Shown here one piece after another: positions 1 through 41,012 of a DNA stretch of 41,012 nucleotides. The DNA comes from Gammaproteobacteria bacterium (lineage in GTDB: Bacteria > Pseudomonadota > Gammaproteobacteria > S012-40). Location of the stretch: contig WFVN01000011.1 of the NCBI GenBank assembly GCA_015491615.1, forward strand, positions 1 to 41,012. The letters run 5' to 3'. How positions within the stretch are numbered: position 1 is the stretch's first letter; the number at the start of each line of letters is the position of its first letter. The translations under genes and the position numbers were made by a program. The notes beneath the pieces were generated by a model that saw only the letters and a list, made by a program, of their open reading frames with translations, was not told the DNA's origin and made no database searches.

Positions 1-1
1 C

Positions 2-895
<894 letters not shown>

Positions 896-897
896 GG

Positions 898-1878
898 ATG
901 GGCAAACGCCGCGCGCGGCGGGAGGCGGCCCCGCCCACCGATCTGCCGTCCGCCTTCCTCGCGCGCCTGGCGGCCATCGCCGGGGAGGACGCGGACGCCG
1001 TCCTCGACGCCTTGGAACGGCCGCGGGCGGTGGGGGTGCGCCGCAACCCTCTGGTCCCCGGGCCCGACCCCTGGGCGGCCCTGGCCGAGGCCGGCATTCC
1101 CACCCAGCCTCTGCCCTGGATGCGTGAGGCGGCGGTGATCCCTGCCGACCGACGCGCCGAGCTGAGCCGCCACGGGGCGGTCACCGACGGGCGCCTCTAC
1201 ATCCAGAATCCGGCCAGCATGTTGCCGCCCCTGGCCCTGGGCGTGCGCCCGGGGGAGCGGGTGCTGGACCTGTGCGCCGCCCCCGGCAGCAAGACCCTGC
1301 AACTGTGGGCGGACATGGCCGGTCAGGGGTGGTTGTCGGCGGTGGAGGCGGTGAGGGCCCGCTTCCACCGCCTGCGCGCCAACCTGGCCCGCCACGGGGG
1401 CGAGGGGGTGCACACCTACCTCAAGGACGGCGCCTCGGTGTGGCGGGCGGTGCCCGAGTCCTTCGACCGGGTGCTGGTGGACGCCCCTTGCTCCTCCGAG
1501 GGCCAGTTCCTGCGCCGCGAACCGGCCACCTTCGCCTACTGGAGCGAGCGCAAGGTGAAAGAGATGGCGCGCAAGCAGCGCCGCCTGCTGTATTCCGCCT
1601 TCCAGTGCCTCAAGCCCGGCGGCGTGCTCGTCTATTCCACCTGCACCCTGGCCCCGGAGGAGAACGAGGCGGTGGTGGCCTGGCTGCTGGCGCGCTTCCC
1701 CGGCGCCGTGCGCGTCACCGAAGTGGACCTGGGCGTGCCCCAGGCGCGGCCCGGTCTGTCCGCCTGGCGCAGGGAGGTTTTCCCCGCCGAGTTCGCCCAC
1801 GCGGTACGCATCTTGCCCGATGCGGTCATGGAAGGCTTCTTCCTCTGCCGCCTGGAGAAGACCGCCGGCACCGTGTGA
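898..1878 (+). CDS. RsmB/RsmF (NOL1/NOP2/Sun) family SAM-dependent RNA cytosine-C5 methyltransferase
   Basis: The ATG at 898 lies 3 nt after the thiC stop. Motifs VLDLCAAPGSKT (SAM binding), VDAPCSSEG and YSTCTLAPEENE (catalytic Cys motifs) are present. The upstream part of track ORF 100..1878 is an out-of-frame shadow of thiC. Confidence 0.85.
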   Translation: MGKRRARREAAPPTDLPSAFLARLAAIAGEDADAVLDALERPRAVGVRRNPLVPGPDPWAALAEAGIPTQPLPWMREAAVIPADRRAELSRHGAVTDGRLYIQNPASMLPPLALGVRPGERVLDLCAAPGSKTLQLWADMAGQGWLSAVEAVRARFHRLRANLARHGGEGVHTYLKDGASVWRAVPESFDRVLVDAPCSSEGQFLRREPATFAYWSERKVKEMARKQRRLLYSAFQCLKPGGVLVYSTCTLAPEENEAVVAWLLARFPGAVRVTEVDLGVPQARPGLSAWRREVFPAEFAHAVRILPDAVMEGFFLCRLEKTAGTV

Positions 1879-1931
1879 CAAGCCCGCCGGGGGTCTTTAT
1901 CATCCGCCCCTTTCTCGACGAGAACGCCGCC

Positions 1932-2249
1932 ATGCCCCAGACTTTGTTCCGCGTCATCTTCCACAACGCCGGCAAGATCTACGAACTCTACGCCGAGGGC
2001 GTGGGGGAGTCCGGCCTGTACGGCTTTGTGGAGGTGGAGGGGCTCCGTTTCGGCGAGCGCAGCGAACTGCTGGTGGACCCCGCCGAGGAACGTCTCAAGA
2101 GCGAATTCGAAGGGGTGGAACGCCTCTACCTGCCCATGCACGCCATCGTCCGCATCGACGAGGTGAACCGCGCCGGTCCAGCGCGCATCCACGAGGGCGG
2201 CGGCAAGATCACCCCCTTCCCGCCGGTGGGGCCGAAGCGGGGGGAGTGA
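1932..2249 (+). CDS. Small conserved protein, DUF1820-like
   Basis: A 105-aa product (MPQTLFRVIFHNAGKIYELYAEGV...) with balanced composition, unlike the Arg/Pro-rich upstream part of ORF 1272..2249. Its stop overlaps the next start (TGATG). Confidence 0.6.
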   Translation: MPQTLFRVIFHNAGKIYELYAEGVGESGLYGFVEVEGLRFGERSELLVDPAEERLKSEFEGVERLYLPMHAIVRIDEVNRAGPARIHEGGGKITPFPPVGPKRGE

Positions 2250-3088
2250 TGGCGTGGCGGCGGCGCAAGCGCCCCCTGGCGGTCTTGGCCGACCGCTACG
2301 CGTTGTACCAGGCGGCGGTGCAGAATCCGGAACTGGAGGTGGAGCTGTTCGAGCAGTTCTACCGCGAGGCCTACGGGCGCCGCGCCCGTCCCCTCACCCT
2401 GCGCGAGGACTTCTGCGGCACCGCCTACCTCTGTGCCACCTGGGCCGTCTCCCACCCCCGCCGCCGCGCCGTGGGCGTGGACCGGGACCCGGAGCCCCTG
2501 GCCTGGGGCGAGATCCACAATCTGGCCACCGCCGGCCCCTCGGTGCTGCGCCGCGTGCGCCTGATCCAGGGCGACGTGCGGACGGTGCGAACCGACCCCA
2601 CGCACATCGTCTGCGCCCTCAATTTTTCCTACTGCGCCCTGCGGCGCCGCCGGGACCTGCTGGACTACTTCCGCAACGCCCGTGCCGCCGTCGCCGCGCG
2701 TGGCCTGTTCGTTCTCGACGTGCTCGGCGGCACCGCCACCCTGGACGTGGCCGAGGACGTGCGCGACATCGACGGCCATCCGGCCATCTACATCTGGGAA
2801 CAGACCCGCTTCGACGTCCTCAGCCACCACCTGGAGGCGCACATCCACTTCGAATTTCTGGACGGCTCCAAGCTGGAGCGGGCCTTCAGCTACGACTGGC
2901 GCCTGTGGACCCTCCCCGAACTCACCGACCTCTTGCAGGAGGCGGGCTTCTCCGAGGTACGTTTCTACAACGAGGTCTTCGAGGAGGGGGACGACCCCGA
3001 GTACTTGAGCCCCACGGGCGAATACCGGCGCGTCACCGAGATGGAGAACCAGGAATCCTGGGTGGTCTATGGGGTGGCCCTGCCTTGA
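2249..3088 (+). CDS. Class I SAM-dependent methyltransferase
   Basis: The ATG at 2249 overlaps the preceding stop. The product has a Rossmann-type motif I region ([11 protein letters not shown]...AVGVDRD) and a post-I acidic residue. At 279 aa it has normal composition. Confidence 0.7.
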
Positions 3089-3098
3089 GGAACGACCC

Positions 3099-3530
3099 AT
3101 GAGCGACGAGAAAGTCCACCTCAGCGACGAACAATGGCGCGCGCGCCTCACCCCGGAGCAGTACGCCGTCTGCCGCCGCGGCGGCACCGAGCCCCCCTTC
3201 ACCGGCGCCCTCCTCAATGAAAAGCGCCCCGGCACCTACCACTGCGTGTGCTGCGGCGCGCCCCTGTTCGCCAGCGAGGCCAAGTTCGATTCCGGTTCCG
3301 GCTGGCCCAGCTTCAACGCCCCGGTGAGCGAGACGGCCCTGGTCACCGCCCTGGACCTCTCCCACGGCATGCGCCGCCAGGAGATCCGTTGCGCCCGTTG
3401 CGACGCCCACCTGGGGCATGTCTTCCCCGACGGCCCACCGCCCACCGGCCTGCGTTTCTGCGTCAACTCGGTGTGCCTGGACTTCCGCCCCGCCTCAGAG
3501 GAAGTCGGTGAGCAGGGGGGTGCCCCGTGA
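3099..3530 (+). CDS. msrB: Peptide-methionine (R)-S-oxide reductase
   Basis: Two zinc CxxC pairs ([22 protein letters not shown]), the GWPSF motif, and the catalytic Cys context RFCVNS. Confidence 0.9.
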
Positions 3531-3929
3531 ACGCCGCAGGGGATACTTGCACTGCTCGGGGTGGGCCCGCGACCAGGCCTCGGCCAGGCCCATGAAGACC
3601 GGTTCGCGGGTGTTCATGTAGAACAGGGCCTGGGCCCAGTGGGTCACCTCGGGCACCCCGTTCTCCTCCACCACCACCGCCTTGAAAGCGGCCAGGACGA
3701 TGCGCGCCTGATCGCGGGAGGGGAGCGTCTGGATGCGCGCCCAGGCCTCGGGGAAGAAATAGTTGGCCACCAGGTCGGGGCGCATGAGGAGCAGCATGCG
3801 CACCGCCCGCTTGAGGGCGGCGTCGGTCTCCGCCCAGTCGCTCACCACCGGCGAGTCGAGCAGGTTGCGGATCTCCAGGCGCCCCTTGGCGTTGATGAGG
3901 TCGGAGACGGCCACGGTGTCCTCCATCAC
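3495..3929 (-). CDS. Hypothetical protein (no family recognised)
   Basis: A 144-aa ORF with non-biased composition, unlike the surrounding shadow ORFs. It is convergent with msrB and overlaps it by 36 nt. I recognised no motif. Confidence 0.5.
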
Positions 3930-3976
3930 GGTTCCCGGTTGTTAAACTGACCCCTTGCGACGAGGATGACAAGACC

Positions 3977-4618
3977 ATGAGCGAGACCTTCGAGGCGGGC
4001 CTGTCCGCCTACCAGGCCGGGGACGTGGGCGAGGCGGTACGCCTGTGGGAGGCGGCCGCCCGCGACGGCGACGTGCGCGCCCAGTACAACCTGGCGGTGC
4101 TCCTGGACGAGGGGCGGGTGGTGGTGCGCGATACCGAGGCGGCCGCCTTCTGGTACGCCCAGGCGGCGCGCGGCGGCTATCCGCCGGCGCAGTTCAACCT
4201 GGCCCTCATGTTCCTCCAGGGGGAAGGGGTGCCCGCCGACCCCCACCAGGCACGCCTGCTGTTCCAACTGGCCGCCGCCCAGGGCCACCCGGAGGCTTGC
4301 TTCAACCTCGGACAGATGTTCGCCGAGGGCGAGGCCGGCCTGCCCCAGGACTACGCCCAGGCCGCCGCCTGGTACGAGCGGGCGGCGCGCGGCGGAGTGG
4401 CGGAGGCGGCCAACAACCTGGCCATCCGCTACGCCATGGGCCAGGGGGTGGCGCGCGACGACGCGGTCGCCTACCGCTGGTTCTCCATCGCCGCCGCCCT
4501 CGGCGACCCCCTCGCCCCCCGCCACCGCGACCGGGTGGCCCAGGAGCTGGATCCGGAGGCGGTGGTGGCGGCCGGCCGGGCGGCCAAGCGCTGGCTGGAG
4601 GAACACGGCCTGCCATGA
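3977..4618 (+). CDS. Sel1-repeat (TPR-like) protein
   Basis: Five consecutive ~36-aa repeats of the Sel1 pattern (A.YNLA.....G.GV..D...A..WY..AA..G...A). Confidence 0.85.
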   Translation: MSETFEAGLSAYQAGDVGEAVRLWEAAARDGDVRAQYNLAVLLDEGRVVVRDTEAAAFWYAQAARGGYPPAQFNLALMFLQGEGVPADPHQARLLFQLAAAQGHPEACFNLGQMFAEGEAGLPQDYAQAAAWYERAARGGVAEAANNLAIRYAMGQGVARDDAVAYRWFSIAAALGDPLAPRHRDRVAQELDPEAVVAAGRAAKRWLEEHGLP

Positions 4619-4785
4619 GGATGAACCGGGTCATCGTCCTGCTCATCCTGGTGGCGGCAGTCCTCGCCTGGCTGGGCTGGCGCCTGCGCGGCGACCACCC
4701 CTACCTGGCCACCGTCCTACTGACCGTGTCCGCTGTCCTCTCGCTGCTCATCCTCGGCGGCATGACCGGCCTCATCGGCGGTTGA
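4615..4785 (+). CDS. Small membrane protein (56 aa, two hydrophobic helices)
   Basis: The ATG at 4615 overlaps the Sel1 gene stop (ATGA). The product MRMNRVIVLLILVAAVLAWLGW...LLTVSAVLSLLILGGMTGLIGG is hydrophobic. It overlaps the 3' tail of the convergent HAD gene by 69 nt, so one of the two ends may be over-called. Confidence 0.45.
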   Translation: MRMNRVIVLLILVAAVLAWLGWRLRGDHPYLATVLLTVSAVLSLLILGGMTGLIGG

Positions 4786-5454
4786 GCCGACCTTGGGCAG
4801 GGCCAGGTGGCGGAAGTCGGCAATGGCCGGATAGCGCAGCCGGCGCCGCGCCGCCCGTCGCGATGAGGGGCGCCGCAGGGTGAGCAGGTGGGCGATGCCG
4901 TAGCGGCGTGCCGAGTCCAACACCGCCTCGCTGTCGTCGATGAGGAGGGCGCGTTTCGGATCGAAGGGGACTACCCGGCGCAGGCGCTCCCACAGACGCG
5001 GGTCCTCCTTCGGTCGGCCCAGGTCGTGGCTGGTGACGATGTGGTCCAGGTGGCGGGCGAGGGGCACCCGCGCCAGTTTCAGGTCCAGGGCCGCCCAGTG
5101 GGCGTTGGTCACCAGCACCCGCCGTTTGCCCGCCCGCCCGAGGGTCTCGAGGAAGGGGATCACCCCCGGATGGGCCCGGATCAAATGCGCCACCTCGGCC
5201 TTCAGGAGATCCACCGCCAAACCCAGTTCCCGCGACCAGTAGTCCAGGCAGTACCAGTCGAGGGTCCCCTCCGCTTCTCGGTAGCGGGCCAGGAGTGTTT
5301 TCCGTGCCGCTTCCTCGGGAAGGCCGTGGCGCTCGGCGTAGCGGCGCGGCAGATGCACCTGCCAGAAGTGGTCGTCGAAGTGGAGGTCCAGGAGGGTGCC
5401 GTCCATGTCCAGAAGGACGGTGTCGATGTGCGACCAGGGCAGGGCGACGGTCAT
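4717..5454 (-). CDS. HAD-superfamily hydrolase (YrfG-like nucleotidase type)
   Basis: HAD motif I LLDMDGTLLD, motif II LVTNA, and motif III/IV K....LLIDDS. I chose the start at MTVALPW (5454); the track ORF extends to 5490. Confidence 0.8.
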   Translation of the reverse strand: MTVALPWSHIDTVLLDMDGTLLDLHFDDHFWQVHLPRRYAERHGLPEEAARKTLLARYREAEGTLDWYCLDYWSRELGLAVDLLKAEVAHLIRAHPGVIPFLETLGRAGKRRVLVTNAHWAALDLKLARVPLARHLDHIVTSHDLGRPKEDPRLWERLRRVVPFDPKRALLIDDSEAVLDSARRYGIAHLLTLRRPSSRRAARRRLRYPAIADFRHLALPKVGSTADEAGHAAEDEQREDSGHGQ

Positions 5455-5498
5455 GGCGGCGATCATAACGGCTATAATCCCCACGGCCAACGAGGAGC

Positions 5499-6305
5499 GT
5501 GATGGAAGACGAGCTGGAGATCCCGGCGGTGCTCAGCTTCGCCGGGTTGGACCCCACCGGCGGTGCCGGCCTGCAGGCGGACATCGAGGCCCTGGCCAGC
5601 ATGGGCGCGCACGGCTGCCCGGTGGCCACCGCCCTCACCGTGCAGGACACGCGCACCGTGCAGCGAGTCATGCCGGTGCCGCTGACGGACATCGTCGAGC
5701 AGGCGCGGGCGGTGCTGGAGGACATCCCGGTGGCGGCGGTGAAGGTGGGCCTGCTGGGCTCGGTGGGCGCCGCCGAGGCGGTCCACTCCATCCTCTCCGA
5801 CTATCCCGACCTGCCGGTGGTGGTGGATCCGGTGCTCGCCTCCGGCGACGGCACGCCCCTGGCCGACGCCGAACTGGTGGAAGCCCTGCGGGTGCTCGTC
5901 TTGCCCCTGGCCACGGTGGCCACCCCCAACGGCCTGGAGGCGCGCCGCCTGGCGCCGGAGGCGGACAGCCTGGAGGCTTGCGCCCAGGAGATCCTGGATC
6001 TGGGGGCGCGCTTCGTCCTCGTCACCGGCGCCCACGAGCCGGGAGAGGCGGTGAACAACGTCCTCTACGGCAACCACCGCCGCCTGGAACGCTACGACTG
6101 GGCGCGCCTGCCCCACGACTACCACGGCTCCGGTTGCACCTTGTCGGCCGCCATCGCCGGCCTGCTGGCCCACGGTCTGGAACCCTACAGCGCCATCGCC
6201 GAGGCCCAGGAGTACACCTGGGAGGCCCTGCGCCACGGCACCCGCCCCGGTCTGGGTCAGTACCTGCCCAACCGCTTCTTCTGGGTACACGAGGAGGAAG
6301 CGTGA
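5499..6305 (+). CDS. thiD: Hydroxymethylpyrimidine/phosphomethylpyrimidine kinase
   Basis: Matches the ThiD pattern: GLDPTGGAGLQADI, VKVGLLGS, VVDPVL, TPNGLEA and HGSGCTLSAAIA. Confidence 0.92.
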   Translation: MMEDELEIPAVLSFAGLDPTGGAGLQADIEALASMGAHGCPVATALTVQDTRTVQRVMPVPLTDIVEQARAVLEDIPVAAVKVGLLGSVGAAEAVHSILSDYPDLPVVVDPVLASGDGTPLADAELVEALRVLVLPLATVATPNGLEARRLAPEADSLEACAQEILDLGARFVLVTGAHEPGEAVNNVLYGNHRRLERYDWARLPHDYHGSGCTLSAAIAGLLAHGLEPYSAIAEAQEYTWEALRHGTRPGLGQYLPNRFFWVHEEEA

Positions 6306-6925
6306 GTCGCATCCAGGGGCTCTACGCGGTTACCCGCACCCCCGCCGTCGAACTTTCCCGCCTGCTGGCGGAGGTGAAAGCAACCCTCGCGGGGGGGGCG
6401 CGCGTGGTGCAGTTGCGCGACAAGATCAGCGACACCGGCGCGCGCCTGGAGGCGGCCCTGTGCCTGAATGCCCTGTGCCGGGCGCACGGGGCGGTGTTCC
6501 TGGTCAACGACGACGTGGCCGTGGCCCAGGCCGCCGGCGCCCATGGCGTCCATCTGGGACGGGAGGACACCGCCATCGAGGCCGCCCGCGCCCGCCTGGG
6601 GGCCGCCGCCATCATCGGCGCCTCCTGCTATAATCGCCTCGACTTGGCCCGGCGGGCGGTGCTGCGGGGGGCCGACTACGTGGCCTTCGGGCGCTTCTTT
6701 CCCTCCCGCACCAAGCCCGAGGCGGTGCTCGCGGGCGTCGACCTGCTGCGCCGCGCCCGCCGCGAGCTGAAGGTGCCCCTGGTGGCCATTGGCGGCATCA
6801 CGGTGGACAACGGCGGCGCCCTGGTGGCCGCCGGCGCCCATGCCCTGGCGGTGGTGGGCGGCCTGTTCGACGCCGACGACATCACCGAACGGGCGCGCCG
6901 ATTCACCGAGCTGTTTCCCCGCTGA
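6302..6925 (+). CDS. thiE: Thiamine-phosphate synthase
   Basis: The GTG at 6302 overlaps the thiD stop (GTGA). ThiE motifs present: [34 protein letters not shown] and PLVAIGGI. Confidence 0.9.
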
Positions 6926-6947
6926 ATTCAAATCGCAAGGACCGACC

Positions 6948-8228
6948 ATGACCCGTTCCCACGAACTCTTCCAGCGAGCCCAACGGCACATCCCCGGCGG
7001 CGTCAATTCCCCCGTGCGCGCCTTCCGCGGCGTCGGCGGCGAGCCGGTGTTCCTCAAGCGTGGCCAGGGGGCCTATGTCTGGGACGAAGACGACAATCGC
7101 TACATCGACTACGTGGGCTCCTGGGGGCCGATGATCGTCGGCCACGCCCACCCGCAGGTGCTGGAACGGGTGCGTGCGGTGATGGAGAACGGCCTCGGTT
7201 TCGGCGCCCCCACTGCCATCGAGGTGGAGATGGCCGACACGGTGGCCGAACTGGTGCCGTCCATGGAGATGGTGCGCATGGTCAACTCCGGCACCGAGGC
7301 GACCATGAGCGCCATCCGCCTGGCGCGCGGCTTCACCGGTCGCGACAAGATCGTCAAATTCGAGGGCTGCTACCACGGCCACGCCGACTCCCTGCTGGTG
7401 AAGGCCGGCTCCGGGGCGCTGACCCTGGGCGTACCCACCTCCCCCGGCGTGCCCGCGTCGCTGGCCGAGCACACCCTCACCCTCACCTACAACGACCTGG
7501 ACCAGGTGCGCGACACCTTCGCCCGCTTCGGCGGCCAGATCGCCTGCATCATCGTCGAGCCGGTGGCCGGCAACATGAACTGCGTGCCGCCGGTGCCCGG
7601 TTTTCTGGAGGGCCTGCGTGAGGTGTGCGACCAGTACGGCGCGGTGCTCATCTTCGACGAGGTGATGACCGGCTTCCGTGTCGCCCTGGGGGGCGCCCAG
7701 GCCCGTTACGGCGTGACCCCGGACCTCACCACCCTGGGCAAGGTCATCGGCGGGGGCCTGCCGGTGGGCGCCTTCGGCGGCCGACGCGAGATCATGGAAC
7801 AGCTCGCCCCCCTGGGGCCGGTCTATCAGGCGGGCACCTTGTCCGGCAATCCGGTTTCCATGGCCGCCGGCCTGGCCACCCTGGAACTGATCCAGGCGCC
7901 CGGTTTCCACGACCACTTGGAGGCCACCGCCCGCACCCTGTGCGAGGGCCTGGAGGCGCGCGCCGCCGCCGCCGGCATCTCCCTCACCACCCACGTGGTG
8001 GGTGGCATGTTCGGCATCTTCTTCACCGAGGAGAAGGAGATCCGTGACTTCTACCAAGTGACCAACTGCGACGTGGACCGATTCAAGCTGTTCTTCCACG
8101 GCATGTTGGAGCGCGGCGTCTATCTCGCTCCTTCCGCTTTCGAGGCTGCCTTCGTCTCCAGCGCCCATGGTGAGAACGAGGTGAAGGCCACCCTCGAAGC
8201 CGCCGAGCAGGTGCTGGCCACCCTCTGA
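6948..8228 (+). CDS. hemL: Glutamate-1-semialdehyde 2,1-aminomutase
   Basis: The N-terminus reads [49 protein letters not shown] and the PLP-lysine context [17 protein letters not shown] are present. The ATG at 6948 is in frame within track ORF 6789..8228. Confidence 0.95.
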
Positions 8229-8249
8229 CCGCCTCCCGACCGGCGGTCC

Positions 8250-10190
8250 ATGGAGTCTCTCCTCCACTCCCTTCTGGCCTGGGTGGATGCGAATCCGGCC
8301 TGGGCGGGCGTAGTCGTGTTTCTGGTCGCCCTGTCCGAATCCCTGGTGGTGGTCGGCCTGGTGGTGCCGGGCACGGTGCTCATGTTCGGTATCGGCGTCT
8401 TGGTGGGCAGCGGCAACCTAGGGCTGTGGGAGACTCTGGTTTGGGCCTTCGCAGGGGCGGTGGTCGGGGATGGTCTGAGCTTTTGGCTGGGTCGTCATTT
8501 CCGTGACCACATCCGTAACTGGTGGCCCTTCCGCGCCCACCCCCAAATGCTCGTTCGGGGAGAGGCCTTCTTTCTGCGCCACGGGGGAAAAAGCGTGCTC
8601 ATTGGCCGTTTCGTAGGGCCGGTGCGACCCGTCATCCCTGCGGTGGCAGGCATGATGGGAATGGCACCGGGCAAGTTCCTGGTCGTCAACCTGGTCTCCG
8701 CCCTCCTCTGGGCACCCGCCTATCTCCTCCCGGGCATCGCTTTCGGCACCTCCCTTGCCCTCGCCTCGCAGGTGGCCACGCGGCTGGCCCTGTTCATCGT
8801 TCTGGTGGTGGGCGGAACCTGGTTCGCCCTGTGGTTGGTGGGGCGCTCGTATCGGTGGGCATTACCACGTGCCGGCCGCCTGCTGCAAGGTGTGGTTCGC
8901 CTACTGGCTCGTCACCCGCGGCTCGCGCCCCTGTTGCGGGCCTTGACCGACCCCAAGGCCCCCGTTGCCGGCGCTCTGATGCAATGGGCGGGCATTCTCG
9001 TCCTTTCCTTGATCGCCCTTGCCCTCCTGCCGCGCGGGCTCGGAGGGTTGGACCAGCATTGGGCTCGTTTCATGGACGCCATCGCCACCCCCTGGGGGGA
9101 TCGTTGGATGGGCCATGTGGCGGCCTTGGGGGAGATGCCCGTCCTCCTCGCGGTAGCGGTGGCCGGGGCCTTGTGGTGGTGGCGGCGTGGGGAACGAGCG
9201 GCTCTGCGCCACTGGTTGGCGGGGTTGGCGTTGATTCCCCTGATCGTTTTCCTGGACGCTGCCGTCGACCGTCCCTTGGTGAGCGTCGCCACTCTGGGAG
9301 TGATGGTGGAATGGGGACTGTTGACCCTGTTCTCGGCACCCGGAGCTGGAGCGCGAGGAAGACGCGTTCTCTACACCCTGTGGGCTTTGGTGGTGGTGGC
9401 CGTGGCGGCGGCGCACCTCTATCTGGGGGTGGCGACGCCGGGGCCCGTCCTCGCTGGAATTTTGGTGGGGTTGGGCTGGGTGGCGGTGGTGGGTATCGTT
9501 CATCGTTTACGGCGTCCGGGGAAGGTGTCCGTGGAAGGGGTGGCTCTAGTCTTCGTGGTGGCTCTACTCGCCGCCCTTCCTGTGACCGTGTCCCCCCAGC
9601 GACCCACGCCCACCGCTCTCATGGTGACGGTGGAAGACTGGTGGCAGCGGTTGTGGCAGAGCTTACCTGCCTACCGAGTGGATCTGGGGGGGGAGTCGGA
9701 GCAGCCTTTCACCATACAATGGGGGGGGACCCTGGAAGGACTGGAGGAACGGCTACGGCAACACGGATGGGCGCGTCCGGCGCCCCTTTCTTGGCGACGG
9801 TTGCTGAATAGTTTTCAGGGACATCCACCAATGACGGCGTTGCCCGTTCTGCCCCAGCTTCACGAAGGTCGTCCCGAGGCCCTGATTCTCGTCTGGTACG
9901 AACCTAGCGAAAGGGACGACAGCCGCTGGGTTCTGCGCTTGTGGGAAAGCCCTCTCGCCCTGCCCGGGAATGGACGGGTTTGGCAGGGTTACGTGGCCCG
10001 CCAGCGACGCTTCCAACCCTGGGATTTCGTCGCCATCGCCCGTACCGAACCGTCCTATGACCATGCGCGCGATCTCCTTGCCGAGCAGTTGTCGGCCAAA
10101 GAGAAAAGGGTCTTCCGACAAGAATTGGCACTTCCTACCGGCTGGGACGGGAGGGTGCTCCTCGCCCACCCTGGAGAGGCGATGCAGTAG
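8250..10190 (+). CDS. DedA-family membrane protein fused to a degenerate PAP2-like membrane domain and an LssY-like soluble C-terminal domain
   Basis: The N-terminal ~190 aa match DedA (ESLVVVGLVVPG, GRFVGPVRPVIPAVAGM). The central TM region has PAP2-like spacing but altered motifs (see findings). The soluble C-terminus is ~190 aa. Confidence 0.75.
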   Translation: MESLLHSLLAWVDANPAWAGVVVFLVALSESLVVVGLVVPGTVLMFGIGVLVGSGNLGLWETLVWAFAGAVVGDGLSFWLGRHFRDHIRNWWPFRAHPQMLVRGEAFFLRHGGKSVLIGRFVGPVRPVIPAVAGMMGMAPGKFLVVNLVSALLWAPAYLLPGIAFGTSLALASQVATRLALFIVLVVGGTWFALWLVGRSYRWALPRAGRLLQGVVRLLARHPRLAPLLRALTDPKAPVAGALMQWAGILVLSLIALALLPRGLGGLDQHWARFMDAIATPWGDRWMGHVAALGEMPVLLAVAVAGALWWWRRGERAALRHWLAGLALIPLIVFLDAAVDRPLVSVATLGVMVEWGLLTLFSAPGAGARGRRVLYTLWALVVVAVAAAHLYLGVATPGPVLAGILVGLGWVAVVGIVHRLRRPGKVSVEGVALVFVVALLAALPVTVSPQRPTPTALMVTVEDWWQRLWQSLPAYRVDLGGESEQPFTIQWGGTLEGLEERLRQHGWARPAPLSWRRLLNSFQGHPPMTALPVLPQLHEGRPEALILVWYEPSERDDSRWVLRLWESPLALPGNGRVWQGYVARQRRFQPWDFVAIARTEPSYDHARDLLAEQLSAKEKRVFRQELALPTGWDGRVLLAHPGEAMQ

Positions 10191-10546
10191 TGAACAAGAA
10201 TCGACCCTTCCGTTACCGTTTGGGGTATGCCGTGGCGGGTCTGCGAGCCGCTTGGCGCCATGAACGCAGCTTCCGTACCCAATCGACGTTTGCCCTAGGG
10301 GCCTTGGTGTTTCTGCTCATACTCCGTCCTGCGCCGATCTGGTGGGCGCTCATCGGCGTCATGGTGGGTTTGGTGTTGGCGGCGGAGCTGATCAATACTG
10401 CGCTCGAACACCTCGCTGATCACCTTCATCCGGAACATCACCCTCGAATCGGTCTGGCCAAGGACTGTGCCGCCGGAGCCGTCCTTATCCTCTCTGCCGT
10501 CGCGATCTGGGTGGCCCTCATGGCCTTGTGGTCGGAGTGGAGATGA
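10190..10546 (+). CDS. dgkA: Diacylglycerol kinase (prokaryotic DgkA family)
   Basis: The GTG at 10190 overlaps the preceding TAG by 1 nt. The product is a 118-aa three-TM protein with AAELINTALEHLAD and AKDCAAGAVL motifs typical of DgkA. Confidence 0.85.
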   Translation: MNKNRPFRYRLGYAVAGLRAAWRHERSFRTQSTFALGALVFLLILRPAPIWWALIGVMVGLVLAAELINTALEHLADHLHPEHHPRIGLAKDCAAGAVLILSAVAIWVALMALWSEWR

Positions 10547-10552
10547 CAGTCC

Positions 10553-10951
10553 TCAGGCACAATCACGAAAAGCCGAGGTCGCTGTCGAATCACCGTTCGC
10601 ATTGACCTCTGGACCCATCTCCCCCATGAGCAGGTGAGCATTGCAGACGGCCCCACCGTGGATGGCGAGATGAGGAGAACGGACGAGACCGTTCACCCGC
10701 GCGCCCGCTGCCAAGGTGACCGATTCGTCGGCGTGAATTTCTCCTTCCACCCGGCCCTCTACCCACACCTGTCGAGCGCGGATGCGGCCCCGCCAATGAC
10801 CTCCGGCCCGGATGGTGACCACATCGCTGCATATCCCCACCCCCTCCATGCGTCCCGCCACGCATACTGGTTCGCCGGTTTCCAGCCGGCCCACCAAACG
10901 GGTTCCTTTATGGATCATGATCATATTCGTCCTCCCCACATTCCGAGTCAT
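10553..10951 (-). CDS. Bactofilin-family (DUF583) polymer-forming protein
   Basis: A repetitive beta-helix pattern (V.I.AGG...G.I.A..V.V.G.VEG.I.A...V.L..GA.V.G) runs through most of the ORF. Alternative starts exist at 10924 and 10918 (MIMIHKG). Confidence 0.65.
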   Translation of the reverse strand: MTRNVGRTNMIMIHKGTRLVGRLETGEPVCVAGRMEGVGICSDVVTIRAGGHWRGRIRARQVWVEGRVEGEIHADESVTLAAGARVNGLVRSPHLAIHGGAVCNAHLLMGEMGPEVNANGDSTATSAFRDCA

Positions 10952-10992
10952 GCACTCGGATAAAGGAAGTCTAGCAGGCCTAGGTGGCAGAG

Positions 10993-12510
10993 CTATTCCC
11001 CATCGGGCGGAGGGAGATCGGTGGCCGGTGCCTCCAATTCCTTGAGGATATCCTCAGGAAGAGCCTCTTCTTGTCGCGCCTTTTCGGCTTCCTTCGCCGC
11101 CTCTTCCAGCACCTCCATGACGCCGACGATCACTCCCGCCTCATTAACGAACAGGGTACGCATGGCCTCACCGAGGAGGGCGACGTCACGAGCGAGATCC
11201 TTGTTCTCGGGTTTCTGGGGGTCGAACACCAAATGGGTAGCGCGCGCCTTGCGCATCCACTCCAACAGTTGTGGAGGGGCATCGCTTCCCGGCGGTAACA
11301 TCAGCACGTCACACTTGCATACCAACATCGTCTGTCCAGGCCACTGGCTGAGCACGCGCGCGAACTTGCCCAGGTTTTCCACCTCCACGGCCACTTCTTG
11401 CAAGAGAATGGCATGAGGCGTTTGGATACCGGCGCGCACCATCTGTGCATAGGCGCGGTCTTTGCTAGTGAAGAGCACAGTGCACGCGATCAACAACAAC
11501 AAGACGCCTCCTCGGCGGGCAATCAAGCTTTGACCACCGAACTGATCCTGGAGCCGGATCAGAGCATCGAACGCCCAAATCATGATGAACACGAACACCA
11601 AATAAGCCCAGCCGGTGTCCGCTGCCGCCGCACCGAATACCAGCGACAAGGCCAACATGATGGCAAACAGGTCTTCCCGCAAACGATGGAAATTGAGTCC
11701 GGCGAGGAGCACGGCGACTGTAATGATGAGCCAGGGCTCCCAGGTGGGCGGAAAGGGATCCAATTCGGTACTGTGGAAGATAGCCGTCAAAGCAACGAGC
11801 GGATCGGCACCCCACTGAAGGGCGTGCCAACCGGCCTGTAACAAGCCAAGCAGACCGAGGGCGGTGAGCAAGCCGATGAGATTTTGTTTCTTGAGCCGCG
11901 CCGGCTTGGTTTCGTCGCGCCACACGCGCCATACTAGGGCCAGGGGATGAGCCAATCCCGCGGGATGGACGCTCACCGTCACCGCTGCCCACAGAAAACG
12001 CATATAGAACCATCCCCCCAACGGCCGTTTGCTGGCCTCGTATCGCCGTTCCATCCAGTGAGCTGCCAGGAAGCAAAAGAGAAGAAAAATTCCCGCTCCG
12101 AGAGAATCGATCTGGGTGAGCGTAAAGGGGGCCAAGAGCAGTAGGCCGGTGGCGATGAGAGCCTGTTCTTGCCCCAGCCGATCCTTCATCCAGCGGTAAA
12201 GCATGAACAGAGCGGTATACGCAATGAGGATCCACAACACACGGGGAGCGACGAGGCTGCCCGGCCAATACAAGGTCACTGGGATGAAAAACATCGCTCG
12301 TAGATCGGGAATTCCGAGCAGAACGATGGGGCTGGCCACTTGATGATAGATGGACCAGTTGAGCAGCAAACCTCGCGCGGCCCCCTCTTCGATGGGTAAT
12401 TCCCCGAAATGAATCAAGGGAATAGACAAAATCAAGCCGCCCCAGGCCAGAAGGATCCACAGCCAAGTCAAGCGCCCCAAGGTCTTTTTGATGTGTTCGA
12501 TATCGGGCAT
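10993..12510 (-). CDS. Polytopic membrane protein with an acidic soluble C-terminus; possibly GT-C-fold glycosyltransferase-like
   Basis: A 505-aa product with about 10-12 hydrophobic helices. The first loop is acidic (GELPIEEGAARG), reminiscent of the DE/EE loop of ArnT/PMT-type enzymes. The ~130-aa C-terminal soluble part ends in a Glu/Ala/Lys-rich tail. It lies 41 nt upstream of the bactofilin gene on the same strand. Confidence 0.6.
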   Translation of the reverse strand: MPDIEHIKKTLGRLTWLWILLAWGGLILSIPLIHFGELPIEEGAARGLLLNWSIYHQVASPIVLLGIPDLRAMFFIPVTLYWPGSLVAPRVLWILIAYTALFMLYRWMKDRLGQEQALIATGLLLLAPFTLTQIDSLGAGIFLLFCFLAAHWMERRYEASKRPLGGWFYMRFLWAAVTVSVHPAGLAHPLALVWRVWRDETKPARLKKQNLIGLLTALGLLGLLQAGWHALQWGADPLVALTAIFHSTELDPFPPTWEPWLIITVAVLLAGLNFHRLREDLFAIMLALSLVFGAAAADTGWAYLVFVFIMIWAFDALIRLQDQFGGQSLIARRGGVLLLLIACTVLFTSKDRAYAQMVRAGIQTPHAILLQEVAVEVENLGKFARVLSQWPGQTMLVCKCDVLMLPPGSDAPPQLLEWMRKARATHLVFDPQKPENKDLARDVALLGEAMRTLFVNEAGVIVGVMEVLEEAAKEAEKARQEEALPEDILKELEAPATDLPPPDGE

Positions 12511-12647
12511 TTCCTGGATTTGTTCTTGCCAAATGGGGTAGGCGATCTTAGCATCAAAACAGAGGCGTGCGAGGGACGAAATCGCCCGTCAAGACCGATC
12601 CTTTTAATAGGGAATGGAAATCAAGGGGTTGTGTTGGACGCCCTGGC

Positions 12648-12676
12648 TTGAAAGCGTTTTGGCCTCGTGCTATACA
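12648..12676 (+). promoter_or_regulatory. Candidate sigma70-type promoter (TTGAAA - 17 nt - TATACA) upstream of the micro-ORF and cytochrome c4 gene
   Basis: The -35 TTGAAA is at 12648-12653, followed by an exact 17-nt spacer and the -10 TATACA at 12671-12676. It lies in the 388-nt divergent intergenic region. This is sequence pattern only. Confidence 0.3.
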
Positions 12677-12727
12677 TGCCAAGGCTTCAGAATTGTCGAT
12701 ATTTTGTATGGAGGGGGATATCAAGCT

Positions 12728-12820
12728 ATGGTTACCACGGGTGACGTATTTTTGACGTATCTGCTCGTTTGCGTGTTGTTCTTTGGTCTGGCCATCGTGA
12801 TGTATAAAAAGAACGCCTGA
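12728..12820 (+). CDS. Candidate 30-aa single-TM micro-protein
   Basis: The Shine-Dalgarno GGAGGGGGA ends about 9 nt before the ATG at 12728. The product MVTTGDVFLTYLLVCVLFFGLAIVMYKKNA has one hydrophobic helix and a basic C-terminus. It lies downstream of the candidate promoter. Confidence 0.4.
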   Translation: MVTTGDVFLTYLLVCVLFFGLAIVMYKKNA

Positions 12821-12898
12821 CGGCGCGTTGGCCTCGGCGGCGAAGCGGTGATGTTCGGCCGCTTTGTCGGCTGACATACATAGGGAGGGTTTCAATCA

Positions 12899-13654
12899 AT
12901 GAGTGACAAAACGATTCAGGGGCTGCGCAAGATGGCGCTCGTGGCGGTCGCTTTGGCCGTGCCGATGGCGGCTAGCGCAGGGCCCGAGCCGGGTAAGGTC
13001 ATGAAGACCGCCAATATCGAGAATGGCAAGAACATCTACTTCAACGGCAAAGGCGATGTCCCTGCTTGTGCTTCCTGTCATGGGCAGGATGGTTTGGGTG
13101 ACGACGCTATGGGAACACCGCGTTTGGCCGGACAAGGTTTCACTTACGTCCGCAAGCAGTTGGAAGATTATGCCAGCGACAAGCGCATGGATACCACCAT
13201 GTTCGTCATGAACGCCAACGCCAAGGGATTGAGTGAGCAGGATCGTATCGACGTCGCCGCATATCTCTTCCAGTGGAAACAGCCTTACACCGGCTCGGAT
13301 CTGAAAGCGGTCGAAGAGTTGGGCCAGCCGATAGGTAAGCGTCACCTTGGCAAATCTCTCGTCATCTATGGTGCGCCGGAGAGGGGTATTACTTCTTGCT
13401 ATGCTTGTCACCAGTACAATGGGCGGGGTGCATACCCCATTTATCCTGAGCTGCTGGGGCAGAGGTACGTCTATCTGGTGAACCAGCTCAAGAAATGGCG
13501 TGATGAGAGCCGGACCAATGATCCGGGCGCGCAAATGCGGGAAGTGGCAAAGAATATGTCTGATGAGGATATCTATAACGTTGCTACCTATTTGTCTACG
13601 GCGCCGCCCAGCACTATCGGGAATTCTTACGTCCCGTATCATCCTATACCATAA
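12899..13654 (+). CDS. Periplasmic diheme cytochrome c (c4-like)
   Basis: SD AGGGAGGG lies upstream. A signal peptide is present (ALVAVALAVPMAASAG). There are two CxxCH motifs (CASCH, CYACH), each followed by a class-I cytochrome c half (RLAGQ...QL..Y, LLGQ...QLKKWR) as in c4/c553 diheme proteins. Confidence 0.85.
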   Translation: MSDKTIQGLRKMALVAVALAVPMAASAGPEPGKVMKTANIENGKNIYFNGKGDVPACASCHGQDGLGDDAMGTPRLAGQGFTYVRKQLEDYASDKRMDTTMFVMNANAKGLSEQDRIDVAAYLFQWKQPYTGSDLKAVEELGQPIGKRHLGKSLVIYGAPERGITSCYACHQYNGRGAYPIYPELLGQRYVYLVNQLKKWRDESRTNDPGAQMREVAKNMSDEDIYNVATYLSTAPPSTIGNSYVPYHPIP

Positions 13655-13670
13655 GGCGGACACACTAATA

Positions 13671-13698
13671 AAAACGGGGCCCATCCGGCCCCGTTTTT
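13671..13698 (+). terminator. Rho-independent terminator after the cytochrome c4 gene
   Basis: AAAACGGGGCC (13671-13681) pairs perfectly with GGCCCCGTTTT (13687-13697) around a 5-nt loop and runs into a T-tract. It lies 17 nt after the stop codon. Confidence 0.8.
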
Positions 13699-13801
13699 AT
13701 TTGTTAATTTGATAGAACTCGGGTGACAACGTTAGGTCTGAAGAATGAATGCAAATATTTCGTTATTTGTTTTGCCGTAGGAATCGGAGGATAATTAGCC
13801 G

Positions 13802-14359
13802 ATGGGGAAGAAGCAGCCCTTGAAGCAGGGCGAAAAAATTCTGTTCGGTATATTTGGGGTTTTTTTGGGGCTGGCGGTTCTCGCGTATGCCATTCTAGAG
13901 ATAGTGCGTCTCAAATCGGAAGAACCCATATTCCAGTCCAGGACAAGTTATGCGTTGTCGGAAGAGGGTAAGCTTGGATCCAAGTTATTTCGCGAGCGTC
14001 GTTGTACCGCATGCCATCGCGCCATGCGTAATGGAACGAACATGGGTCTGAATCTGGATGGAATCGGGAGTCGAAAAAATGTCGATTGGCTCTACGGTTT
14101 CTTGAGTGAGCCGGAAAAATATTACGGAGCTCCCACGCTCGATCATGGCTATCGCCCCAAAGAAGCGGCCTATGTTGCCGACCTGCCCGAGAGTGAGCGT
14201 CGTGCCATCGCCGTATTTTTGTCGGAATTGAAATCTGAAAGAGGATCCGCTTCCGCATGGGTACCACCTGAGGACGACTCCGGTTTTATCGATAAGATGA
14301 TTCGACTCTGGGCGCCGCCGGAATGGGCGGAAAAATATGAAGATGTGAGGGAAAAATGA
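13802..14359 (+). CDS. Membrane-anchored monoheme cytochrome c
   Basis: An N-terminal TM helix (ILFGIFGVFLGLAVLAYAIL) and a single CTACH. The LDGIGSRKNVDWLYGFLSEP segment resembles the CcoO-type heme domain and is paralogous to ORF 20533..21009. Confidence 0.8.
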   Translation: MGKKQPLKQGEKILFGIFGVFLGLAVLAYAILEIVRLKSEEPIFQSRTSYALSEEGKLGSKLFRERRCTACHRAMRNGTNMGLNLDGIGSRKNVDWLYGFLSEPEKYYGAPTLDHGYRPKEAAYVADLPESERRAIAVFLSELKSERGSASAWVPPEDDSGFIDKMIRLWAPPEWAEKYEDVREK

Positions 14360-14895
14360 ATAGCCAACCCGACAAGAAACCGTGGGAAGAGGAGGAATAC
14401 ACGGGCTACACCCTACGCTTTATCTATGCTTGTATTGTCTACGCCATCATTGGTTTTTCATGGGGCGCTTTGATGGGAGGGGTCTCAGAGTTCAGGCATT
14501 TCGTCGATCATCGTTTGCATGGTGATCTCATCGTTCGCGCCCACACCCACATCAATCTTCTAGGGTGGGTGGAGATGGCCATTTTTGGTGCTGTTTACTA
14601 CCTTATCCCGCGCCTGGTCAAGCGAGAAATCTACAGTATGGGACTGGTGAAGGTACATTTTTGGATGCACAACTTCGGCTTGATCGGTATGGTGGTACTG
14701 TTCACCGTGGCGGGTATCATCGGTGGGCGTGCGAGTTTGCACATGACACCCGATCAGATCGAGCCTTTGGTGAGGCCTTGGCTTGCGGGTGTGGGGCTGT
14801 TCGGGACGTTGGTCCTCATCGCCAATATCATTTGGGGCTACAATATCTTCAAGACCTGTAGGGGCTGGAGGTTGGCCTATGTTGCGGAGAAATAA
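14356..14895 (+). CDS. Four-TM paralogue of helices X-XII of the CcoN-like subunit (stand-alone heme-copper oxidase subunit I C-terminal fragment)
   Basis: The ATG overlaps the preceding stop (ATGA). My hand alignment to residues 334-407 of the 16637..18043 product gives 28/74 identities without gaps. These include LHG....AHTH..LLGW vs VHG....AHAH..LLGF, AVYY, KR.IYS and H.WM. The C-terminal IANIIWGYNIFKT vs IGNIVWLYNMYKT match adds 8/13. Confidence 0.8.
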   Translation: MNSQPDKKPWEEEEYTGYTLRFIYACIVYAIIGFSWGALMGGVSEFRHFVDHRLHGDLIVRAHTHINLLGWVEMAIFGAVYYLIPRLVKREIYSMGLVKVHFWMHNFGLIGMVVLFTVAGIIGGRASLHMTPDQIEPLVRPWLAGVGLFGTLVLIANIIWGYNIFKTCRGWRLAYVAEK

Positions 14896-15394
14896 ACTCG
14901 AGATTGCAGTGCTGTTCATGGTGTTCTTGGCGACTGTTGGTTGCCTATCCAAGGATGCCAGCGTCAAGGTCGGTGAGTCAGTGCCGAGCATCAAGACTAA
15001 GACCCTTGCGGACGTGGGAGGAGATTTCTCTCTCATCACGAGCTATCGTTATCCCGATGAGCGTATGTACCAGTTATCCCTTGATGAGGCGCTTCAAGCA
15101 GGTCGTCCCATCGTACTTGAATTTGCTACGCCAGGACATTGTACGGTTTGCGATAAGCAATTACAGATGCTCAAGGGCTTACTGGACAAGTATGAAGACG
15201 AGGTGATTTTCCTCCACATGGATCAGTATCAGAATCCCGAGGCATTTAAAGCTTTCAAGGTCATCGGTGACCCTTGGACGTTCGTCATCGATGAAAATGG
15301 AATCGTTCGATACAAACAGCCAGGTCGCGTGCTTTACAACGAGCTCGATTGGGTTCTCAGCAAAGTACTTGGTGGTGAGCAGGGTAACGTCTGA
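14879..15394 (+). CDS. Thioredoxin-fold lipoprotein with CxxC motif (TlpA/redoxin-like)
   Basis: The ATG at 14879 lies inside the last 17 nt of the preceding gene. The signal peptide ends in a lipobox-like FLATVGC. FATPGHCTVCDKQ is a Trx-like CxxC context, and the PWTFVIDENG cis-Pro region is typical of redoxins. Confidence 0.7.
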   Translation: MLRRNKLEIAVLFMVFLATVGCLSKDASVKVGESVPSIKTKTLADVGGDFSLITSYRYPDERMYQLSLDEALQAGRPIVLEFATPGHCTVCDKQLQMLKGLLDKYEDEVIFLHMDQYQNPEAFKAFKVIGDPWTFVIDENGIVRYKQPGRVLYNELDWVLSKVLGGEQGNV

Positions 15395-15846
15395 TGGCAA
15401 AGCGCAAAGAGTTCATCATTCGTCCAGACAAGCGGGGTGTTTGGTGGGATTTGCTCTTGTATGTGCCGACGGTGATCATTCTTATGCTGATAGGCTTGAA
15501 GCTATGGTACTCGGGTAAAGAAGGTTGGGGTTACCTCTTGGAATTTCTCGCGACGTTTTTTGCCTTCGTAGGGGGAAATCGCATCGCTACGCGTTTGCAA
15601 CTCACTGGTAAGTCACCGGTGAAGGTGACGGTGGACAAGCAAGCCGTTTTGGTCGACTTGAAAAAAGGAGAACAAGTCGCCTTGGTGAAGAATGTTAAAT
15701 TCTTCAGTGATTATGCAGGGCGGTCGTTTGCGGTAAGCGGCATCGATAGTAGGGGGGAGAAAAAAAGCTATGTCTTCCACAAAGGGCAATTCACATTGGA
15801 GGATGAATACAAGTCCGCCCTGTCCGCTCTACGGGTTTTTGCTTAG
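15394..15846 (+). CDS. Membrane protein with two N-terminal TM helices and a ~90-aa soluble domain (possibly bacterial PH-like)
   Basis: The ATG overlaps the preceding stop (TGATG). The hydrophobic helices are LLLYVPTVIILMLIGLKLW and YLLEFLATFFAFVGG. I recognised no catalytic motif. Confidence 0.6.
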   Translation: MAKRKEFIIRPDKRGVWWDLLLYVPTVIILMLIGLKLWYSGKEGWGYLLEFLATFFAFVGGNRIATRLQLTGKSPVKVTVDKQAVLVDLKKGEQVALVKNVKFFSDYAGRSFAVSGIDSRGEKKSYVFHKGQFTLEDEYKSALSALRVFA

Positions 15847-16034
15847 CCACGTTTTGCGCGGTAAATGTTCCGGGCAAGGATGGCGAGGACAAAGATACCT
15901 ATGATTTCCGCGATGAGAATGATAATCAGTTTTGCTTCGTCGGTGACGAAACCATCCACCATCATATGAATCGAGTAGCCCAGCAAGAACAAGAAGCCAA
16001 ATGCCGATATAAGGTAAAGAGCTATTTCTTTCAT
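15843..16034 (-). CDS. Small two-TM membrane protein (63 aa)
   Basis: This is the only minus-strand ORF inside the cluster. The hydrophobic product is MKEIALYLISAFGFLFLLGYSIHMM...LIIILIAEIIGIFVLAILA with an RNIYRAKRG tail. Its 3' end overlaps the convergent gene by 4 nt. Confidence 0.45.
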   Translation of the reverse strand: MKEIALYLISAFGFLFLLGYSIHMMVDGFVTDEAKLIIILIAEIIGIFVLAILARNIYRAKRG

Positions 16035-16204
16035 CGGGTTATACCTGTTTCTGATGTATCGGGTTTATGTAACTATAATTGATGAGGTGGGAAGGCCAAT
16101 AGTCCTTGACCCGGCATGATCGTCTATGCAACGATTTGTAGTCGCTAATGAAAGGCGAAATTCATAATTGTTTTAGTCGGTTATAAGCGCATAAGGGAGG
16201 GGTT

Positions 16205-16468
16205 ATGAATAAGCTTCTGATTTGTATCGTTGCCGGAATGACCACCGGAATGGGCAACGGGAGCGTCTTTGGGGCGACGTTGATGTGCTTTCTTGGGCGT
16301 GGCAAATTCGAGGATTGGGGTGGGGCGCCCAATGCTTTGAACTTCCACCCCGCGACTTTCACTGGGTTCGTGGACTGGGTGATGATCGTGTTTGGCGTGG
16401 CCTTTGTCATCATCATGGTGTTGGCCTTGGCGAAACACGAGCAGCTTGAGGCTGCAGCGTCGCGTTGA
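16205..16468 (+). CDS. Small membrane protein (87 aa), first gene of the oxidase operon
   Basis: A strong SD (AAGGGAGGGG) lies 4 nt before the ATG. The product has a hydrophobic N-terminus and a C-terminal TM helix (FVDWVMIVFGVAFVIIMVLALA). Confidence 0.6.
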   Translation: MNKLLICIVAGMTTGMGNGSVFGATLMCFLGRGKFEDWGGAPNALNFHPATFTGFVDWVMIVFGVAFVIIMVLALAKHEQLEAAASR

Positions 16469-16524
16469 GCGTTGCCCGTTGGATCGTATTGCTTCAGACT
16501 TTTCATTAAAAAAGGAGGGGGATC

Positions 16525-16617
16525 ATGGCGACATTCGCTAGTTTCTGCGGGATTCTGCTCGCGTTCGCGAGCATGTGGTTTGCTTGGTATCTGCTGATGC
16601 CGCGGGAACGCGGTTAA
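16525..16617 (+). CDS. Candidate 30-aa single-TM micro-protein immediately upstream of the CcoN-like gene (CcoQ-position peptide)
   Basis: It is absent from the ORF track because it is shorter than 60 aa. SD AAGGAGGGGGA ends 4 nt before the ATG at 16525. The product is MATFASFCGILLAFASMWFAWYLLMPRERG, with TAA at 16615-16617, 19 nt before the next start. Confidence 0.5.
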   Translation: MATFASFCGILLAFASMWFAWYLLMPRERG

Positions 16618-16636
16618 TTTAAGGGGAGGTCTGTCG

Positions 16637-18043
16637 ATGCTTAAATATCTCTTCATGAGGAACGAAGATATCCCGCCCGGCACTGCGGCAGTTTTCTTCG
16701 GCTTCTCCTCAATCGTCTGGTTTGTGCTTGGTACCGGGCTTGGATCTTTCAATGCGGCCAAGCTGGCCTTCCCGGACTTCGTCACGGGTATCGAGATGCT
16801 GTCTTTCGGGCACATGCGGCAGGTGCACGTGCTCGCCGTGATCCTGGGATGGATCTCCATGGCGTTCGCCATGACCATGATGTACATCACGCCTGCCCTG
16901 GGTAACACCAAGCTCTGGTCCGAGAAGTTGGGGGTTTGGAACTGTGCCCTCTGGAACATCGGCCTTGCATTGGGTCTCTTCCTCCTCTGGATCGGTATTT
17001 CCTCCGGGCGTGAATATTCCGACCTCATCTGGCCCGTCGATCTGGTCGTTATCTTTGGTGTTCTCTTTCCGCTCGGCTTGAATGTCTGGATGACGATCAA
17101 GAATCGTCGTACCCAAGGTATTTACACCACGAACTGGTTCTTTGGTGCGGCCGTTTTCATGGTCATCGTGGTATTCCTGGTGGGTAACACCCCCGAGTTC
17201 TTCAATCTAACTGGTCTGACGGAAGCCTATCTGACTTGGTGGTTCGCTCACAATGTGTTGGGTCTATGGATCACCCCGGTAGCCGCTGCCATTTCCTACT
17301 ATGTGGTGCCGAAAGTCACGGGTAATCCACTGTACTCACACCGTATCGGCCATTTGCATTTCTGGTCGGTCGTGGTGTTCTACTCCACGCCCGCTGCGCA
17401 CCATTTGATGGCTGCGCCTCTGCCGGAGTGGCTTAAATCCTTTGCCTCCGTGGAGGGTGTGTTGATTCTGGTGCCGGCCATTGCCTTTGTGTCCAACCTC
17501 CTGTTGACCATGACCGGTAAGTGGCGGATGTTCGTCGAGAACATCGAGATCAAATACACCATCACGGGTGTATTGCTCGCCATTCCTTTAAACGTGCAGG
17601 GTGGTTTCCAGCAGACCCGCGCCATCAATTGGTACGTGCATGGTACAGGCTGGATCGTCGCGCATGCGCACTTGGCATTGTTGGGCTTCTCTACCTTCCT
17701 CGAGGCTGCAGCAGTGTATTACGGTCTCCAAGTGCTGTTGAAGCGGAAGATCTACTCTCTGGCCTTGGCCAATTTCCACTACTGGATGTTGCTCATCGGC
17801 TTCTCCATCTACTGGATTTCCATGACCATCGCAGGTCTGATCCAGGGTGCGGGTAAGATTTACGAAGTGCCCTACATTGATGTGGTGATCGCTGAGCATC
17901 CCTACATGATCGCTCGTTGGGTCGGTGGGACGTTGGTGTTCATCGGCAACATCGTGTGGTTGTACAACATGTACAAGACGGCGGTCGCTGGTACGCCTAT
18001 CCCGGCGGGTCGCCTACCTCATGAGCTGGCCTACGAGCGTTGA
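16637..18043 (+). CDS. ccoN: C-family (cbb3-type) heme-copper oxidase subunit I, CcoN-like
   Basis: SD AGGGGAGG lies upstream. The product is 468 aa with 12 predicted TM helices. Ligand motifs are FGHMRQVH (H64), WWFAHN (H205), FYSTPAAHH (Y249, H255, H256) and VAHAHLALLGF (H343, H345). Confidence 0.9.
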   Translation: MLKYLFMRNEDIPPGTAAVFFGFSSIVWFVLGTGLGSFNAAKLAFPDFVTGIEMLSFGHMRQVHVLAVILGWISMAFAMTMMYITPALGNTKLWSEKLGVWNCALWNIGLALGLFLLWIGISSGREYSDLIWPVDLVVIFGVLFPLGLNVWMTIKNRRTQGIYTTNWFFGAAVFMVIVVFLVGNTPEFFNLTGLTEAYLTWWFAHNVLGLWITPVAAAISYYVVPKVTGNPLYSHRIGHLHFWSVVVFYSTPAAHHLMAAPLPEWLKSFASVEGVLILVPAIAFVSNLLLTMTGKWRMFVENIEIKYTITGVLLAIPLNVQGGFQQTRAINWYVHGTGWIVAHAHLALLGFSTFLEAAAVYYGLQVLLKRKIYSLALANFHYWMLLIGFSIYWISMTIAGLIQGAGKIYEVPYIDVVIAEHPYMIARWVGGTLVFIGNIVWLYNMYKTAVAGTPIPAGRLPHELAYER

Positions 18044-18069
18044 TAATAATTAGAAGGGAGGAATGAACA

Positions 18070-19020
18070 GTGGCATTCAGAGAATATAAAATCGGGGTGC
18101 GAATGTTCGCATTCGCCCTCGGCAGCTCCATGATCATCACTCTCTATTTCCCGAGTGTAGACATGGCATCCGTGCAGGCGACCGAATACGCCCTGAAACG
18201 GCAATTGGCCTATGGTCGCATCGGTGGGTTCAGCTATGAAGATCCCCTCTTAAAGGGCTGGGGCAAGCCGGTCACTGTCACTCTGGACAAGGATCCGGTG
18301 ACGGGCAAGCCCATTGAGCCGACGGAGGCATATGTTTATCCCCCTGGGACGCCATTCCCCAGCGGTATTACTCATCCCCGTATCCTGGGTGAGGGTGTGG
18401 AGGACTTGAGTGTTTCGGTGGGACGGATCAGCGAGGCCAACAAGGAGAATGGCGCCGTATTCATCATCCGCGAAGGTGAGTTCCAGGGGCAGACGGTTGC
18501 GTACATTGAGAACGCAACGGCCACTCGCGGTTGGCAGGCGCAAACCACTTTGGCCGCTGTCTCCGATGATGCGCGTCAATATGTCGGGTCGGGCAAGATC
18601 ATGTTTGTCCGCGAAGGTTGTTGGTGGTGCCATACCTTGTTGCCGGAACAAACGCAGGACTGGCAGTATTTCGGTGCGCCACCGATGTTAGGTGACTTCA
18701 ACGGCGAGTCGCCGACCGCCTTCGGCTCTGACCGTAAGGCGCCCGATCTGCTGCATGTGGCTTCCCGCAACTCCTCGCGGGAATGGATGAAGTTACATTT
18801 CTTCAATCCTCGACTCGTCCAGCCGCACTCCATCATGCCCCGCTACGATTATCTCTGGGGTGAGGTGGATGCCGAAGGAAATAAGATCGACTACGACCGG
18901 TGGCGCGCGGAGTACGATGAGTATGTGGAAGGGAAGCGGGTCTATCCGCCCGAAGTGCCCGAGCCGCATCCCGATAGTGAGGCTCGGAAGCTCATTGATT
19001 TCATGATGTTCTTGAAATAA
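18070..19020 (+). CDS. ccoO: CcoO-like membrane-anchored monoheme cytochrome c subunit with a ~115-aa insertion
   Basis: The GTG start lies 8-9 nt after SD GAAGGGAGGA. An N-terminal TM helix is followed by REGCWWCH (Cys184-His188 by my count). The remainder follows the CcoO pattern: GSDRKAPDL, SREWMKLHFFNPR and SIMPRYDYL (Met ligand context). Confidence 0.85.
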   Translation: MAFREYKIGVRMFAFALGSSMIITLYFPSVDMASVQATEYALKRQLAYGRIGGFSYEDPLLKGWGKPVTVTLDKDPVTGKPIEPTEAYVYPPGTPFPSGITHPRILGEGVEDLSVSVGRISEANKENGAVFIIREGEFQGQTVAYIENATATRGWQAQTTLAAVSDDARQYVGSGKIMFVREGCWWCHTLLPEQTQDWQYFGAPPMLGDFNGESPTAFGSDRKAPDLLHVASRNSSREWMKLHFFNPRLVQPHSIMPRYDYLWGEVDAEGNKIDYDRWRAEYDEYVEGKRVYPPEVPEPHPDSEARKLIDFMMFLK

Positions 19021-19035
19021 GGGGGGATACAGCAG

Positions 19036-19668
19036 ATGGCCTGGAAATTTGACAACCCGCTTTATACGCTCACGGACGAGCAAGAGAACGAAAGAGCGAA
19101 ACAGCTCTGGGATTCTGAACCGCTGGGCGGCATCACGGAAGACAACAATCGTCTCCCAGTGCCAGTGGTTGGCTTGCTGGCATTGACGATCATCACGGCT
19201 TTCATGATCACCTTCCCGCTTTGGGGACACCGTCCAACGGCTGCGATTTATGAGCCGTATCTTGAGCTCATGGACACGCCGGAGATTCAGGCGTTGCCTA
19301 ATGATGAGGAACGGATGAAGCGGATGGAGAATATCGTCTTCTCCGACAAGAAATATGCTGATCTCATCCCTCATCTTGAGCGGCATCCAGTGGAAATGGA
19401 CGACCTGCGGATGATCAAGCCCCAGGTGCTCGAGCTCAAGCGGCAGGGTGAGCCTTTGGATTGGTACTTCGTGGTTGGAAACAAAGTGGTACTCGCCAAC
19501 TTCGAGGGTAATCTCTTGCCGGATGGTCGACGCGAACGTAAGCAGCCGTGGTGGGACATTGGTTATACGATCGACGTGTTCTATATCCTGGCTTTCTGCT
19601 TGGGTGTCATGATTGCCGTGAAGCGTTTGCCTCCATACACTTGGCAACCGACCCACAACGGTCATTGA
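19036..19668 (+). CDS. Heme-less FixP_N-like (CcoP N-terminal anchor-like) membrane protein
   Basis: It occupies the ccoP position. GGITEDNNRLPVPVVGLLALTIITAFMITFPLWGHRP resembles the CcoP N-terminal domain (DGI.E.NNPLP.WW + TM). There is only one Cys, no CxxCH, and a second TM helix near the C-terminus. Confidence 0.65.
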   Translation: MAWKFDNPLYTLTDEQENERAKQLWDSEPLGGITEDNNRLPVPVVGLLALTIITAFMITFPLWGHRPTAAIYEPYLELMDTPEIQALPNDEERMKRMENIVFSDKKYADLIPHLERHPVEMDDLRMIKPQVLELKRQGEPLDWYFVVGNKVVLANFEGNLLPDGRRERKQPWWDIGYTIDVFYILAFCLGVMIAVKRLPPYTWQPTHNGH

Positions 19669-19685
19669 AAGAGGAGGAAAATCGA

Positions 19686-19820
19686 ATGATCGATATCGAC
19701 AATGGACCACTCGTCCTATTGGGGATTATCTTATTCGTTTACGTTGCGCCGTTCATTTACAGTTTCTTTGTGGATGAATACGACAAAACTAATCCACCGA
19801 CGGACGAATATTCCAAGTAA
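19686..19820 (+). CDS. Candidate 44-aa single-TM micro-protein, last gene of the oxidase operon
   Basis: SD AAGAGGAGGAAAA ends about 5 nt before the ATG at 19686. The product is MIDIDNGPLVLLGIILFVYVAPFIYSFFVDEYDKTNPPTDEYSK. A strong terminator follows. Confidence 0.5.
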   Translation: MIDIDNGPLVLLGIILFVYVAPFIYSFFVDEYDKTNPPTDEYSK

Positions 19821-19841
19821 TTATTTATTGAGGTAAATGGG

Positions 19842-19874
19842 GGCCGCCGCATGTTTTCCATGCGGCGGCCTTTT
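19842..19874 (+). terminator. Rho-independent terminator ending the CcoN/CcoO operon
   Basis: GGCCGCCGCATG (19842-19853) pairs perfectly with CATGCGGCGGCC (19859-19870) around a 5-nt loop, followed by TTTT. Confidence 0.85.
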
Positions 19875-19937
19875 ACTTGAGTACGCATTCAATGCACGAA
19901 TCGAGAACTAATTTTGCGATCAGAGGTCCCTTTCTTT

Positions 19938-20192
19938 ATGGATGATGGCAAAACCGGTATCGAACAGATTACGGGAATAGAGGGTCCATTCAGCCAACAA
20001 TTCAGCGAATGGATGTTTTATTTTCTGGTTTTCACCATTCTGATCTTTATTGGCATAGCAATATCATTTTTGATATTCAGCAGAAAGAAGCTCAAGCGAG
20101 GTGAAATCATCCTGTTTCTGTGGATTGGACTTGGGGTGATCGGTGCGGCTGTATTTGGTGCTATTCAAATGTTGCATGGTTATTTGTTCTAA
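19938..20192 (+). CDS. Small two-TM membrane protein (84 aa)
   Basis: The ATG at 19938 is in frame within track ORF 19914..20192, whose TTG start is less likely. The hydrophobic helices are WMFYFLVFTILIFIGIAISFLIF and IILFLWIGLGVIGAAVFGAIQML. Confidence 0.5.
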   Translation: MDDGKTGIEQITGIEGPFSQQFSEWMFYFLVFTILIFIGIAISFLIFSRKKLKRGEIILFLWIGLGVIGAAVFGAIQMLHGYLF

Positions 20193-20219
20193 TCCTCAAC
20201 GATAGCGAGGGCGAAGACG

Positions 20220-20504
20220 GTGAACGAGACGATTCAATCCCTACCAGATGGCTGGACGATTTATATTTGGTTGGTCACGGGTGTTTTGATCATTATCGGC
20301 GTAATTGTGGCGATTCGTTGGGCGGCGAAGAATGATCAGTTTGATGAGGACATTAAATACCTTGTGTTCGATGAAAATGATCGGGACAAGATGGACCCTG
20401 AAGAATTCAAGAAGGCCCAACTCGTCCTCAAGGAGCAAATCAAGAAGCGCGAAGAAAAACTACGGGAGGAAATGGCCCGGAAGATGAAAAAAGGGCATCG
20501 TTGA
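20220..20504 (+). CDS. ccoS: CcoS/FixS-like cbb3 oxidase maturation protein with an extended charged C-terminal tail
   Basis: A single TM helix is followed by IRWAAKNDQFDEDIKYLVFDENDRD. This matches the CcoS signature as I recall it (W..KSGQFDDLE......LFDDD). The start is GTG. The ~45-aa Lys/Glu-rich tail is absent from the ~50-60-aa canonical CcoS. Confidence 0.65.
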   Translation: MNETIQSLPDGWTIYIWLVTGVLIIIGVIVAIRWAAKNDQFDEDIKYLVFDENDRDKMDPEEFKKAQLVLKEQIKKREEKLREEMARKMKKGHR

Positions 20505-20532
20505 AGATCTTTTTTCGGACTGGACGAGTGGA

Positions 20533-21009
20533 ATGAGAAAAGGTGAGAAGGGCATTCTTATTGGGATCGCTTTGTTCGTCGCTCTGGGGGCGGGATGGAA
20601 GGCGTTGCAGTTAAGAGACATGGACGAGACTGATTATAGGATTCCATTTTACAGTGAAGCGGATCCAGAAACCGTTGAAAGAGCAGGTTATTTGATCAAG
20701 AAATATGATTGCAAGGATTGCCATACGCTTTGGGGTACAAGAAACGTGATGCAATCTGTACCTGCGCCCCCCTTGGATGGCATCGGGTCGCTCAAAACGG
20801 AAGAGTGGTTGTATCGCTATCTATCAGCGGAGAATCCCCAGACAATCTTGCCGTCGAGATTGAAACCCGAGTATCGAATGCCTTCTTTCAAAGATATGCC
20901 GGAAGAAGATCGCCGTGTGTTGGCCAAATATTTAGCAAGCCTCAAGGTGGAAGACTGGTATTTGGAAGAAGTCAAAAAGAAAGAGCGTGAAATGCTTTAT
21001 GGGGAATGA
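20533..21009 (+). CDS. Membrane-anchored monoheme cytochrome c (paralogue of 13802..14359)
   Basis: An N-terminal TM helix (ILIGIALFVALGAGW) and a single CKDCH. LDGIGSLKTEEWLYRYLSAEN matches LDGIGSRKNVDWLYGFLSEPE of the other gene at 12/21 positions by hand count. Confidence 0.8.
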   Translation: MRKGEKGILIGIALFVALGAGWKALQLRDMDETDYRIPFYSEADPETVERAGYLIKKYDCKDCHTLWGTRNVMQSVPAPPLDGIGSLKTEEWLYRYLSAENPQTILPSRLKPEYRMPSFKDMPEEDRRVLAKYLASLKVEDWYLEEVKKKEREMLYGE

Positions 21010-21027
21010 CCTATCCGTGGGGGTCGA

Positions 21028-21498
21028 TTGAAGATGCGGCGTCGAGGCTGGGATTATTGGTGGAGACGTTCGTTGACCGGGGTGGTCGCCCTGGGGCTTG
21101 GTTGTTTGGTGGTATTTCTTGGTAATAAGATCCTAGGACAGCGCTTGGAATTATTCTATGGCTTAGAGACCTTTAATCCTGTTTGGTTCCTACAGGTGTT
21201 CATCGTACCGGCGCTTGCTGGGATTGTAGTGTCTTTCATCTATGGTTTGGGTGGTAAATGGCATGCCTATTTTCCTCCTTTGATCGTAGGTATATTTCAA
21301 TATTATGAATCGGCCAATTGGTTGCCACTGCCTGAAGGGGCGCAATTGATGCCCATGGGATGGTGGGGATTCATCATGATTTTGGCCATGGAGTCGGGTG
21401 GGATCGGTGGTGTGCTGGGTGAGGTCTTGAACAAGAGGATTTACGGTAGAACCCCTAAACATTTGTTGTACAAGAGTGATTCAAACTCCAACCGTTGA
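21028..21498 (+). CDS. Four-TM membrane protein of unknown function
   Basis: The start is TTG at 21028 or ATG at 21034. Four hydrophobic segments are present. I recognised no motif. Confidence 0.55.
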   Translation: MKMRRRGWDYWWRRSLTGVVALGLGCLVVFLGNKILGQRLELFYGLETFNPVWFLQVFIVPALAGIVVSFIYGLGGKWHAYFPPLIVGIFQYYESANWLPLPEGAQLMPMGWWGFIMILAMESGGIGGVLGEVLNKRIYGRTPKHLLYKSDSNSNR

Positions 21499-21519
21499 CA
21501 GAACATTCTGTGCATTATT

Positions 21520-22593
21520 GTGGTATCCATGCGAAATCCCCACAGAAAGCTCTCACCCGAACAAAAGGCGCTGAGGAAGCGTTTTTTGTATGCCACGTTA
21601 GTGACATCCGTGGCACTTGCCATGATCGGCGGTAGTTGGCATGTCATTGAATTGGGTGCCATTCGCATGGAGGAGATGCGGGCGCGTGCCACCTATGATT
21701 TGTCGGAAATGGATAAGAAGTTACGCGCGGCGGGTGAAGATATCATTCGCCATGCGATGCATGAGAAAGGGCTGGTACGATTCGATTACGAACTGATAGA
21801 AATCGAGTCTTTACTCACCCATGAACAGTGGGCAGAGTTGGAGCGGATGATTTTGATTCCGGAGGGCGAGTTCATTGCTGGTACGGATCTGAAATCGGCC
21901 GATCCACAGGACAAACCGGCTCATTCTGTTTATTTGCCCGATTATATGATCGACAAATATCCTGTGACTGTGGCTCAGTATGCCCGTTTCGTGGCTGCGA
22001 CGGGTCATCGCCCTCCCTTGGATTGGGAAAATGGGCGTTTTCCTAAAAACAAGTTATTCCATCCGGTGACCATGGTGGGTTGGTTCGATGCCCGAGACTA
22101 CTGTGCCTGGGCGGGGAAGCGATTGCCGACGGAATACGAGTGGGAAAAAGCCGCGCGCGGGACGGATGGCAGGCGCTGGCCATGGGGCAATCATATGGAT
22201 CCTCAGCGTTTGAACACCTATTACAGCGTCGGTTCGACCACCGATGTGACGGCGTTTCCCGATGGAGTGAGTCCTTACGGTGTCTATGACATGGCAGGTA
22301 ACGTCTTTGAATGGACGGCCTCCGATTTCAAGCCTTATCCGGGCTCGGATGCTCCGAGAATCCTGTTTCAGGTGAAAGTGCCCGTGGTACGGTCAGCAAA
22401 GGACAAGGCGCAAGGAGTTGCTGACTTGGAATTTGTCGAAGGTGTCTATTACAAGGTTTTGCGAGGTGGATCATGGAAGAGTGATCCGTTTTCTACGTCC
22501 GCATATCATCGGAATTATGCGCTGGCGAGAAACGCTTCCGATTTTTTTGGTTTCAGGTGTGCGGCGGATGTCGAAGGGGGTGATAAAAAATGA
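21520..22593 (+). CDS. Membrane-anchored FGE-sulfatase (SUMF1/formylglycine-generating-enzyme-like) domain protein
   Basis: An N-terminal TM helix (LYATLVTSVALAMIGGSW) is followed by the FGE-fold pattern: IPEGEFIAGT, H.V.L..Y.IDKYPVT..QY..F, HPV..V.W.DA..YC.WAGKRLPTE.EWEKAARG, WPWGN, G.YDM.GNV.EW, LRGGSW and GFRCA. The start is GTG at 21520 or ATG at 21529. Confidence 0.8.
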   Translation: MVSMRNPHRKLSPEQKALRKRFLYATLVTSVALAMIGGSWHVIELGAIRMEEMRARATYDLSEMDKKLRAAGEDIIRHAMHEKGLVRFDYELIEIESLLTHEQWAELERMILIPEGEFIAGTDLKSADPQDKPAHSVYLPDYMIDKYPVTVAQYARFVAATGHRPPLDWENGRFPKNKLFHPVTMVGWFDARDYCAWAGKRLPTEYEWEKAARGTDGRRWPWGNHMDPQRLNTYYSVGSTTDVTAFPDGVSPYGVYDMAGNVFEWTASDFKPYPGSDAPRILFQVKVPVVRSAKDKAQGVADLEFVEGVYYKVLRGGSWKSDPFSTSAYHRNYALARNASDFFGFRCAADVEGGDKK

Positions 22594-22817
22594 ACGGTCG
22601 TTCGCTGGCCCTGTTGTGTTTGTTGTTGTCGTTCGTGTCGCCGGTCTATGCGGTGGATAGTTATCGCTATTTGCGAGTGACCATCGATACGCCGTGGATG
22701 ATTTTCTTGGGTTTGGCGACGGTCGTCATGTTACCTTTTATTCTCCTCATGATCTTGTATTGGTATTTCGCGGTGAAGAAAAAACCTGGTGAGGAGTCTA
22801 CCGGCGGTGAAGGTTGA
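22590..22817 (+). CDS. Small secreted/membrane protein (75 aa; signal peptide plus one TM helix)
   Basis: The ATG overlaps the preceding stop (ATGA). It has the signal peptide LALLCLLLSFVSPVYA and the TM helix IFLGLATVVMLPFILLMILYWYF. Confidence 0.5.
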   Translation: MNGRSLALLCLLLSFVSPVYAVDSYRYLRVTIDTPWMIFLGLATVVMLPFILLMILYWYFAVKKKPGEESTGGEG

Positions 22818-22818
22818 G

Positions 22819-23166
22819 ATGGGGCGCTGGTTGCTCGCTTGCGTGGTGTGCTGGGCGTTTGTCAGTAATTCGGTTTGGGCCGATGAGGTGGCGAGCGGCG
22901 AGGGGGGTGAATCGTTGCATGTCATCAAGCCCTTCGTGGAGCAGGAGATCGACCGTGAGATGTTCACGGAGGAAGAAAAACATCAGATCCTGTTCTACAT
23001 GGGTGTGATCTTGTTGTTGTTGTTGATCGCCACCGTCGCTTTCGGGATAGGAATGGTGTTGTTCGATAAACCTTGGTTCGTGGGCCACATGGTGTCCGCT
23101 GGTCTGACCGTGACTCTTGCCGTCGCCCATGCGGTCGCGGCGGTGGTGTGGTTCTTCCCCTTCTGA
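22819..23166 (+). CDS. Small membrane protein (115 aa; signal peptide plus two TM helices)
   Basis: The ATG lies 1 nt after the preceding stop. It has the signal peptide WLLACVVCWAFVSNSVWA and two TM helices containing His residues (FVGHMVSAGLTVTLAVAHAVAAVVWF). Confidence 0.5.
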   Translation: MGRWLLACVVCWAFVSNSVWADEVASGEGGESLHVIKPFVEQEIDREMFTEEEKHQILFYMGVILLLLLIATVAFGIGMVLFDKPWFVGHMVSAGLTVTLAVAHAVAAVVWFFPF

Positions 23167-25790
23167 TGCGTTCCGACCCTGCCCCTTCGCGCGGGTCGTC
23201 TTACCTGCTCTTCGCTTATTTTCTCTCTGGCTCGGCAGCTCTGGGATATCAGATTCTTTGGGCCCGTTGGTTGAGTCTTCAATTCGGGGTGAGCAACCTC
23301 GGTGTGTTGTTGGCCGTGGTGGCTTTCCTGTTGGGTCTGGGTCTGGGTAGTGCTTGGGGGCTGCGGCGCATCTGGGACCCTCGGTCCGGTTTGAGAGCGT
23401 TCGTTTTCGTCGAATTGGGTGTTGCCGCTTACATGTTGATGGCTCCGATGGTTGCGGCCGGGGTTTATCCCATCATCGCCGATTTGGCGAAGGGATCGGA
23501 CTTGGGTCAATGGCTTTTCATCCAAGGGGGCGTGGCCGTGGTCATGCTCACTTTGCCGGCATTGGCCTTGGGGTATGCCTTCACGGCGTTGGTGCAGGGT
23601 TGGCGTGCTGAAGGTGCGGAATTGCACCGCCTGTATGGTTGGAACACCTTGGGCGGGGTGGTGGGTGCTTTGGCGCCTTTGATCGTCCTGCCGACTTTGG
23701 GGTGGCATGCCAGTCTTTGGGTGTTTGCCGGAATTGGGCTGATGGCCGCGGTCGTAGGGGCGTGGATGCTGCGGGGCCTGCCTTTGGGAGCGGAGCGTTC
23801 AGTGGTGTCGAGCGCAAGGGGACGGTTGGATGTGCGCCCTTTGGGGTGGTACGGCTTGGTGGGGGTGGGAGCGATCATGCTGGAGATCGCCTGGGCACGG
23901 CTGTTCGGCCTCGTCTTTCTGCGCACTGAATACGTGATGGGGGTGATTTTGGCTGTTTACTTGGCGGGCATTGGCCTTGGAAGCCTGGCCGCCATGCGAT
24001 TGCGAGGCGCGGTATGGTTGTCGGTGCTACCTCTCGGGGTGGCGGCAGCAGCGCTGGGAAGTTTGGCGTCGGTGGGGATGCTCGGTGCCTGGGTCGAGGG
24101 GCGCACGTGGTCTGGCCTGTTGCAAGCGGTGGTGGCACAGGGGGTGGTGTTGTTCGTGGTCATGGTGCCGGTGACTTTCATTCTGGGATTGTGGCTGCCC
24201 CTGTTGGCGCGTCGCATGGGTGACGATAGGCGCGCCGGTCCGGCCTTGTACGCGGCGAACAGCGTCGGTGGGGCTATTGGGGCGCTGTTGGCGGGCCTCT
24301 TGGTGGTGCCATGGGCGGGTACCACGGCGGCTGGGGTGGTGGCGGCGGGGGTGTTGTTGGCGGCTGGTCTGGCTTTGGCGCCACAGCGGTGGGCCTGGGT
24401 GGCGGCACTGCCGTTGCCAGCTTTGGCTGTACCGCTGTGGTCCATGCCCGAGCCGGCCGAGCTGTTGCCGCGCACCTACCAGGGGGCTCGGACCCTGCTG
24501 ACCTATGAGGATGCGGTGAGTATCACTCATGTGGTTTCTCAGCCTTCCGGTGAACGCTTGTTGCTGTCGGATCTTCAGCGCATGGATGCGTCCACCGAGC
24601 CCCAAGCGGTGGCTGGGCAACGCAATCAGGTGCGTTTGCCCCTGCTGTTGCATCCGGCGCCGAAACGCGTTCTGTTGCTTGGATTGGGGACGGGAATCTC
24701 CGCTTCGGCCGCCCTGGCGCTGCCCGATGTCCGGGTGACGGCGGTGGAACTCTCACGCGGGGCCATCGAGGCTGCTGATCGGTTGTTCTCCCAAGCGAAT
24801 CTAGGCGTGATGCAATACCTTCAGGTCGTGAACGATGACGTGCGCCATTTTCTCTTGGCCGACGACGATCGCTATGACGTGATCGTCGGGGATCTGTTCC
24901 ACCCGGATCTGGTCGGGCGCAGTGCCTTGTTGAGCGTGCAGCAGTTTCGCCGCGTGCGAGAACGCTTGGCTCCGGGTGGGGTGTTCGTTCAGTGGCTCAC
25001 TCTCAATCAGTTCGATACTGAGAGTCTACAGACGGTGCTGCGCTCCTTCGCCCGGGTTTTCCCCGATGGGCGCCTGTTCCTGGACGGTTTCCGCCTCGCC
25101 CTGATGGGCGGGCGCCAAGCGCCCCTCCCGGCGGTGGCGATGGCCGTGCACGAGCGGGATCTGGATCCGCGCCGCTTCGCTTTCCTCACCGGTGGCGAGG
25201 GGCGTTGGACCTGGCTGGGCCGATACTGGGGGACGGTGGCGGACCTGCCCCCGGGGCCGGTGCAGGACGAATGGGCGCCGCGCATCGAATATCAGCTCCC
25301 GCGGGCCCGTTTCGCTGGCCAAGTGGACGTGCGCGCCAACCTCGCTTGGCTGCAGGAGCGCCGACCGGGTGCGGCCCAGGCGGCCACGGCCTTGGGGGTG
25401 AAAGAGGCTTCACGATTCATGCGCGCCTATCGGGCCACCGACCTGGCATTGCGAGGGTTCCTGGCTGCCCTGTCCGAGGATCCCGCCAGCGATCGCTGGA
25501 TACGCCTCGCCTATGAGACCAACCCCGATGATCGTTGGGTCGCCACGGCCTACGCTCAGCGTTTGTTGGACACCCTGCCGCAGGCGCGCAGGCGTGGGTT
25601 GGACGAGGCCCGCGCGTTGGATCGCATTCTGGCGGTGCGTGCCGATTTTGTGCCCGCTCTCCAGCGGCGCTTGGCATTGGCCCAGGAACGGGGGGAGCGT
25701 GACCTGGTCCAATCCCTCGCTGCACGAATTCGTGTCCTCGACCCTTATGGGGCGGCCTCAAGGGCGGTTCAGGTCCCTATGCTAGACTGA
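23166..25790 (+). CDS. Fused polytopic membrane / spermidine-synthase-like (class I methyltransferase-fold aminopropyltransferase-like) protein with a helical-repeat C-terminus
   Basis: The ATG at 23166 overlaps the preceding stop (TGATG). The N-terminal ~420 aa hold many TM helices (FLSGSAALGYQILWAR...). Next comes a SpeE-like core: VLLLGLGTGISA, VTAVELS and DVIVGDLFHP. The ~200-aa C-terminus is alpha-helical and repeat-like. Confidence 0.75.
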   Translation: MRSDPAPSRGSSYLLFAYFLSGSAALGYQILWARWLSLQFGVSNLGVLLAVVAFLLGLGLGSAWGLRRIWDPRSGLRAFVFVELGVAAYMLMAPMVAAGVYPIIADLAKGSDLGQWLFIQGGVAVVMLTLPALALGYAFTALVQGWRAEGAELHRLYGWNTLGGVVGALAPLIVLPTLGWHASLWVFAGIGLMAAVVGAWMLRGLPLGAERSVVSSARGRLDVRPLGWYGLVGVGAIMLEIAWARLFGLVFLRTEYVMGVILAVYLAGIGLGSLAAMRLRGAVWLSVLPLGVAAAALGSLASVGMLGAWVEGRTWSGLLQAVVAQGVVLFVVMVPVTFILGLWLPLLARRMGDDRRAGPALYAANSVGGAIGALLAGLLVVPWAGTTAAGVVAAGVLLAAGLALAPQRWAWVAALPLPALAVPLWSMPEPAELLPRTYQGARTLLTYEDAVSITHVVSQPSGERLLLSDLQRMDASTEPQAVAGQRNQVRLPLLLHPAPKRVLLLGLGTGISASAALALPDVRVTAVELSRGAIEAADRLFSQANLGVMQYLQVVNDDVRHFLLADDDRYDVIVGDLFHPDLVGRSALLSVQQFRRVRERLAPGGVFVQWLTLNQFDTESLQTVLRSFARVFPDGRLFLDGFRLALMGGRQAPLPAVAMAVHERDLDPRRFAFLTGGEGRWTWLGRYWGTVADLPPGPVQDEWAPRIEYQLPRARFAGQVDVRANLAWLQERRPGAAQAATALGVKEASRFMRAYRATDLALRGFLAALSEDPASDRWIRLAYETNPDDRWVATAYAQRLLDTLPQARRRGLDEARALDRILAVRADFVPALQRRLALAQERGERDLVQSLAARIRVLDPYGAASRAVQVPMLD

Positions 25791-25795
25791 CGGCC

Positions 25796-27124
25796 ATGTC
25801 CAAGGTCCAATCGGTGTTCAGGATCCAGCCGGCGAAGGGCAACGCGCTGCGCACCCACCGCCTGCATCGGATGCGCCGTGCCACTCAATTAGGCACTTTG
25901 TTGCTCCTGGTGCTCATTCCTGTCAGCGGTCTCTTCCGCATCGACCCGGTGGACGGTGCCTTTGTCGTCCTCGACCGGCAGATCTGGTTCTCCGATTTTT
26001 TCATCGTCGTCGGTCTTTGGTTGGCGATGGCAAGCGGGTTGGTGATTACTTACTCCATGTTGGGGATGGTGTTCTGCGGCTGGGCCTGTCCGCAGAATAC
26101 CCTTTCCGAGTGGGCCAACGAAATGACCCATCGGTGGCTGGGGCGCCGGGCCGAGGTGACCCTGGACGGTGCCAAGATGGACGTGGCCCAGCGCAAGAAC
26201 ACCCCCCTCAATTGGGTCATCTTGGGGGCCTTGTACTGGGGGGTGTCGATGTTGCTCGCCCTTATCCCCCTATTCTATTTCTATCCCCCGGACGTGGTAT
26301 GGTCTTTCGTCACCTTCCGTGAGGACGAGCGTCTCGCCGGTTCGCTCCACTACATCTATTTCGTCTTCACTCTCATCATTTTCTTGAACATCGCTTTCAT
26401 TCGGCACTTCATGTGCCGGTTCATGTGCATCTACAAAATCTGGCAACACGGTTTCAAGACCAAGGACACTCTCCACATCGCCTATGACGCTTCGCGCAAG
26501 GCCGATTGCGAAAAGTGCAGCAAATTGTGCGAAGCGCAATGTTTCTTGGGGTTGGACCCCAAGAACACTGAGACCTACGATGCCTGTATCAACTGCGGTG
26601 AATGTATCGTCGCTTGCGATGCCGTCCATGCCAAGAAGGGAGAGCCTGGGCTGCTGCGTTTCGAGGTGGGCGAACGACAGTCGGCCCGCTTGGCCGCTTT
26701 TCGCACCAACCTGGGAAGTTTCGTCGGTCGGGTCCGCTGGACCATTCCCTTCACCGCGCTCGGCATCGGGATGTTCGTTTGGGGCCTCTACACCTACGAG
26801 CCAGAGCGCCTCACCGTCTATCAGGACGCGGAGGCAGGGCGTCAGGTGCACGACCGCTATCGGATCAACGTTGCCCACAAGCTGTACCGACCGGCGGAGG
26901 TGACGCTGGCCGTGGAGGGCCTGCCGGAGGGGAGTTATCGGCTCGAGCGTGACAGGATCTTTTTCCAGTCCACCGGTCGTGTCGATGTGCGTCTCTATCT
27001 CACGTCCCGGTTGGAGCCGGGCGTGCACACGTTTCTGGTCCGGGCGCGTTCCAGTGAAGGCTGGTCGGACGCGTTCCGGGTTCGTCATTTCGTCGCCGCT
27101 GGCGACGTGCAACAGGAGGGGTGA
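25796..27124 (+). CDS. ccoG: CcoG/FixG-like membrane iron-sulfur protein (cbb3 oxidase accessory, cupric-reductase family)
   Basis: Motifs FCGWACPQNT, MCRFMCIYKIWQ (variant of C..CPYARFQ), CEKCSKLCEAQC and CINCGECIVAC are present. A C-terminal TM helix and an Ig-like domain (FixG_C-like) follow. Confidence 0.8.
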   Translation: MSKVQSVFRIQPAKGNALRTHRLHRMRRATQLGTLLLLVLIPVSGLFRIDPVDGAFVVLDRQIWFSDFFIVVGLWLAMASGLVITYSMLGMVFCGWACPQNTLSEWANEMTHRWLGRRAEVTLDGAKMDVAQRKNTPLNWVILGALYWGVSMLLALIPLFYFYPPDVVWSFVTFREDERLAGSLHYIYFVFTLIIFLNIAFIRHFMCRFMCIYKIWQHGFKTKDTLHIAYDASRKADCEKCSKLCEAQCFLGLDPKNTETYDACINCGECIVACDAVHAKKGEPGLLRFEVGERQSARLAAFRTNLGSFVGRVRWTIPFTALGIGMFVWGLYTYEPERLTVYQDAEAGRQVHDRYRINVAHKLYRPAEVTLAVEGLPEGSYRLERDRIFFQSTGRVDVRLYLTSRLEPGVHTFLVRARSSEGWSDAFRVRHFVAAGDVQQEG

Positions 27125-27127
27125 GCC

Positions 27128-27565
27128 ATGAAGGTACCCGATCCGACCGAATACAACCGTTCCGTCAAGCCCGTCGAAGGTAGTGAATGGGGCAAGGTGC
27201 CGGAAGACAACTTCGGTTACGAATCCGACGAGGAACGCCGTAACAAACGAGGCCTGGAGGATTGGGAGCTCGTCGAGTACATACCCGAATCGCAAAGACG
27301 GGTGCCCCCCTGGTTTCTCGCCGTGGTGGCGGTGGTCCTATTGGTGGCCGTGGGGCTGAGCTTTCCCTTCTGGGGTGACCGTCCGGGCTACGAGCGTGAC
27401 TGGGTGAACTGGGGTTTCGGAGCCGCCCTGTTGTACATCGTCGTGGCGGCGTCTTTCGTCTATTTCATGGTCAATCTCTACGGCTCCAAGCTGGCCGGTC
27501 GCCTCGATTCGGACAAGGCCAAGGAGGGCCGGGACGACCAGGATGAAAAGGGCGAAAAGCCTTGA
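27128..27565 (+). CDS. Second heme-less FixP_N-like membrane protein
   Basis: RRVPPWFLAVVAVVLLVAVGLSFPFWGDRP parallels RLPVPVVGLLALTIITAFMITFPLWGHRP of ORF 19036. The core FP.WG.RP region matches at 6/10 by hand count. There are no Cys residues, two TM helices and a charged C-terminal tail. Confidence 0.6.
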   Translation: MKVPDPTEYNRSVKPVEGSEWGKVPEDNFGYESDEERRNKRGLEDWELVEYIPESQRRVPPWFLAVVAVVLLVAVGLSFPFWGDRPGYERDWVNWGFGAALLYIVVAASFVYFMVNLYGSKLAGRLDSDKAKEGRDDQDEKGEKP

Positions 27566-27861
27566 TCGATCGAGTTTTGCCCTTGAGCTTGGCCTTCGTG
27601 GTGACTGCTTGCCAGCCGGCGCAGGCACCGCCACGCCAACCCCTGCCGGACGCTGATTCTCCCGAGGCACGCCTGGTGGCGGAGCGTTGCGGTCAGTGTC
27701 ATGCGCCCCCGGCCCCCTCGCGTCACAGCGCCGAGGAATGGCCCTCGGTGGTGGAGCGTATGCGGGTGCACATGGTGCGCCAAGCGAATCAGATCTTGAG
27801 CGATGAGGAAACGCGCATCGTGCTGGATTACCTCATGAAACACGCGAGGACCGAATCATGA
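27562..27861 (+). CDS. Lipoprotein monoheme cytochrome c
   Basis: The TTG start overlaps the preceding stop. It has the lipobox FVVTAC, a single CGQCH, and downstream Met/His candidates (VVERMRVHM). Confidence 0.6.
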   Translation: MIDRVLPLSLAFVVTACQPAQAPPRQPLPDADSPEARLVAERCGQCHAPPAPSRHSAEEWPSVVERMRVHMVRQANQILSDEETRIVLDYLMKHARTES

Positions 27862-28256
27862 AAGCCTTGACCGTCATTTGGCTGTTGACCGTCGCCCTGT
27901 TGGTTGCCTGTGGGAACGGTCGCGGTACTCTCCCGGCGCAGAAGTGGGGGGAAAACATCGTCCAGGTGGAGGTGCGTCCCTCGACACCGCGGGTGGGGAT
28001 GAACGAGTTCCTGGTGGTGGTGAGCGATGCGCGCCGTCGTCCGGTACACGATCTCATCGTTTCCCTTCGTGCCGGCGACGACCAGAAATGGCGCCAGGCC
28101 ATCCAAGATGGGCGCACCGGAGTCTATCGTCGTGCTGTGCGTGTGGACGACCCGCGTACTCAGATCCTGCAGGTGAAACTCCAGCGCCGCAACGGCGAGG
28201 AGACCCTCTTGCGCTTCCCCATCGCCGCCGCCTTCGAGGGCCCCTCAGGTGGATAG
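27858..28256 (+). CDS. FixH/YtkA-like Ig-fold lipoprotein
   Basis: The ATG overlaps the preceding stop (ATGA). It has the lipobox LLVAC. VEVRPSTPRVGMNEFLVVVSDARRRPVHDL resembles the YtkA/FixH-type domain pattern (P..G.N.F.V.V.D..G.PV). Confidence 0.5.
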   Translation: MKALTVIWLLTVALLVACGNGRGTLPAQKWGENIVQVEVRPSTPRVGMNEFLVVVSDARRRPVHDLIVSLRAGDDQKWRQAIQDGRTGVYRRAVRVDDPRTQILQVKLQRRNGEETLLRFPIAAAFEGPSGG

Positions 28257-29465
28257 GCGGTTGCGTCCTTTCTGTTTGGCCCGGTAGAGGGCCTGGTCGG
28301 CGGCCTTGATGACCGTCTCCGGGTCGCTTCCCGGTTCCGATTCGGCCATCCCGATGCTGATGGTCACGTGCACTTGTTTCACCGGCCCGCCCGGAGGCTG
28401 TGGGCGTCTGGGTTTTTTGTTGGGCCGGTCTTTCCCGCGCAGGATCATGTGCGAGTTGTCCACTGCCTCACGGACGTTGGAAAGAAAAGGGAAGGCCTGT
28501 TTGATGCCCTTGTTGGGGAAGATGATGGAGAACTCCTCCCCACCGTAGCGGAAGGCCTTGCCGCCGCCCCCCACCTGGCGGATCTTCGATGCCACCATCT
28601 TTAGGACTTGGTCTCCCACGTCGTGGCCGTAGGTGTCGTTGAAGGCCTTGAAGTGGTCCACGTCCACCATCGCCACTGTGTACTGCCCACGCAAGCGGCG
28701 TAGCGTTTCGTTGAGCGCCCGTCGCCCGGGCAGATTGGTGAGTTCGTCCATGTAGGCGAGCTGGTAGGAGTGATAGGCCAGGGTGATGGCCAGGATCAGT
28801 TCGGCGGCGCCGAAGAACACCGGCCCGGCGCTGGAGACGTTGAAAAAATGGAGGGCCAGGGCCACGGCGACGAGGCTGCCGAGGCTGCCGCCGGCAAGGG
28901 CGTTGCGCCGTTGTGCCATTTGCGTCAGGGTCCATGCCAGAGCCATGGCGAGGGCGATGAGGCCGAGCTGGGGGATGGGGGTGAGTTGGGCGAGGCGCGG
29001 TTCCAGTACAACTTCGAAGGCGAGGACGGTGAAGGCCGGTCCCGGCCAGTGTTCCAATACCCAGGCGGTGGCCACCACTTGACCCAGGATCATTGCCCAA
29101 GCGAACAGGCCGTGCGGAGAAAGCAGACCGCGTTCGGCACGGCTGTTTACCCAGGCCAGGTTCAGAGGTAGCAGCACGCACAGGGCCAGGTAGACCAAGT
29201 CCCCCTCGTCGGGGGGCAGGCCCTGGGCGGTGCGATAGGACCAATAGCCCACCATCACCACCAGGGCGCCGAGCACTACCCGCTGACGATCGAAAATGAC
29301 TCCCAGGACCATCGCCGTGACACCCAGCAGGTAGGGGGCGATGGGCATGAGGTCGGCGGCCAGCCCCTGGAGGTGCCCGGCTAGGGGGAGGGCGGCGTAG
29401 GCCGCCGCCACCAGGACCAACGGGCCCATGAATTGGACGAAGCGGTTGTTCGCGACGATGGTCAC
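28245..29465 (-). CDS. Membrane-bound diguanylate cyclase (GGDEF domain)
   Basis: About six N-terminal TM helices are followed by DELTNLPGRRA, VDVDHFKAFNDTYGH, the active site RYGGEEF, and ADQALYRAKQKGRNR. The GTG start at 29465 is uncertain. The 3' end overlaps the convergent FixH-like gene by 12 nt. Confidence 0.85.
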   Translation of the reverse strand: MTIVANNRFVQFMGPLVLVAAAYAALPLAGHLQGLAADLMPIAPYLLGVTAMVLGVIFDRQRVVLGALVVMVGYWSYRTAQGLPPDEGDLVYLALCVLLPLNLAWVNSRAERGLLSPHGLFAWAMILGQVVATAWVLEHWPGPAFTVLAFEVVLEPRLAQLTPIPQLGLIALAMALAWTLTQMAQRRNALAGGSLGSLVAVALALHFFNVSSAGPVFFGAAELILAITLAYHSYQLAYMDELTNLPGRRALNETLRRLRGQYTVAMVDVDHFKAFNDTYGHDVGDQVLKMVASKIRQVGGGGKAFRYGGEEFSIIFPNKGIKQAFPFLSNVREAVDNSHMILRGKDRPNKKPRRPQPPGGPVKQVHVTISIGMAESEPGSDPETVIKAADQALYRAKQKGRNRLST

Positions 29466-29511
29466 CTGTGCCCCCGGATGATGCGGTGGGACCGCCCGGG
29501 ATGGGCGGCGC

Positions 29512-31524
29512 CTAATCTATATCGCGGAAACAGGGGGCTTCTTTAGCGATGAATTGGCGGTGCAGGATCTGGGTGCTGAGGACGAGCATGAGCAGCCACT
29601 CCTGGCGCATGCGCCGATGGTACGCGTCCGGGGTATCCGGCGGAGGAGACGTGCGCAGGGCCCGGTCCAGGCGTTCCACCTGCGCCGGGTCGAACAGGCC
29701 GGCGGCCTCCACGGTCGGGCGTTCCAGGTAGGGGGCGAGCCGTTCGCGCTGGTGTTCGGTGGCGAAGAACCAGGCGTGGATGGGGGTGTAGAAGGCCTGT
29801 TTCTTGTACTGGGTCTCCAGGGCCGGCAGGTGCGGGGTGGCTAGGCGCTTGAGCAGGTATTTCTCGTCCAGGCCGTTGAGCTTGAAGACGGGCGGCATGG
29901 CGGCGGCGAGCTCCACCAACGGGTGGTCCAGGAAGGGCACGCGCGCCTCCACCCCATGGGCCATGGACAGGCGGTCGCTCTTCCACAGGATCCAGCCGGG
30001 CAGGCGCGTCTTGGCCTCCAGGTAGAGGGAGCGGTCCAGTGGGTGGAGGCCGGCCAGGCGGGGCTTGAGGGTCTCGGCCAGGCGTTCCAGTTGCGCCACC
30101 CCGCCGGCGTCGCGCAAATCGGGGCGCAGCAAGGGCGGGGCCTCGTCGCGGAGGATTTGCCAGAAATCGTACCAGGCAGGGTAGCAGCCGTAGCGCCGCT
30201 CCACCCGGCGCTGGTTGGCGGGGCGGTGCAGGCGCAGGAGCAGGCGCATGTGCTCGGGCGGGAAGTACTGGGTGAAGTGGTTCAAGTAGAGGGCCTCGCG
30301 CGCCTGCATGTTGGGCTGTTCGTTGCCCATGAGGCGCATGGTGTCCTGGCGGAAGCAGTCGTAGCCGGCGAAGATCTCGTCCGAACCATCGCCGGTGAAG
30401 ACCACCTTGCGCCCGTCCTGCGCGGTGAGATCGGAGAGGAGGAAGTGGGGCAGGTCCACCGCTAGGCGCTGGGGTTGTTCCAGGTGGTAGAGGGTCCGCT
30501 CGAGGATGGGGACGTAGCCGCCGTCGGGGTCGGCGTGCAATTCCAGGACGCGGTTGTCCACTCCCAGATGGGCGGCGATGGCCTGGATGCGCGGGCGCTC
30601 GTCCAGATTCGGGTCATCGAAGACGATGGAATAGGTGCGCGGCGGGGCGTGCCCCGCGCGGGTGAGACAGTCGCGCAGCTTCCAGGTAACCGCCGCCGAG
30701 TCGATGCCGCCGGAGAGGTAGGCGGCGATGGGGGCCTCGCCGATGGTGTGGGAGCAGACGGCGTCCTCGAAGGCCCCGCCCAGGCGTTCCAGCCAGGCCA
30801 CCTCGTCCGCCTCGTCGGGGCGCTCGTCTTCGTTGGGGAAACGCAGGTCCCAGTACTGTGCCAGGCGCAGATCGCCCTCCGGGGCGAGGGTGAGGTGGTG
30901 GCCCGGCGGTAGCTCGCGTACGCCGCGAAAGGGGGTGTGGGGGGTGACGTTGAACTGGTGGTGGAAGTAGCCGGCGAGGGCGTCCAGGTCCCAGGCCGGT
31001 TCCACCAGGCCGGAGGCGAACAGGCCCTTCATCTCCGAGGCCAGGACCAAGGTCCGGCGGACCGCGTCCCAGTGATAGAAGAGCGGTTTGATGCCCAGGC
31101 GGTCGCGGGCCGCGAACAGGGTGCGGTCGATGCGATCGTAGATGGCGAAGGCGAACATGCCCCGCAGCCGGTGCACGCAGGCGGGTCCTTCCCGGCGGTA
31201 GAGGGCAAGGATCACCTCGGTGTCGGAGCGGGTGCGGAAGCGTTCGCCGCGGGCGGTGAGCTCACGGCGCAGCTCGGTGTAATTGTAGATCTCTCCGTTG
31301 AAGACGATGACATGGCGCCCGTGTACGTCGTGCATGGGTTGCGCGCCGCCGCGTACATCGACGATGGCCAGGCGCGTGTGGGCCAGGCCGATGCCGCCCT
31401 CGCGCCACACCCCCGACCCGTCCGGCCCGCGGTGGGCGAGGGCGCGGTTCATGCGCCGCAGCGGGTCTTCAGGTACTGCCGGGGCGTCGTGGCGGGCGTG
31501 GAAGATGGCGGCGATGCCGCACAT
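29512..31524 (-). CDS. Asparagine synthase (glutamine-hydrolysing), long form
   Basis: It has the N-terminal nucleophile MCGI, the class-II amidotransferase pattern (RGPD, HTRLAIVD, FNGEIYN) and the PP-loop YLSGGIDSAAV. At 670 aa it is longer than classical AsnB. Confidence 0.85.
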   Translation of the reverse strand: MCGIAAIFHARHDAPAVPEDPLRRMNRALAHRGPDGSGVWREGGIGLAHTRLAIVDVRGGAQPMHDVHGRHVIVFNGEIYNYTELRRELTARGERFRTRSDTEVILALYRREGPACVHRLRGMFAFAIYDRIDRTLFAARDRLGIKPLFYHWDAVRRTLVLASEMKGLFASGLVEPAWDLDALAGYFHHQFNVTPHTPFRGVRELPPGHHLTLAPEGDLRLAQYWDLRFPNEDERPDEADEVAWLERLGGAFEDAVCSHTIGEAPIAAYLSGGIDSAAVTWKLRDCLTRAGHAPPRTYSIVFDDPNLDERPRIQAIAAHLGVDNRVLELHADPDGGYVPILERTLYHLEQPQRLAVDLPHFLLSDLTAQDGRKVVFTGDGSDEIFAGYDCFRQDTMRLMGNEQPNMQAREALYLNHFTQYFPPEHMRLLLRLHRPANQRRVERRYGCYPAWYDFWQILRDEAPPLLRPDLRDAGGVAQLERLAETLKPRLAGLHPLDRSLYLEAKTRLPGWILWKSDRLSMAHGVEARVPFLDHPLVELAAAMPPVFKLNGLDEKYLLKRLATPHLPALETQYKKQAFYTPIHAWFFATEHQRERLAPYLERPTVEAAGLFDPAQVERLDRALRTSPPPDTPDAYHRRMRQEWLLMLVLSTQILHRQFIAKEAPCFRDID

Positions 31525-31662
31525 GGCAGAACCTCAAAGATTAAAGATTTACACACCCGGGTCGAGAAGAGTGCTAGAGGGCGTGCATGCGTACTTCGGA
31601 ATTTGCGTCGCCCGAGGGACGGGGTCAAGCCCCCTCGAGTTTGCGAAACAAGGGAGAGCGGG

Positions 31663-32343
31663 ATGCGTACGATCATGGTCGTCAATGCCAAGGGCGGTTC
31701 GGGCAAGAGCACCCTGGCCACCCACCTGGCCGGTTACTTCGCCCGCCAGGGGCAGACCGCCCTGAAGGATCTCGATCCGCAGGGGTCGAGCAACGACTGG
31801 CTCGCTCAGCGCAGTGCCTCGTTGCCGACCATCCACGGCATTCGCGAGCGCACCACGGGGCCGGCCATGACTCGCACCTGGCAGTTACGCGCCCCTATGC
31901 ACACCCGGTGGCAGGTGGTGGACACCCCGGGCGGGTTCGATCCCAACCGCTTCGTCACCGAGGTGCGCAAGGCGGACCGTCTACTCATCCCGGTCGTCCC
32001 CTCGCCCATCGACATCCGTGCCACCGCCGCCTTCCTCAAGACCCTGGCCCAGTTCCGGCGCGCCTACGCGCCCCACCTTCCCTGGGGCGTGGTGGCCAAC
32101 CGGGTGGCCCCCATGAGCCCCGCCTTCTTCACCCTGCAGCGTATCTTTACCAATCTGGACATCCCCTTCGTCGCCTCCCTGAGTGAGTCCATGGTGTATT
32201 TGCGTGCCGCCCAGGAGGGCCTGTCCCTGTGGGACATGGACGAGGAGGAGACGGCCCGCGAGCGGCAGGAGTGGGCACCGCTCCTTTCCTGGGTGGAGGG
32301 GGAGGACCACACCGCCGCCACCGCCGCGGCGGCGGTCGAATGA
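31663..32343 (+). CDS. ParA/MinD-family P-loop ATPase (orphan)
   Basis: It has the deviant Walker A VVNAKGGSGKSTLA and Walker B-like VVDTPGG. The ATG at 31663 follows AAGGGAGAG. The upstream part of track ORF 30937..32343 is antisense to the asparagine synthase gene. Confidence 0.8.
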   Translation: MRTIMVVNAKGGSGKSTLATHLAGYFARQGQTALKDLDPQGSSNDWLAQRSASLPTIHGIRERTTGPAMTRTWQLRAPMHTRWQVVDTPGGFDPNRFVTEVRKADRLLIPVVPSPIDIRATAAFLKTLAQFRRAYAPHLPWGVVANRVAPMSPAFFTLQRIFTNLDIPFVASLSESMVYLRAAQEGLSLWDMDEEETARERQEWAPLLSWVEGEDHTAATAAAAVE

Positions 32344-32344
32344 G

Positions 32345-33865
32345 TCATTCCGGCGCTAGGAACAGGCGATAGGCCGGGTTGTCGTTCTCGTCCCAATAGG
32401 GGTAGCCGAGGCCATCCAGGAAGTCCTGGAAGGCCGCCCGGTCCTCGGGTGGTACCTGCATCCCTACCAACACTCGTCCGTAGGCGGCCCCATGATTGCG
32501 GTAATGGAACAGGGAGATGTTCCAGCGTTCGCCCATGTGGTTGAGAAAGCGCAGCAGGGCGCCGGGACGCTCCGGGAATTCAAAACGATACAGGTGTTCG
32601 TGGCGGGCGCGTTCGGCGTGTCCACCAATCATGTCGCGCACGTGGATCTTGGCCAGTTCGTTGCCGCTCAGGTCCACCACCTCGAAGCCTTCGGCGGCGA
32701 TGCGCTCGATGAGCTGGGCCTTCTCTCCCGAGCCCTCCCGTAATTGCACGCCGGCGAACACGCGCGCCTTCTGTGGGTCGTGGTAGCGGTAGTTGAACTC
32801 GGTGATGTGGCGGGTACCGATGAGGTGGCAGAAGCGTCGGAAGCTACCCGGGCGCTCGGGGATGGTCACCCCCAGGAGGATCTCCCGCCCCTCGCCCAGT
32901 TGCGCCCGGTCGGCCACGTGCCGCAGACGGTCGAAGTTCATGTTGGCGCCGCTGTCCACTGCCACCAGGGTCTCGCCCCGCCTCCCCTCGCGCGCCACGT
33001 ATTGTTTGAGCCCGGCCACCGCCAGGGCACCGGAGGGTTCGGCGATGGCGCGGGTGTCCTCGAAGATGTCCTGGATGGCGGCGCAGATGGCGTCCTCGTC
33101 CACCAGCAACACCTCGTCCACCAGTTCGCGGGCGAGGCGGAAGGGTTCCTCCCCCACCTGCCGCACCGCCACCCCGTCGGCGAAGATGCCCACCTGTGGC
33201 AGTACCACCCGCTCCCCCGTTCGCAGGGCCTCGTACAGGCAGGCGGCATCCACCGGCTCTACCCCGATGACACGGATCTCCGGCCGCAGGGCCTTGATGT
33301 AGGCAGCCATGCCGGCGATGAGCCCGCCCCCGCCCACCGGCACGAAGACCGCGTGGATGGGGTCGGGGTGCTGGCGCAGGATCTCCATCGCCACCGTGCC
33401 CTGGCCGGCGATCACTTCCGGATCGTCGTAGGGGGGGATGAAGGTGAGACCGCGCTCCGTGGCCAGGCGCTGCGCCTGCTCGTGTGCCTCGTCGTAGGTG
33501 TTGCCGTGCAGGACCACCTCGCTGCCCAGGCTGCGCACCGCTTCCACCTTGATGGCGGGGGTGGTCTTGGGCATGACGATGACGGTGGGGATCTTAAGGC
33601 GCGCGCCGGCCAAGGCCACCCCTTGGGCGTGATTACCGGCGGAGGCGGCGATGACCCCGGCCGAGCGCCGTTCCGGGGGCAGGTGGAAGATCTTGTTGAA
33701 GGCGCCCCGCAGCTTGAAGGAAAACACCGGTTGCAAGTCCTCCCGCTTGAGAAGGACCCGGTTGCCGGTGCGTTCGCTGAGGCGCGGCGCGGGGTCCAAG
33801 GGCGTCTCGTCGGCCACGTCGTACACGCGGGCCTTGAGGATGCGCTCCAGGTAACGGATCTTCAT
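32345..33865 (-). CDS. ilvA: Threonine ammonia-lyase, biosynthetic
   Basis: It has the PLP-lysine context [10 protein letters not shown], plus [10 protein letters not shown] and GGGGLIAG. Two C-terminal ACT-like regulatory repeats are present ([12 protein letters not shown] type). The start is at [10 protein letters not shown] (33865). Confidence 0.93.
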
Positions 33866-33965
33866 GGACGGGGTGGATCCTCGGGTGGGGCGGGCGCTTT
33901 CTTCCCGCCCGGCGAGTGGGTATGCTTTGACCGAGCCCAATGATAACAATTTATTAGGAGCGGAG

Positions 33966-34619
33966 ATGAATCAGGACGAACTCAAGAAGGCGGTGGCCAA
34001 GGCGGCCCTGGATTATGTGCAGCCCGGCACCATCGTCGGGGTGGGAACGGGTTCCACCGCCAATTACTTCATCGACTACCTGGCCGAGATCAAGCACCGC
34101 ATCGAGGGGACGGTGGCCAGTTCCGAGGCTTCTGCCGAGCGCCTGCGCGCCCATGGCATTCCCGTGTTCGATCTGAACGAAGTGGACGGGGTGGCGGTCT
34201 ACGTGGATGGGGCCGACGAGACGACCATACACCGCCACCTCATCAAGGGTGGGGGCGGCGCGCTCACCCGCGAAAAGGTCGTCGCCGCGGTGGCGCGCAA
34301 GTTCGTGTGCATCGCCGACCAGACCAAGCTGGTGGATGTGCTGGGCGCCTTCCCCTTGCCCCTGGAGGTGATCCCCATGGCACGTTCCTACATCGCCCGT
34401 GAGATGGTCAAACTGGGTGGGCGGCCGGAATGGCGGCAGGGGTTCGTGACGGACAACGGCAACCACATCCTGGATGTGCACAATTTGAAGATTCTCGATC
34501 CGGTGGCCATGGAAAGCGAGCTGAACCAGTACGCCGGCATGGTGACCGTGGGCATCTTCGCCCGCCGTCCGGCGGACGTGCTCCTGTTGGGCACCGAGGA
34601 CGGAGTGAAGACGATCTGA
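33966..34619 (+). CDS. rpiA: Ribose-5-phosphate isomerase A
   Basis: RpiA motifs [20 protein letters not shown] and [12 protein letters not shown] are present. Confidence 0.93.
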
Positions 34620-34621
34620 GC

Positions 34622-34825
34622 ATGTCCCGTTGGCTCATCACCGTCGGCGTCATCCTCATCCTGTTGGGGTTGATCTGGCCTTGGCTAAGCAAGCTGGGGT
34701 TGGGGCGTCTGCCCGGTGACATCGTCATCGAACGGGACAACGTGCGGTTCTATTTTCCTGTCACCACCTCCATCCTCATCAGTCTCGTCCTGAGCGTGGT
34801 GTTCTGGTTGCTGTTCAGGAAATAG
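34622..34825 (+). CDS. DUF2905-like small membrane protein
   Basis: A 67-aa product with two TM helices flanking the GRLPGDIVIERDN motif characteristic of this family. Confidence 0.7.
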   Translation: MSRWLITVGVILILLGLIWPWLSKLGLGRLPGDIVIERDNVRFYFPVTTSILISLVLSVVFWLLFRK

Positions 34826-34831
34826 CGCGGG

Positions 34832-35854
34832 ATGAGCCAGGACTTCAATCAACAGCGTGGCTACCGGCCCCTGTTCCTGTGGGTGATCTGGGCCGCGGCG
34901 GCCCTCGCCGTCTATCTCTCTTTCTACCAGGATACCGACGTCTGGGACTTCGTCGAGCGCGATACCAGCCGCATCACCTGGATCATCATGGCCCTGTTCG
35001 CCCTGGGGGTGTTGGCCAGTTTCGTCATTACCTATCTGGTCACGCGCGAGAACCTGAAAGTGGTGGACCTGGAGGGGCGGGCGCAAATCAGCGGTTTGGC
35101 AGGCCTGGAGGTGCGGGAAAACAGCCGTTTCGCCTCGGAACGCTTCTTTTCCGCCCTCAAGCAGGTGGCCCGCAACAGCAACCAGCCTCCCAACGTGGCG
35201 GCCCTCATCGAGATCGAACTCTCGCCTCTGTCGCGCGCCGCGCGCATGGTGGAGCTGTTGGGCAACATCCTCATCACCCTCGGGCTCATCGGTACGGTGA
35301 TGGGACTCACCCTCACCCTCACCGGCCTCACCGGGTCTCTGGAATCCCTCGGCGAGGACCACGAAAAGCTGTTGCGCGGCCTGCGCCAGGCCATGGGCGG
35401 CATGGGCACCGCCTTCTACACCACCCTCCTGGGAGCCATCCTCGGAGGGGTGTTGCTGCGCGTCTTCGCCCAGATCAACCACCATGCGGTGGAAAGCCTG
35501 TCCGACAGCATGACCCGTGTTTGTCTGGTGCACTGTGCCACCGATCTGCAGCCCACTCTGGAGAAAGACCTCAGTTTCCTGGAAGCGCAGATCCGTTCCC
35601 TGGGACAGAACACCGAGCGTCTGCGCCAGGCCTTCCTGGAGGCGCGGGAGACGCTGGAGCTGTTCGAGAAACAACTGGCCGACGTGCGCCGACGGGCCTG
35701 GAACCCGGACGAAAAAGATGCCCTCGAGGCCCTAGTGGAGACTCACCGACAGTACATGCGCGTATTGCGTCAGGAGGCCGAGGCGCATGCCTATCTCTAC
35801 GGCACGCCCACGGAACGCATCCGCGCCTTTTTCCGTCGCATCATCGCCAAGTGA
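34832..35854 (+). CDS. MotA/TolQ/ExbB-family proton-channel protein with a ~110-aa coiled-coil C-terminal tail
   Basis: Two N-terminal TM helices come first. The family signature follows in TM3/TM4 (LLGNILITLGLIGTVMGL and MGTAFYTTLLGAILGGVLL). The C-terminus is heptad-like and rich in Leu/Glu/Arg. Confidence 0.8.
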   Translation: MSQDFNQQRGYRPLFLWVIWAAAALAVYLSFYQDTDVWDFVERDTSRITWIIMALFALGVLASFVITYLVTRENLKVVDLEGRAQISGLAGLEVRENSRFASERFFSALKQVARNSNQPPNVAALIEIELSPLSRAARMVELLGNILITLGLIGTVMGLTLTLTGLTGSLESLGEDHEKLLRGLRQAMGGMGTAFYTTLLGAILGGVLLRVFAQINHHAVESLSDSMTRVCLVHCATDLQPTLEKDLSFLEAQIRSLGQNTERLRQAFLEARETLELFEKQLADVRRRAWNPDEKDALEALVETHRQYMRVLRQEAEAHAYLYGTPTERIRAFFRRIIAK

Positions 35855-35866
35855 AGGGGGTGAGCG

Positions 35867-36649
35867 ATGAGCCTGCGTCGGCAAGCCTCGCAGAACAACG
35901 TCCACGAGAGTTTCTCCGACGTCGCCCTGCTCATGCTTGCCACTTTCATTTTCCTGTTGGTGGTGATCCTCATCTCCTACAAACTGGCCAACCAGGATGA
36001 GCTGCCACGCTTGAAGGAAGAAGTCGCACAGCTCCAGGAGGAATTGCGCAAGGAGCGACAGAAGAGCCAGCACATGGCCCGCAGCCTGGATGCCATGGCC
36101 TCCATGGACGTCTCCGCGCACATGGATCAGGCTCTACGCGCCGCCAGCCTCGCCGACGGCCAGGGGCGCAAGGATTTCGAGCTCTTCATCAAAGAGCTGC
36201 GTGACCTGCCCGGTGAGGACATCCATCTCATCGTCGATGCCACCGGGTCCATGCACGGAGTAGCCACCTTCCTCGTCCCGGTGTTGCGGGTGATCGTCGT
36301 GCGCTCGCAGAAACGCCTGTCGGCGGTGACTTGGTTCGCGGACGGGGAGGCGCAGACCTATCAGGGCAGCATGGGGGAGGTGTTCGACCGCCTCATGGCC
36401 GACGCCCCCTTCATGGGCCACAACGAGACCATCGGTGCGGCCTTCAAGTACGCCGCCAAGCATGCCCCCGCGCCGGGGGCCTACATCCTCATCGGTGACG
36501 AGCCCTCCACCGACAAAATCGTCTATTTCAGCATCCCTTCGCCGGTGTTCACCCTCCCCATCGGGGCGGAGAACCCGGACACCAACTGGGAATACCGGAC
36601 CCTGGCGGAGAAGACCGGCGGCAAGATGATGCACCTGGTCTTCCGCTGA
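35867..36649 (+). CDS. MotB/ExbD-type single-TM protein with coiled-coil linker and C-terminal vWA (MIDAS) domain
   Basis: The N-terminus ESFSDVALLMLATFIFLLVV parallels the MotB plug/TM with its conserved Asp (YADFMTAMMAFFLV). A coiled coil follows (LPRLKEEVAQLQEELRKERQK). The vWA core has the MIDAS-like IHLIVDATGSMHG plus later beta-alpha repeats. Confidence 0.7.
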   Translation: MSLRRQASQNNVHESFSDVALLMLATFIFLLVVILISYKLANQDELPRLKEEVAQLQEELRKERQKSQHMARSLDAMASMDVSAHMDQALRAASLADGQGRKDFELFIKELRDLPGEDIHLIVDATGSMHGVATFLVPVLRVIVVRSQKRLSAVTWFADGEAQTYQGSMGEVFDRLMADAPFMGHNETIGAAFKYAAKHAPAPGAYILIGDEPSTDKIVYFSIPSPVFTLPIGAENPDTNWEYRTLAEKTGGKMMHLVFR

Positions 36650-36652
36650 CGC

Positions 36653-37822
36653 TCACAGGGTGGGGCGGCGGTCGTGGAGGGCGAAGCCGGAAAGGAGGGC
36701 GTCGAGGCCGCGGGCGAGGGCCATCACCTTGAACAGCTCCCCCATCTCACTGGGTAGGGTGAGGCGTTTCACCTGCTGCGCCAGGGCCAGGTAGGCCTGC
36801 TCGTCCCCCTGCGCCTCCTGCAACATCCCCTCCAGCCCCTGGCCCAGGAGAAAGAAGGCCTGGGCGGTGTAGCCCGCCACCTCGAGGCCGGCCTCGAGGG
36901 CGGCGCGGGCGATGGCGGAGAAATCCACGTGCGCGGTGAGGTCCTGGAGGCCGGGATAGACGAAGGGGTCGTCGTGGGCGTGGTGGCGGTAGTGGCACAT
37001 GAGGGTGCCCTGGTGGCGTTGCGGGTGATAGAACTCGTGCTCCGGGAAGCCATAGTCGATGAGCAGGGCGACGCCCCGTTCCAGCCACCGGCCCAGGTCC
37101 GCCACCCAGCCCTCGGCCGCCAGGTTCACCTCGGTGCGGTAAGGGGTGACGCCCTCCGTGAGGCGGGCGATGCGCTCGGCGCGCTCGCCGAGGGCCCGGT
37201 TCGCCAGGGGCCGGCGATCCCAGGCGAAACACCCGCCGCGCCACGTCACCCCTTGCTCGAAGACGCCCACCTTGGTGAGTTCCAGGCGGTGCACGGGCAT
37301 GGCGTCGAGGACCTCGTTGGCCAGCACCACCCCCCGGAACGCCGGCGGCGGGGCGTCGATCCAGGTCACCCGTGCCCCAAAGCGGGCCAGGCGTGCCCGC
37401 TGGCGTTGACGCAGGTCGGGGCTCACCTCGAGGATGAGATAGCGCTCGGGGAGGGTGTCGAGGCGCGTCAGTTCGTCCAGGATCGCCTCCGCCATGGCGC
37501 CGGTGCCGGCGCCGAACTCCAGCACCGACCCGCCCCCCAGGGCCGCCAGGACCTCCTGCGCCTGGCGCGCCAGGCAGCGGGAGAACAGGGGAGAGAGTTC
37601 GGGGGCGGTGGTGAAGTCGCCCCCTTCCCCGAGCTTGTGGGCGCCGGCGCTATAATAGCCGAGCCCCGGGGCGTACAGGGCCGCTTCCATGTAGCGGTGG
37701 AAGGGCAGGAAGCCGCCGGCCGCCTCGATGGCGGCGCGGATGTGTTCCACCAGGGCCAGGGAGTGGGCCTGGGCCGCGGGCTCGGGGACGGGCAGGCGGG
37801 CGGGACGGGTGATGGCGACCAT
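36653..37822 (-). CDS. DUF185 (MidA/NDUFAF7-like) SAM-dependent methyltransferase
   Basis: Family motifs are present: FHRYMEAALYAPGLGYY, GDFTTAPELSPLF, LEFGAGTGAMA, ANEVLDAMPV and DYGF. It is convergent with the preceding gene across a 3-nt gap. Confidence 0.85.
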   Translation of the reverse strand: MVAITRPARLPVPEPAAQAHSLALVEHIRAAIEAAGGFLPFHRYMEAALYAPGLGYYSAGAHKLGEGGDFTTAPELSPLFSRCLARQAQEVLAALGGGSVLEFGAGTGAMAEAILDELTRLDTLPERYLILEVSPDLRQRQRARLARFGARVTWIDAPPPAFRGVVLANEVLDAMPVHRLELTKVGVFEQGVTWRGGCFAWDRRPLANRALGERAERIARLTEGVTPYRTEVNLAAEGWVADLGRWLERGVALLIDYGFPEHEFYHPQRHQGTLMCHYRHHAHDDPFVYPGLQDLTAHVDFSAIARAALEAGLEVAGYTAQAFFLLGQGLEGMLQEAQGDEQAYLALAQQVKRLTLPSEMGELFKVMALARGLDALLSGFALHDRRPTL

Positions 37823-37836
37823 GGGAGCGACTGAAA

Positions 37837-38595
37837 ATGAGCGACGGCGATTATAACCCGCCCGGGGAACGGGTGGCCCTGATCACCGGCGCCGCCCACC
37901 GGGTGGGGGCGGCCATCGCTCGTGAGCTGCATCGGTCCGGGATGCGGGTGGTGATCCACTACCGCCGCTCGCGCGCCGCTGCCGAGGCCTTGTGCGCGGA
38001 GCTGGAGGGGCGCCGCCCCGATTCCGCCGTCGCCCTGGGCGCCGATCTGCTGGACGCCGGCCAGCGCCGGCGCCTGGTGGCGGAGGCGGTGGCCCGCTGG
38101 GGGCGCCTGGACGCCCTCGTCAACAACGCCTCCACCTTCTATCCCACCCCCCTGGCGAGCGCCGATGAGGCCCAGTGGGAAGACCTCCTGGGCAGCAATC
38201 TCAAGGCTCCGTTCTTTCTCGCCCAGGCGACCGCCGACGAACTCTCCGCCACCGCCGGGGCCATCGTCAACATCGTTGATGTGCACGCCGAGCGACCCCT
38301 CAAGGGGCACCCCATCTATTCCATCGCCAAAGCCGGCCTGGCCATGCTCACCAAGACCCTGGCGCGGGAACTGGCCCCGCGGGTACGCGTGAACGCGGTC
38401 GCCCCGGGGGCCATCCTGTGGCCGGAGCGGCCCCTGTCCGAGGCGGACCGGACGCAGATCCTCGACCGCATCGCCCTCAAGCGCCAGGGGCGCCCGGAGG
38501 ACGTGGCGCGGGCGGTGCGTTTCCTGATCCTGGAGGCGGACTACACCACCGGCCAGGTGTTGGCGGTGGACGGCGGTCGCAGCCTCTCCCAGTGA
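37837..38595 (+). CDS. Pteridine reductase (FolM/PTR1-like short-chain dehydrogenase)
   Basis: It has the SDR motifs ITGAAHRVGAAIA (TGxxxRxG variant typical of pteridine reductases), NNAS and YSIAKAG (YxxxK). It lies next to folK-folB. Confidence 0.8.
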   Translation: MSDGDYNPPGERVALITGAAHRVGAAIARELHRSGMRVVIHYRRSRAAAEALCAELEGRRPDSAVALGADLLDAGQRRRLVAEAVARWGRLDALVNNASTFYPTPLASADEAQWEDLLGSNLKAPFFLAQATADELSATAGAIVNIVDVHAERPLKGHPIYSIAKAGLAMLTKTLARELAPRVRVNAVAPGAILWPERPLSEADRTQILDRIALKRQGRPEDVARAVRFLILEADYTTGQVLAVDGGRSLSQ

Positions 38596-38596
38596 A

Positions 38597-39082
38597 TCAG
38601 TCCAGGCGCACCGGCTTCAGGTGGGCCGGGTCGTAGTCCAGCCCCGCCAGCAGTTCGCGCAGGGGGCGGCCCTCGGTGGGGTGGACCAGGTCGGGGGCGA
38701 GGTCGCACAGGGGCACGAGGACGAAGGCCTGGGTGAGGATCTCCGGGCGCGGCAAAACCAATCGCCCCTCGCTGAGGACGGTGTCCCCGTGCAGGAGCAG
38801 ATCGATGTCCATGGTGCGGGCGGAAAAGCGGGGTCCATCCCGGCACCGCCCCAGAGCCTTCTCCAGTTCGCCCAGGCGCGCGTGCACGGCCTGCGGGGGC
38901 AGGTCGGTCTCCAGGGCCACCGCCAGGTTGAGGAACGGGGCGCCGTGAAAACCCACCGCCGGGGTGCGGTAGATGGGGGAGACGCGCAGGGGGCCGAAGG
39001 CGTCTTCCAGGGCCGCCAGGGCGGCACGCACATGGCGCTCCGGTTCGATGTTGGAGCCCAGGCTGAGGAAGACCCGGGCCAT
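38597..39082 (-). CDS. folK: 2-amino-4-hydroxy-6-hydroxymethyldihydropteridine diphosphokinase
   Basis: The product begins [24 protein letters not shown]-like RDGPRFSARTMDIDLL, and LP.P....R.FVL.PL follow. Only the last 161 codons of track ORF 38597..40534 are real. The start overlaps the folB stop. Confidence 0.9.
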   Translation of the reverse strand: MARVFLSLGSNIEPERHVRAALAALEDAFGPLRVSPIYRTPAVGFHGAPFLNLAVALETDLPPQAVHARLGELEKALGRCRDGPRFSARTMDIDLLLHGDTVLSEGRLVLPRPEILTQAFVLVPLCDLAPDLVHPTEGRPLRELLAGLDYDPAHLKPVRLD

Positions 39083-39438
39083 CAGGGTCGTTCGCCGCGT
39101 TCGATGATCACGCCCACGTCCTGGGCACCGCGGATGGCCCCCGGCTTGCTCACCCGCAGGCGCAGCCAGGGGACGCCGAACTCCTCCCGCACGAGCTCGG
39201 CGATGCGCTCGGCGAGGGTCTCCACCAGTTGGAAGTCGCTGCCTTCGACGAAGGCGATGATGCGCTTGGCCACCGCCTTGTAGTCCAGGGCGTGATCGAT
39301 GTGGTCGCTGGCTGCCGCCTCGCGGATGTCCCAACCCATTTCCAGGTCGATGCTCACCGTCTGGCGGATGGCCCGCTCCCAGTCGAAGATGCCGATGACC
39401 GTGCTCACGCGCAGATCGCGCAGGTAGATGATGTCCAT
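39082..39438 (-). CDS. folB: Dihydroneopterin aldolase
   Basis: The product begins [22 protein letters not shown], with DYKAVAKRI and [10 protein letters not shown] following. The start is at 39438, inside track ORF 39082..39507. Confidence 0.88.
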
Positions 39439-39505
39439 GGGCCCGTCGTGTGGCTGTGGGGCGGTTATAATGGCACAGGCTTTGACAGGGGAAAACGAGG
39501 CGGAC

Positions 39506-40093
39506 ATGAACGTGTTGTGGATCGTGGGGGCCTATCTGATGGGCTCCATCGCCAGCGCCGTGGTGGTGGCCCGCCTCATGGGCCTGCCCGATCCGCGCAC
39601 CCAGGGCTCGGGCAATCCCGGGGCCACCAACGTCTTGCGCCTGGGCGGCAAGAAGGCCGCCGCCCTCACTCTCCTGGGGGACGTCCTCAAGGGGGTGATC
39701 CCGGTCCTGGCGGCGCGCCTGGCCGGCCTGCCCGAGACGGGCGTGGCCCTGGTGGCCCTGGCCGCCTTTCTCGGTCACCTCTACCCCGTCTTCTTCGGTT
39801 TCAAGGGGGGCAAGGGGGTGGCCACCGCCTTCGGTGTGCTGGTGGCGGGCGTCTCCCTCCTGGGACTGGCCATCCTCGCCACCTGGCTGGCGGTGGCCTT
39901 CGCCACCCGTATCTCCTCCCTCTCCGCCCTCACCGCCGCCGCCCTCGCCCCCCTGTACGCCCACTGGCTGGGACTGGCGCTGGTGTGGACGGTGGTCAGC
40001 GCGGTGATCGCAGTGTTGGTGTTCTGGCGCCATCGCAGCAACATCCGCAACCTCCTGGCCGGCCGTGAAGAGCGTATCGATCTGCGCCGCTGA
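39506..40093 (+). CDS. plsY: Glycerol-3-phosphate acyltransferase PlsY
   Basis: PlsY motifs [34 protein letters not shown] and HR.NI.NL are present in a multi-TM protein. Confidence 0.92.
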
Positions 40094-40102
40094 GGCCGTT
40101 TT

Positions 40103-40111
40103 TGATAGAAT
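40103..40111 (+). promoter_or_regulatory. Candidate extended -10 promoter element (TGATAGAAT) upstream of argS
   Basis: A TGnTAGAAT sequence sits in the 49-nt plsY-argS spacer, 32 nt before the putative TTG start. This is sequence pattern only. Confidence 0.25.
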
Positions 40112-40142
40112 TTCCGCCCTTTTCCAGCCCCCGGAGACGCCC

Positions 40143-41012
40143 TTGAAAGACCACATCCAGACCCTCCTCAGCGCCGCCCTGGACCGCCTGCGCGAACAGG
40201 GCCTGGTGCCGGCGGAGGTGGACGTGCCGGTGCAGGTGGAGCGTACCCGCGACCGCCGCCACGGCGATTTCGCCAGCAACCTGGCCATGCGCCTGGCCAA
40301 GCCGGCGCGGCGCAATCCGCGCGAACTGGCCCAGGCCCTGGTGGAGGCCCTGCCGGCCTCCGAATGGGTGGAGGAGGTGGAGATCGCCGGCCCCGGGTTC
40401 ATCAATTTCACCCTCGCCGCCGACGCCTGGCCGCGGGTGGTGCGCCAGGTCCTGGAGGCGGGCGAGGCGTTCGGCCGTTCCAGCATCGGCGCCGGCAAGC
40501 GCGTGCAGGTGGAGTTCGTCTCCGCCAACCCCACCGGTCCCCTGCATGTGGGCCACGGGCGCGGCGCCGCCTACGGGGCGGCGGTGGCCGATCTGCTCGC
40601 CGCTGCCGGCTTTCAGGTGCACCGCGAGTACTACGTCAACGACGCCGGTCGGCAGATGAACATCCTCGCGGTGAGCGTCTGGCTGCGCTATCTGGAGCGT
40701 TGCGGCGAGGCCGTGCCCTTCCCCAGCAACGGCTACCGGGGCGAGTACGTGCGCGACATCGCCGCGCGTCTTTACGAGACCGAGGGGGAGCGCCTGTGCC
40801 GGCCGGCGGCCGAGGTCTTCGCCGGCATCCCCGCCGACGCCCCCGAGGGCGACAAGGAGGTCCATATCGACGCCCTCATCCGCCGCGCCCGCGAGCTCCT
40901 GGGGGAGGACGGCTACCGTACCGTGTTCGATCTGGGGCTGCGCCTCATCCTCGAGGACATCCGCGAGGACCTGGAGGCCTTCGGGGTGGTGTACGAGGAG
41001 TGGTTCTCCGAG
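40143..41012 (+). CDS. argS: Arginine--tRNA ligase, N-terminal 290 codons (3' end lies outside the window)
   Basis: The frame is open to the window end. It shows the N-terminal Add-1 domain pattern ([25 protein letters not shown]). The class-I HIGH motif reads [21 protein letters not shown]. The putative TTG start at 40143 follows GGAGA. Confidence 0.9.

Follow-up and report, generated by a model that had tools for sequence, protein, structure and literature searches.

Known carriers of clusters of this type are neutrophilic iron oxidizers (Sideroxydans, Gallionellaceae, and Zetaproteobacteria) and the cathode-oxidizing Ca. Tenderia. A conserved 20-gene suite common to Sideroxydans ES-1 and Mariprofundus PV-1 was described by Emerson 2013 (PMC3770913), and a cbb3 oxidase with an altered subunit composition has been named "distal" in iron oxidizers (PMC8788666, PMC7029218); judged from later papers, the CcoN studied here would fall within the Ducluzeau 2008 "distal" subtree. 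For Ca. Tenderia electrophaga, the 26-gene neighborhood of ALP51729.1 has been published (bioRxiv 10.1101/2022.05.06.490989, Fig. 2B) and termed "a sort of alternative complex IV," and the same preprint states that the region had been noticed earlier in freshwater iron oxidizers. Its gene list runs from a diheme cytochrome, a monoheme cytochrome, a truncated CcoN, and a thioredoxin to CcoN and CcoO, and its later part contains a monoheme cytochrome, a "Ser/Thr kinase," a small TM protein, CcoG, and another monoheme cytochrome. At the level of expression, a noncanonical "complex IV-2," which we infer to be this ccoNO, ranks with the most strongly expressed gene sets of Ca. Tenderia (PMC5371394), and the distal ccoNO of Sideroxydans ES-1 showed ~3-fold higher TPM than the proximal ccoNO (PMC8788666). 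Neither biochemistry nor a structure for this clade turned up in the literature searched.

To this background we add a 41,012-nt window (the whole stretch of contig WFVN01000011.1 that was analyzed), in which ORF inspection placed 25 genes at 12.7–28.3 kb, 24 of them on the + strand (Table 1), with products annotated by Pfam and NCBIfam profile searches. Among their products are a divergent full-length CcoN and a truncated one, a CcoO bearing a large insert, four c-type cytochromes in addition to CcoO, a FixP_N-like-anchored heme-less protein, an FGE-fold protein, CcoS-like and CcoG-like proteins, an MFS/SpeE fusion, and many small membrane proteins. Much of a first-pass annotation made from the letters alone is thereby borne out: it had read a C-family heme-copper oxidase locus (supported by the profile matches and the CcoN ligands described below) in a chain of about 25 ORFs with one gene on the − strand, complete with c-type cytochromes and with CcoS-like and CcoG-like factors of its own. 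The count of six CxxCH motifs in five proteins was reproduced, and six junctions showed start/stop overlaps (ATGA, TGATG, and TTGA), of which it had reported the first two types. The claimed absence of CcoP, FixQ/CcoQ, CcoI, and CcoH also holds, with no match to any of them in profile searches across the whole window. Calling the system self-contained goes beyond what one window can establish; CcoI, CcoH, or a canonical ccoNOQP may be encoded elsewhere in the genome, as in Ca. Tenderia, which has a canonical ccoNOPQ in addition, with low expression (PMC5371394).

Table 1 Features of the cluster and its upstream neighbor (occurrence: loci with the gene/loci examined for that gene)
Feature	Position	Strand	Occurrence	Remarks
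Polytopic membrane protein, 505 aa	10993..12510	−		Divergent from cluster; conserved upstream neighbor
Single-TM micro-ORF, 30 aa	12728..12820	+		31-aa gene called in close relative L081
Diheme cytochrome c4 (Cyc1-like), periplasmic	12899..13654	+	51/64	Two CxxCH; PF00034 matches twice
Strong intrinsic terminator after c4 gene	13667..13701	+		15-bp stem (7 GC pairs), then T-run
Membrane-anchored monoheme cytochrome c	13802..14359	+	53/69	One TM, one CxxCH; PF00034 32.6 bits
Truncated CcoN paralogue, C-terminal helices only	14356..14895	+	53/69	PF00115 (COX1) positions 310–410 of 436
CxxC lipoprotein, thioredoxin fold (TlpA/ResA-like redoxin)	14879..15394	+	56/72	AhpC-TSA 31 bits, Thioredoxin 22.8 bits
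Membrane protein, 150 aa	15394..15846	+	57/73	TGATG overlap with upstream gene
Two-TM protein, 63 aa	15843..16034	−		Sole minus-strand gene; two TM segments
Membrane protein, 87 aa	16205..16468	+	77/77	Invariant TGMGNGSVFGA..MC..GRG motif
Single-TM peptide, 30 aa	16525..16617	+	75/79	Directly 5' of ccoN
CcoN-like subunit I, C-family heme-copper oxidase	16637..18043	+		PF00115 252 bits
CcoO-like monoheme subunit II	18070..19020	+		FixO 57.6 bits, residues 174–264 only
Heme-less two-TM protein, 210 aa	19036..19668	+	75/75	FixP_N-like N-terminal anchor
Single-TM peptide, 44 aa (MIDIDNGP...FIYSFFVD)	19686..19820	+		AGGAGG site upstream
Terminator-like hairpin, T-tail	19842..19878	+		End of ccoNO unit; read by eye
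Two-TM protein, 84 aa	19938..20192	+	71/73	Two TM segments
CcoS/FixS-like maturation protein	20220..20504	+	73/73	PF03597 23.4 bits vs cut-off 23.1
Second membrane-anchored monoheme cytochrome c	20533..21009	+	71/71	One TM, one CxxCH; PF00034 28.5 bits
Polytopic membrane protein, ~155 aa	21028..21498	+	68/69	Conserved GE...K..YG tail
FGE-sulfatase-fold protein	21520..22593	+	68/69	Hydrophobic N-terminal segment; PF03781 187 bits
75-aa protein	22590..22817	+	62/63	N-terminal hydrophobic segment (probable signal peptide), one TM; ATGA overlap
~115-aa protein, two C-terminal TM helices	22819..23166	+	60/61	Conserved His in each helix
Polytopic membrane domain fused to spermidine-synthase-like methyltransferase fold	23166..25790	+	59/61	NF037959 49.2 bits vs cut-off 40
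CcoG/FixG-like polyferredoxin membrane protein	25796..27124	+	56/59	Fer4_5 45.8 bits, Fer4_18 29.6 bits
Two-TM protein, 145 aa	27128..27565	+	51/56	N-terminal anchor motif shared with 210-aa protein
Lipoprotein monoheme cytochrome c	27562..27861	+		Lipobox VTAC, one CxxCH; DHC 24.8 bits
Conserved lipoprotein	27858..28256	+		Lipobox; conserved motif W.QAIQDG..GVYRRA

Gene order was compared with 80 loci from other species, that is, genomes carrying a close CcoN relative, which belong to Gamma-, Beta-, and Zetaproteobacteria; other screens covered 84 and 86 loci. The core, from the 87-aa through the 145-aa protein, keeps the same order and strand in 91–100% of the loci reaching that far. The zetaproteobacterial locus L083 and the close relative L081 share this order. 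The arrangement is far beyond chance, and the adjacency of the accessory genes to ccoNO, which the first-pass annotation had allowed might be coincidental, is not coincidental, since these genes are syntenic with ccoNO in three proteobacterial classes. In ~20–25% of loci, the module upstream of the core (c4, TM cytochrome c, truncated CcoN, and redoxin) is absent, relocated, or inverted, so it may form no part of the same complex. On the right, the convergent gene does encode a GGDEF protein (28245–29465), as had been read, and is not conserved with the cluster (0/80 loci, and 0/84 in a second screen). The left boundary, drawn at 12.6 kb, needs qualification, as the 505-aa gene just outside it travels with the cluster in 36/84 loci, including a Ca. 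Tenderia MAG (L026) and L081. This protein has at least seven TM segments and a weak PMT_2 (GT-C) match below cut-off (E 2.5e-4); Cyc2 was rejected as its identity because it has no CxxCH.

The CcoN-like protein aligns to Pseudomonas stutzeri CcoN (3MK7_A, E 2.7e-61), and its TIGR00780 score of 221 bits lies below the cut-off of 583; CcoN, CcoO, and CcoG all score far below their NCBIfam equivalog cut-offs. Eight residues (H64, E126, H205, Y249, H255, H256, H343, and H345) are invariant in 81/81 sequences, and they cover the heme b, heme b3, and CuB ligands (six His), the helix-VII cross-link Tyr, and the Ca-site Glu. With every heme and copper ligand invariant, and the cross-link tyrosine as well, the protein is most likely an O2 reductase. 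At the position aligned with Glu323 of P. stutzeri CcoN, this clade has an invariant Gln, so active-site tuning may differ from that enzyme. The CcoO-like subunit retains invariant CWWCH and SIMPR motifs and carries a ~140-aa insert and a C-terminal extension, with its 316-aa length conserved; the insert (residues 60–170) was modeled at pLDDT 84–97 and had no fold match in the PDB.

Directly downstream of ccoO, the 210-aa protein has no CxxCH and is a candidate for the third subunit in place of CcoP, judging from its anchor: it matches FixP_N at E 0.011, as do 33/33 family members (best E 6.5e-5). Its AF2 model consists of a TM helix, a helical domain, and a TM helix, and neither fold comparison nor sequence-profile search matched it to a PDB entry. 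The 44-aa peptide, whose existence was recognized in the first-pass annotation at a position that we correct, is present in 71/71 loci having both flanking genes, is called by independent gene callers, and shows coding-type divergence; it gave no FixQ match and is possibly a CcoQ/CcoM-like small subunit. The 30-aa peptide next to ccoN likewise shows third-position-biased divergence across 81 loci, and the 87-aa protein had no significant Pfam match. The unit closes with the hairpin GGCCGCCGCATG-TTTTC-CATGCGGCGGCC followed by TTTTACTT, which a simple terminator scan did not list.

In the upstream unit, the micro-ORF exists, with its length corrected to 30 aa and its coordinates to those in Table 1; a similar peptide occurs in 13/84 loci, or in 34/86 when searched more sensitively, and diverges most at its third codon positions. 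The diheme cytochrome matches solved cytochromes c4, including Acidithiobacillus ferrooxidans c-552 (1H1O, E 5e-21) and a cytochrome c4 whose sequence occurs in 8SMR, an entry with cbb3 subunits, and it is presumed to be the electron donor. The two membrane-anchored monoheme cytochromes are paralogues (31% identity, E 2e-11). The truncated CcoN, which overlaps its upstream gene by ATGA, is 35% identical to residues 322–449 of the full CcoN, with H-x-H conserved in the family; the redoxin conserves a FATPGHCTxCD motif and the lipoprotein Cys, and no Pfam family was found for the 150-aa protein. The 63-aa gene, present in 47/74 loci of a first screen, always on the opposite strand, and in 53/86 at higher search sensitivity, is also called in L081 and L083 and shows coding-type codon-position divergence.

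Downstream, the CcoS-like protein conserves RW..N.QFDEDIKY, and the CcoG-like protein (TIGR02745 109 bits, below the cut-off of 316) conserves FCGW.CPQN and Cys-rich motifs. The 84-aa protein, with an alternative TTG start at 19914 (92 aa), had no family match in profile searches, and the ~155-aa protein had no Pfam match. The FGE-like label stands for the fold, the nearest solved relatives being the C-domains of OvsA, EgtB, and ToxD; it does not stand for the enzyme, as the conserved C-terminal motif RGGSWK.DPFST..YHR lacks, by inspection, the FGE catalytic cysteine pair. The gene annotated as SpeE-like exists and probably starts at 23166 (TGATG overlap, consistent with an 877-aa call in L081); its product, with ~11 TM segments, matches NF037959 ("fused MFS/spermidine synthase") and PF01564 (33.7 bits). 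The 145-aa protein, labeled a second FixP_N-like protein, matches FixP_N directly in 1/12 family members only and is linked to it through the 210-aa family alone (hhalign probability 91%, E 1.2e-6, over 49 columns spanning a TM helix and FP[LF]WGxRP). Orthologues of the lipoprotein cytochrome occur in loci that extend far enough, those of Zetaproteobacteria among them. For the last lipoprotein, the FixH/YtkA-like label lacks support (YtkA E 0.16 here; 2/10 family members match, best E 0.042); it had no PDB profile match, and in some Gallionellaceae-type loci its gene lies upstream of ccoN.

The cluster core has ~50% GC compared with ~70% in the flanks, which are high-GC housekeeping genes, and GC3 is 0.44–0.78 in the cluster versus 0.88 in one housekeeping gene. 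Such a low-GC block within high-GC surroundings suggests horizontal acquisition of the cluster. The low core GC could in part stem from a constraint on composition and not from a recent transfer, in keeping with a lower core GC in almost all host genomes.

As read from the profile matches, the catalytic subunit is of the C family and is accompanied by a monoheme CcoO into which a large domain is inserted and by no diheme CcoP; O2 reduction, the subunit composition, and the accessory-protein roles are what we infer from these sequences. We propose that (i) electrons from periplasmic or extracellular lithotrophic oxidation would enter through the diheme c4 and/or the two TM monoheme cytochromes and the lipoprotein cytochrome, and would then pass via the CcoO heme c and heme b to the heme b3-CuB site, where O2 would be reduced; (ii) the heme-less FixP_N-like-anchored protein would take the place of CcoP in the membrane, with the 30-, 44-, and 87-aa peptides as putative small CcoQ/CcoM-like subunits; and (iii) cofactor insertion would fall to the CxxC redoxin, the CcoS-like protein, and a CcoG-like protein of the cupric reductase type, and the MFS/SpeE fusion, the FGE-fold protein, and the other small membrane proteins may be clade-specific assembly or structural factors.

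The novelty implied in the first-pass annotation does not survive comparison with the published clusters. The window CcoN and ALP51729.1 of Ca. Tenderia electrophaga share 85% identity, and the published list (ALP51721–ALP51744) agrees with the window gene for gene; the "Ser/Thr kinase" entry would appear to be the FGE-fold gene, because solved FGE-fold proteins are deposited under kinase names. The region is thus very probably a further example of a conserved respiratory cluster that has already been reported from other bacteria.

The gene chain between about 12.7 and 28.3 kb that the first-pass annotation had read as a non-canonical cbb3-type oxidase system is real: ORF listing and translation of the window recovered it on the plus strand as described there, with start/stop overlaps (ATGA, TGATG and TTGA) at six junctions and six CxxCH motifs spread over five proteins, and Pfam and NCBIfam searches supported most of the domain labels. 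A strong terminator directly follows the diheme cytochrome gene, a GC-rich hairpin with a T-tail lies downstream of the ccoNO unit, and an intergenic gap of ~360 bp, which holds a minus-strand gene, precedes the 87-aa protein gene. Housekeeping enzymes are encoded in the flanks of the cluster, and the convergent gene to its right encodes a GGDEF protein. The SpeE-like gene most likely starts at a TGATG overlap. FNR/Anr boxes were seen only as degenerate matches inside coding regions, with none in the intergenic DNA upstream of the four units; a sigma-70 promoter scan was uninformative (7 sites compared with 10.3 in shuffled sequence), and neither tRNA genes nor Rfam families were found within the window, which therefore offers no integration-site clue.

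Features of the oxidase cluster and its borders, with the basis of each domain assignment
Feature	Coordinates	Strand	Basis
132-aa ORF	10553-10951	-	
505-aa membrane protein	10993-12510	-	
30-aa micro-ORF	12728-12820		
Diheme cytochrome c	12899-13654	+	domain search
Strong terminator	13667-13701		
Membrane-anchored monoheme cytochrome c	13802-14359	+	domain search
COX1 fragment (truncated CcoN)	14356-14895	+	profile positions 310-410 of 436
Thioredoxin/AhpC-TSA-type CxxC lipoprotein		+	domain search
Intergenic gap	15847-16204		
87-aa protein	16205-16468		
Full-length COX1, nearest ccoN	16637-18043	+	TIGR00780, 221.5 bits
FixO-type protein (CcoO-like)	18070-19020	+	match confined to residues 174-264
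210-aa heme-less two-TM protein	19036-19668		
44-aa peptide	19686-19820		
GC-rich hairpin and T-tail	19842-19878		
FixS-like protein (CcoS)	20220-20504	+	marginal PF03597 match
Second TM cytochrome c	20533-21009	+	domain search
FGE-sulfatase domain protein		+	domain search
~115-aa protein	22819-23166		
'Fused MFS/spermidine synthase' (SpeE-like)	probable start 23166	+	domain search
CcoG-type polyferredoxin		+	domain search
145-aa protein	27128-27565		
Lipoprotein cytochrome c		+	domain search
Last lipoprotein	27858-28256		
GGDEF protein	28245-29465	-	

To place the cluster among its relatives, one genome per species was scanned for relatives of the window CcoN; 207 stretches were found, of which the best 80 (81-93% identity) were fetched. 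These loci are from Gammaproteobacteria MAGs including Ca. Tenderia, Gallionellaceae, Sideroxydans and Ca. Nitrotoga. When all window proteins were compared with them by tblastn, counting only loci long enough to hold the expected position, the genes from the 87-aa to the 145-aa protein kept their order and strand in 91-100% of the qualifying loci (best 80 of 207), so that the accessory genes do accompany the CcoN/CcoO pair elsewhere. A Zetaproteobacteria contig shows the matching order from the TM cytochrome c through the lipoprotein cytochrome c. Because order and strand are kept across loci, the cluster is a conserved unit and its adjacency is no accident.

The two borders behave differently. 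A close relative (GCA_054017635.1) has the identical gene set and shares the left flank, whereas its right flank is different. The GGDEF gene shares 12 nt with the end of the last cluster gene and recurs in none of the other loci; at this junction L081, a close relative, carries DUF2007 and Pyr_redox_2 genes instead. The right junction is therefore variable and the left one shared. In 36 of 84 loci the 505-aa membrane protein gene is again found upstream of the cluster, and the conserved unit may extend left to this gene. Its product was considered as Cyc2 and rejected, as it has no CxxCH motif and is polytopic and GT-C-like (weak GT-C/PMT_2 match). Between it and a VTT/LssY gene lies the 132-aa ORF, Gly/Val-rich and repetitive, for which weak tblastn matches were seen in 2 loci only.

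On the question of novelty, the first-pass annotation went too far. The window CcoN is 85% identical over all 468 residues to ALP51729.1 of Ca. Tenderia electrophaga, which falls in the same 90%-identity cluster as the CcoN of two Ca. Tenderia MAGs and is the tenth of 26 genes in a conserved region, ALP51721-ALP51744 (Eddie et al., bioRxiv 10.1101/2022.05.06.490989). As published, this region runs from a diheme cytochrome, a monoheme cytochrome, a truncated CcoN, a thioredoxin, three unnamed genes and a small ORF, through CcoN, CcoO, three unnamed genes, a monoheme cytochrome, one unnamed gene and a 'serine threonine protein kinase', to a single-TM protein, two unnamed genes, CcoG, one unnamed gene, a monoheme cytochrome, two unnamed genes and a truncated CcoN (10.1101/2022.05.06.490989). 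It matches the window gene by gene over the stretch that starts with the diheme cytochrome and ends with the lipoprotein cytochrome, and Ca. Tenderia MAGs (L026, L052) are among the syntenic loci. The 'kinase' entry appears to be the FGE-fold gene, since it holds the same position and solved FGE-fold proteins have been deposited under kinase names. The first-pass interpretation was thus right in substance, with some labels over-specific and the novelty overstated: the kind of cluster is already described, and the window holds a further copy of it.

In the words of the Tenderia authors, this is 'a sort of alternative complex IV', seen earlier in freshwater iron oxidisers (10.1101/2022.05.06.490989). 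That earlier sighting is presumably the 20-gene suite of conserved order in Sideroxydans ES-1 and Mariprofundus PV-1, part of which also occurs in Leptospirillum (Emerson et al. 2013, PMC3770913). The putative equation of this suite, and of the 'distal' oxidase of ES-1, with the window gene set rests on the citation in the Tenderia preprint and on the presence of the cluster in two Sideroxydans MAGs (L039, L066). Two later papers divide the cbb3 oxidases into 'proximal' and 'distal' forms, following Ducluzeau 2008, and associate a homologue of cyc1 with the cbb3 cluster; in ES-1, they give the distal ccoNO as ~3-fold more highly expressed (Zhou et al. 2022, PMC8788666; McAllister et al. 2020, PMC7029218). 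Judged from these papers and from its altered subunits, the window CcoN would fall in the 'distal' subtree of Ducluzeau 2008. In Ca. Tenderia, the canonical ccoNOPQ genes are poorly expressed and the non-canonical 'complex IV-2' is among the most highly expressed sets (Eddie et al. 2017, PMC5371394). The literature cited here reports no purification, structure, kinetics or other biochemistry of this enzyme.

A less uniform part of the cluster is its upstream module, made up of the genes for the diheme cytochrome, the first TM cytochrome c, the truncated CcoN, the redoxin and a protein of 150 aa. By its CxxCH motifs at residues 57 and 167, two PF00034 matches and matches to c4 structures at E ~1e-21, the diheme protein is a cytochrome c4; among its matches are A. 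ferrooxidans c-552 (1H1O; E 5e-21), which we take to be Cyc1, and the cytochrome c4 in entry 8SMR, which also holds cbb3 subunits. The membrane-anchored monoheme cytochrome of this module and the second TM cytochrome c downstream are paralogues (31% identity, E 2e-11), and both families conserve an LDGIGS...W motif; BLASTP gave no significant similarity of either to CcoO, and the idea that they are CcoO paralogues was dropped. The truncated CcoN aligns with residues 322-449 of the full-length protein at 35% identity, and its H-x-H motif is intact.

The main rival to a single oxidase system starts from this module. It holds that two or more independent systems travel together: an upstream redox module ('cbb3-1') with a non-oxidase function of its own, and a true oxidase with its assembly genes. 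Several observations are in line with such a division, namely (i) the terminator behind the c4 gene and the ~360-bp gap, which divide the units, (ii) the presence of the module in only 74-80% of the loci that reach so far, with absence (as in L050) and sometimes inversion (as in L039) elsewhere, (iii) the truncated CcoN, which cannot form a binuclear centre because it has no CuB histidines, and (iv) the treatment of cbb3-1 and cbb3-2 as separate partial complexes by the Tenderia authors (10.1101/2022.05.06.490989). Against it, the modules are adjacent and in kept order in most loci of three proteobacterial classes, a c4-type cytochrome is a natural donor to a cbb3 oxidase, and no independent function of the module can be named. 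We therefore regard independent systems as a serious alternative, if an unlikely one.

For the catalytic subunit, assignment to the heme-copper oxidases is clear (PF00115, 252 bits). The best solved-structure match is P. stutzeri CcoN (3MK7_A, E 2.7e-61). The histidine ligands H64, H205, H255, H256, H343 and H345 are invariant in 81/81 clade sequences and make up a complete set, with two ligands of heme b, one of heme b3 and three of CuB. Equally invariant (81/81) are the Ca-site Glu, aligned with 3MK7_A, and Y249, the helix-VII cross-link tyrosine (P. stutzeri Y251) six positions before the HH pair, which is a C-family marker. With TIGR00780 (ccoN), the score is 221.5 bits against a cut-off of 583, and the equivalog threshold is not reached. 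By these sequence criteria, the protein is a member of the C family in the broad sense, outside the canonical ccoN equivalog. At the position aligned with Glu323 of P. stutzeri CcoN stands Q321, and Gln occupies it throughout the clade (81/81). Glu323 reportedly hydrogen-bonds the heme b3 histidine, which we treat as a lead only; a literature search returned no citable statement of its role.

The divergence of this CcoN, below the equivalog cut-off, the Gln in place of Glu323 and the kinship of cbb3 oxidases with NO reductases could be taken to mean that the enzyme mainly reduces NO, or another substrate, and not O2. NorB, however, is matched far more weakly (E 4.6e-7 compared with 2.7e-61 for CcoN), and the cross-link tyrosine and the three CuB histidines are invariant. 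The helix-VI motif, WWFAHN, is as in cbb3 oxidases, unlike that of cNOR, which contains Glu. In addition, the hosts are microaerophilic lithotrophs in which the enzyme appears to be highly expressed during O2 respiration (PMC8788666, PMC5371394), and a main role in NO reduction is thus very improbable.

Around this subunit the canonical partners are altered or missing. CcoO is represented by a protein encoded beside CcoN that matches FixO at 57.6 bits (cut-off 29.6) and TIGR00781 at 59.7 bits, below the cut-off of 200; its CWWCH heme motif and the methionine-containing SIMPR motif are both invariant. The heme domain is set apart from the N-terminal hydrophobic segment by an insert of ~140 residues, and the C-terminus is extended by ~50. 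In the AlphaFold2 model, residues 60-170 form a compact alpha/beta domain (pLDDT 84-97), and Foldseek found no match to the model in the PDB at E <= 0.001. No diheme CcoP was found in the window: the gene after CcoO encodes a protein without CxxCH, and TIGR00782 (ccoP) matches the soluble c4 only (30 bits, cut-off 180). The former, the 210-aa protein, scores 15.9 bits with FixP_N (PF14715; cut-off 24.9), and FixP_N is matched in 33/33 of its homologues (E up to 0.1; best 6.5e-5); because of this, it most likely keeps the membrane anchor of CcoP, with the diheme domain lost or never present. Its AlphaFold2 model has a helical domain between two TM helices, for which Foldseek gave no PDB match at E <= 0.001, and a profile of the family returned only noise against the PDB. 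A second protein had likewise been labeled FixP_N-like; this 145-aa protein is linked to FixP_N solely through an anchor motif shared with the 210-aa family (hhalign probability 91%), so that the label is probable for one of the two and less direct for the other.

The FixP_N-like anchor of the 210-aa protein, together with small TM peptides at positions that CcoQ-like proteins could occupy, might be read as an ordinary ccoNOQP/ccoGHIS locus whose CcoP, CcoQ, CcoH and CcoI have diverged too far to be recognized. We consider this even less probable than an NO reductase. Two CxxCH motifs occur in one cluster protein only, the soluble c4; FixQ, FixH and the P-type ATPase found no match in the cluster even at permissive thresholds, and the window has no ATPase ORF; and Ca. 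Tenderia carries canonical ccoNOQP and FixHIS genes separately, besides such a cluster (10.1101/2022.05.06.490989). The absence of CcoP, CcoQ, CcoH and CcoI noted in the first pass was therefore upheld, for all four across the 41-kb window searched.

The small genes required some correction. The 44-aa ORF first listed at 19702-19836 is in the wrong frame, with homologues in 0/80 loci (0/74 of those reaching the position); the real 44-aa gene lies in another frame, with AGGAGG upstream, encodes MIDIDNGP...FIYSFFVD and is present in 71/71 loci having both flanking genes. The micro-ORF at the start of the cluster encodes 30 aa and is called with 31 aa in L081. Divergence across loci of the 30-, 30-, 44- and 63-aa ORFs is coding-like (third > first > second codon position), and the four smallest ORFs are also called by independent gene callers. 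That the adjacency is coincidental, or that several small ORFs are no genes, is scarcely credible: the spurious 44-aa ORF does show that mechanical ORF lists contain false entries, and this reading was rejected in view of the synteny in 80 or more genomes, the conservation of the real 44-aa gene and the codon-position divergence of the independently called ORFs. FixQ found no match at E up to 10 in the 30-, 44-, 84- or 87-aa proteins, for which a CcoQ-like role by functional analogy is possible. The 87-aa protein has an invariant Met/Cys motif, TGMGNGSVFGA..MC..GRG, and the ~115-aa protein has two C-terminal TM helices with one conserved His each; these residues are possible metal or heme ligands. 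More speculatively, the conserved Met, Cys and His motifs in several of the families would suit metal handling.

Among the candidate assembly proteins, the CcoS-like protein scores just above the PF03597 cut-off (23.4 and 23.1 bits), and the CcoG-like protein has the Fer4 domain pair and conserved FCGW.CPQN and cysteine-rich motifs, with 109 bits for TIGR02745 (cut-off 316). For the protein labeled FGE-like, the fold stands (PF03781, 187 bits; matches to FGE, EgtB and OvsA structures, among which OvsA, EgtB and also ToxD are closest through their C-terminal domains). In FGE, the catalytic, copper-binding cysteine pair sits in the C-terminal segment. The conserved C-terminal segment of the cluster family, RGGSWK.DPFST..YHR, contains no Cys, and because this pair is missing, as judged by inspection of the motif, we conclude that the protein has the FGE fold and is not a formylglycine-generating enzyme. 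The FixH/YtkA label of the last lipoprotein was dropped: YtkA (PF13115) was matched at E 0.16, and in 2/10 homologues at best E 0.042, FixH (PF05751) in none, and a profile search of the PDB gave no hit. In several Gallionellaceae-type loci (L063, L069, L071, L074, L075), a homologue of this lipoprotein is found not at the cluster end but ~2.0-2.7 kb ahead of ccoN.

The clade to which this CcoN belongs appears unusually tight and isolated, and yet it spans Gamma-, Beta- and Zetaproteobacteria. In a protein set clustered at 50% identity, the full-length clade members formed one cluster (representative P0009, 86% identical to the window protein), outside of which were fragments and one partial match (P0361, 59%); the next full-length protein has 40% identity, and the others less than 38%. 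Proteins from three proteobacterial classes are thus at least 78% identical to the window CcoN, with nothing full-length in between. Base composition changes along with the cluster: GC content in the window is ~70% in the flanks, 45-57% over 12-23 kb and 58-66% over 23-29 kb, a core-flank gap of ~20 points, and GC3 is 0.44-0.78 in the cluster compared with 0.88 in one housekeeping gene. In almost every locus (L003-L080), the core, from the 87-aa to the ~115-aa protein gene, is 5-13 GC points below the flanking DNA, whereas the tail genes (SpeE-like and CcoG-like) match the flanks or host. The simplest reading of this pattern would be horizontal spread of the cluster among lithotrophs, and the lower GC of the core suggests either its repeated transfer or a constraint on composition.

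Taken together, the sequence data show a C-family oxidase core whose metal sites are intact and which has a monoheme CcoO, c-type cytochromes of its own and CcoS-like and CcoG-like genes, lacks CcoP and is strictly syntenic. In a working scheme, the CcoO heme c would receive electrons from the c4, the anchored cytochromes or both and hand them on to heme b and then to the heme b3-CuB site, where O2 would be reduced. The FixP_N-anchor protein and the micro-proteins would be structural subunits. Cofactor insertion would fall to the redoxin and the CcoS-like and CcoG-like proteins, and clade-specific assembly to the remaining conserved proteins. The cluster could also be viewed as a structurally distinct respiratory machine and not a cbb3 variant with stray neighbours, a proposal that, as a whole, we put forward tentatively and consider doubtful. 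Its parts are as follows: (i) the oxidase may have the extended CcoO, the heme-less CcoP substitute and three or four micro-subunits; (ii) it may be coupled to a second membrane module, in which the truncated CcoN may bind heme via H-x-H; (iii) where CcoI and CcoH would otherwise act, copper or heme may be inserted with the help of the FGE-fold protein and the MFS/SpeE-like fusion; and (iv) the whole may be a horizontally mobile module for electrons from the oxidation of extracellular iron or an electrode.

The window adds to this clade a gammaproteobacterial host of high GC content, in which the composition of the cluster clearly points to transfer, and no new kind of system. Neutrophilic iron oxidisers and cathode-oxidising autotrophs probably have in this clade a main terminal oxidase; in published transcriptomes, the non-canonical oxidase genes rank above the canonical cbb3 genes in expression (PMC5371394, PMC8788666). 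Some fifteen conserved proteins have no assigned role, among them the FGE-fold protein without FGE cysteines, the MFS/SpeE fusion, the truncated CcoN and the micro-proteins, and working them out would tell how, in the absence of CcoP, CcoH and CcoI, a cbb3-type enzyme is put together and gets its copper, and how electrons from extracellular donors enter the oxidase.

Compared with known systems, the window copy is closest to the Tenderia region, with which it has in common the truncated CcoN, the thioredoxin-like and CcoG-like proteins, the FGE-fold protein (if this is the 'Ser/Thr kinase') and small single-TM proteins. It differs in being a block of ~50% GC in a ~70% GC genome and in ending at a convergent GGDEF gene without a second, terminal truncated CcoN; these differences are of detail only. 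With the canonical CcoNOQP/ccoGHIS systems (P. stutzeri 3MK7/5DJQ; R. capsulatus; B. japonicum fixNOQP-fixGHIS), the window shares the CcoN fold, metal ligands, tyrosine and Ca-site Glu, a monoheme CcoO domain, CcoS-like and CcoG-like genes nearby and a c4-type donor. In contrast to them, it has a heme-less two-TM protein with only a FixP_N-like anchor in place of the diheme CcoP, no FixQ, FixH or FixI, many extra membrane proteins, a CcoO with an inserted domain (~140 aa) of no known fold and a Gln at the E323 position. The cNOR (NorCB) is of the same superfamily and, like the window enzyme, pairs a membrane subunit I with a monoheme c subunit and has no third heme subunit, whereas the sequence match is very weak and the window CcoN has the CuB histidines and cross-link tyrosine. 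Finally, the rus operon of the iron oxidiser A. ferrooxidans (cyc2-cyc1-coxBACD-rus) encodes an aa3-type (A family) oxidase together with cyc2 and rusticyanin genes that the window does not have, and yet there too the diheme c4 gene adjoins the terminal oxidase that it feeds, as in the window.

Follow-up and report, generated by a model that had tools for sequence, protein, structure and literature searches.

The 41,012-nucleotide gammaproteobacterial contig analysed here (the window) carries, at 14356..14895, a gene for a stand-alone four-helix unit of haem-copper oxidase subunit I. The 179-amino-acid product was identified from its open reading frame, BLASTP, the Pfam COX1 profile, protein clusters and dN/dS. 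This gene, and every other feature given with coordinates below, lies on the forward strand. The unit family is widespread, extremely constrained and expressed, and it keeps exactly two haem-ligating histidines. Tentatively, and with rather less than even confidence, we favour the view that the unit is a haem-b-binding oligomer, probably a trimer, that together with a cytochrome c would form an accessory redox module and not an oxidase.

Haem-copper oxidase subunit I is among the most studied of membrane enzymes, and its internal threefold pseudo-symmetry is well known. Its cofactors are a low-spin haem and a high-spin haem-CuB centre, and the substrate that it reduces is O2 or NO. The unit belongs to a series of one-, two- and three-unit proteins. 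The three-unit members are predicted to rebuild the whole fold, so that an origin of the fold by triplication becomes experimentally approachable. We found no description of a free-living single subunit-I repeat in the literature. Similarly, work on DUF2871, haem-copper triplication, pseudo-threefold symmetry and truncated CcoN contained no functional study. An earlier note on this DNA had stated that no function was described for such a fragment; indeed, the only mentions found in the literature are annotations in two Ca. Tenderia papers.

The unit corresponds to the C-terminal third of CcoN

The earlier note described the product as a paralogue of helices X-XII of the CcoN-like subunit encoded downstream. 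In a BLASTP comparison with the window CcoN (ORF 16637-18043, 1.7 kb downstream), 46 of 130 positions were identical (35%, E = 3e-19), with unit residues 41-168 matched to CcoN residues 322-449. The hand count of 28 identities in 74 positions proved exact for the gapless stretch that pairs CcoN 334-407 with unit 54-127. The 8/13 match reported for the last helix falls within the same alignment. When the unit segment was shuffled 500 times there were never more than 17 identities, compared with 28/74 for the real sequence.

Profile searches gave the partial-domain homology that had been predicted. Thus, Pfam COX1 (PF00115) matched the unit with 59.5 bits, against a cut-off of 34.8, over profile positions 310-410 of 436. 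The NCBIfam ccoN model (TIGR00780) was also matched in part (positions 337-458 of 474), at 50.3 bits and so below the equivalog cut-off of 583.15. The best solved-structure matches were the cbb3 CcoN chains 9g6b_A and 3mk7_A. Four transmembrane helices were found in the unit, by hydropathy as well as in the AF2 secondary structure. Hence, the homology to the C-terminal third of CcoN is real but covers helices IX-XII, rather than X-XII. With 179 residues and four helices, the unit does not have the twelve-helix core of subunit I.

The features shared with CcoN (e.g. P. stutzeri 3MK7_A) are the homology over four helices, the HxH haem-ligand motif, LLGW, an HFW motif opening the third helix and a YN..KT ending. 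Conversely, the unit is one third of the fold, without the helix-II haem ligand, the CuB ligands, the cross-linked Tyr or the binuclear centre. A weak profile match (E = 5e-4) links the first three helices of the unit to DUF2871 (PF11070), a four-helix membrane family; at 20.8 bits this is below the gathering cut-off of 27.4, and the unit is not assigned to the family. Some unit orthologues carry a precomputed PF11070 match.

Only the helix-X haem ligands are retained

The histidine ligands of subunit I number six: one in helix II, one in helix VI, two in helix VII and two in helix X. The HxH motif of the unit (H63-T64-H65, codons 14542..14550) is equivalent, by alignment and family invariance, to the helix-X ligands of the high-spin and low-spin haems. 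Within the sequence AHTH, H63 and H65 align with H343 and H345 of the window CcoN and with H345 and H347 of P. stutzeri CcoN (3MK7_A). Both residues are invariant across the unit family. In a weaker BLAST alignment, H63 falls on the helix-II haem ligand of CcoN. Retention of the two helix-X ligands, and loss of those in helices II, VI and VII, had both been proposed from the sequence, and the helix-X pair is all that the unit has of the six. Lacking the helix-VI and helix-VII histidines, the unit would have no CuB site and could not reduce O2. At the level of sequence, the missing CuB ligands argue against catalysis by the unit.

Further invariant residues are specific to the ortholog group. 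These are C26, C168, E73, R61, D51, H101 and H105, and they lie at both membrane faces and in mid-membrane; C26, C168, H101 and H105 are close to the cytoplasmic face. Four of the family-specific invariants, C26, C168, E73 and H105, are outside what a homotrimer haem model explains. Such polar residues would suit a non-haem membrane protein, in which histidines together with Cys, Glu and Asp bind or conduct a metal (e.g. copper) or protons. The oxidase fold would then have been re-used for transport or for sensing (e.g. of NO or O2), as proposed for NnrS. Related units do have weak links to NnrS, and fusions to DUF1858 occur. Both of these connections are weak or indirect, however, and the window unit itself has no NnrS match. 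Moreover, the residues common to all unit families are limited to the histidines that ligate haem and the LLGW motif around them. We consider a non-haem role distinctly improbable.

The unit gene is widespread and strongly constrained

Among Gamma- and Zetaproteobacteria, 392 species genomes carry the unit gene. The product keeps a constant length of 168-185 amino acids in these genomes; a lack of frame conservation in relatives had been named in the earlier note as grounds for doubting translation. More than 744 clusters contain proteins of 168-185 amino acids with 69-87% identity to the unit. The dN/dS ratio is ~0.06, at saturated synonymous sites and an amino-acid identity of ~72%. Median identity is 82% for CcoN, 72% for the unit, 64% for CcoO and 56% for the cytochrome c, which makes the unit the second most conserved protein of the cluster. 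Its helices are conserved on nearly all faces, and this suggests buried interfaces.

A protein that amounts to one third of a known one, and that is annotated as 'truncated', might be taken for what is left of a decaying ccoN duplicate, or for a spurious ORF. The probability of this is negligible. The constant length across 392 genomes, the low dN/dS, the conserved translational coupling and the transcription of an orthologue (see below) all speak against it, and the conservation data rule it out. The unit gene is a real gene.

One-, two- and three-unit relatives

The unit scores 141 bits against the stand-alone protein P0125, 96 bits against the Bathyarchaeia protein P0308 (over its full length) and 71 bits against the adjacent CcoN. 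In a rough tree, the unit falls outside the canonical third-repeat group of CcoN and among the stand-alone and multi-unit proteins. The adjacent CcoN (16637..18043, 468 amino acids) aligns end to end with 3MK7_A (E = 2.7e-61) and has all six histidine ligands and the cross-link Tyr. Since it is complete, nothing has been split off from it. The suggestion that the unit arose by fission or duplication of the neighbouring gene thus finds no support in the scores, the tree or the intact CcoN. On these comparisons, the unit did not arise recently as a fragment of the CcoN beside it. A fragment that complements a defective CcoN was also considered, and is ruled out by the completeness of the window CcoN.

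One-unit archaeal proteins are represented by P0308 of Bathyarchaeia, two-unit proteins by the P0296 family (~281 amino acids) and three-unit proteins by the P0128/P0278 family (~411-419 amino acids). These natural two- and three-unit fusions have HxH in most or all units. In the three-unit family the motif occurs in all three; H40/H42 and H185/H187 are invariant, as is H324, and H322 is nearly so. Searched with the unit profile, each full-length oxidase tested shows three unit-like domains. This fits the approximate threefold axis known for subunit I (PMC3604715).

These COX1-only proteins resemble the window unit in the four-helix unit and in the HxH..LLGW motif, and the unit scores against them at least as well as against true CcoN. 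The differences are that their units are fused or alone, and that the family-specific Cys and Glu of the window unit and its longer helix 1-2 loop are absent. No oxidase, cytochrome c or thioredoxin genes were seen near the COX1-only proteins in the flanks read. The occurrence of stand-alone and fused units without an oxidase in those flanks points to autonomous activity. Because two-unit genes occur without an adjoining one-unit gene, an obligatory set of three, made by pairing two-unit with one-unit proteins, was rejected, and 'three units' is not a universal rule.

The unit is part of a four-gene module

In the module, the order of genes is constant: membrane cytochrome c, unit, thioredoxin-like lipoprotein and 150-amino-acid membrane protein. 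This putative redox module belongs to the alternative cbb3 cluster that iron-oxidising Zetaproteobacteria and electroautotrophic Tenderiales carry. Mariprofundus erugo P3 (NZ_VBRY01000009) is one bearer of the cluster. The first gene (13802..14359) encodes a monohaem cytochrome c anchored by one N-terminal helix, with a CTACH motif and a Pfam Cytochrom_C match. Its stop codon overlaps the unit start in ATGA (14356-14359), and GAGG lies 8 nt upstream. The third gene (14879..15394) encodes a thioredoxin-fold lipoprotein with a CTVC motif (Pfam AhpC-TSA, Thioredoxin and Redoxin). Its ATG at 14879 precedes the unit stop (14893-14895), which gives a 17-nt overlap, and GGAGG lies upstream. Overlapping stop and start codons at both junctions bear out the translational coupling, to a membrane cytochrome c upstream and a CxxC lipoprotein downstream, that had been read from the sequence. 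The last gene (15394..15846) encodes the 150-amino-acid membrane protein; neither this nor an 87-amino-acid protein matched any Pfam or NCBIfam family.

The arrangement is conserved. The cytochrome c gene is directly upstream of the unit in 78/78 related loci, and the 150-amino-acid membrane protein is encoded downstream in 72/72. A thioredoxin gene follows the unit in L001, in L004 and in the divergent locus L091. Most of the 59 scorable related loci have 17 nt or fewer between the cytochrome c stop and the unit start, the commonest arrangement being a 4-nt overlap (18 loci). The upstream cytochrome c is a paralogue of a second membrane cytochrome c in the window (20533..21009; BLASTP, 31% identity, E = 2e-11). 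It has no detectable similarity to CcoO (E = 0.36), and was rejected as a CcoO homologue.

An orthologue in Ca. Tenderia is transcribed

A Ca. Tenderia electrophaga protein, ALP51724.1 (Tel_00415), is listed as 'truncated CcoN' or 'Complex IV (1)' in the two Ca. Tenderia papers. It is very probably the orthologue of the window unit, to judge from its size, its neighbours and the identity of MAG loci. The gene is 525 nt long, and the cluster runs from dihaem c, monohaem c, unit and thioredoxin on through CcoN and CcoO. In three Ca. Tenderia sp. MAG loci (L029, L061 and L069) the units are 70-73% identical to the window unit. The truncated-CcoN group is defined by a size of ~170-185 amino acids, a partial COX1 match and HxH, and the window unit falls within it. 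The gene order monohaem cytochrome c, unit, thioredoxin, small membrane proteins, CcoN and CcoO is found in the window, in L001 and in L004-L086, and in the window it matches Fig. 2B of the Tenderiales preprint. Conversely, a second truncated CcoN belongs to the Tenderia cluster but is missing from the window. Searching all six-frame ORFs of the window with the family HMM returned the unit itself and, besides it, only the three domains within CcoN. Tel_00415 also differs in having been published as an annotation with RNA-seq values only. By RNA-seq, Tel_00415 is transcribed at a logCPM of 8.7, compared with 13.7 for ccoN, which is in a separate operon. The transcript is ~12- to 30-fold below that of ccoN; in Ca. 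Tenderia, few respiratory genes are expressed more highly than the oxidase genes of this cluster.

Linkage to the cbb3-type oxidase genes

Downstream of the module and of the window CcoN, the cluster includes a gene for a CcoO-like monohaem subunit (18070..19020). This has a long N-terminal extension, and Pfam FixO matches residues 174-264 only. An FGE-sulfatase-domain protein is encoded at 21520..22593 (Pfam FGE-sulfatase, E = 6.5e-55), and such a gene also adjoins unit genes in L091. The cluster ends with a CcoG/FixG-like polyferredoxin gene (25796..27124; Pfam Fer4_5 and Fer4_18). In L091, a FixG-like gene also comes after the unit-thioredoxin pair. CcoG serves cbb3 assembly as a cupric reductase, and copper binding is known for FGE-fold proteins.

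Complete ccoNO genes are downstream of the unit in 43 of the 48 loci with enough sequence. This linkage, along with that to thioredoxin-, FGE- and FixG-like genes, fits maturation as well as electron transfer. The unit could be a maturation factor that mimics the haem- and copper-proximal third of CcoN, binds haem b/b3 or copper for a short time and hands it to nascent CcoN, while the thioredoxin-like lipoprotein keeps thiols or copper reduced. The coupling to a CxxC thioredoxin-fold lipoprotein persists even in the divergent L091, and a transcript so far below ccoN is as for an assembly factor. In addition, the invariant C26, C168, H101 and H105 near the cytoplasmic face could make a metal site. 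Set against this, related archaeal and bacterial units have no oxidase gene in the flanks read, and in some Zetaproteobacteria the module is apart from ccoNO. A dedicated, translationally coupled cytochrome c would be unusual for a chaperone. The unit has no similarity to CcoS, CcoH/FixH or CcoI in Pfam or NCBIfam, and no match there to CcoG or SenC/Sco. We regard a maturation factor as a credible but somewhat unlikely reading.

The ~26-gene region is kept as one block and consists mostly of membrane proteins, and it contains a paralogue of the cytochrome c as well as one of the oxidase unit. This would suit a unit that is an extra, possibly sub-stoichiometric, subunit of the alternative cbb3 oxidase, which is what the Tenderiales preprint has in mind with its 'alternative complex IV'. 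Packed on CcoN, it might provide an extra haem or a docking site for the extra cytochromes c. We think this improbable. The module is in a separate operon, an opposite-strand gene lies between it and ccoNO, and the transcript is much lower. Furthermore, the module can be unlinked from ccoNO, at loci that include some Zetaproteobacteria, and the only chain matching the unit in solved cbb3 structures is subunit I. An extra subunit and an assembly scaffold were both offered in the earlier note; each keeps some likelihood, but the low transcript, separate operon, unlinked modules and oxidase-free loci leave neither as the best-supported explanation.

Predicted structures and a model for the unit

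An AF2 model of the three-unit protein P0128 has 12 helices, with a pLDDT of 91.7 and a pTM of 0.90. Its TM-score against full-length cbb3 CcoN is 0.79. Thus, fusion of three units is predicted to yield the complete subunit-I fold of 12 helices. A head-to-tail, covalently linked trimer of the window unit gave a pLDDT of 87, a pTM of 0.87 and a TM-score of 0.74 against 3MK7_A. This model was forced: the copies were linked and the alignment (A5) contained natural three-unit proteins only. It is therefore not independent evidence for a trimer.

Haem binding by the unit, its assembly as a trimer, its partnership with the cytochrome c and its physiological role are what we infer, and the haem-b-binding oligomer may be pictured as follows. 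The unit is one building block of the subunit-I fold, with four transmembrane helices and HxH on the second; subunit I is made of three such units around an approximate threefold axis. The unit would oligomerise, most simply as a homotrimer that rebuilds the 12-helix bundle. At each interface, a b-type haem could be held between two protomers, with H63 of one standing in for the helix-II histidine and H65 of the other for the low-spin ligand of helix X. The coupled monohaem cytochrome c would sit on the periplasmic face, like CcoO on CcoN, and trade electrons with the unit haems. Together with the thioredoxin-like lipoprotein and the 150-amino-acid protein, they would form a separate, lower-abundance redox module beside the alternative cbb3-type oxidase, with a role in electron supply, redox support or maturation.

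In a more specific and rather doubtful form of the proposal, three copies of the unit, each with a CcoO-like cytochrome c, would assemble with threefold symmetry and carry three bis-His haems b between the subunits. Taken with the natural series of one-, two- and three-unit proteins, such a complex would be a present-day model, or even a relic, of the state before triplication from which subunit I of all respiratory O2/NO reductases arose.

MsrQ/YedZ, NarI and cytochrome b561 are small membrane cytochromes with bis-His haem b and a periplasmic redox partner. In these proteins, as proposed for the unit, paired transmembrane histidines hold haem b and electrons pass to or from a periplasmic partner. 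They have no sequence or fold relationship to the unit, and their haems are held within one chain, whereas those of the unit would lie between protomers.

The unit is a four-helix homologue of the CcoN C-terminal part

The plus-strand gene at 14356-14895 encodes a 179-aa protein, hereafter the unit. BLASTP aligned it with the neighbouring window CcoN (468 aa, 16637-18043) over 130 residues at 35% identity (E 3e-19). For the gapless stretch between CcoN residues 334-407 and unit residues 54-127, our recount gave exactly the 28/74 identities of the earlier note; none of 500 shuffles of the unit stretch exceeded 17. Profile searches bore out the proposed partial-domain homology. The unit scored 59.5 bits against Pfam COX1 (cut-off 34.8 bits), spanning profile positions 310-410 of 436, and matched positions 337-458 of 474 in NCBIfam ccoN. 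Its top solved-structure matches were cbb3 CcoN chains. Hydropathy and predicted secondary structure gave four transmembrane helices. Hence, the unit corresponds to helices IX-XII: a four-helix homologue of the CcoN C-terminal part, as had been claimed, with an extent wider than the helices X-XII first assigned.

The HxH motif said to be retained is present. H63 and H65 align with H343 and H345 in the window CcoN; these in turn match H345 and H347 of Pseudomonas stutzeri CcoN, residues known to ligate haem b3 and haem b. Translational coupling was found on both sides. The stop codon of the upstream membrane cytochrome c gene (13802-14359) overlaps the unit start as ATGA, and the start of the thioredoxin-like gene on the 3' side lies 17 nt ahead of the unit stop. 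Both starts follow Shine-Dalgarno-like sequences. With the helix range so adjusted, the earlier observation is confirmed in every detail.

The unit is under strong constraint

More than 744 protein clusters (168-185 aa) are 69-87% identical to the unit, and a scan using one genome per species located the gene in 392 genomes. The gammaproteobacterial hosts are Ca. Tenderia and MAGs of Chromatiales and Thiotrichales; the zetaproteobacterial hosts are Mariprofundus erugo P3, Ghiorsea and many Mariprofundaceae. Against the closest locus, dN/dS was 0.06. Across 80 loci pN was 0.18 and pS 0.80, meaning that synonymous sites are saturated. The unit ranks second in conservation among the cluster's proteins (median identity to the window 72%, compared with 82% for CcoN, 64% for CcoO, 56% for cytochrome c and 47% for the 150-aa protein described below). 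The unit is a real gene under strong constraint.

Invariant residues of the unit include R61-A-H63-T-H65, N67-LLGWVEMAIF, H101-FW, H105-N, C26, C168, E73 and E136. Five of these (C26, E73, H105, E136 and C168) are specific to the unit's ortholog group, being absent from both CcoN and the other families of units. Near the cytoplasmic face, two cysteines and two histidines of the invariant set lie close together, and a glutamate is found halfway through the membrane. Such residues could form a second metal or proton site.

A four-gene module beside a complete oxidase operon

The unit always lies within a four-gene module, followed by a thioredoxin-fold lipoprotein with a CxxC motif and a 150-aa membrane protein (72/72 loci). 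A membrane-anchored monohaem cytochrome c is encoded directly 5' of it in 78/78 loci, most commonly with a 4-nt overlap. The second operon encodes an 87-aa protein, complete CcoN, a 316-aa CcoO-like subunit (18070-19020), small membrane proteins and a paralogous cytochrome c. The same operon also encodes three further conserved parts of the cluster: an FGE-sulfatase-domain protein (21520-22593), a 905-aa membrane protein whose methyltransferase domain is spermine-synthase-like (23073-25790) and a FixG/CcoG-like polyferredoxin (25796-27124). The FixO profile matches the CcoO-like subunit at residues 174-264 only, leaving an N-terminal extension of ~170 aa outside the match. Between the two plus-strand operons is a minus-strand ORF for a 63-aa hydrophobic protein (15843-16034). 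Its position is kept in Gamma- and Zetaproteobacterial relatives, and its Ca. Tenderia counterpart, Tel_00430, shows low transcription.

The window CcoN retains every one of the six histidine ligands, plus the cross-link tyrosine. Hence, the unit fills in no missing CcoN part. The small cytochromes c (13802-14359 and 20533-21009) are paralogues (31% identity, E 2e-11); thus, one cluster contains duplicates of the haem-c partner as well as of the oxidase unit. CcoN is encoded downstream of the module, on the same strand, in 43 of the 48 loci with sufficient sequence. Four Zetaproteobacterial MAG loci lack ccoN in the 6 kb downstream; in a fifth (L057) it lies ~5.5 kb downstream.

In some Mariprofundaceae MAGs the module stands on its own (L028 7944-12426, L046, L065 and L083). 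At L028, one of the four loci without a nearby ccoN, ppk (polyphosphate kinase) and pepA (leucyl aminopeptidase) follow it, and ccoN is absent within 6 kb.

The alternative cbb3 cluster forms a low-GC island along its whole length (window 12000-23000; ~47-53% GC versus 65-72% in the flanks). The closest relative has the same contrast (L001 8000-18000; 53-57% versus 68%). The cluster is common to Gamma- and Zetaproteobacteria at high identity, which suggests horizontal spread.

One-, two- and three-unit proteins

An exhaustive profile-free search returned other stand-alone proteins of 150-190 aa (~30-50% identity to the unit) and proteins of ~390-420 aa with three matches to the query. HxH..LLGW is kept in each unit of the three-unit proteins, with HxH in all or nearly all units of P0128, P0271-P0294, P0137, P0139, P0142, P0149 and P0152. 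The P0128 family has invariant H40/H42, H185/H187 and H324, and a nearly invariant H322. Two-unit proteins of ~281 aa also exist; within the two-unit set (P0296-P0303, P0161 and P0174), some members have lost the motif from a unit. Proteins of ~700 aa (P0147, P0157 and P0168) likewise consist of two or three tandem copies. The sole annotation of multi-unit proteins is 'cbb3-type cytochrome c oxidase subunit I'; CuB ligands are absent.

Stand-alone units outscore the neighbouring CcoN as matches of the window protein (P0125, 141 bits; a Bathyarchaeia protein, 96 bits over its full length; CcoN, 71 bits). In a rough neighbour-joining tree (no bootstraps), the window protein fell among stand-alone and multi-unit proteins and not within the canonical CcoN third-repeat group. 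A unit HMM found three unit-like domains in each full-length oxidase tested, the third repeat matching most strongly and the second least, in agreement with the approximate threefold axis known for subunit I (PMC3604715). No oxidase gene occurred in the flanks read around the archaeal one-unit genes or around the two- and three-unit genes (multi-unit loci examined: P0278, P0296 and P0299).

P0128, a natural three-unit protein, was predicted as 12 helices (pLDDT 91.7, pTM 0.90) and superposed on complete cbb3 CcoN chains (TM-score 0.79, E 5e-11). A head-to-tail linked trimer of the window protein, predicted with an alignment from the fused three-unit family, gave pLDDT 87, pTM 0.87 and a TM-score of 0.74 against the P. 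stutzeri CcoN chain (3MK7_A). Given the linked chains and the fused-family source of the alignment, this model indicates compatibility only. The unit is a new architectural variant inside the haem-copper oxidase superfamily, and a direct experimental handle on the origin of its fold.

Earlier record in Ca. Tenderia

The same cluster was drawn for Ca. Tenderia electrophaga in a Tenderiales preprint (10.1101/2022.05.06.490989), and the gene has already been noticed as a 'truncated CcoN'. An RNA-seq table (Eddie et al., 2017; PMC5371394) groups the 525-nt Tel_00415, very probably the unit's orthologue, with cytochrome c Tel_00410 as 'Complex IV (1)'. There, logCPM was 8.7 for Tel_00415 and 13.7 for the full ccoN, Tel_00440. 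This corresponds to ~30-fold fewer reads, or ~12-fold after length normalisation. Thus, the orthologue is transcribed, in an expression class unlike that of the oxidase. Our literature search found no further mention of, or functional work on, the unit. The ligand analysis, the membership in a bacterial and archaeal one-, two- and three-unit family, and the predicted rebuilding of the subunit-I fold out of three units appear undescribed before.

Possible role of the unit

Each unit of subunit I has its second helix (II, VI or X) between two 'pores'. The helix-II histidine and the second helix-X histidine ligate the low-spin haem, and the first helix-X histidine ligates the high-spin haem. If HxH units formed a symmetric trimer, each pore would receive H63 of one protomer and H65 of the next, giving three bis-His haems b. 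H63 falls on the helix-II ligand in a weaker BLAST alignment of the unit to CcoN. The coupled cytochrome c, which has the CcoO architecture of one helix and one haem c domain, would dock at the periplasmic face. Since the unit lacks the helix-VI and helix-VII histidines, and thus CuB, such a complex would act in electron transfer and not in O2 reduction. The lower expression and the thioredoxin partner point to an accessory role alongside the oxidase. Alternatively, the unit may be a haem or copper maturation factor for CcoN; we regard this main rival as rather unlikely. The next rival, an extra oxidase subunit, we consider quite improbable. We tentatively favour the electron-transferring accessory trimer, with its proposed bis-His haems b and cytochrome c, at somewhat below even odds. 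What speaks against a simple trimer is the existence of two-unit proteins and of invariant Cys and Glu residues that it leaves unexplained.

The divergent relative L091 encodes a unit followed by thioredoxin, with FGE-like and FixG-like genes. Among P0304, P0305 and one member of alignment A6, a unit occurs fused to DUF1858 (PF08984), and one stand-alone unit weakly matched NnrS (PF05940, E 6.5e-4). These domain matches are a possible link of units to NO-responsive proteins.

Follow-up and report, generated by a model that had tools for sequence, protein, structure and literature searches.

A conserved inserted domain in the CcoO subunit of a non-canonical cbb3-type oxidase from iron- and electrode-oxidising lineages

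Do the neighbouring ccoN- and ccoO-like genes of the 41,012-nucleotide contig analysed here (the window) encode a cbb3-type oxidase that reduces oxygen, and what is the long extra segment in the CcoO-like subunit? For much of bacterial respiration the lower limit of oxygen is set by cbb3 oxidases, whose mechanism is understood, to our knowledge, nearly exclusively from CcoNOQP enzymes in a small number of Proteobacteria. A sequence-only reading of this locus had proposed a catalytic core of the C-family O2-reductase type, paired with a CcoO enlarged by about 115 residues that it could assign to no fold. All genes described below lie on the forward strand.

The CcoN-like catalytic subunit I (16637..18043; 468 aa), the presumed carrier of haem b and the haem b3-CuB centre, matches Pfam COX1 with 252 bits (E=1e-74; cut-off 34.8) and scores 221.5 bits with the NCBIfam ccoN equivalog TIGR00780, whose cut-off is 583.15. 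In a phmmer search of the PDB it aligned to P. stutzeri CcoN (3mk7_A) with E=2.7e-61. Its ligand motifs start at residues 57 (FGHMRQVH; H64), 201 (WWFAHN; H205), 248 (FYSTPAAHH; Y249 and H255/H256) and 341 (VAHAHLALLGF; H343/H345). The alignment with 3mk7_A pairs H64 with H60, H205 with H207, H255/256 with H257/258 and H343/345 with H345/347, and Y249, a helix-VII residue that precedes the HH pair by six positions, corresponds to Y251. Of the six histidines, helices II and X supply the haem b ligands and helix X also the haem b3 ligand, and CuB is bound by one from helix VI and two from helix VII. Recounting of the motifs reproduced the residue numbers of the sequence-only reading exactly, and the P. 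stutzeri numbering that it had given (H60, H207, Y251, H257/258, H345/347) agrees with 3mk7_A. No His or Tyr is shifted. The ligands are also in register with four further solved CcoN, and all six histidines as well as Y249 are invariant among 73 CcoN orthologues. Judged by these residues, CcoN has the metal-ligand set and the cross-link-type tyrosine of a C-family O2 reductase, as had been claimed.

Not all functional positions are preserved. Serine, tyrosine and glutamate at P. stutzeri positions 240, 317 and 323 are common to all five solved CcoN proteins, and their equivalents in the 73 orthologues are invariantly G238, A315 and Q321. We take S240, Y317 and E323 to represent KC proton channel residues and the glutamate that is hydrogen-bonded to the proximal histidine of haem b3. 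With G, A and Q in these places, neither the proton path nor the pocket on the proximal side of haem b3 is canonical, and proton delivery and the surroundings of haem b3 may depart from those of characterised cbb3 enzymes. Other residues are kept in the window CcoN, namely Y221 (=Y223), H241 (=H243), T213 (=T215) and the Ca-site glutamate E126 (=E122).

The enlarged CcoO-like subunit II (18070..19020; 316 aa) starts with GTG located 8-13 nt downstream of GGGAGG, and its orthologues start with MAFREYK. Its N-terminal membrane anchor (residues 1-28; 18070..18153) contains the hydrophobic stretch KIGVRMFAFALGSSMIITLYFP at approximately residues 9-28. The monohaem cytochrome c domain (residues 174-264; 18589..18861) displays CWWCH at 184-188 (nt 18619-18633), GSDRKAPDL at 219, HFFNPR at 243 and SIMPRY at 254; M256 in the latter falls on the S/K-MP-x-Y motif found in CcoO chains of solved structure and is a candidate Met ligand. 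Pfam FixO (57.6 bits; cut-off 29.6) aligns exclusively to residues 174-264, which correspond to positions 52-142 of 219 in the model. Likewise, solved CcoO chains in the PDB match only residues 174-263/269, at chain positions 55-144, and the score with the equivalog TIGR00781 is 59.7 bits (cut-off 200.65). The earlier statement that the haem c domain is retained is thus borne out, and the haem domain is the only part that aligns with solved chains. When a canonical CcoO from Rhizobium was used for comparison (hhalign), the match already began at residue 146 and included a gap of 13 residues.

Located between membrane anchor and haem domain is a lineage-specific, presumably periplasmic insert without counterpart in FixO. 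It comprises 145 residues (29-173; 18154..18588) according to HMMER and about 117 (29-145) according to hhalign, which makes the earlier estimate of roughly 115 residues a fair one. AlphaFold2 predicts a confidently folded alpha/beta domain of four beta-strands plus helices, with pLDDT values of 90-98 over residues ~60-170. Foldseek returned only weak, OB-fold-like matches for this model (probability <=0.05), and the profile of the insert family matched nothing in Pfam or among PDB sequences. A search against 1.84 billion representative sequences yielded 22 matches and revealed no homologues beyond this family of CcoO proteins: nearly all were members of the same family or fragments thereof, and the remainder were low-identity matches in long repeat proteins. 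The verdict that the segment can be assigned to no fold therefore held in the Pfam, PDB and Foldseek searches. It had also been considered that the segment might prove to be a common, annotated variant with a known fold; it is common, and it is neither annotated nor of known fold.

Conservation differs markedly along CcoO. The mean frequency of the top residue in 81 sequences is 0.84 in the anchor, 0.94 in the haem domain and 0.63 in the insert. The haem domain is the best-conserved part (pN 0.053), and the insert is the fastest-evolving and least conserved region. Nevertheless, the insert is under purifying selection: pN amounts to 0.31 versus a saturated pS of 0.76, so that the resulting pN/pS of 0.41 is an upper bound. 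All of the 80 orthologues that were fetched have a CcoO of 313-321 aa with almost no indels in the insert, which is thus not a product of chance. About 25 of its positions are invariant, and the conserved ones are mostly glycines, prolines and aromatic residues.

A dihaem CcoP, recognisable by a FixP_N motif plus two CxxCH, was not found among the proteins of the cluster. Instead, ccoO is followed by a gene for a 210-aa protein with two transmembrane segments (19036..19668) and no CxxCH haem motif. FixP_N (PF14715) matched all 12 members of the 210-aa family that were compared, with a best E of 1.7e-4 and all scores below the cut-off of 24.9 bits. hhalign against Rhizobium CcoP superimposed residues 29-62 on CcoP 18-53 (E=0.0044, probability 7.9%), and GGITEDNNRLP of the 210-aa protein was placed on the CcoP motif DGIQELNNPMP. 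The invariant E35 of the 210-aa protein corresponds to E24 in Rhizobium and, by numbering offset, to residue 49 in P. stutzeri. Profiles of the 210-aa family retrieved none of the solved CcoP chains and no other PDB sequence, and Foldseek detected no PDB fold match. We regard the protein as a probable haem-less, CcoP-like anchor which keeps the equivalent of Glu49. Its presence directly downstream complicates the idea, raised in the sequence-only reading, that the CcoO insert might pack in the place of CcoP. Its gene adjoins ccoO in 81 of 84 loci, and throughout the 84 loci the CcoO insert is always found together with the loss of dihaem CcoP and the presence of the 210-aa protein.

The neighbouring genes contribute further cytochromes, small membrane proteins and maturation factors. 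Upstream, a 251-aa dihaem protein (12899..13654; 53/84 loci) has its best PDB matches in cytochrome c4 (8uf3; 6q2u) and A. ferrooxidans c-552 (1H1O), with E of about 1e-21; the c4 sequence of 6q2u is identical to a chain in 8smr. This protein, the only dihaem one in the cluster, is much closer to c4-type cytochromes than to CcoP and is a likely periplasmic electron donor of the c4 (Cyc1) type. It is followed by a membrane-anchored monohaem cytochrome c (13802..14359; 185 aa; Pfam Cytochrom_C E=2e-7) whose stop codon overlaps the start of the next gene, indicating translational coupling. The latter encodes a 'truncated CcoN' (14356..14895; 179 aa), a paralogue of CcoN residues 322-449 that covers Pfam COX1 positions 310-410 of 436, is 35% identical to the window CcoN (BLASTP, E=3e-19) and keeps the AH-x-H pair, with AHTH opposite AHAH. 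An N-terminally anchored thioredoxin/AhpC-like protein (14879..15394; Pfam AhpC-TSA and Thioredoxin; 59/84 loci) and an 87-aa membrane protein (16205..16468; 77/84 loci; sub-threshold Pfam matches only), a candidate small subunit, precede ccoN. Downstream of the 210-aa gene lie genes for a 44-aa single-TM protein (19686..19820; 72/84 loci), which is called as a gene in public assemblies and is a candidate CcoQ-like small subunit, an 84-aa two-TM protein (19938..20192; 75/84 loci), a FixS/CcoS-type cbb3 maturation protein (20220..20504; 94 aa; PF03597 23.4 bits versus 23.1; 77/84 loci) and a membrane-anchored monohaem cytochrome c (20533..21009; 158 aa; Cytochrom_C E=3.9e-6; 77/84 loci) that is a candidate electron-entry subunit. 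Further downstream are an FGE-sulfatase (SUMF1) domain protein (21520..22593; PF03781 E=6.5e-55; 73/84 loci), a polytopic membrane protein of 874 aa that includes a spermidine-synthase-like methyltransferase domain (23166..25790; PF01564 E=3.2e-8; 65/84 loci) and a CcoG/FixG-like polyferredoxin predicted to act in cbb3 assembly (25796..27124; Fer4_5 E=5.7e-12, Fer4_18), whose gene is syntenic in those loci that reach that far. Maturation genes of both the ccoG and the ccoS type are hence present near ccoNO. The G+C content is about 50% over 12-23 kb and about 69% in the flanks.

The variant is widespread. More than 900 protein clusters are homologous to the enlarged CcoO and carry the insert, and almost all of the best 120 listed have 316 aa. 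Insert-bearing loci occur in Gammaproteobacteria MAGs, Ca. Tenderia, Gallionella, Sideroxydans (including isolate ES-1) and Zetaproteobacteria, the family being concentrated in iron-oxidising and electrode-oxidising lineages, and comparison of the 84 loci revealed a cluster of about 20 genes that is syntenic across Gamma-, Beta- and Zetaproteobacteria. The complete genome of the cultured S. lithotrophicus ES-1 contains the same cluster, with a 318-aa CcoO, beside a dihaem cytochrome. Based on synteny and on elimination in ES-1, we infer that the variant is the 'distal' form of this organism and corresponds to the 'distal' cbb3 clade, which reportedly goes back to Ducluzeau 2008.

Clusters of this kind are already on record. 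S. lithotrophicus ES-1 was reported to possess one proximal and one distal cbb3 cluster, with a homologue of cyc1 described as linked to a cbb3 cluster and with 'distal' ccoN/ccoO expressed at approximately the 95th-99.5th percentile (PMC8788666); the term 'distal cbb3' is used for neutrophilic iron oxidisers in PMC8788666, PMC7029218 and PMC10734462. For Ca. Tenderia electrophaga a 'cbb3-1/-2 region / alternative complex IV' was reported (bioRxiv 10.1101/2022.05.06.490989; PMC5371394), and genes of its non-canonical 'complex IV-2' are among its most highly expressed (PMC5371394). According to the legend in bioRxiv 10.1101/2022.05.06.490989, the Tenderia order begins with dihaem, monohaem, truncated CcoN, thioredoxin and four hypotheticals, and continues with CcoN, CcoO, three hypotheticals, monohaem and, further on, CcoG, listed as 'CcoG cbb3 maturation protein'. 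The gene order in the window is identical, and the window cluster is almost certainly the same system as 'distal cbb3' and the Tenderia 'alternative complex IV'. CcoO figures in these publications either as a standard subunit II or under the label 'hypothetical protein homologous to CcoO', and they mention neither the insert nor the altered channel residues nor the FixP_N-like protein. We deal with a real, widespread and conserved variant of a known enzyme whose cluster is known and whose insert goes unreported in these papers.

Could the insert be less, or more, than a structural domain with a role in the complex? An artefact, be it a mis-called start, a two-gene fusion or a chimeric assembly, might be suspected from the drop in G+C at the cluster, yet its probability is practically nil: the open reading frame is uninterrupted and has its own ribosome-binding site, several samples yielded this contig in independent assemblies, and the 80 orthologues, which come from different assemblies and include the one in the complete ES-1 genome, share length and MAFREYK start. 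In addition, GC3 falls only modestly, and other hosts of high GC show such a dip as well. The artefact reading is therefore ruled out. The low conservation of the insert and its want of detectable relatives would fit a neutral, lineage-specific decoration that is kept for folding only and neither docks a partner nor replaces CcoP. We consider this unlikely, given a length that is essentially invariant across lineages with saturated synonymous sites, the many invariant positions, the confidently predicted fold and the strict association with dihaem CcoP loss and the 210-aa protein. At the other extreme, the insert might be a catalytic or cofactor module, for example a periplasmic Fe(II) or Cu site that feeds electrons or metal to the oxidase. 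The predominance of iron and electrode oxidisers among the hosts, the nearly invariant H102 (motif HPRILG) and the invariant E57, D58 and D75 in an alignment of 65 sequences are compatible with such a site, for which the missing fold relative would leave room. However, the window insert contains no Cys, one Met, a single His and no CxxCH, it matches no Pfam metal-site family, its conserved glycines, prolines and aromatics are those of a typical fold scaffold, and it is the fastest-evolving part of CcoO. We rate a cofactor role as very improbable; the lack of a conserved Cys/Met/His cluster instead suggests that the insert is a structural domain.

A separate question is whether the enzyme reduces mainly O2. 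Some NO reduction occurs as a side activity of canonical cbb3 enzymes, and the invariant changes S240G, Y317A and E323Q relative to all five solved CcoN, along with the lack of CcoP and scores far below the equivalog cut-offs, might point to a C-family derivative devoted to NO reduction or to non-pumping scavenging of O2. We give this view little credence. The cross-link tyrosine and the three CuB histidines are invariant, and the enzyme has kept Y221, H241, T213 and the putative equivalent of Glu49. The active-site glutamates of cNOR are presumably those at +4 and +8 from the CuB histidine (NorB numbering); the corresponding residues of the window CcoN, four and eight past H205, are G209 and T213, neither of them Glu. 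In the phmmer search NorB (4xyd_A) was a distant match with E=4.6e-7, as compared to 2.7e-61 for CcoN. Moreover, the cluster was reported to be highly expressed in microaerophiles growing on O2 (PMC8788666, PMC5371394). Together, the sequence and, indirectly, this reported expression in O2-respiring microaerophiles suggest that the enzyme probably functions in O2 reduction.

The explanation that we favour, with moderate confidence for the whole including its mechanism, is a distinct, tightly conserved sub-family of cbb3-type haem-copper O2 reductases, 'distal cbb3' or 'cbb3-1'. Periplasmic c4/Cyc1-type cytochromes, anchored monohaem cytochromes, or both would deliver electrons to haem c of CcoO, from where they would pass via haem b to the b3-CuB site at which O2 is reduced. 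The 210-aa protein would be a haem-less descendant of the CcoP anchor that retains the glutamate at the mouth of the canonical proton-uptake channel. Most likely, the insert would shield or stabilise the periplasmic face that became exposed when the CcoP haem domains were lost, and would also offer a docking surface for the donor cytochrome; where it sits with respect to CcoN, the donor and the 210-aa protein is conjectural. A bolder proposal, which we put forward as doubtful, is that the insert and the periplasmic part of the haem-less 210-aa protein jointly form a lineage-specific receptor that connects the oxidase directly to extracellular electron uptake, along a chain leading from outer-membrane Cyc2 or a multihaem conduit via c4/Cyc1 to CcoO. 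The complex would then be a dedicated 'iron/electrode oxidase' whose own proton pathway (G238/A315/Q321) is tuned to high-potential, low-energy donors. If so, as a functional marker of lithotrophic electron uptake the insert would be more discriminating than either ccoN or cyc2 on its own.

Because the ES-1 'distal' transcripts are abundant and the non-canonical complex IV genes of Tenderia highly expressed, the variant may be what completes electron transport both in the neutrophilic oxidation of Fe(II) and in electron uptake from cathodes. Electron entry departs from the textbook enzyme in that dihaem CcoP is missing and an orphan domain lies beside the entry haem. Proton entry departs from it in three channel or pocket residues and in a possibly vestigial CcoP anchor with an entrance glutamate. 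The variant thus bears on ideas about the role of CcoP, the KC channel and the Glu-His-haem b3 interaction that is thought to underlie high O2 affinity. As annotation pipelines label the subunit plainly 'subunit II' or 'hypothetical', surveys cannot separate the variant from canonical cbb3; the insert provides a simple sequence signature for doing so.

Canonical CcoNOQP enzymes are represented by structures from P. stutzeri (3MK7/5DJQ), P. aeruginosa (8SMR) and R. capsulatus (6XKW). Common to these and the window enzyme are a CcoN of 12 transmembrane helices with identical haem and CuB ligands, helix-VII tyrosine and Ca-site glutamate, and a CcoO made of an N-terminal anchor and a monohaem c domain that carries CxxCH and Met. 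Genes for FixS and CcoG are close by, and a c4-type cytochrome is a plausible donor; 8SMR includes a c4 chain. By contrast, no more than about a third of residues are identical between the window CcoN and canonical CcoN (maximum 34%, with plasmid-borne CcoN), and G, A and Q take the place of S240, Y317 and E323. Canonical CcoO has ~200-245 aa and its haem motif ~65-70 residues in, whereas the 316-aa window CcoO has CxxCH at 184 on account of an orphan domain of 117-145 residues. Dihaem CcoP is replaced by the haem-less 210-aa protein with its FixP_N-like motif, and extra genes (truncated CcoN, FGE-domain protein, spermidine-synthase-like membrane protein) are conserved. The NCBIfam models PRK14485, a fused CcoN-CcoO, and PRK14486, a CcoO with a C-terminal cytochrome c, resemble the variant in illustrating that the C family tolerates rearranged cytochrome subunits, and the window CcoN scores 229 bits with PRK14485, marginally above the 221 bits obtained with TIGR00780. 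Those arrangements, however, add known domains (CcoN, cytochrome c), while the window insert is internal, haem-free and without detectable relative. Finally, cNOR (NorBC, e.g. 4XYD), a member of the same superfamily, likewise combines an anchored monohaem c subunit with a 12-TM catalytic subunit and has no dihaem third subunit; unlike cNOR, the window CcoN has no Glu at +4/+8 from H205 and instead possesses Y249 together with three CuB histidines.

The catalytic subunit encoded at 16637–18043 (+ strand) is a CcoN-like subunit I of 468 amino acids, whose open reading frame lies beside that of the CcoO-like protein. In a phmmer search of all PDB chains it matched CcoN of P. stutzeri (3mk7_A) with E = 2.7e-61 and also four further solved CcoN proteins, with NorB following far behind (4.6e-7). 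The sequence-only reading had placed H64, H205, Y249, H255/H256 and H343/H345 at positions that are exact in the translated reading frame, and the P. stutzeri numbering which it gave is borne out by PDB alignments including 3mk7_A, where the counterparts of these seven positions are H60, H207, Y251, H257/H258 and H345/H347. All metal ligands and Y249 are invariant among orthologues, as are the Ca-site glutamate E126 (corresponding to E122), Y221 (Y223), H241 (H243) and T213 (T215). Equally invariant in the family are G238, A315 and Q321 (positions 240, 317 and 323 in P. stutzeri numbering), where all five solved CcoN proteins have serine, tyrosine and glutamate. We take S240 and Y317 to line the KC proton channel and E323 to form a hydrogen bond with the proximal histidine of haem b3, roles reportedly described by Buschmann 2010 and in mutagenesis work of the Gennis laboratory. 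A literature search on E323, Y317 and S240 returned nothing relevant. The NCBI equivalog cut-offs are missed by a wide margin (221 bits against 583 for CcoN, and 59.7 against 200.65 for CcoO). Because the ligands and Y249 are kept, the three residues are changed and the scores are far below the cut-offs, the predicted enzyme has the active site of an O2 reductase yet differs from canonical cbb3 oxidases.

The enlarged CcoO-like subunit II (18070–19020, + strand; 316 amino acids) starts with GTG preceded by GGGAGG and was recognized by its FixO and PDB CcoO matches. Its haem motif CWWCH is located at residues 184–188, where the sequence-only reading had put it. Pfam FixO covers residues 174–264 only (profile positions 52–142 of 219), and solved CcoO chains cover only residues 174–263/269, at chain positions 55–144, whereas in a profile alignment (hhalign) with canonical Rhizobium CcoO the homology starts as early as residue 146 and includes a gap of 13 residues. 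From these limits it follows that 117–145 extra residues lie between membrane anchor and haem domain, and all three alignments thus confirm the insertion that had been noticed there. The same reading could not assign the inserted segment to any fold, and this too was upheld. phmmer with residues 35–175 against 1.84 billion cluster representatives retrieved 22 proteins, nearly all of them members of the family or fragments thereof; the few others, of low identity and located in long repeat proteins, were put down to chance on inspection. An insert-only family alignment gave just single, inconsistent matches to Pfam and PDB at E≤10, and with hhalign the insert was related neither to the family of the 210-amino-acid protein encoded directly after ccoO nor to a 150-amino-acid hypothetical protein. 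An AlphaFold2 model of CcoO built on 65 family members (pTM 0.79) predicts residues ~60–170 of the insert with pLDDT values of 90–98, comprising strands 68–74, 81–90, 128–138 and 141–148 and short helices; the haem domain was poorly modelled, as expected in the absence of haem. Foldseek comparison of the full model with PDB retrieved CcoO chains only, via the haem domain (E~5e-3), and for the insert just noise-level OB-fold proteins (RuvA, CST, SSB; probability ≤0.05).

The long CcoO is widespread. In 5.8 billion proteins, 905 clusters match it at E≤0.001; almost all of the best 120 are exactly 316 amino acids long, with 66–96% identity, and the only database name they carry, if any, is 'cbb3-type cytochrome c oxidase subunit II'. 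When one genome of each GTDB species was scanned, 388 encoding stretches were identified. The best 80 of these comprise MAGs of Gammaproteobacteria, many of which bear the label Chromatiales, Ectothiorhodospiraceae or Thiotrichales, and include Ca. Tenderia, Nitrosomonadales, Gallionella, Sideroxydans and Burkholderiales as well as one Zetaproteobacteria MAG. A second search seeded with the sequence from a Sideroxydans MAG found a CcoO of 318 amino acids on a 3.0-Mb contig of a Sideroxydans lithotrophicus isolate, whose ccoO locus in CP001965.1 has the same neighbour genes as the window. The family is absent from the plasmids in PLSDB, where the best CcoN is 34% identical. A non-canonical plasmid-borne cbb3 arrangement is present on pAZKH of Azoarcus sp. 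KH32C (locus L087; NC_020548.1 412271-421587), with genes for a 541-amino-acid CcoN, a 201-amino-acid CcoO, a 195-amino-acid 'cytochrome c' and an SCO-family protein; neither ccoQ nor ccoP is annotated there.

Within CcoO, conservation is lowest in the insert (mean top-residue frequency 0.63 versus 0.94 in the haem domain). In comparison of the window gene with 59 CcoO orthologues of equal length, synonymous sites of ccoO are saturated (pS 0.72–0.82) and non-synonymous divergence amounts to 0.31 for the insert as against 0.053 for the haem domain, which implies that the lineages diverged anciently and that the insert is under purifying, albeit weaker, selection. CcoN is 468–469 amino acids long in 72 of 72 orthologues and retains 79–93% identity to the window protein across Gamma-, Beta- and Zetaproteobacteria. 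Because of the saturated synonymous sites of its neighbour ccoO, recent horizontal transfer is ruled out as the cause of this identity between classes; purifying selection on CcoN is unusually strong for a membrane enzyme.

Several alternative explanations have to be weighed. An assembly or gene-calling artefact as the origin of the long CcoO is ruled out because the window, a MAG contig (GCA_027017085.1), was assembled independently from several samples, and 80 orthologues share a length of 313–321 amino acids. The insert might be a neutral decoration, which would fit less well with a segment under selection that has almost no indels and ~25 invariant positions. These are mostly glycine, proline and aromatic residues, and the window insert contains no cysteine, one methionine and one histidine; although that histidine (H102) is nearly invariant in the family, binding of a metal or another cofactor is likewise the weaker explanation. 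We therefore read the insert as a structural domain which probably lacks a cofactor. A function other than O2 reduction is also less well supported. In addition to the presence of Y249, the residues four and eight positions past H205 are G209 and T213, where cNOR has glutamates according to NorB numbering; nothing in the predicted protein points to an NO reductase.

Directly downstream of ccoO, 19036–19668 (+ strand) encodes a protein of 210 amino acids with two predicted transmembrane helices (42–62 and 178–196), no haem motif and a mainly helical periplasmic domain of ~110 residues without a PDB match. Pfam FixP_N, the anchor of CcoP, matched residues 32–64 in all 12 members scanned singly (best E = 1.7e-4, all under the gathering score), and the corresponding motif, GGITEDNNRLP, contains an invariant glutamate. 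With CcoP from canonical Rhizobium ccoNOQP, taken from a plasmid record as the reference for the CcoP and CcoO profile alignments, the 60-member profile gave a single local hhalign match exactly on the FixP_N segment. GGITEDNNRLPVPVV... was aligned to DGIQELNNPMPRWW... with 32% identity over 34 columns (E = 0.0044, with a probability of only 7.9%), and the invariant E35 was paired with E24 of Rhizobium CcoP. By a 25-residue offset to 3mk7_C the latter equals residue 49 of P. stutzeri CcoP, a glutamate that we take to be the proposed entrance of the proton channel. Solved CcoP chains were retrieved neither by the family profile nor by its N-terminal 46 amino acids or a 51-column profile, and Foldseek found no match for the model. 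On balance we somewhat favour the view that the 210-amino-acid protein is a haem-less anchor derived from CcoP.

Comparison of 21 window proteins with 84 orthologous loci by tblastn revealed a syntenic block in essentially every locus of sufficient reach. It comprises, in this order, genes for an 87-amino-acid membrane protein, CcoN, CcoO, the 210-amino-acid protein, membrane proteins of 44 and 84 amino acids, a FixS-type protein (above the Pfam threshold), an anchored monohaem cytochrome c, a 156-amino-acid membrane protein, an FGE-sulfatase-domain protein, two small proteins, an 874-amino-acid membrane/spermidine-synthase-like protein and a CcoG-like polyferredoxin with the CcoG-type Fer4_5/Fer4_18 pair. 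The FGE-sulfatase (SUMF1) domain protein (21520–22593, + strand; E = 6.5e-55) belongs to the constant part of the oxidase cluster (73/84 loci). Formylglycine-generating enzymes use copper, and given this property it could be an oxidase maturation factor. The corresponding gene is labelled 'serine threonine protein kinase' in the figure of the Tenderia cluster (bioRxiv 10.1101/2022.05.06.490989). The 874-amino-acid polytopic protein with its spermidine-synthase/methyltransferase-like domain (23166–25790, + strand) is a conserved partner that occupies the interval between the oxidase genes and the CcoG-like gene in 65/84 loci.

An upstream module, sometimes inverted, usually adjoins the block. 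It holds genes for two cytochromes, one dihaem and the other monohaem and anchored, for a 'truncated CcoN' and for two further proteins, of which one is thioredoxin-like and one has 150 amino acids. The dihaem cytochrome (12899–13654) is a cytochrome c4. In PDB it matches best (E~1e-21) to cytochromes c4, among them the P. aeruginosa protein that forms one chain of 8SMR, the entry for the bc1-cbb3 supercomplex, and to c-552 of A. ferrooxidans (1H1O). Since CcoP was matched with only 1e-4 to 3e-3, its origin as a split-off haem domain of CcoP is unsupported. A 262-amino-acid reading frame (12896–13684, − strand) covers nearly the same interval as the c4 gene on the opposite strand and is most likely a non-coding shadow of a coding strand with high GC3. 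The truncated CcoN (14356–14895, + strand; 179 amino acids) is a paralogue of CcoN residues 322–449 (35% identity, E = 3e-19) and retains the AH-x-H pair, which provides ligands of haems b3 and b in full-length CcoN. Most of the 84 loci have an orthologue, with 57–76% identity. The overlap of its start with the stop of the gene for the membrane-anchored monohaem cytochrome c (13802–14359, + strand) suggests that the two form a mini 'CcoO/CcoN-like' pair with coupled translation. The 505-amino-acid product of 10993–12510 (− strand) was rejected as a Cyc2 porin-cytochrome, being a polytopic membrane protein without CxxCH. Over most of ~12000–23000 the G+C content is 47–53% as compared with ~69% in the flanks, with a milder dip in GC3 (0.46–0.72 versus ~0.74), and in other high-GC hosts ccoNO is usually below its flanks as well. 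Saturation of synonymous sites between orthologues argues against recent transfer as the cause; the amino acid composition of membrane proteins and an old transfer with incomplete amelioration are both candidates. The window stretch was found in no indexed RNA run.

Subunit inventory, cofactor-binding residues and synteny are established by the comparisons made here, and expression by the literature. We propose that electrons would reach haem c of CcoO from a c4/Cyc1-type cytochrome of the periplasm, from the anchored monohaem cytochromes or from both, and would pass on via haem b to the b3-CuB site for reduction of O2. For protons, a modified KC-type route may be the way in, and the putative vestigial CcoP anchor would still form its mouth. 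On the periplasmic side, the face that is covered by the CcoP haem domains in canonical enzymes would be occupied by the insert, perhaps jointly with the periplasmic domain of the 210-amino-acid protein, and the insert may serve there as a surface for donor docking. The idea of the sequence-only reading that the insert takes the place of CcoP is thus plausible. Variation of C-family oxidases in their cytochrome subunits is not surprising. Here, however, the departures from the model enzymes fall exactly at the entry points of electrons and protons, in an enzyme that may well act as the principal terminal oxidase of a guild with biogeochemical importance. As the enzyme occurs in a cultured organism, these questions are directly testable.

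We found no mention of the insert in the papers on iron oxidisers and Tenderiales that were examined. As far as checked, the orphan inserted domain, the invariant G/A/Q substitutions and the FixP_N-like haem-less subunit all seem not to have been described before. By contrast, both the enzyme family and the gene cluster encoding it are already known in the literature on iron oxidation and electroautotrophy, and the subunits are named in databases. Papers on iron oxidisers divide cbb3 oxidases into 'proximal' and 'distal' after Ducluzeau 2008 (PMC8788666, PMC7029218, PMC10734462). We infer that the enzyme with the long CcoO is the 'distal' one because its cluster in S. lithotrophicus ES-1 adjoins the gene for a 259-amino-acid dihaem cytochrome. 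In Ca. [quoted passage not shown] CcoO' had already been highlighted in a previous metaproteome (PMC5371394). The gene order in the window agrees item by item with the legend to Fig. 2B of a preprint on Tenderiales comparative genomics, in which the region is named 'cbb3-1 and cbb3-2', 'a sort of alternative complex IV', and is stated to be conserved in freshwater iron oxidisers, too (bioRxiv 10.1101/2022.05.06.490989).
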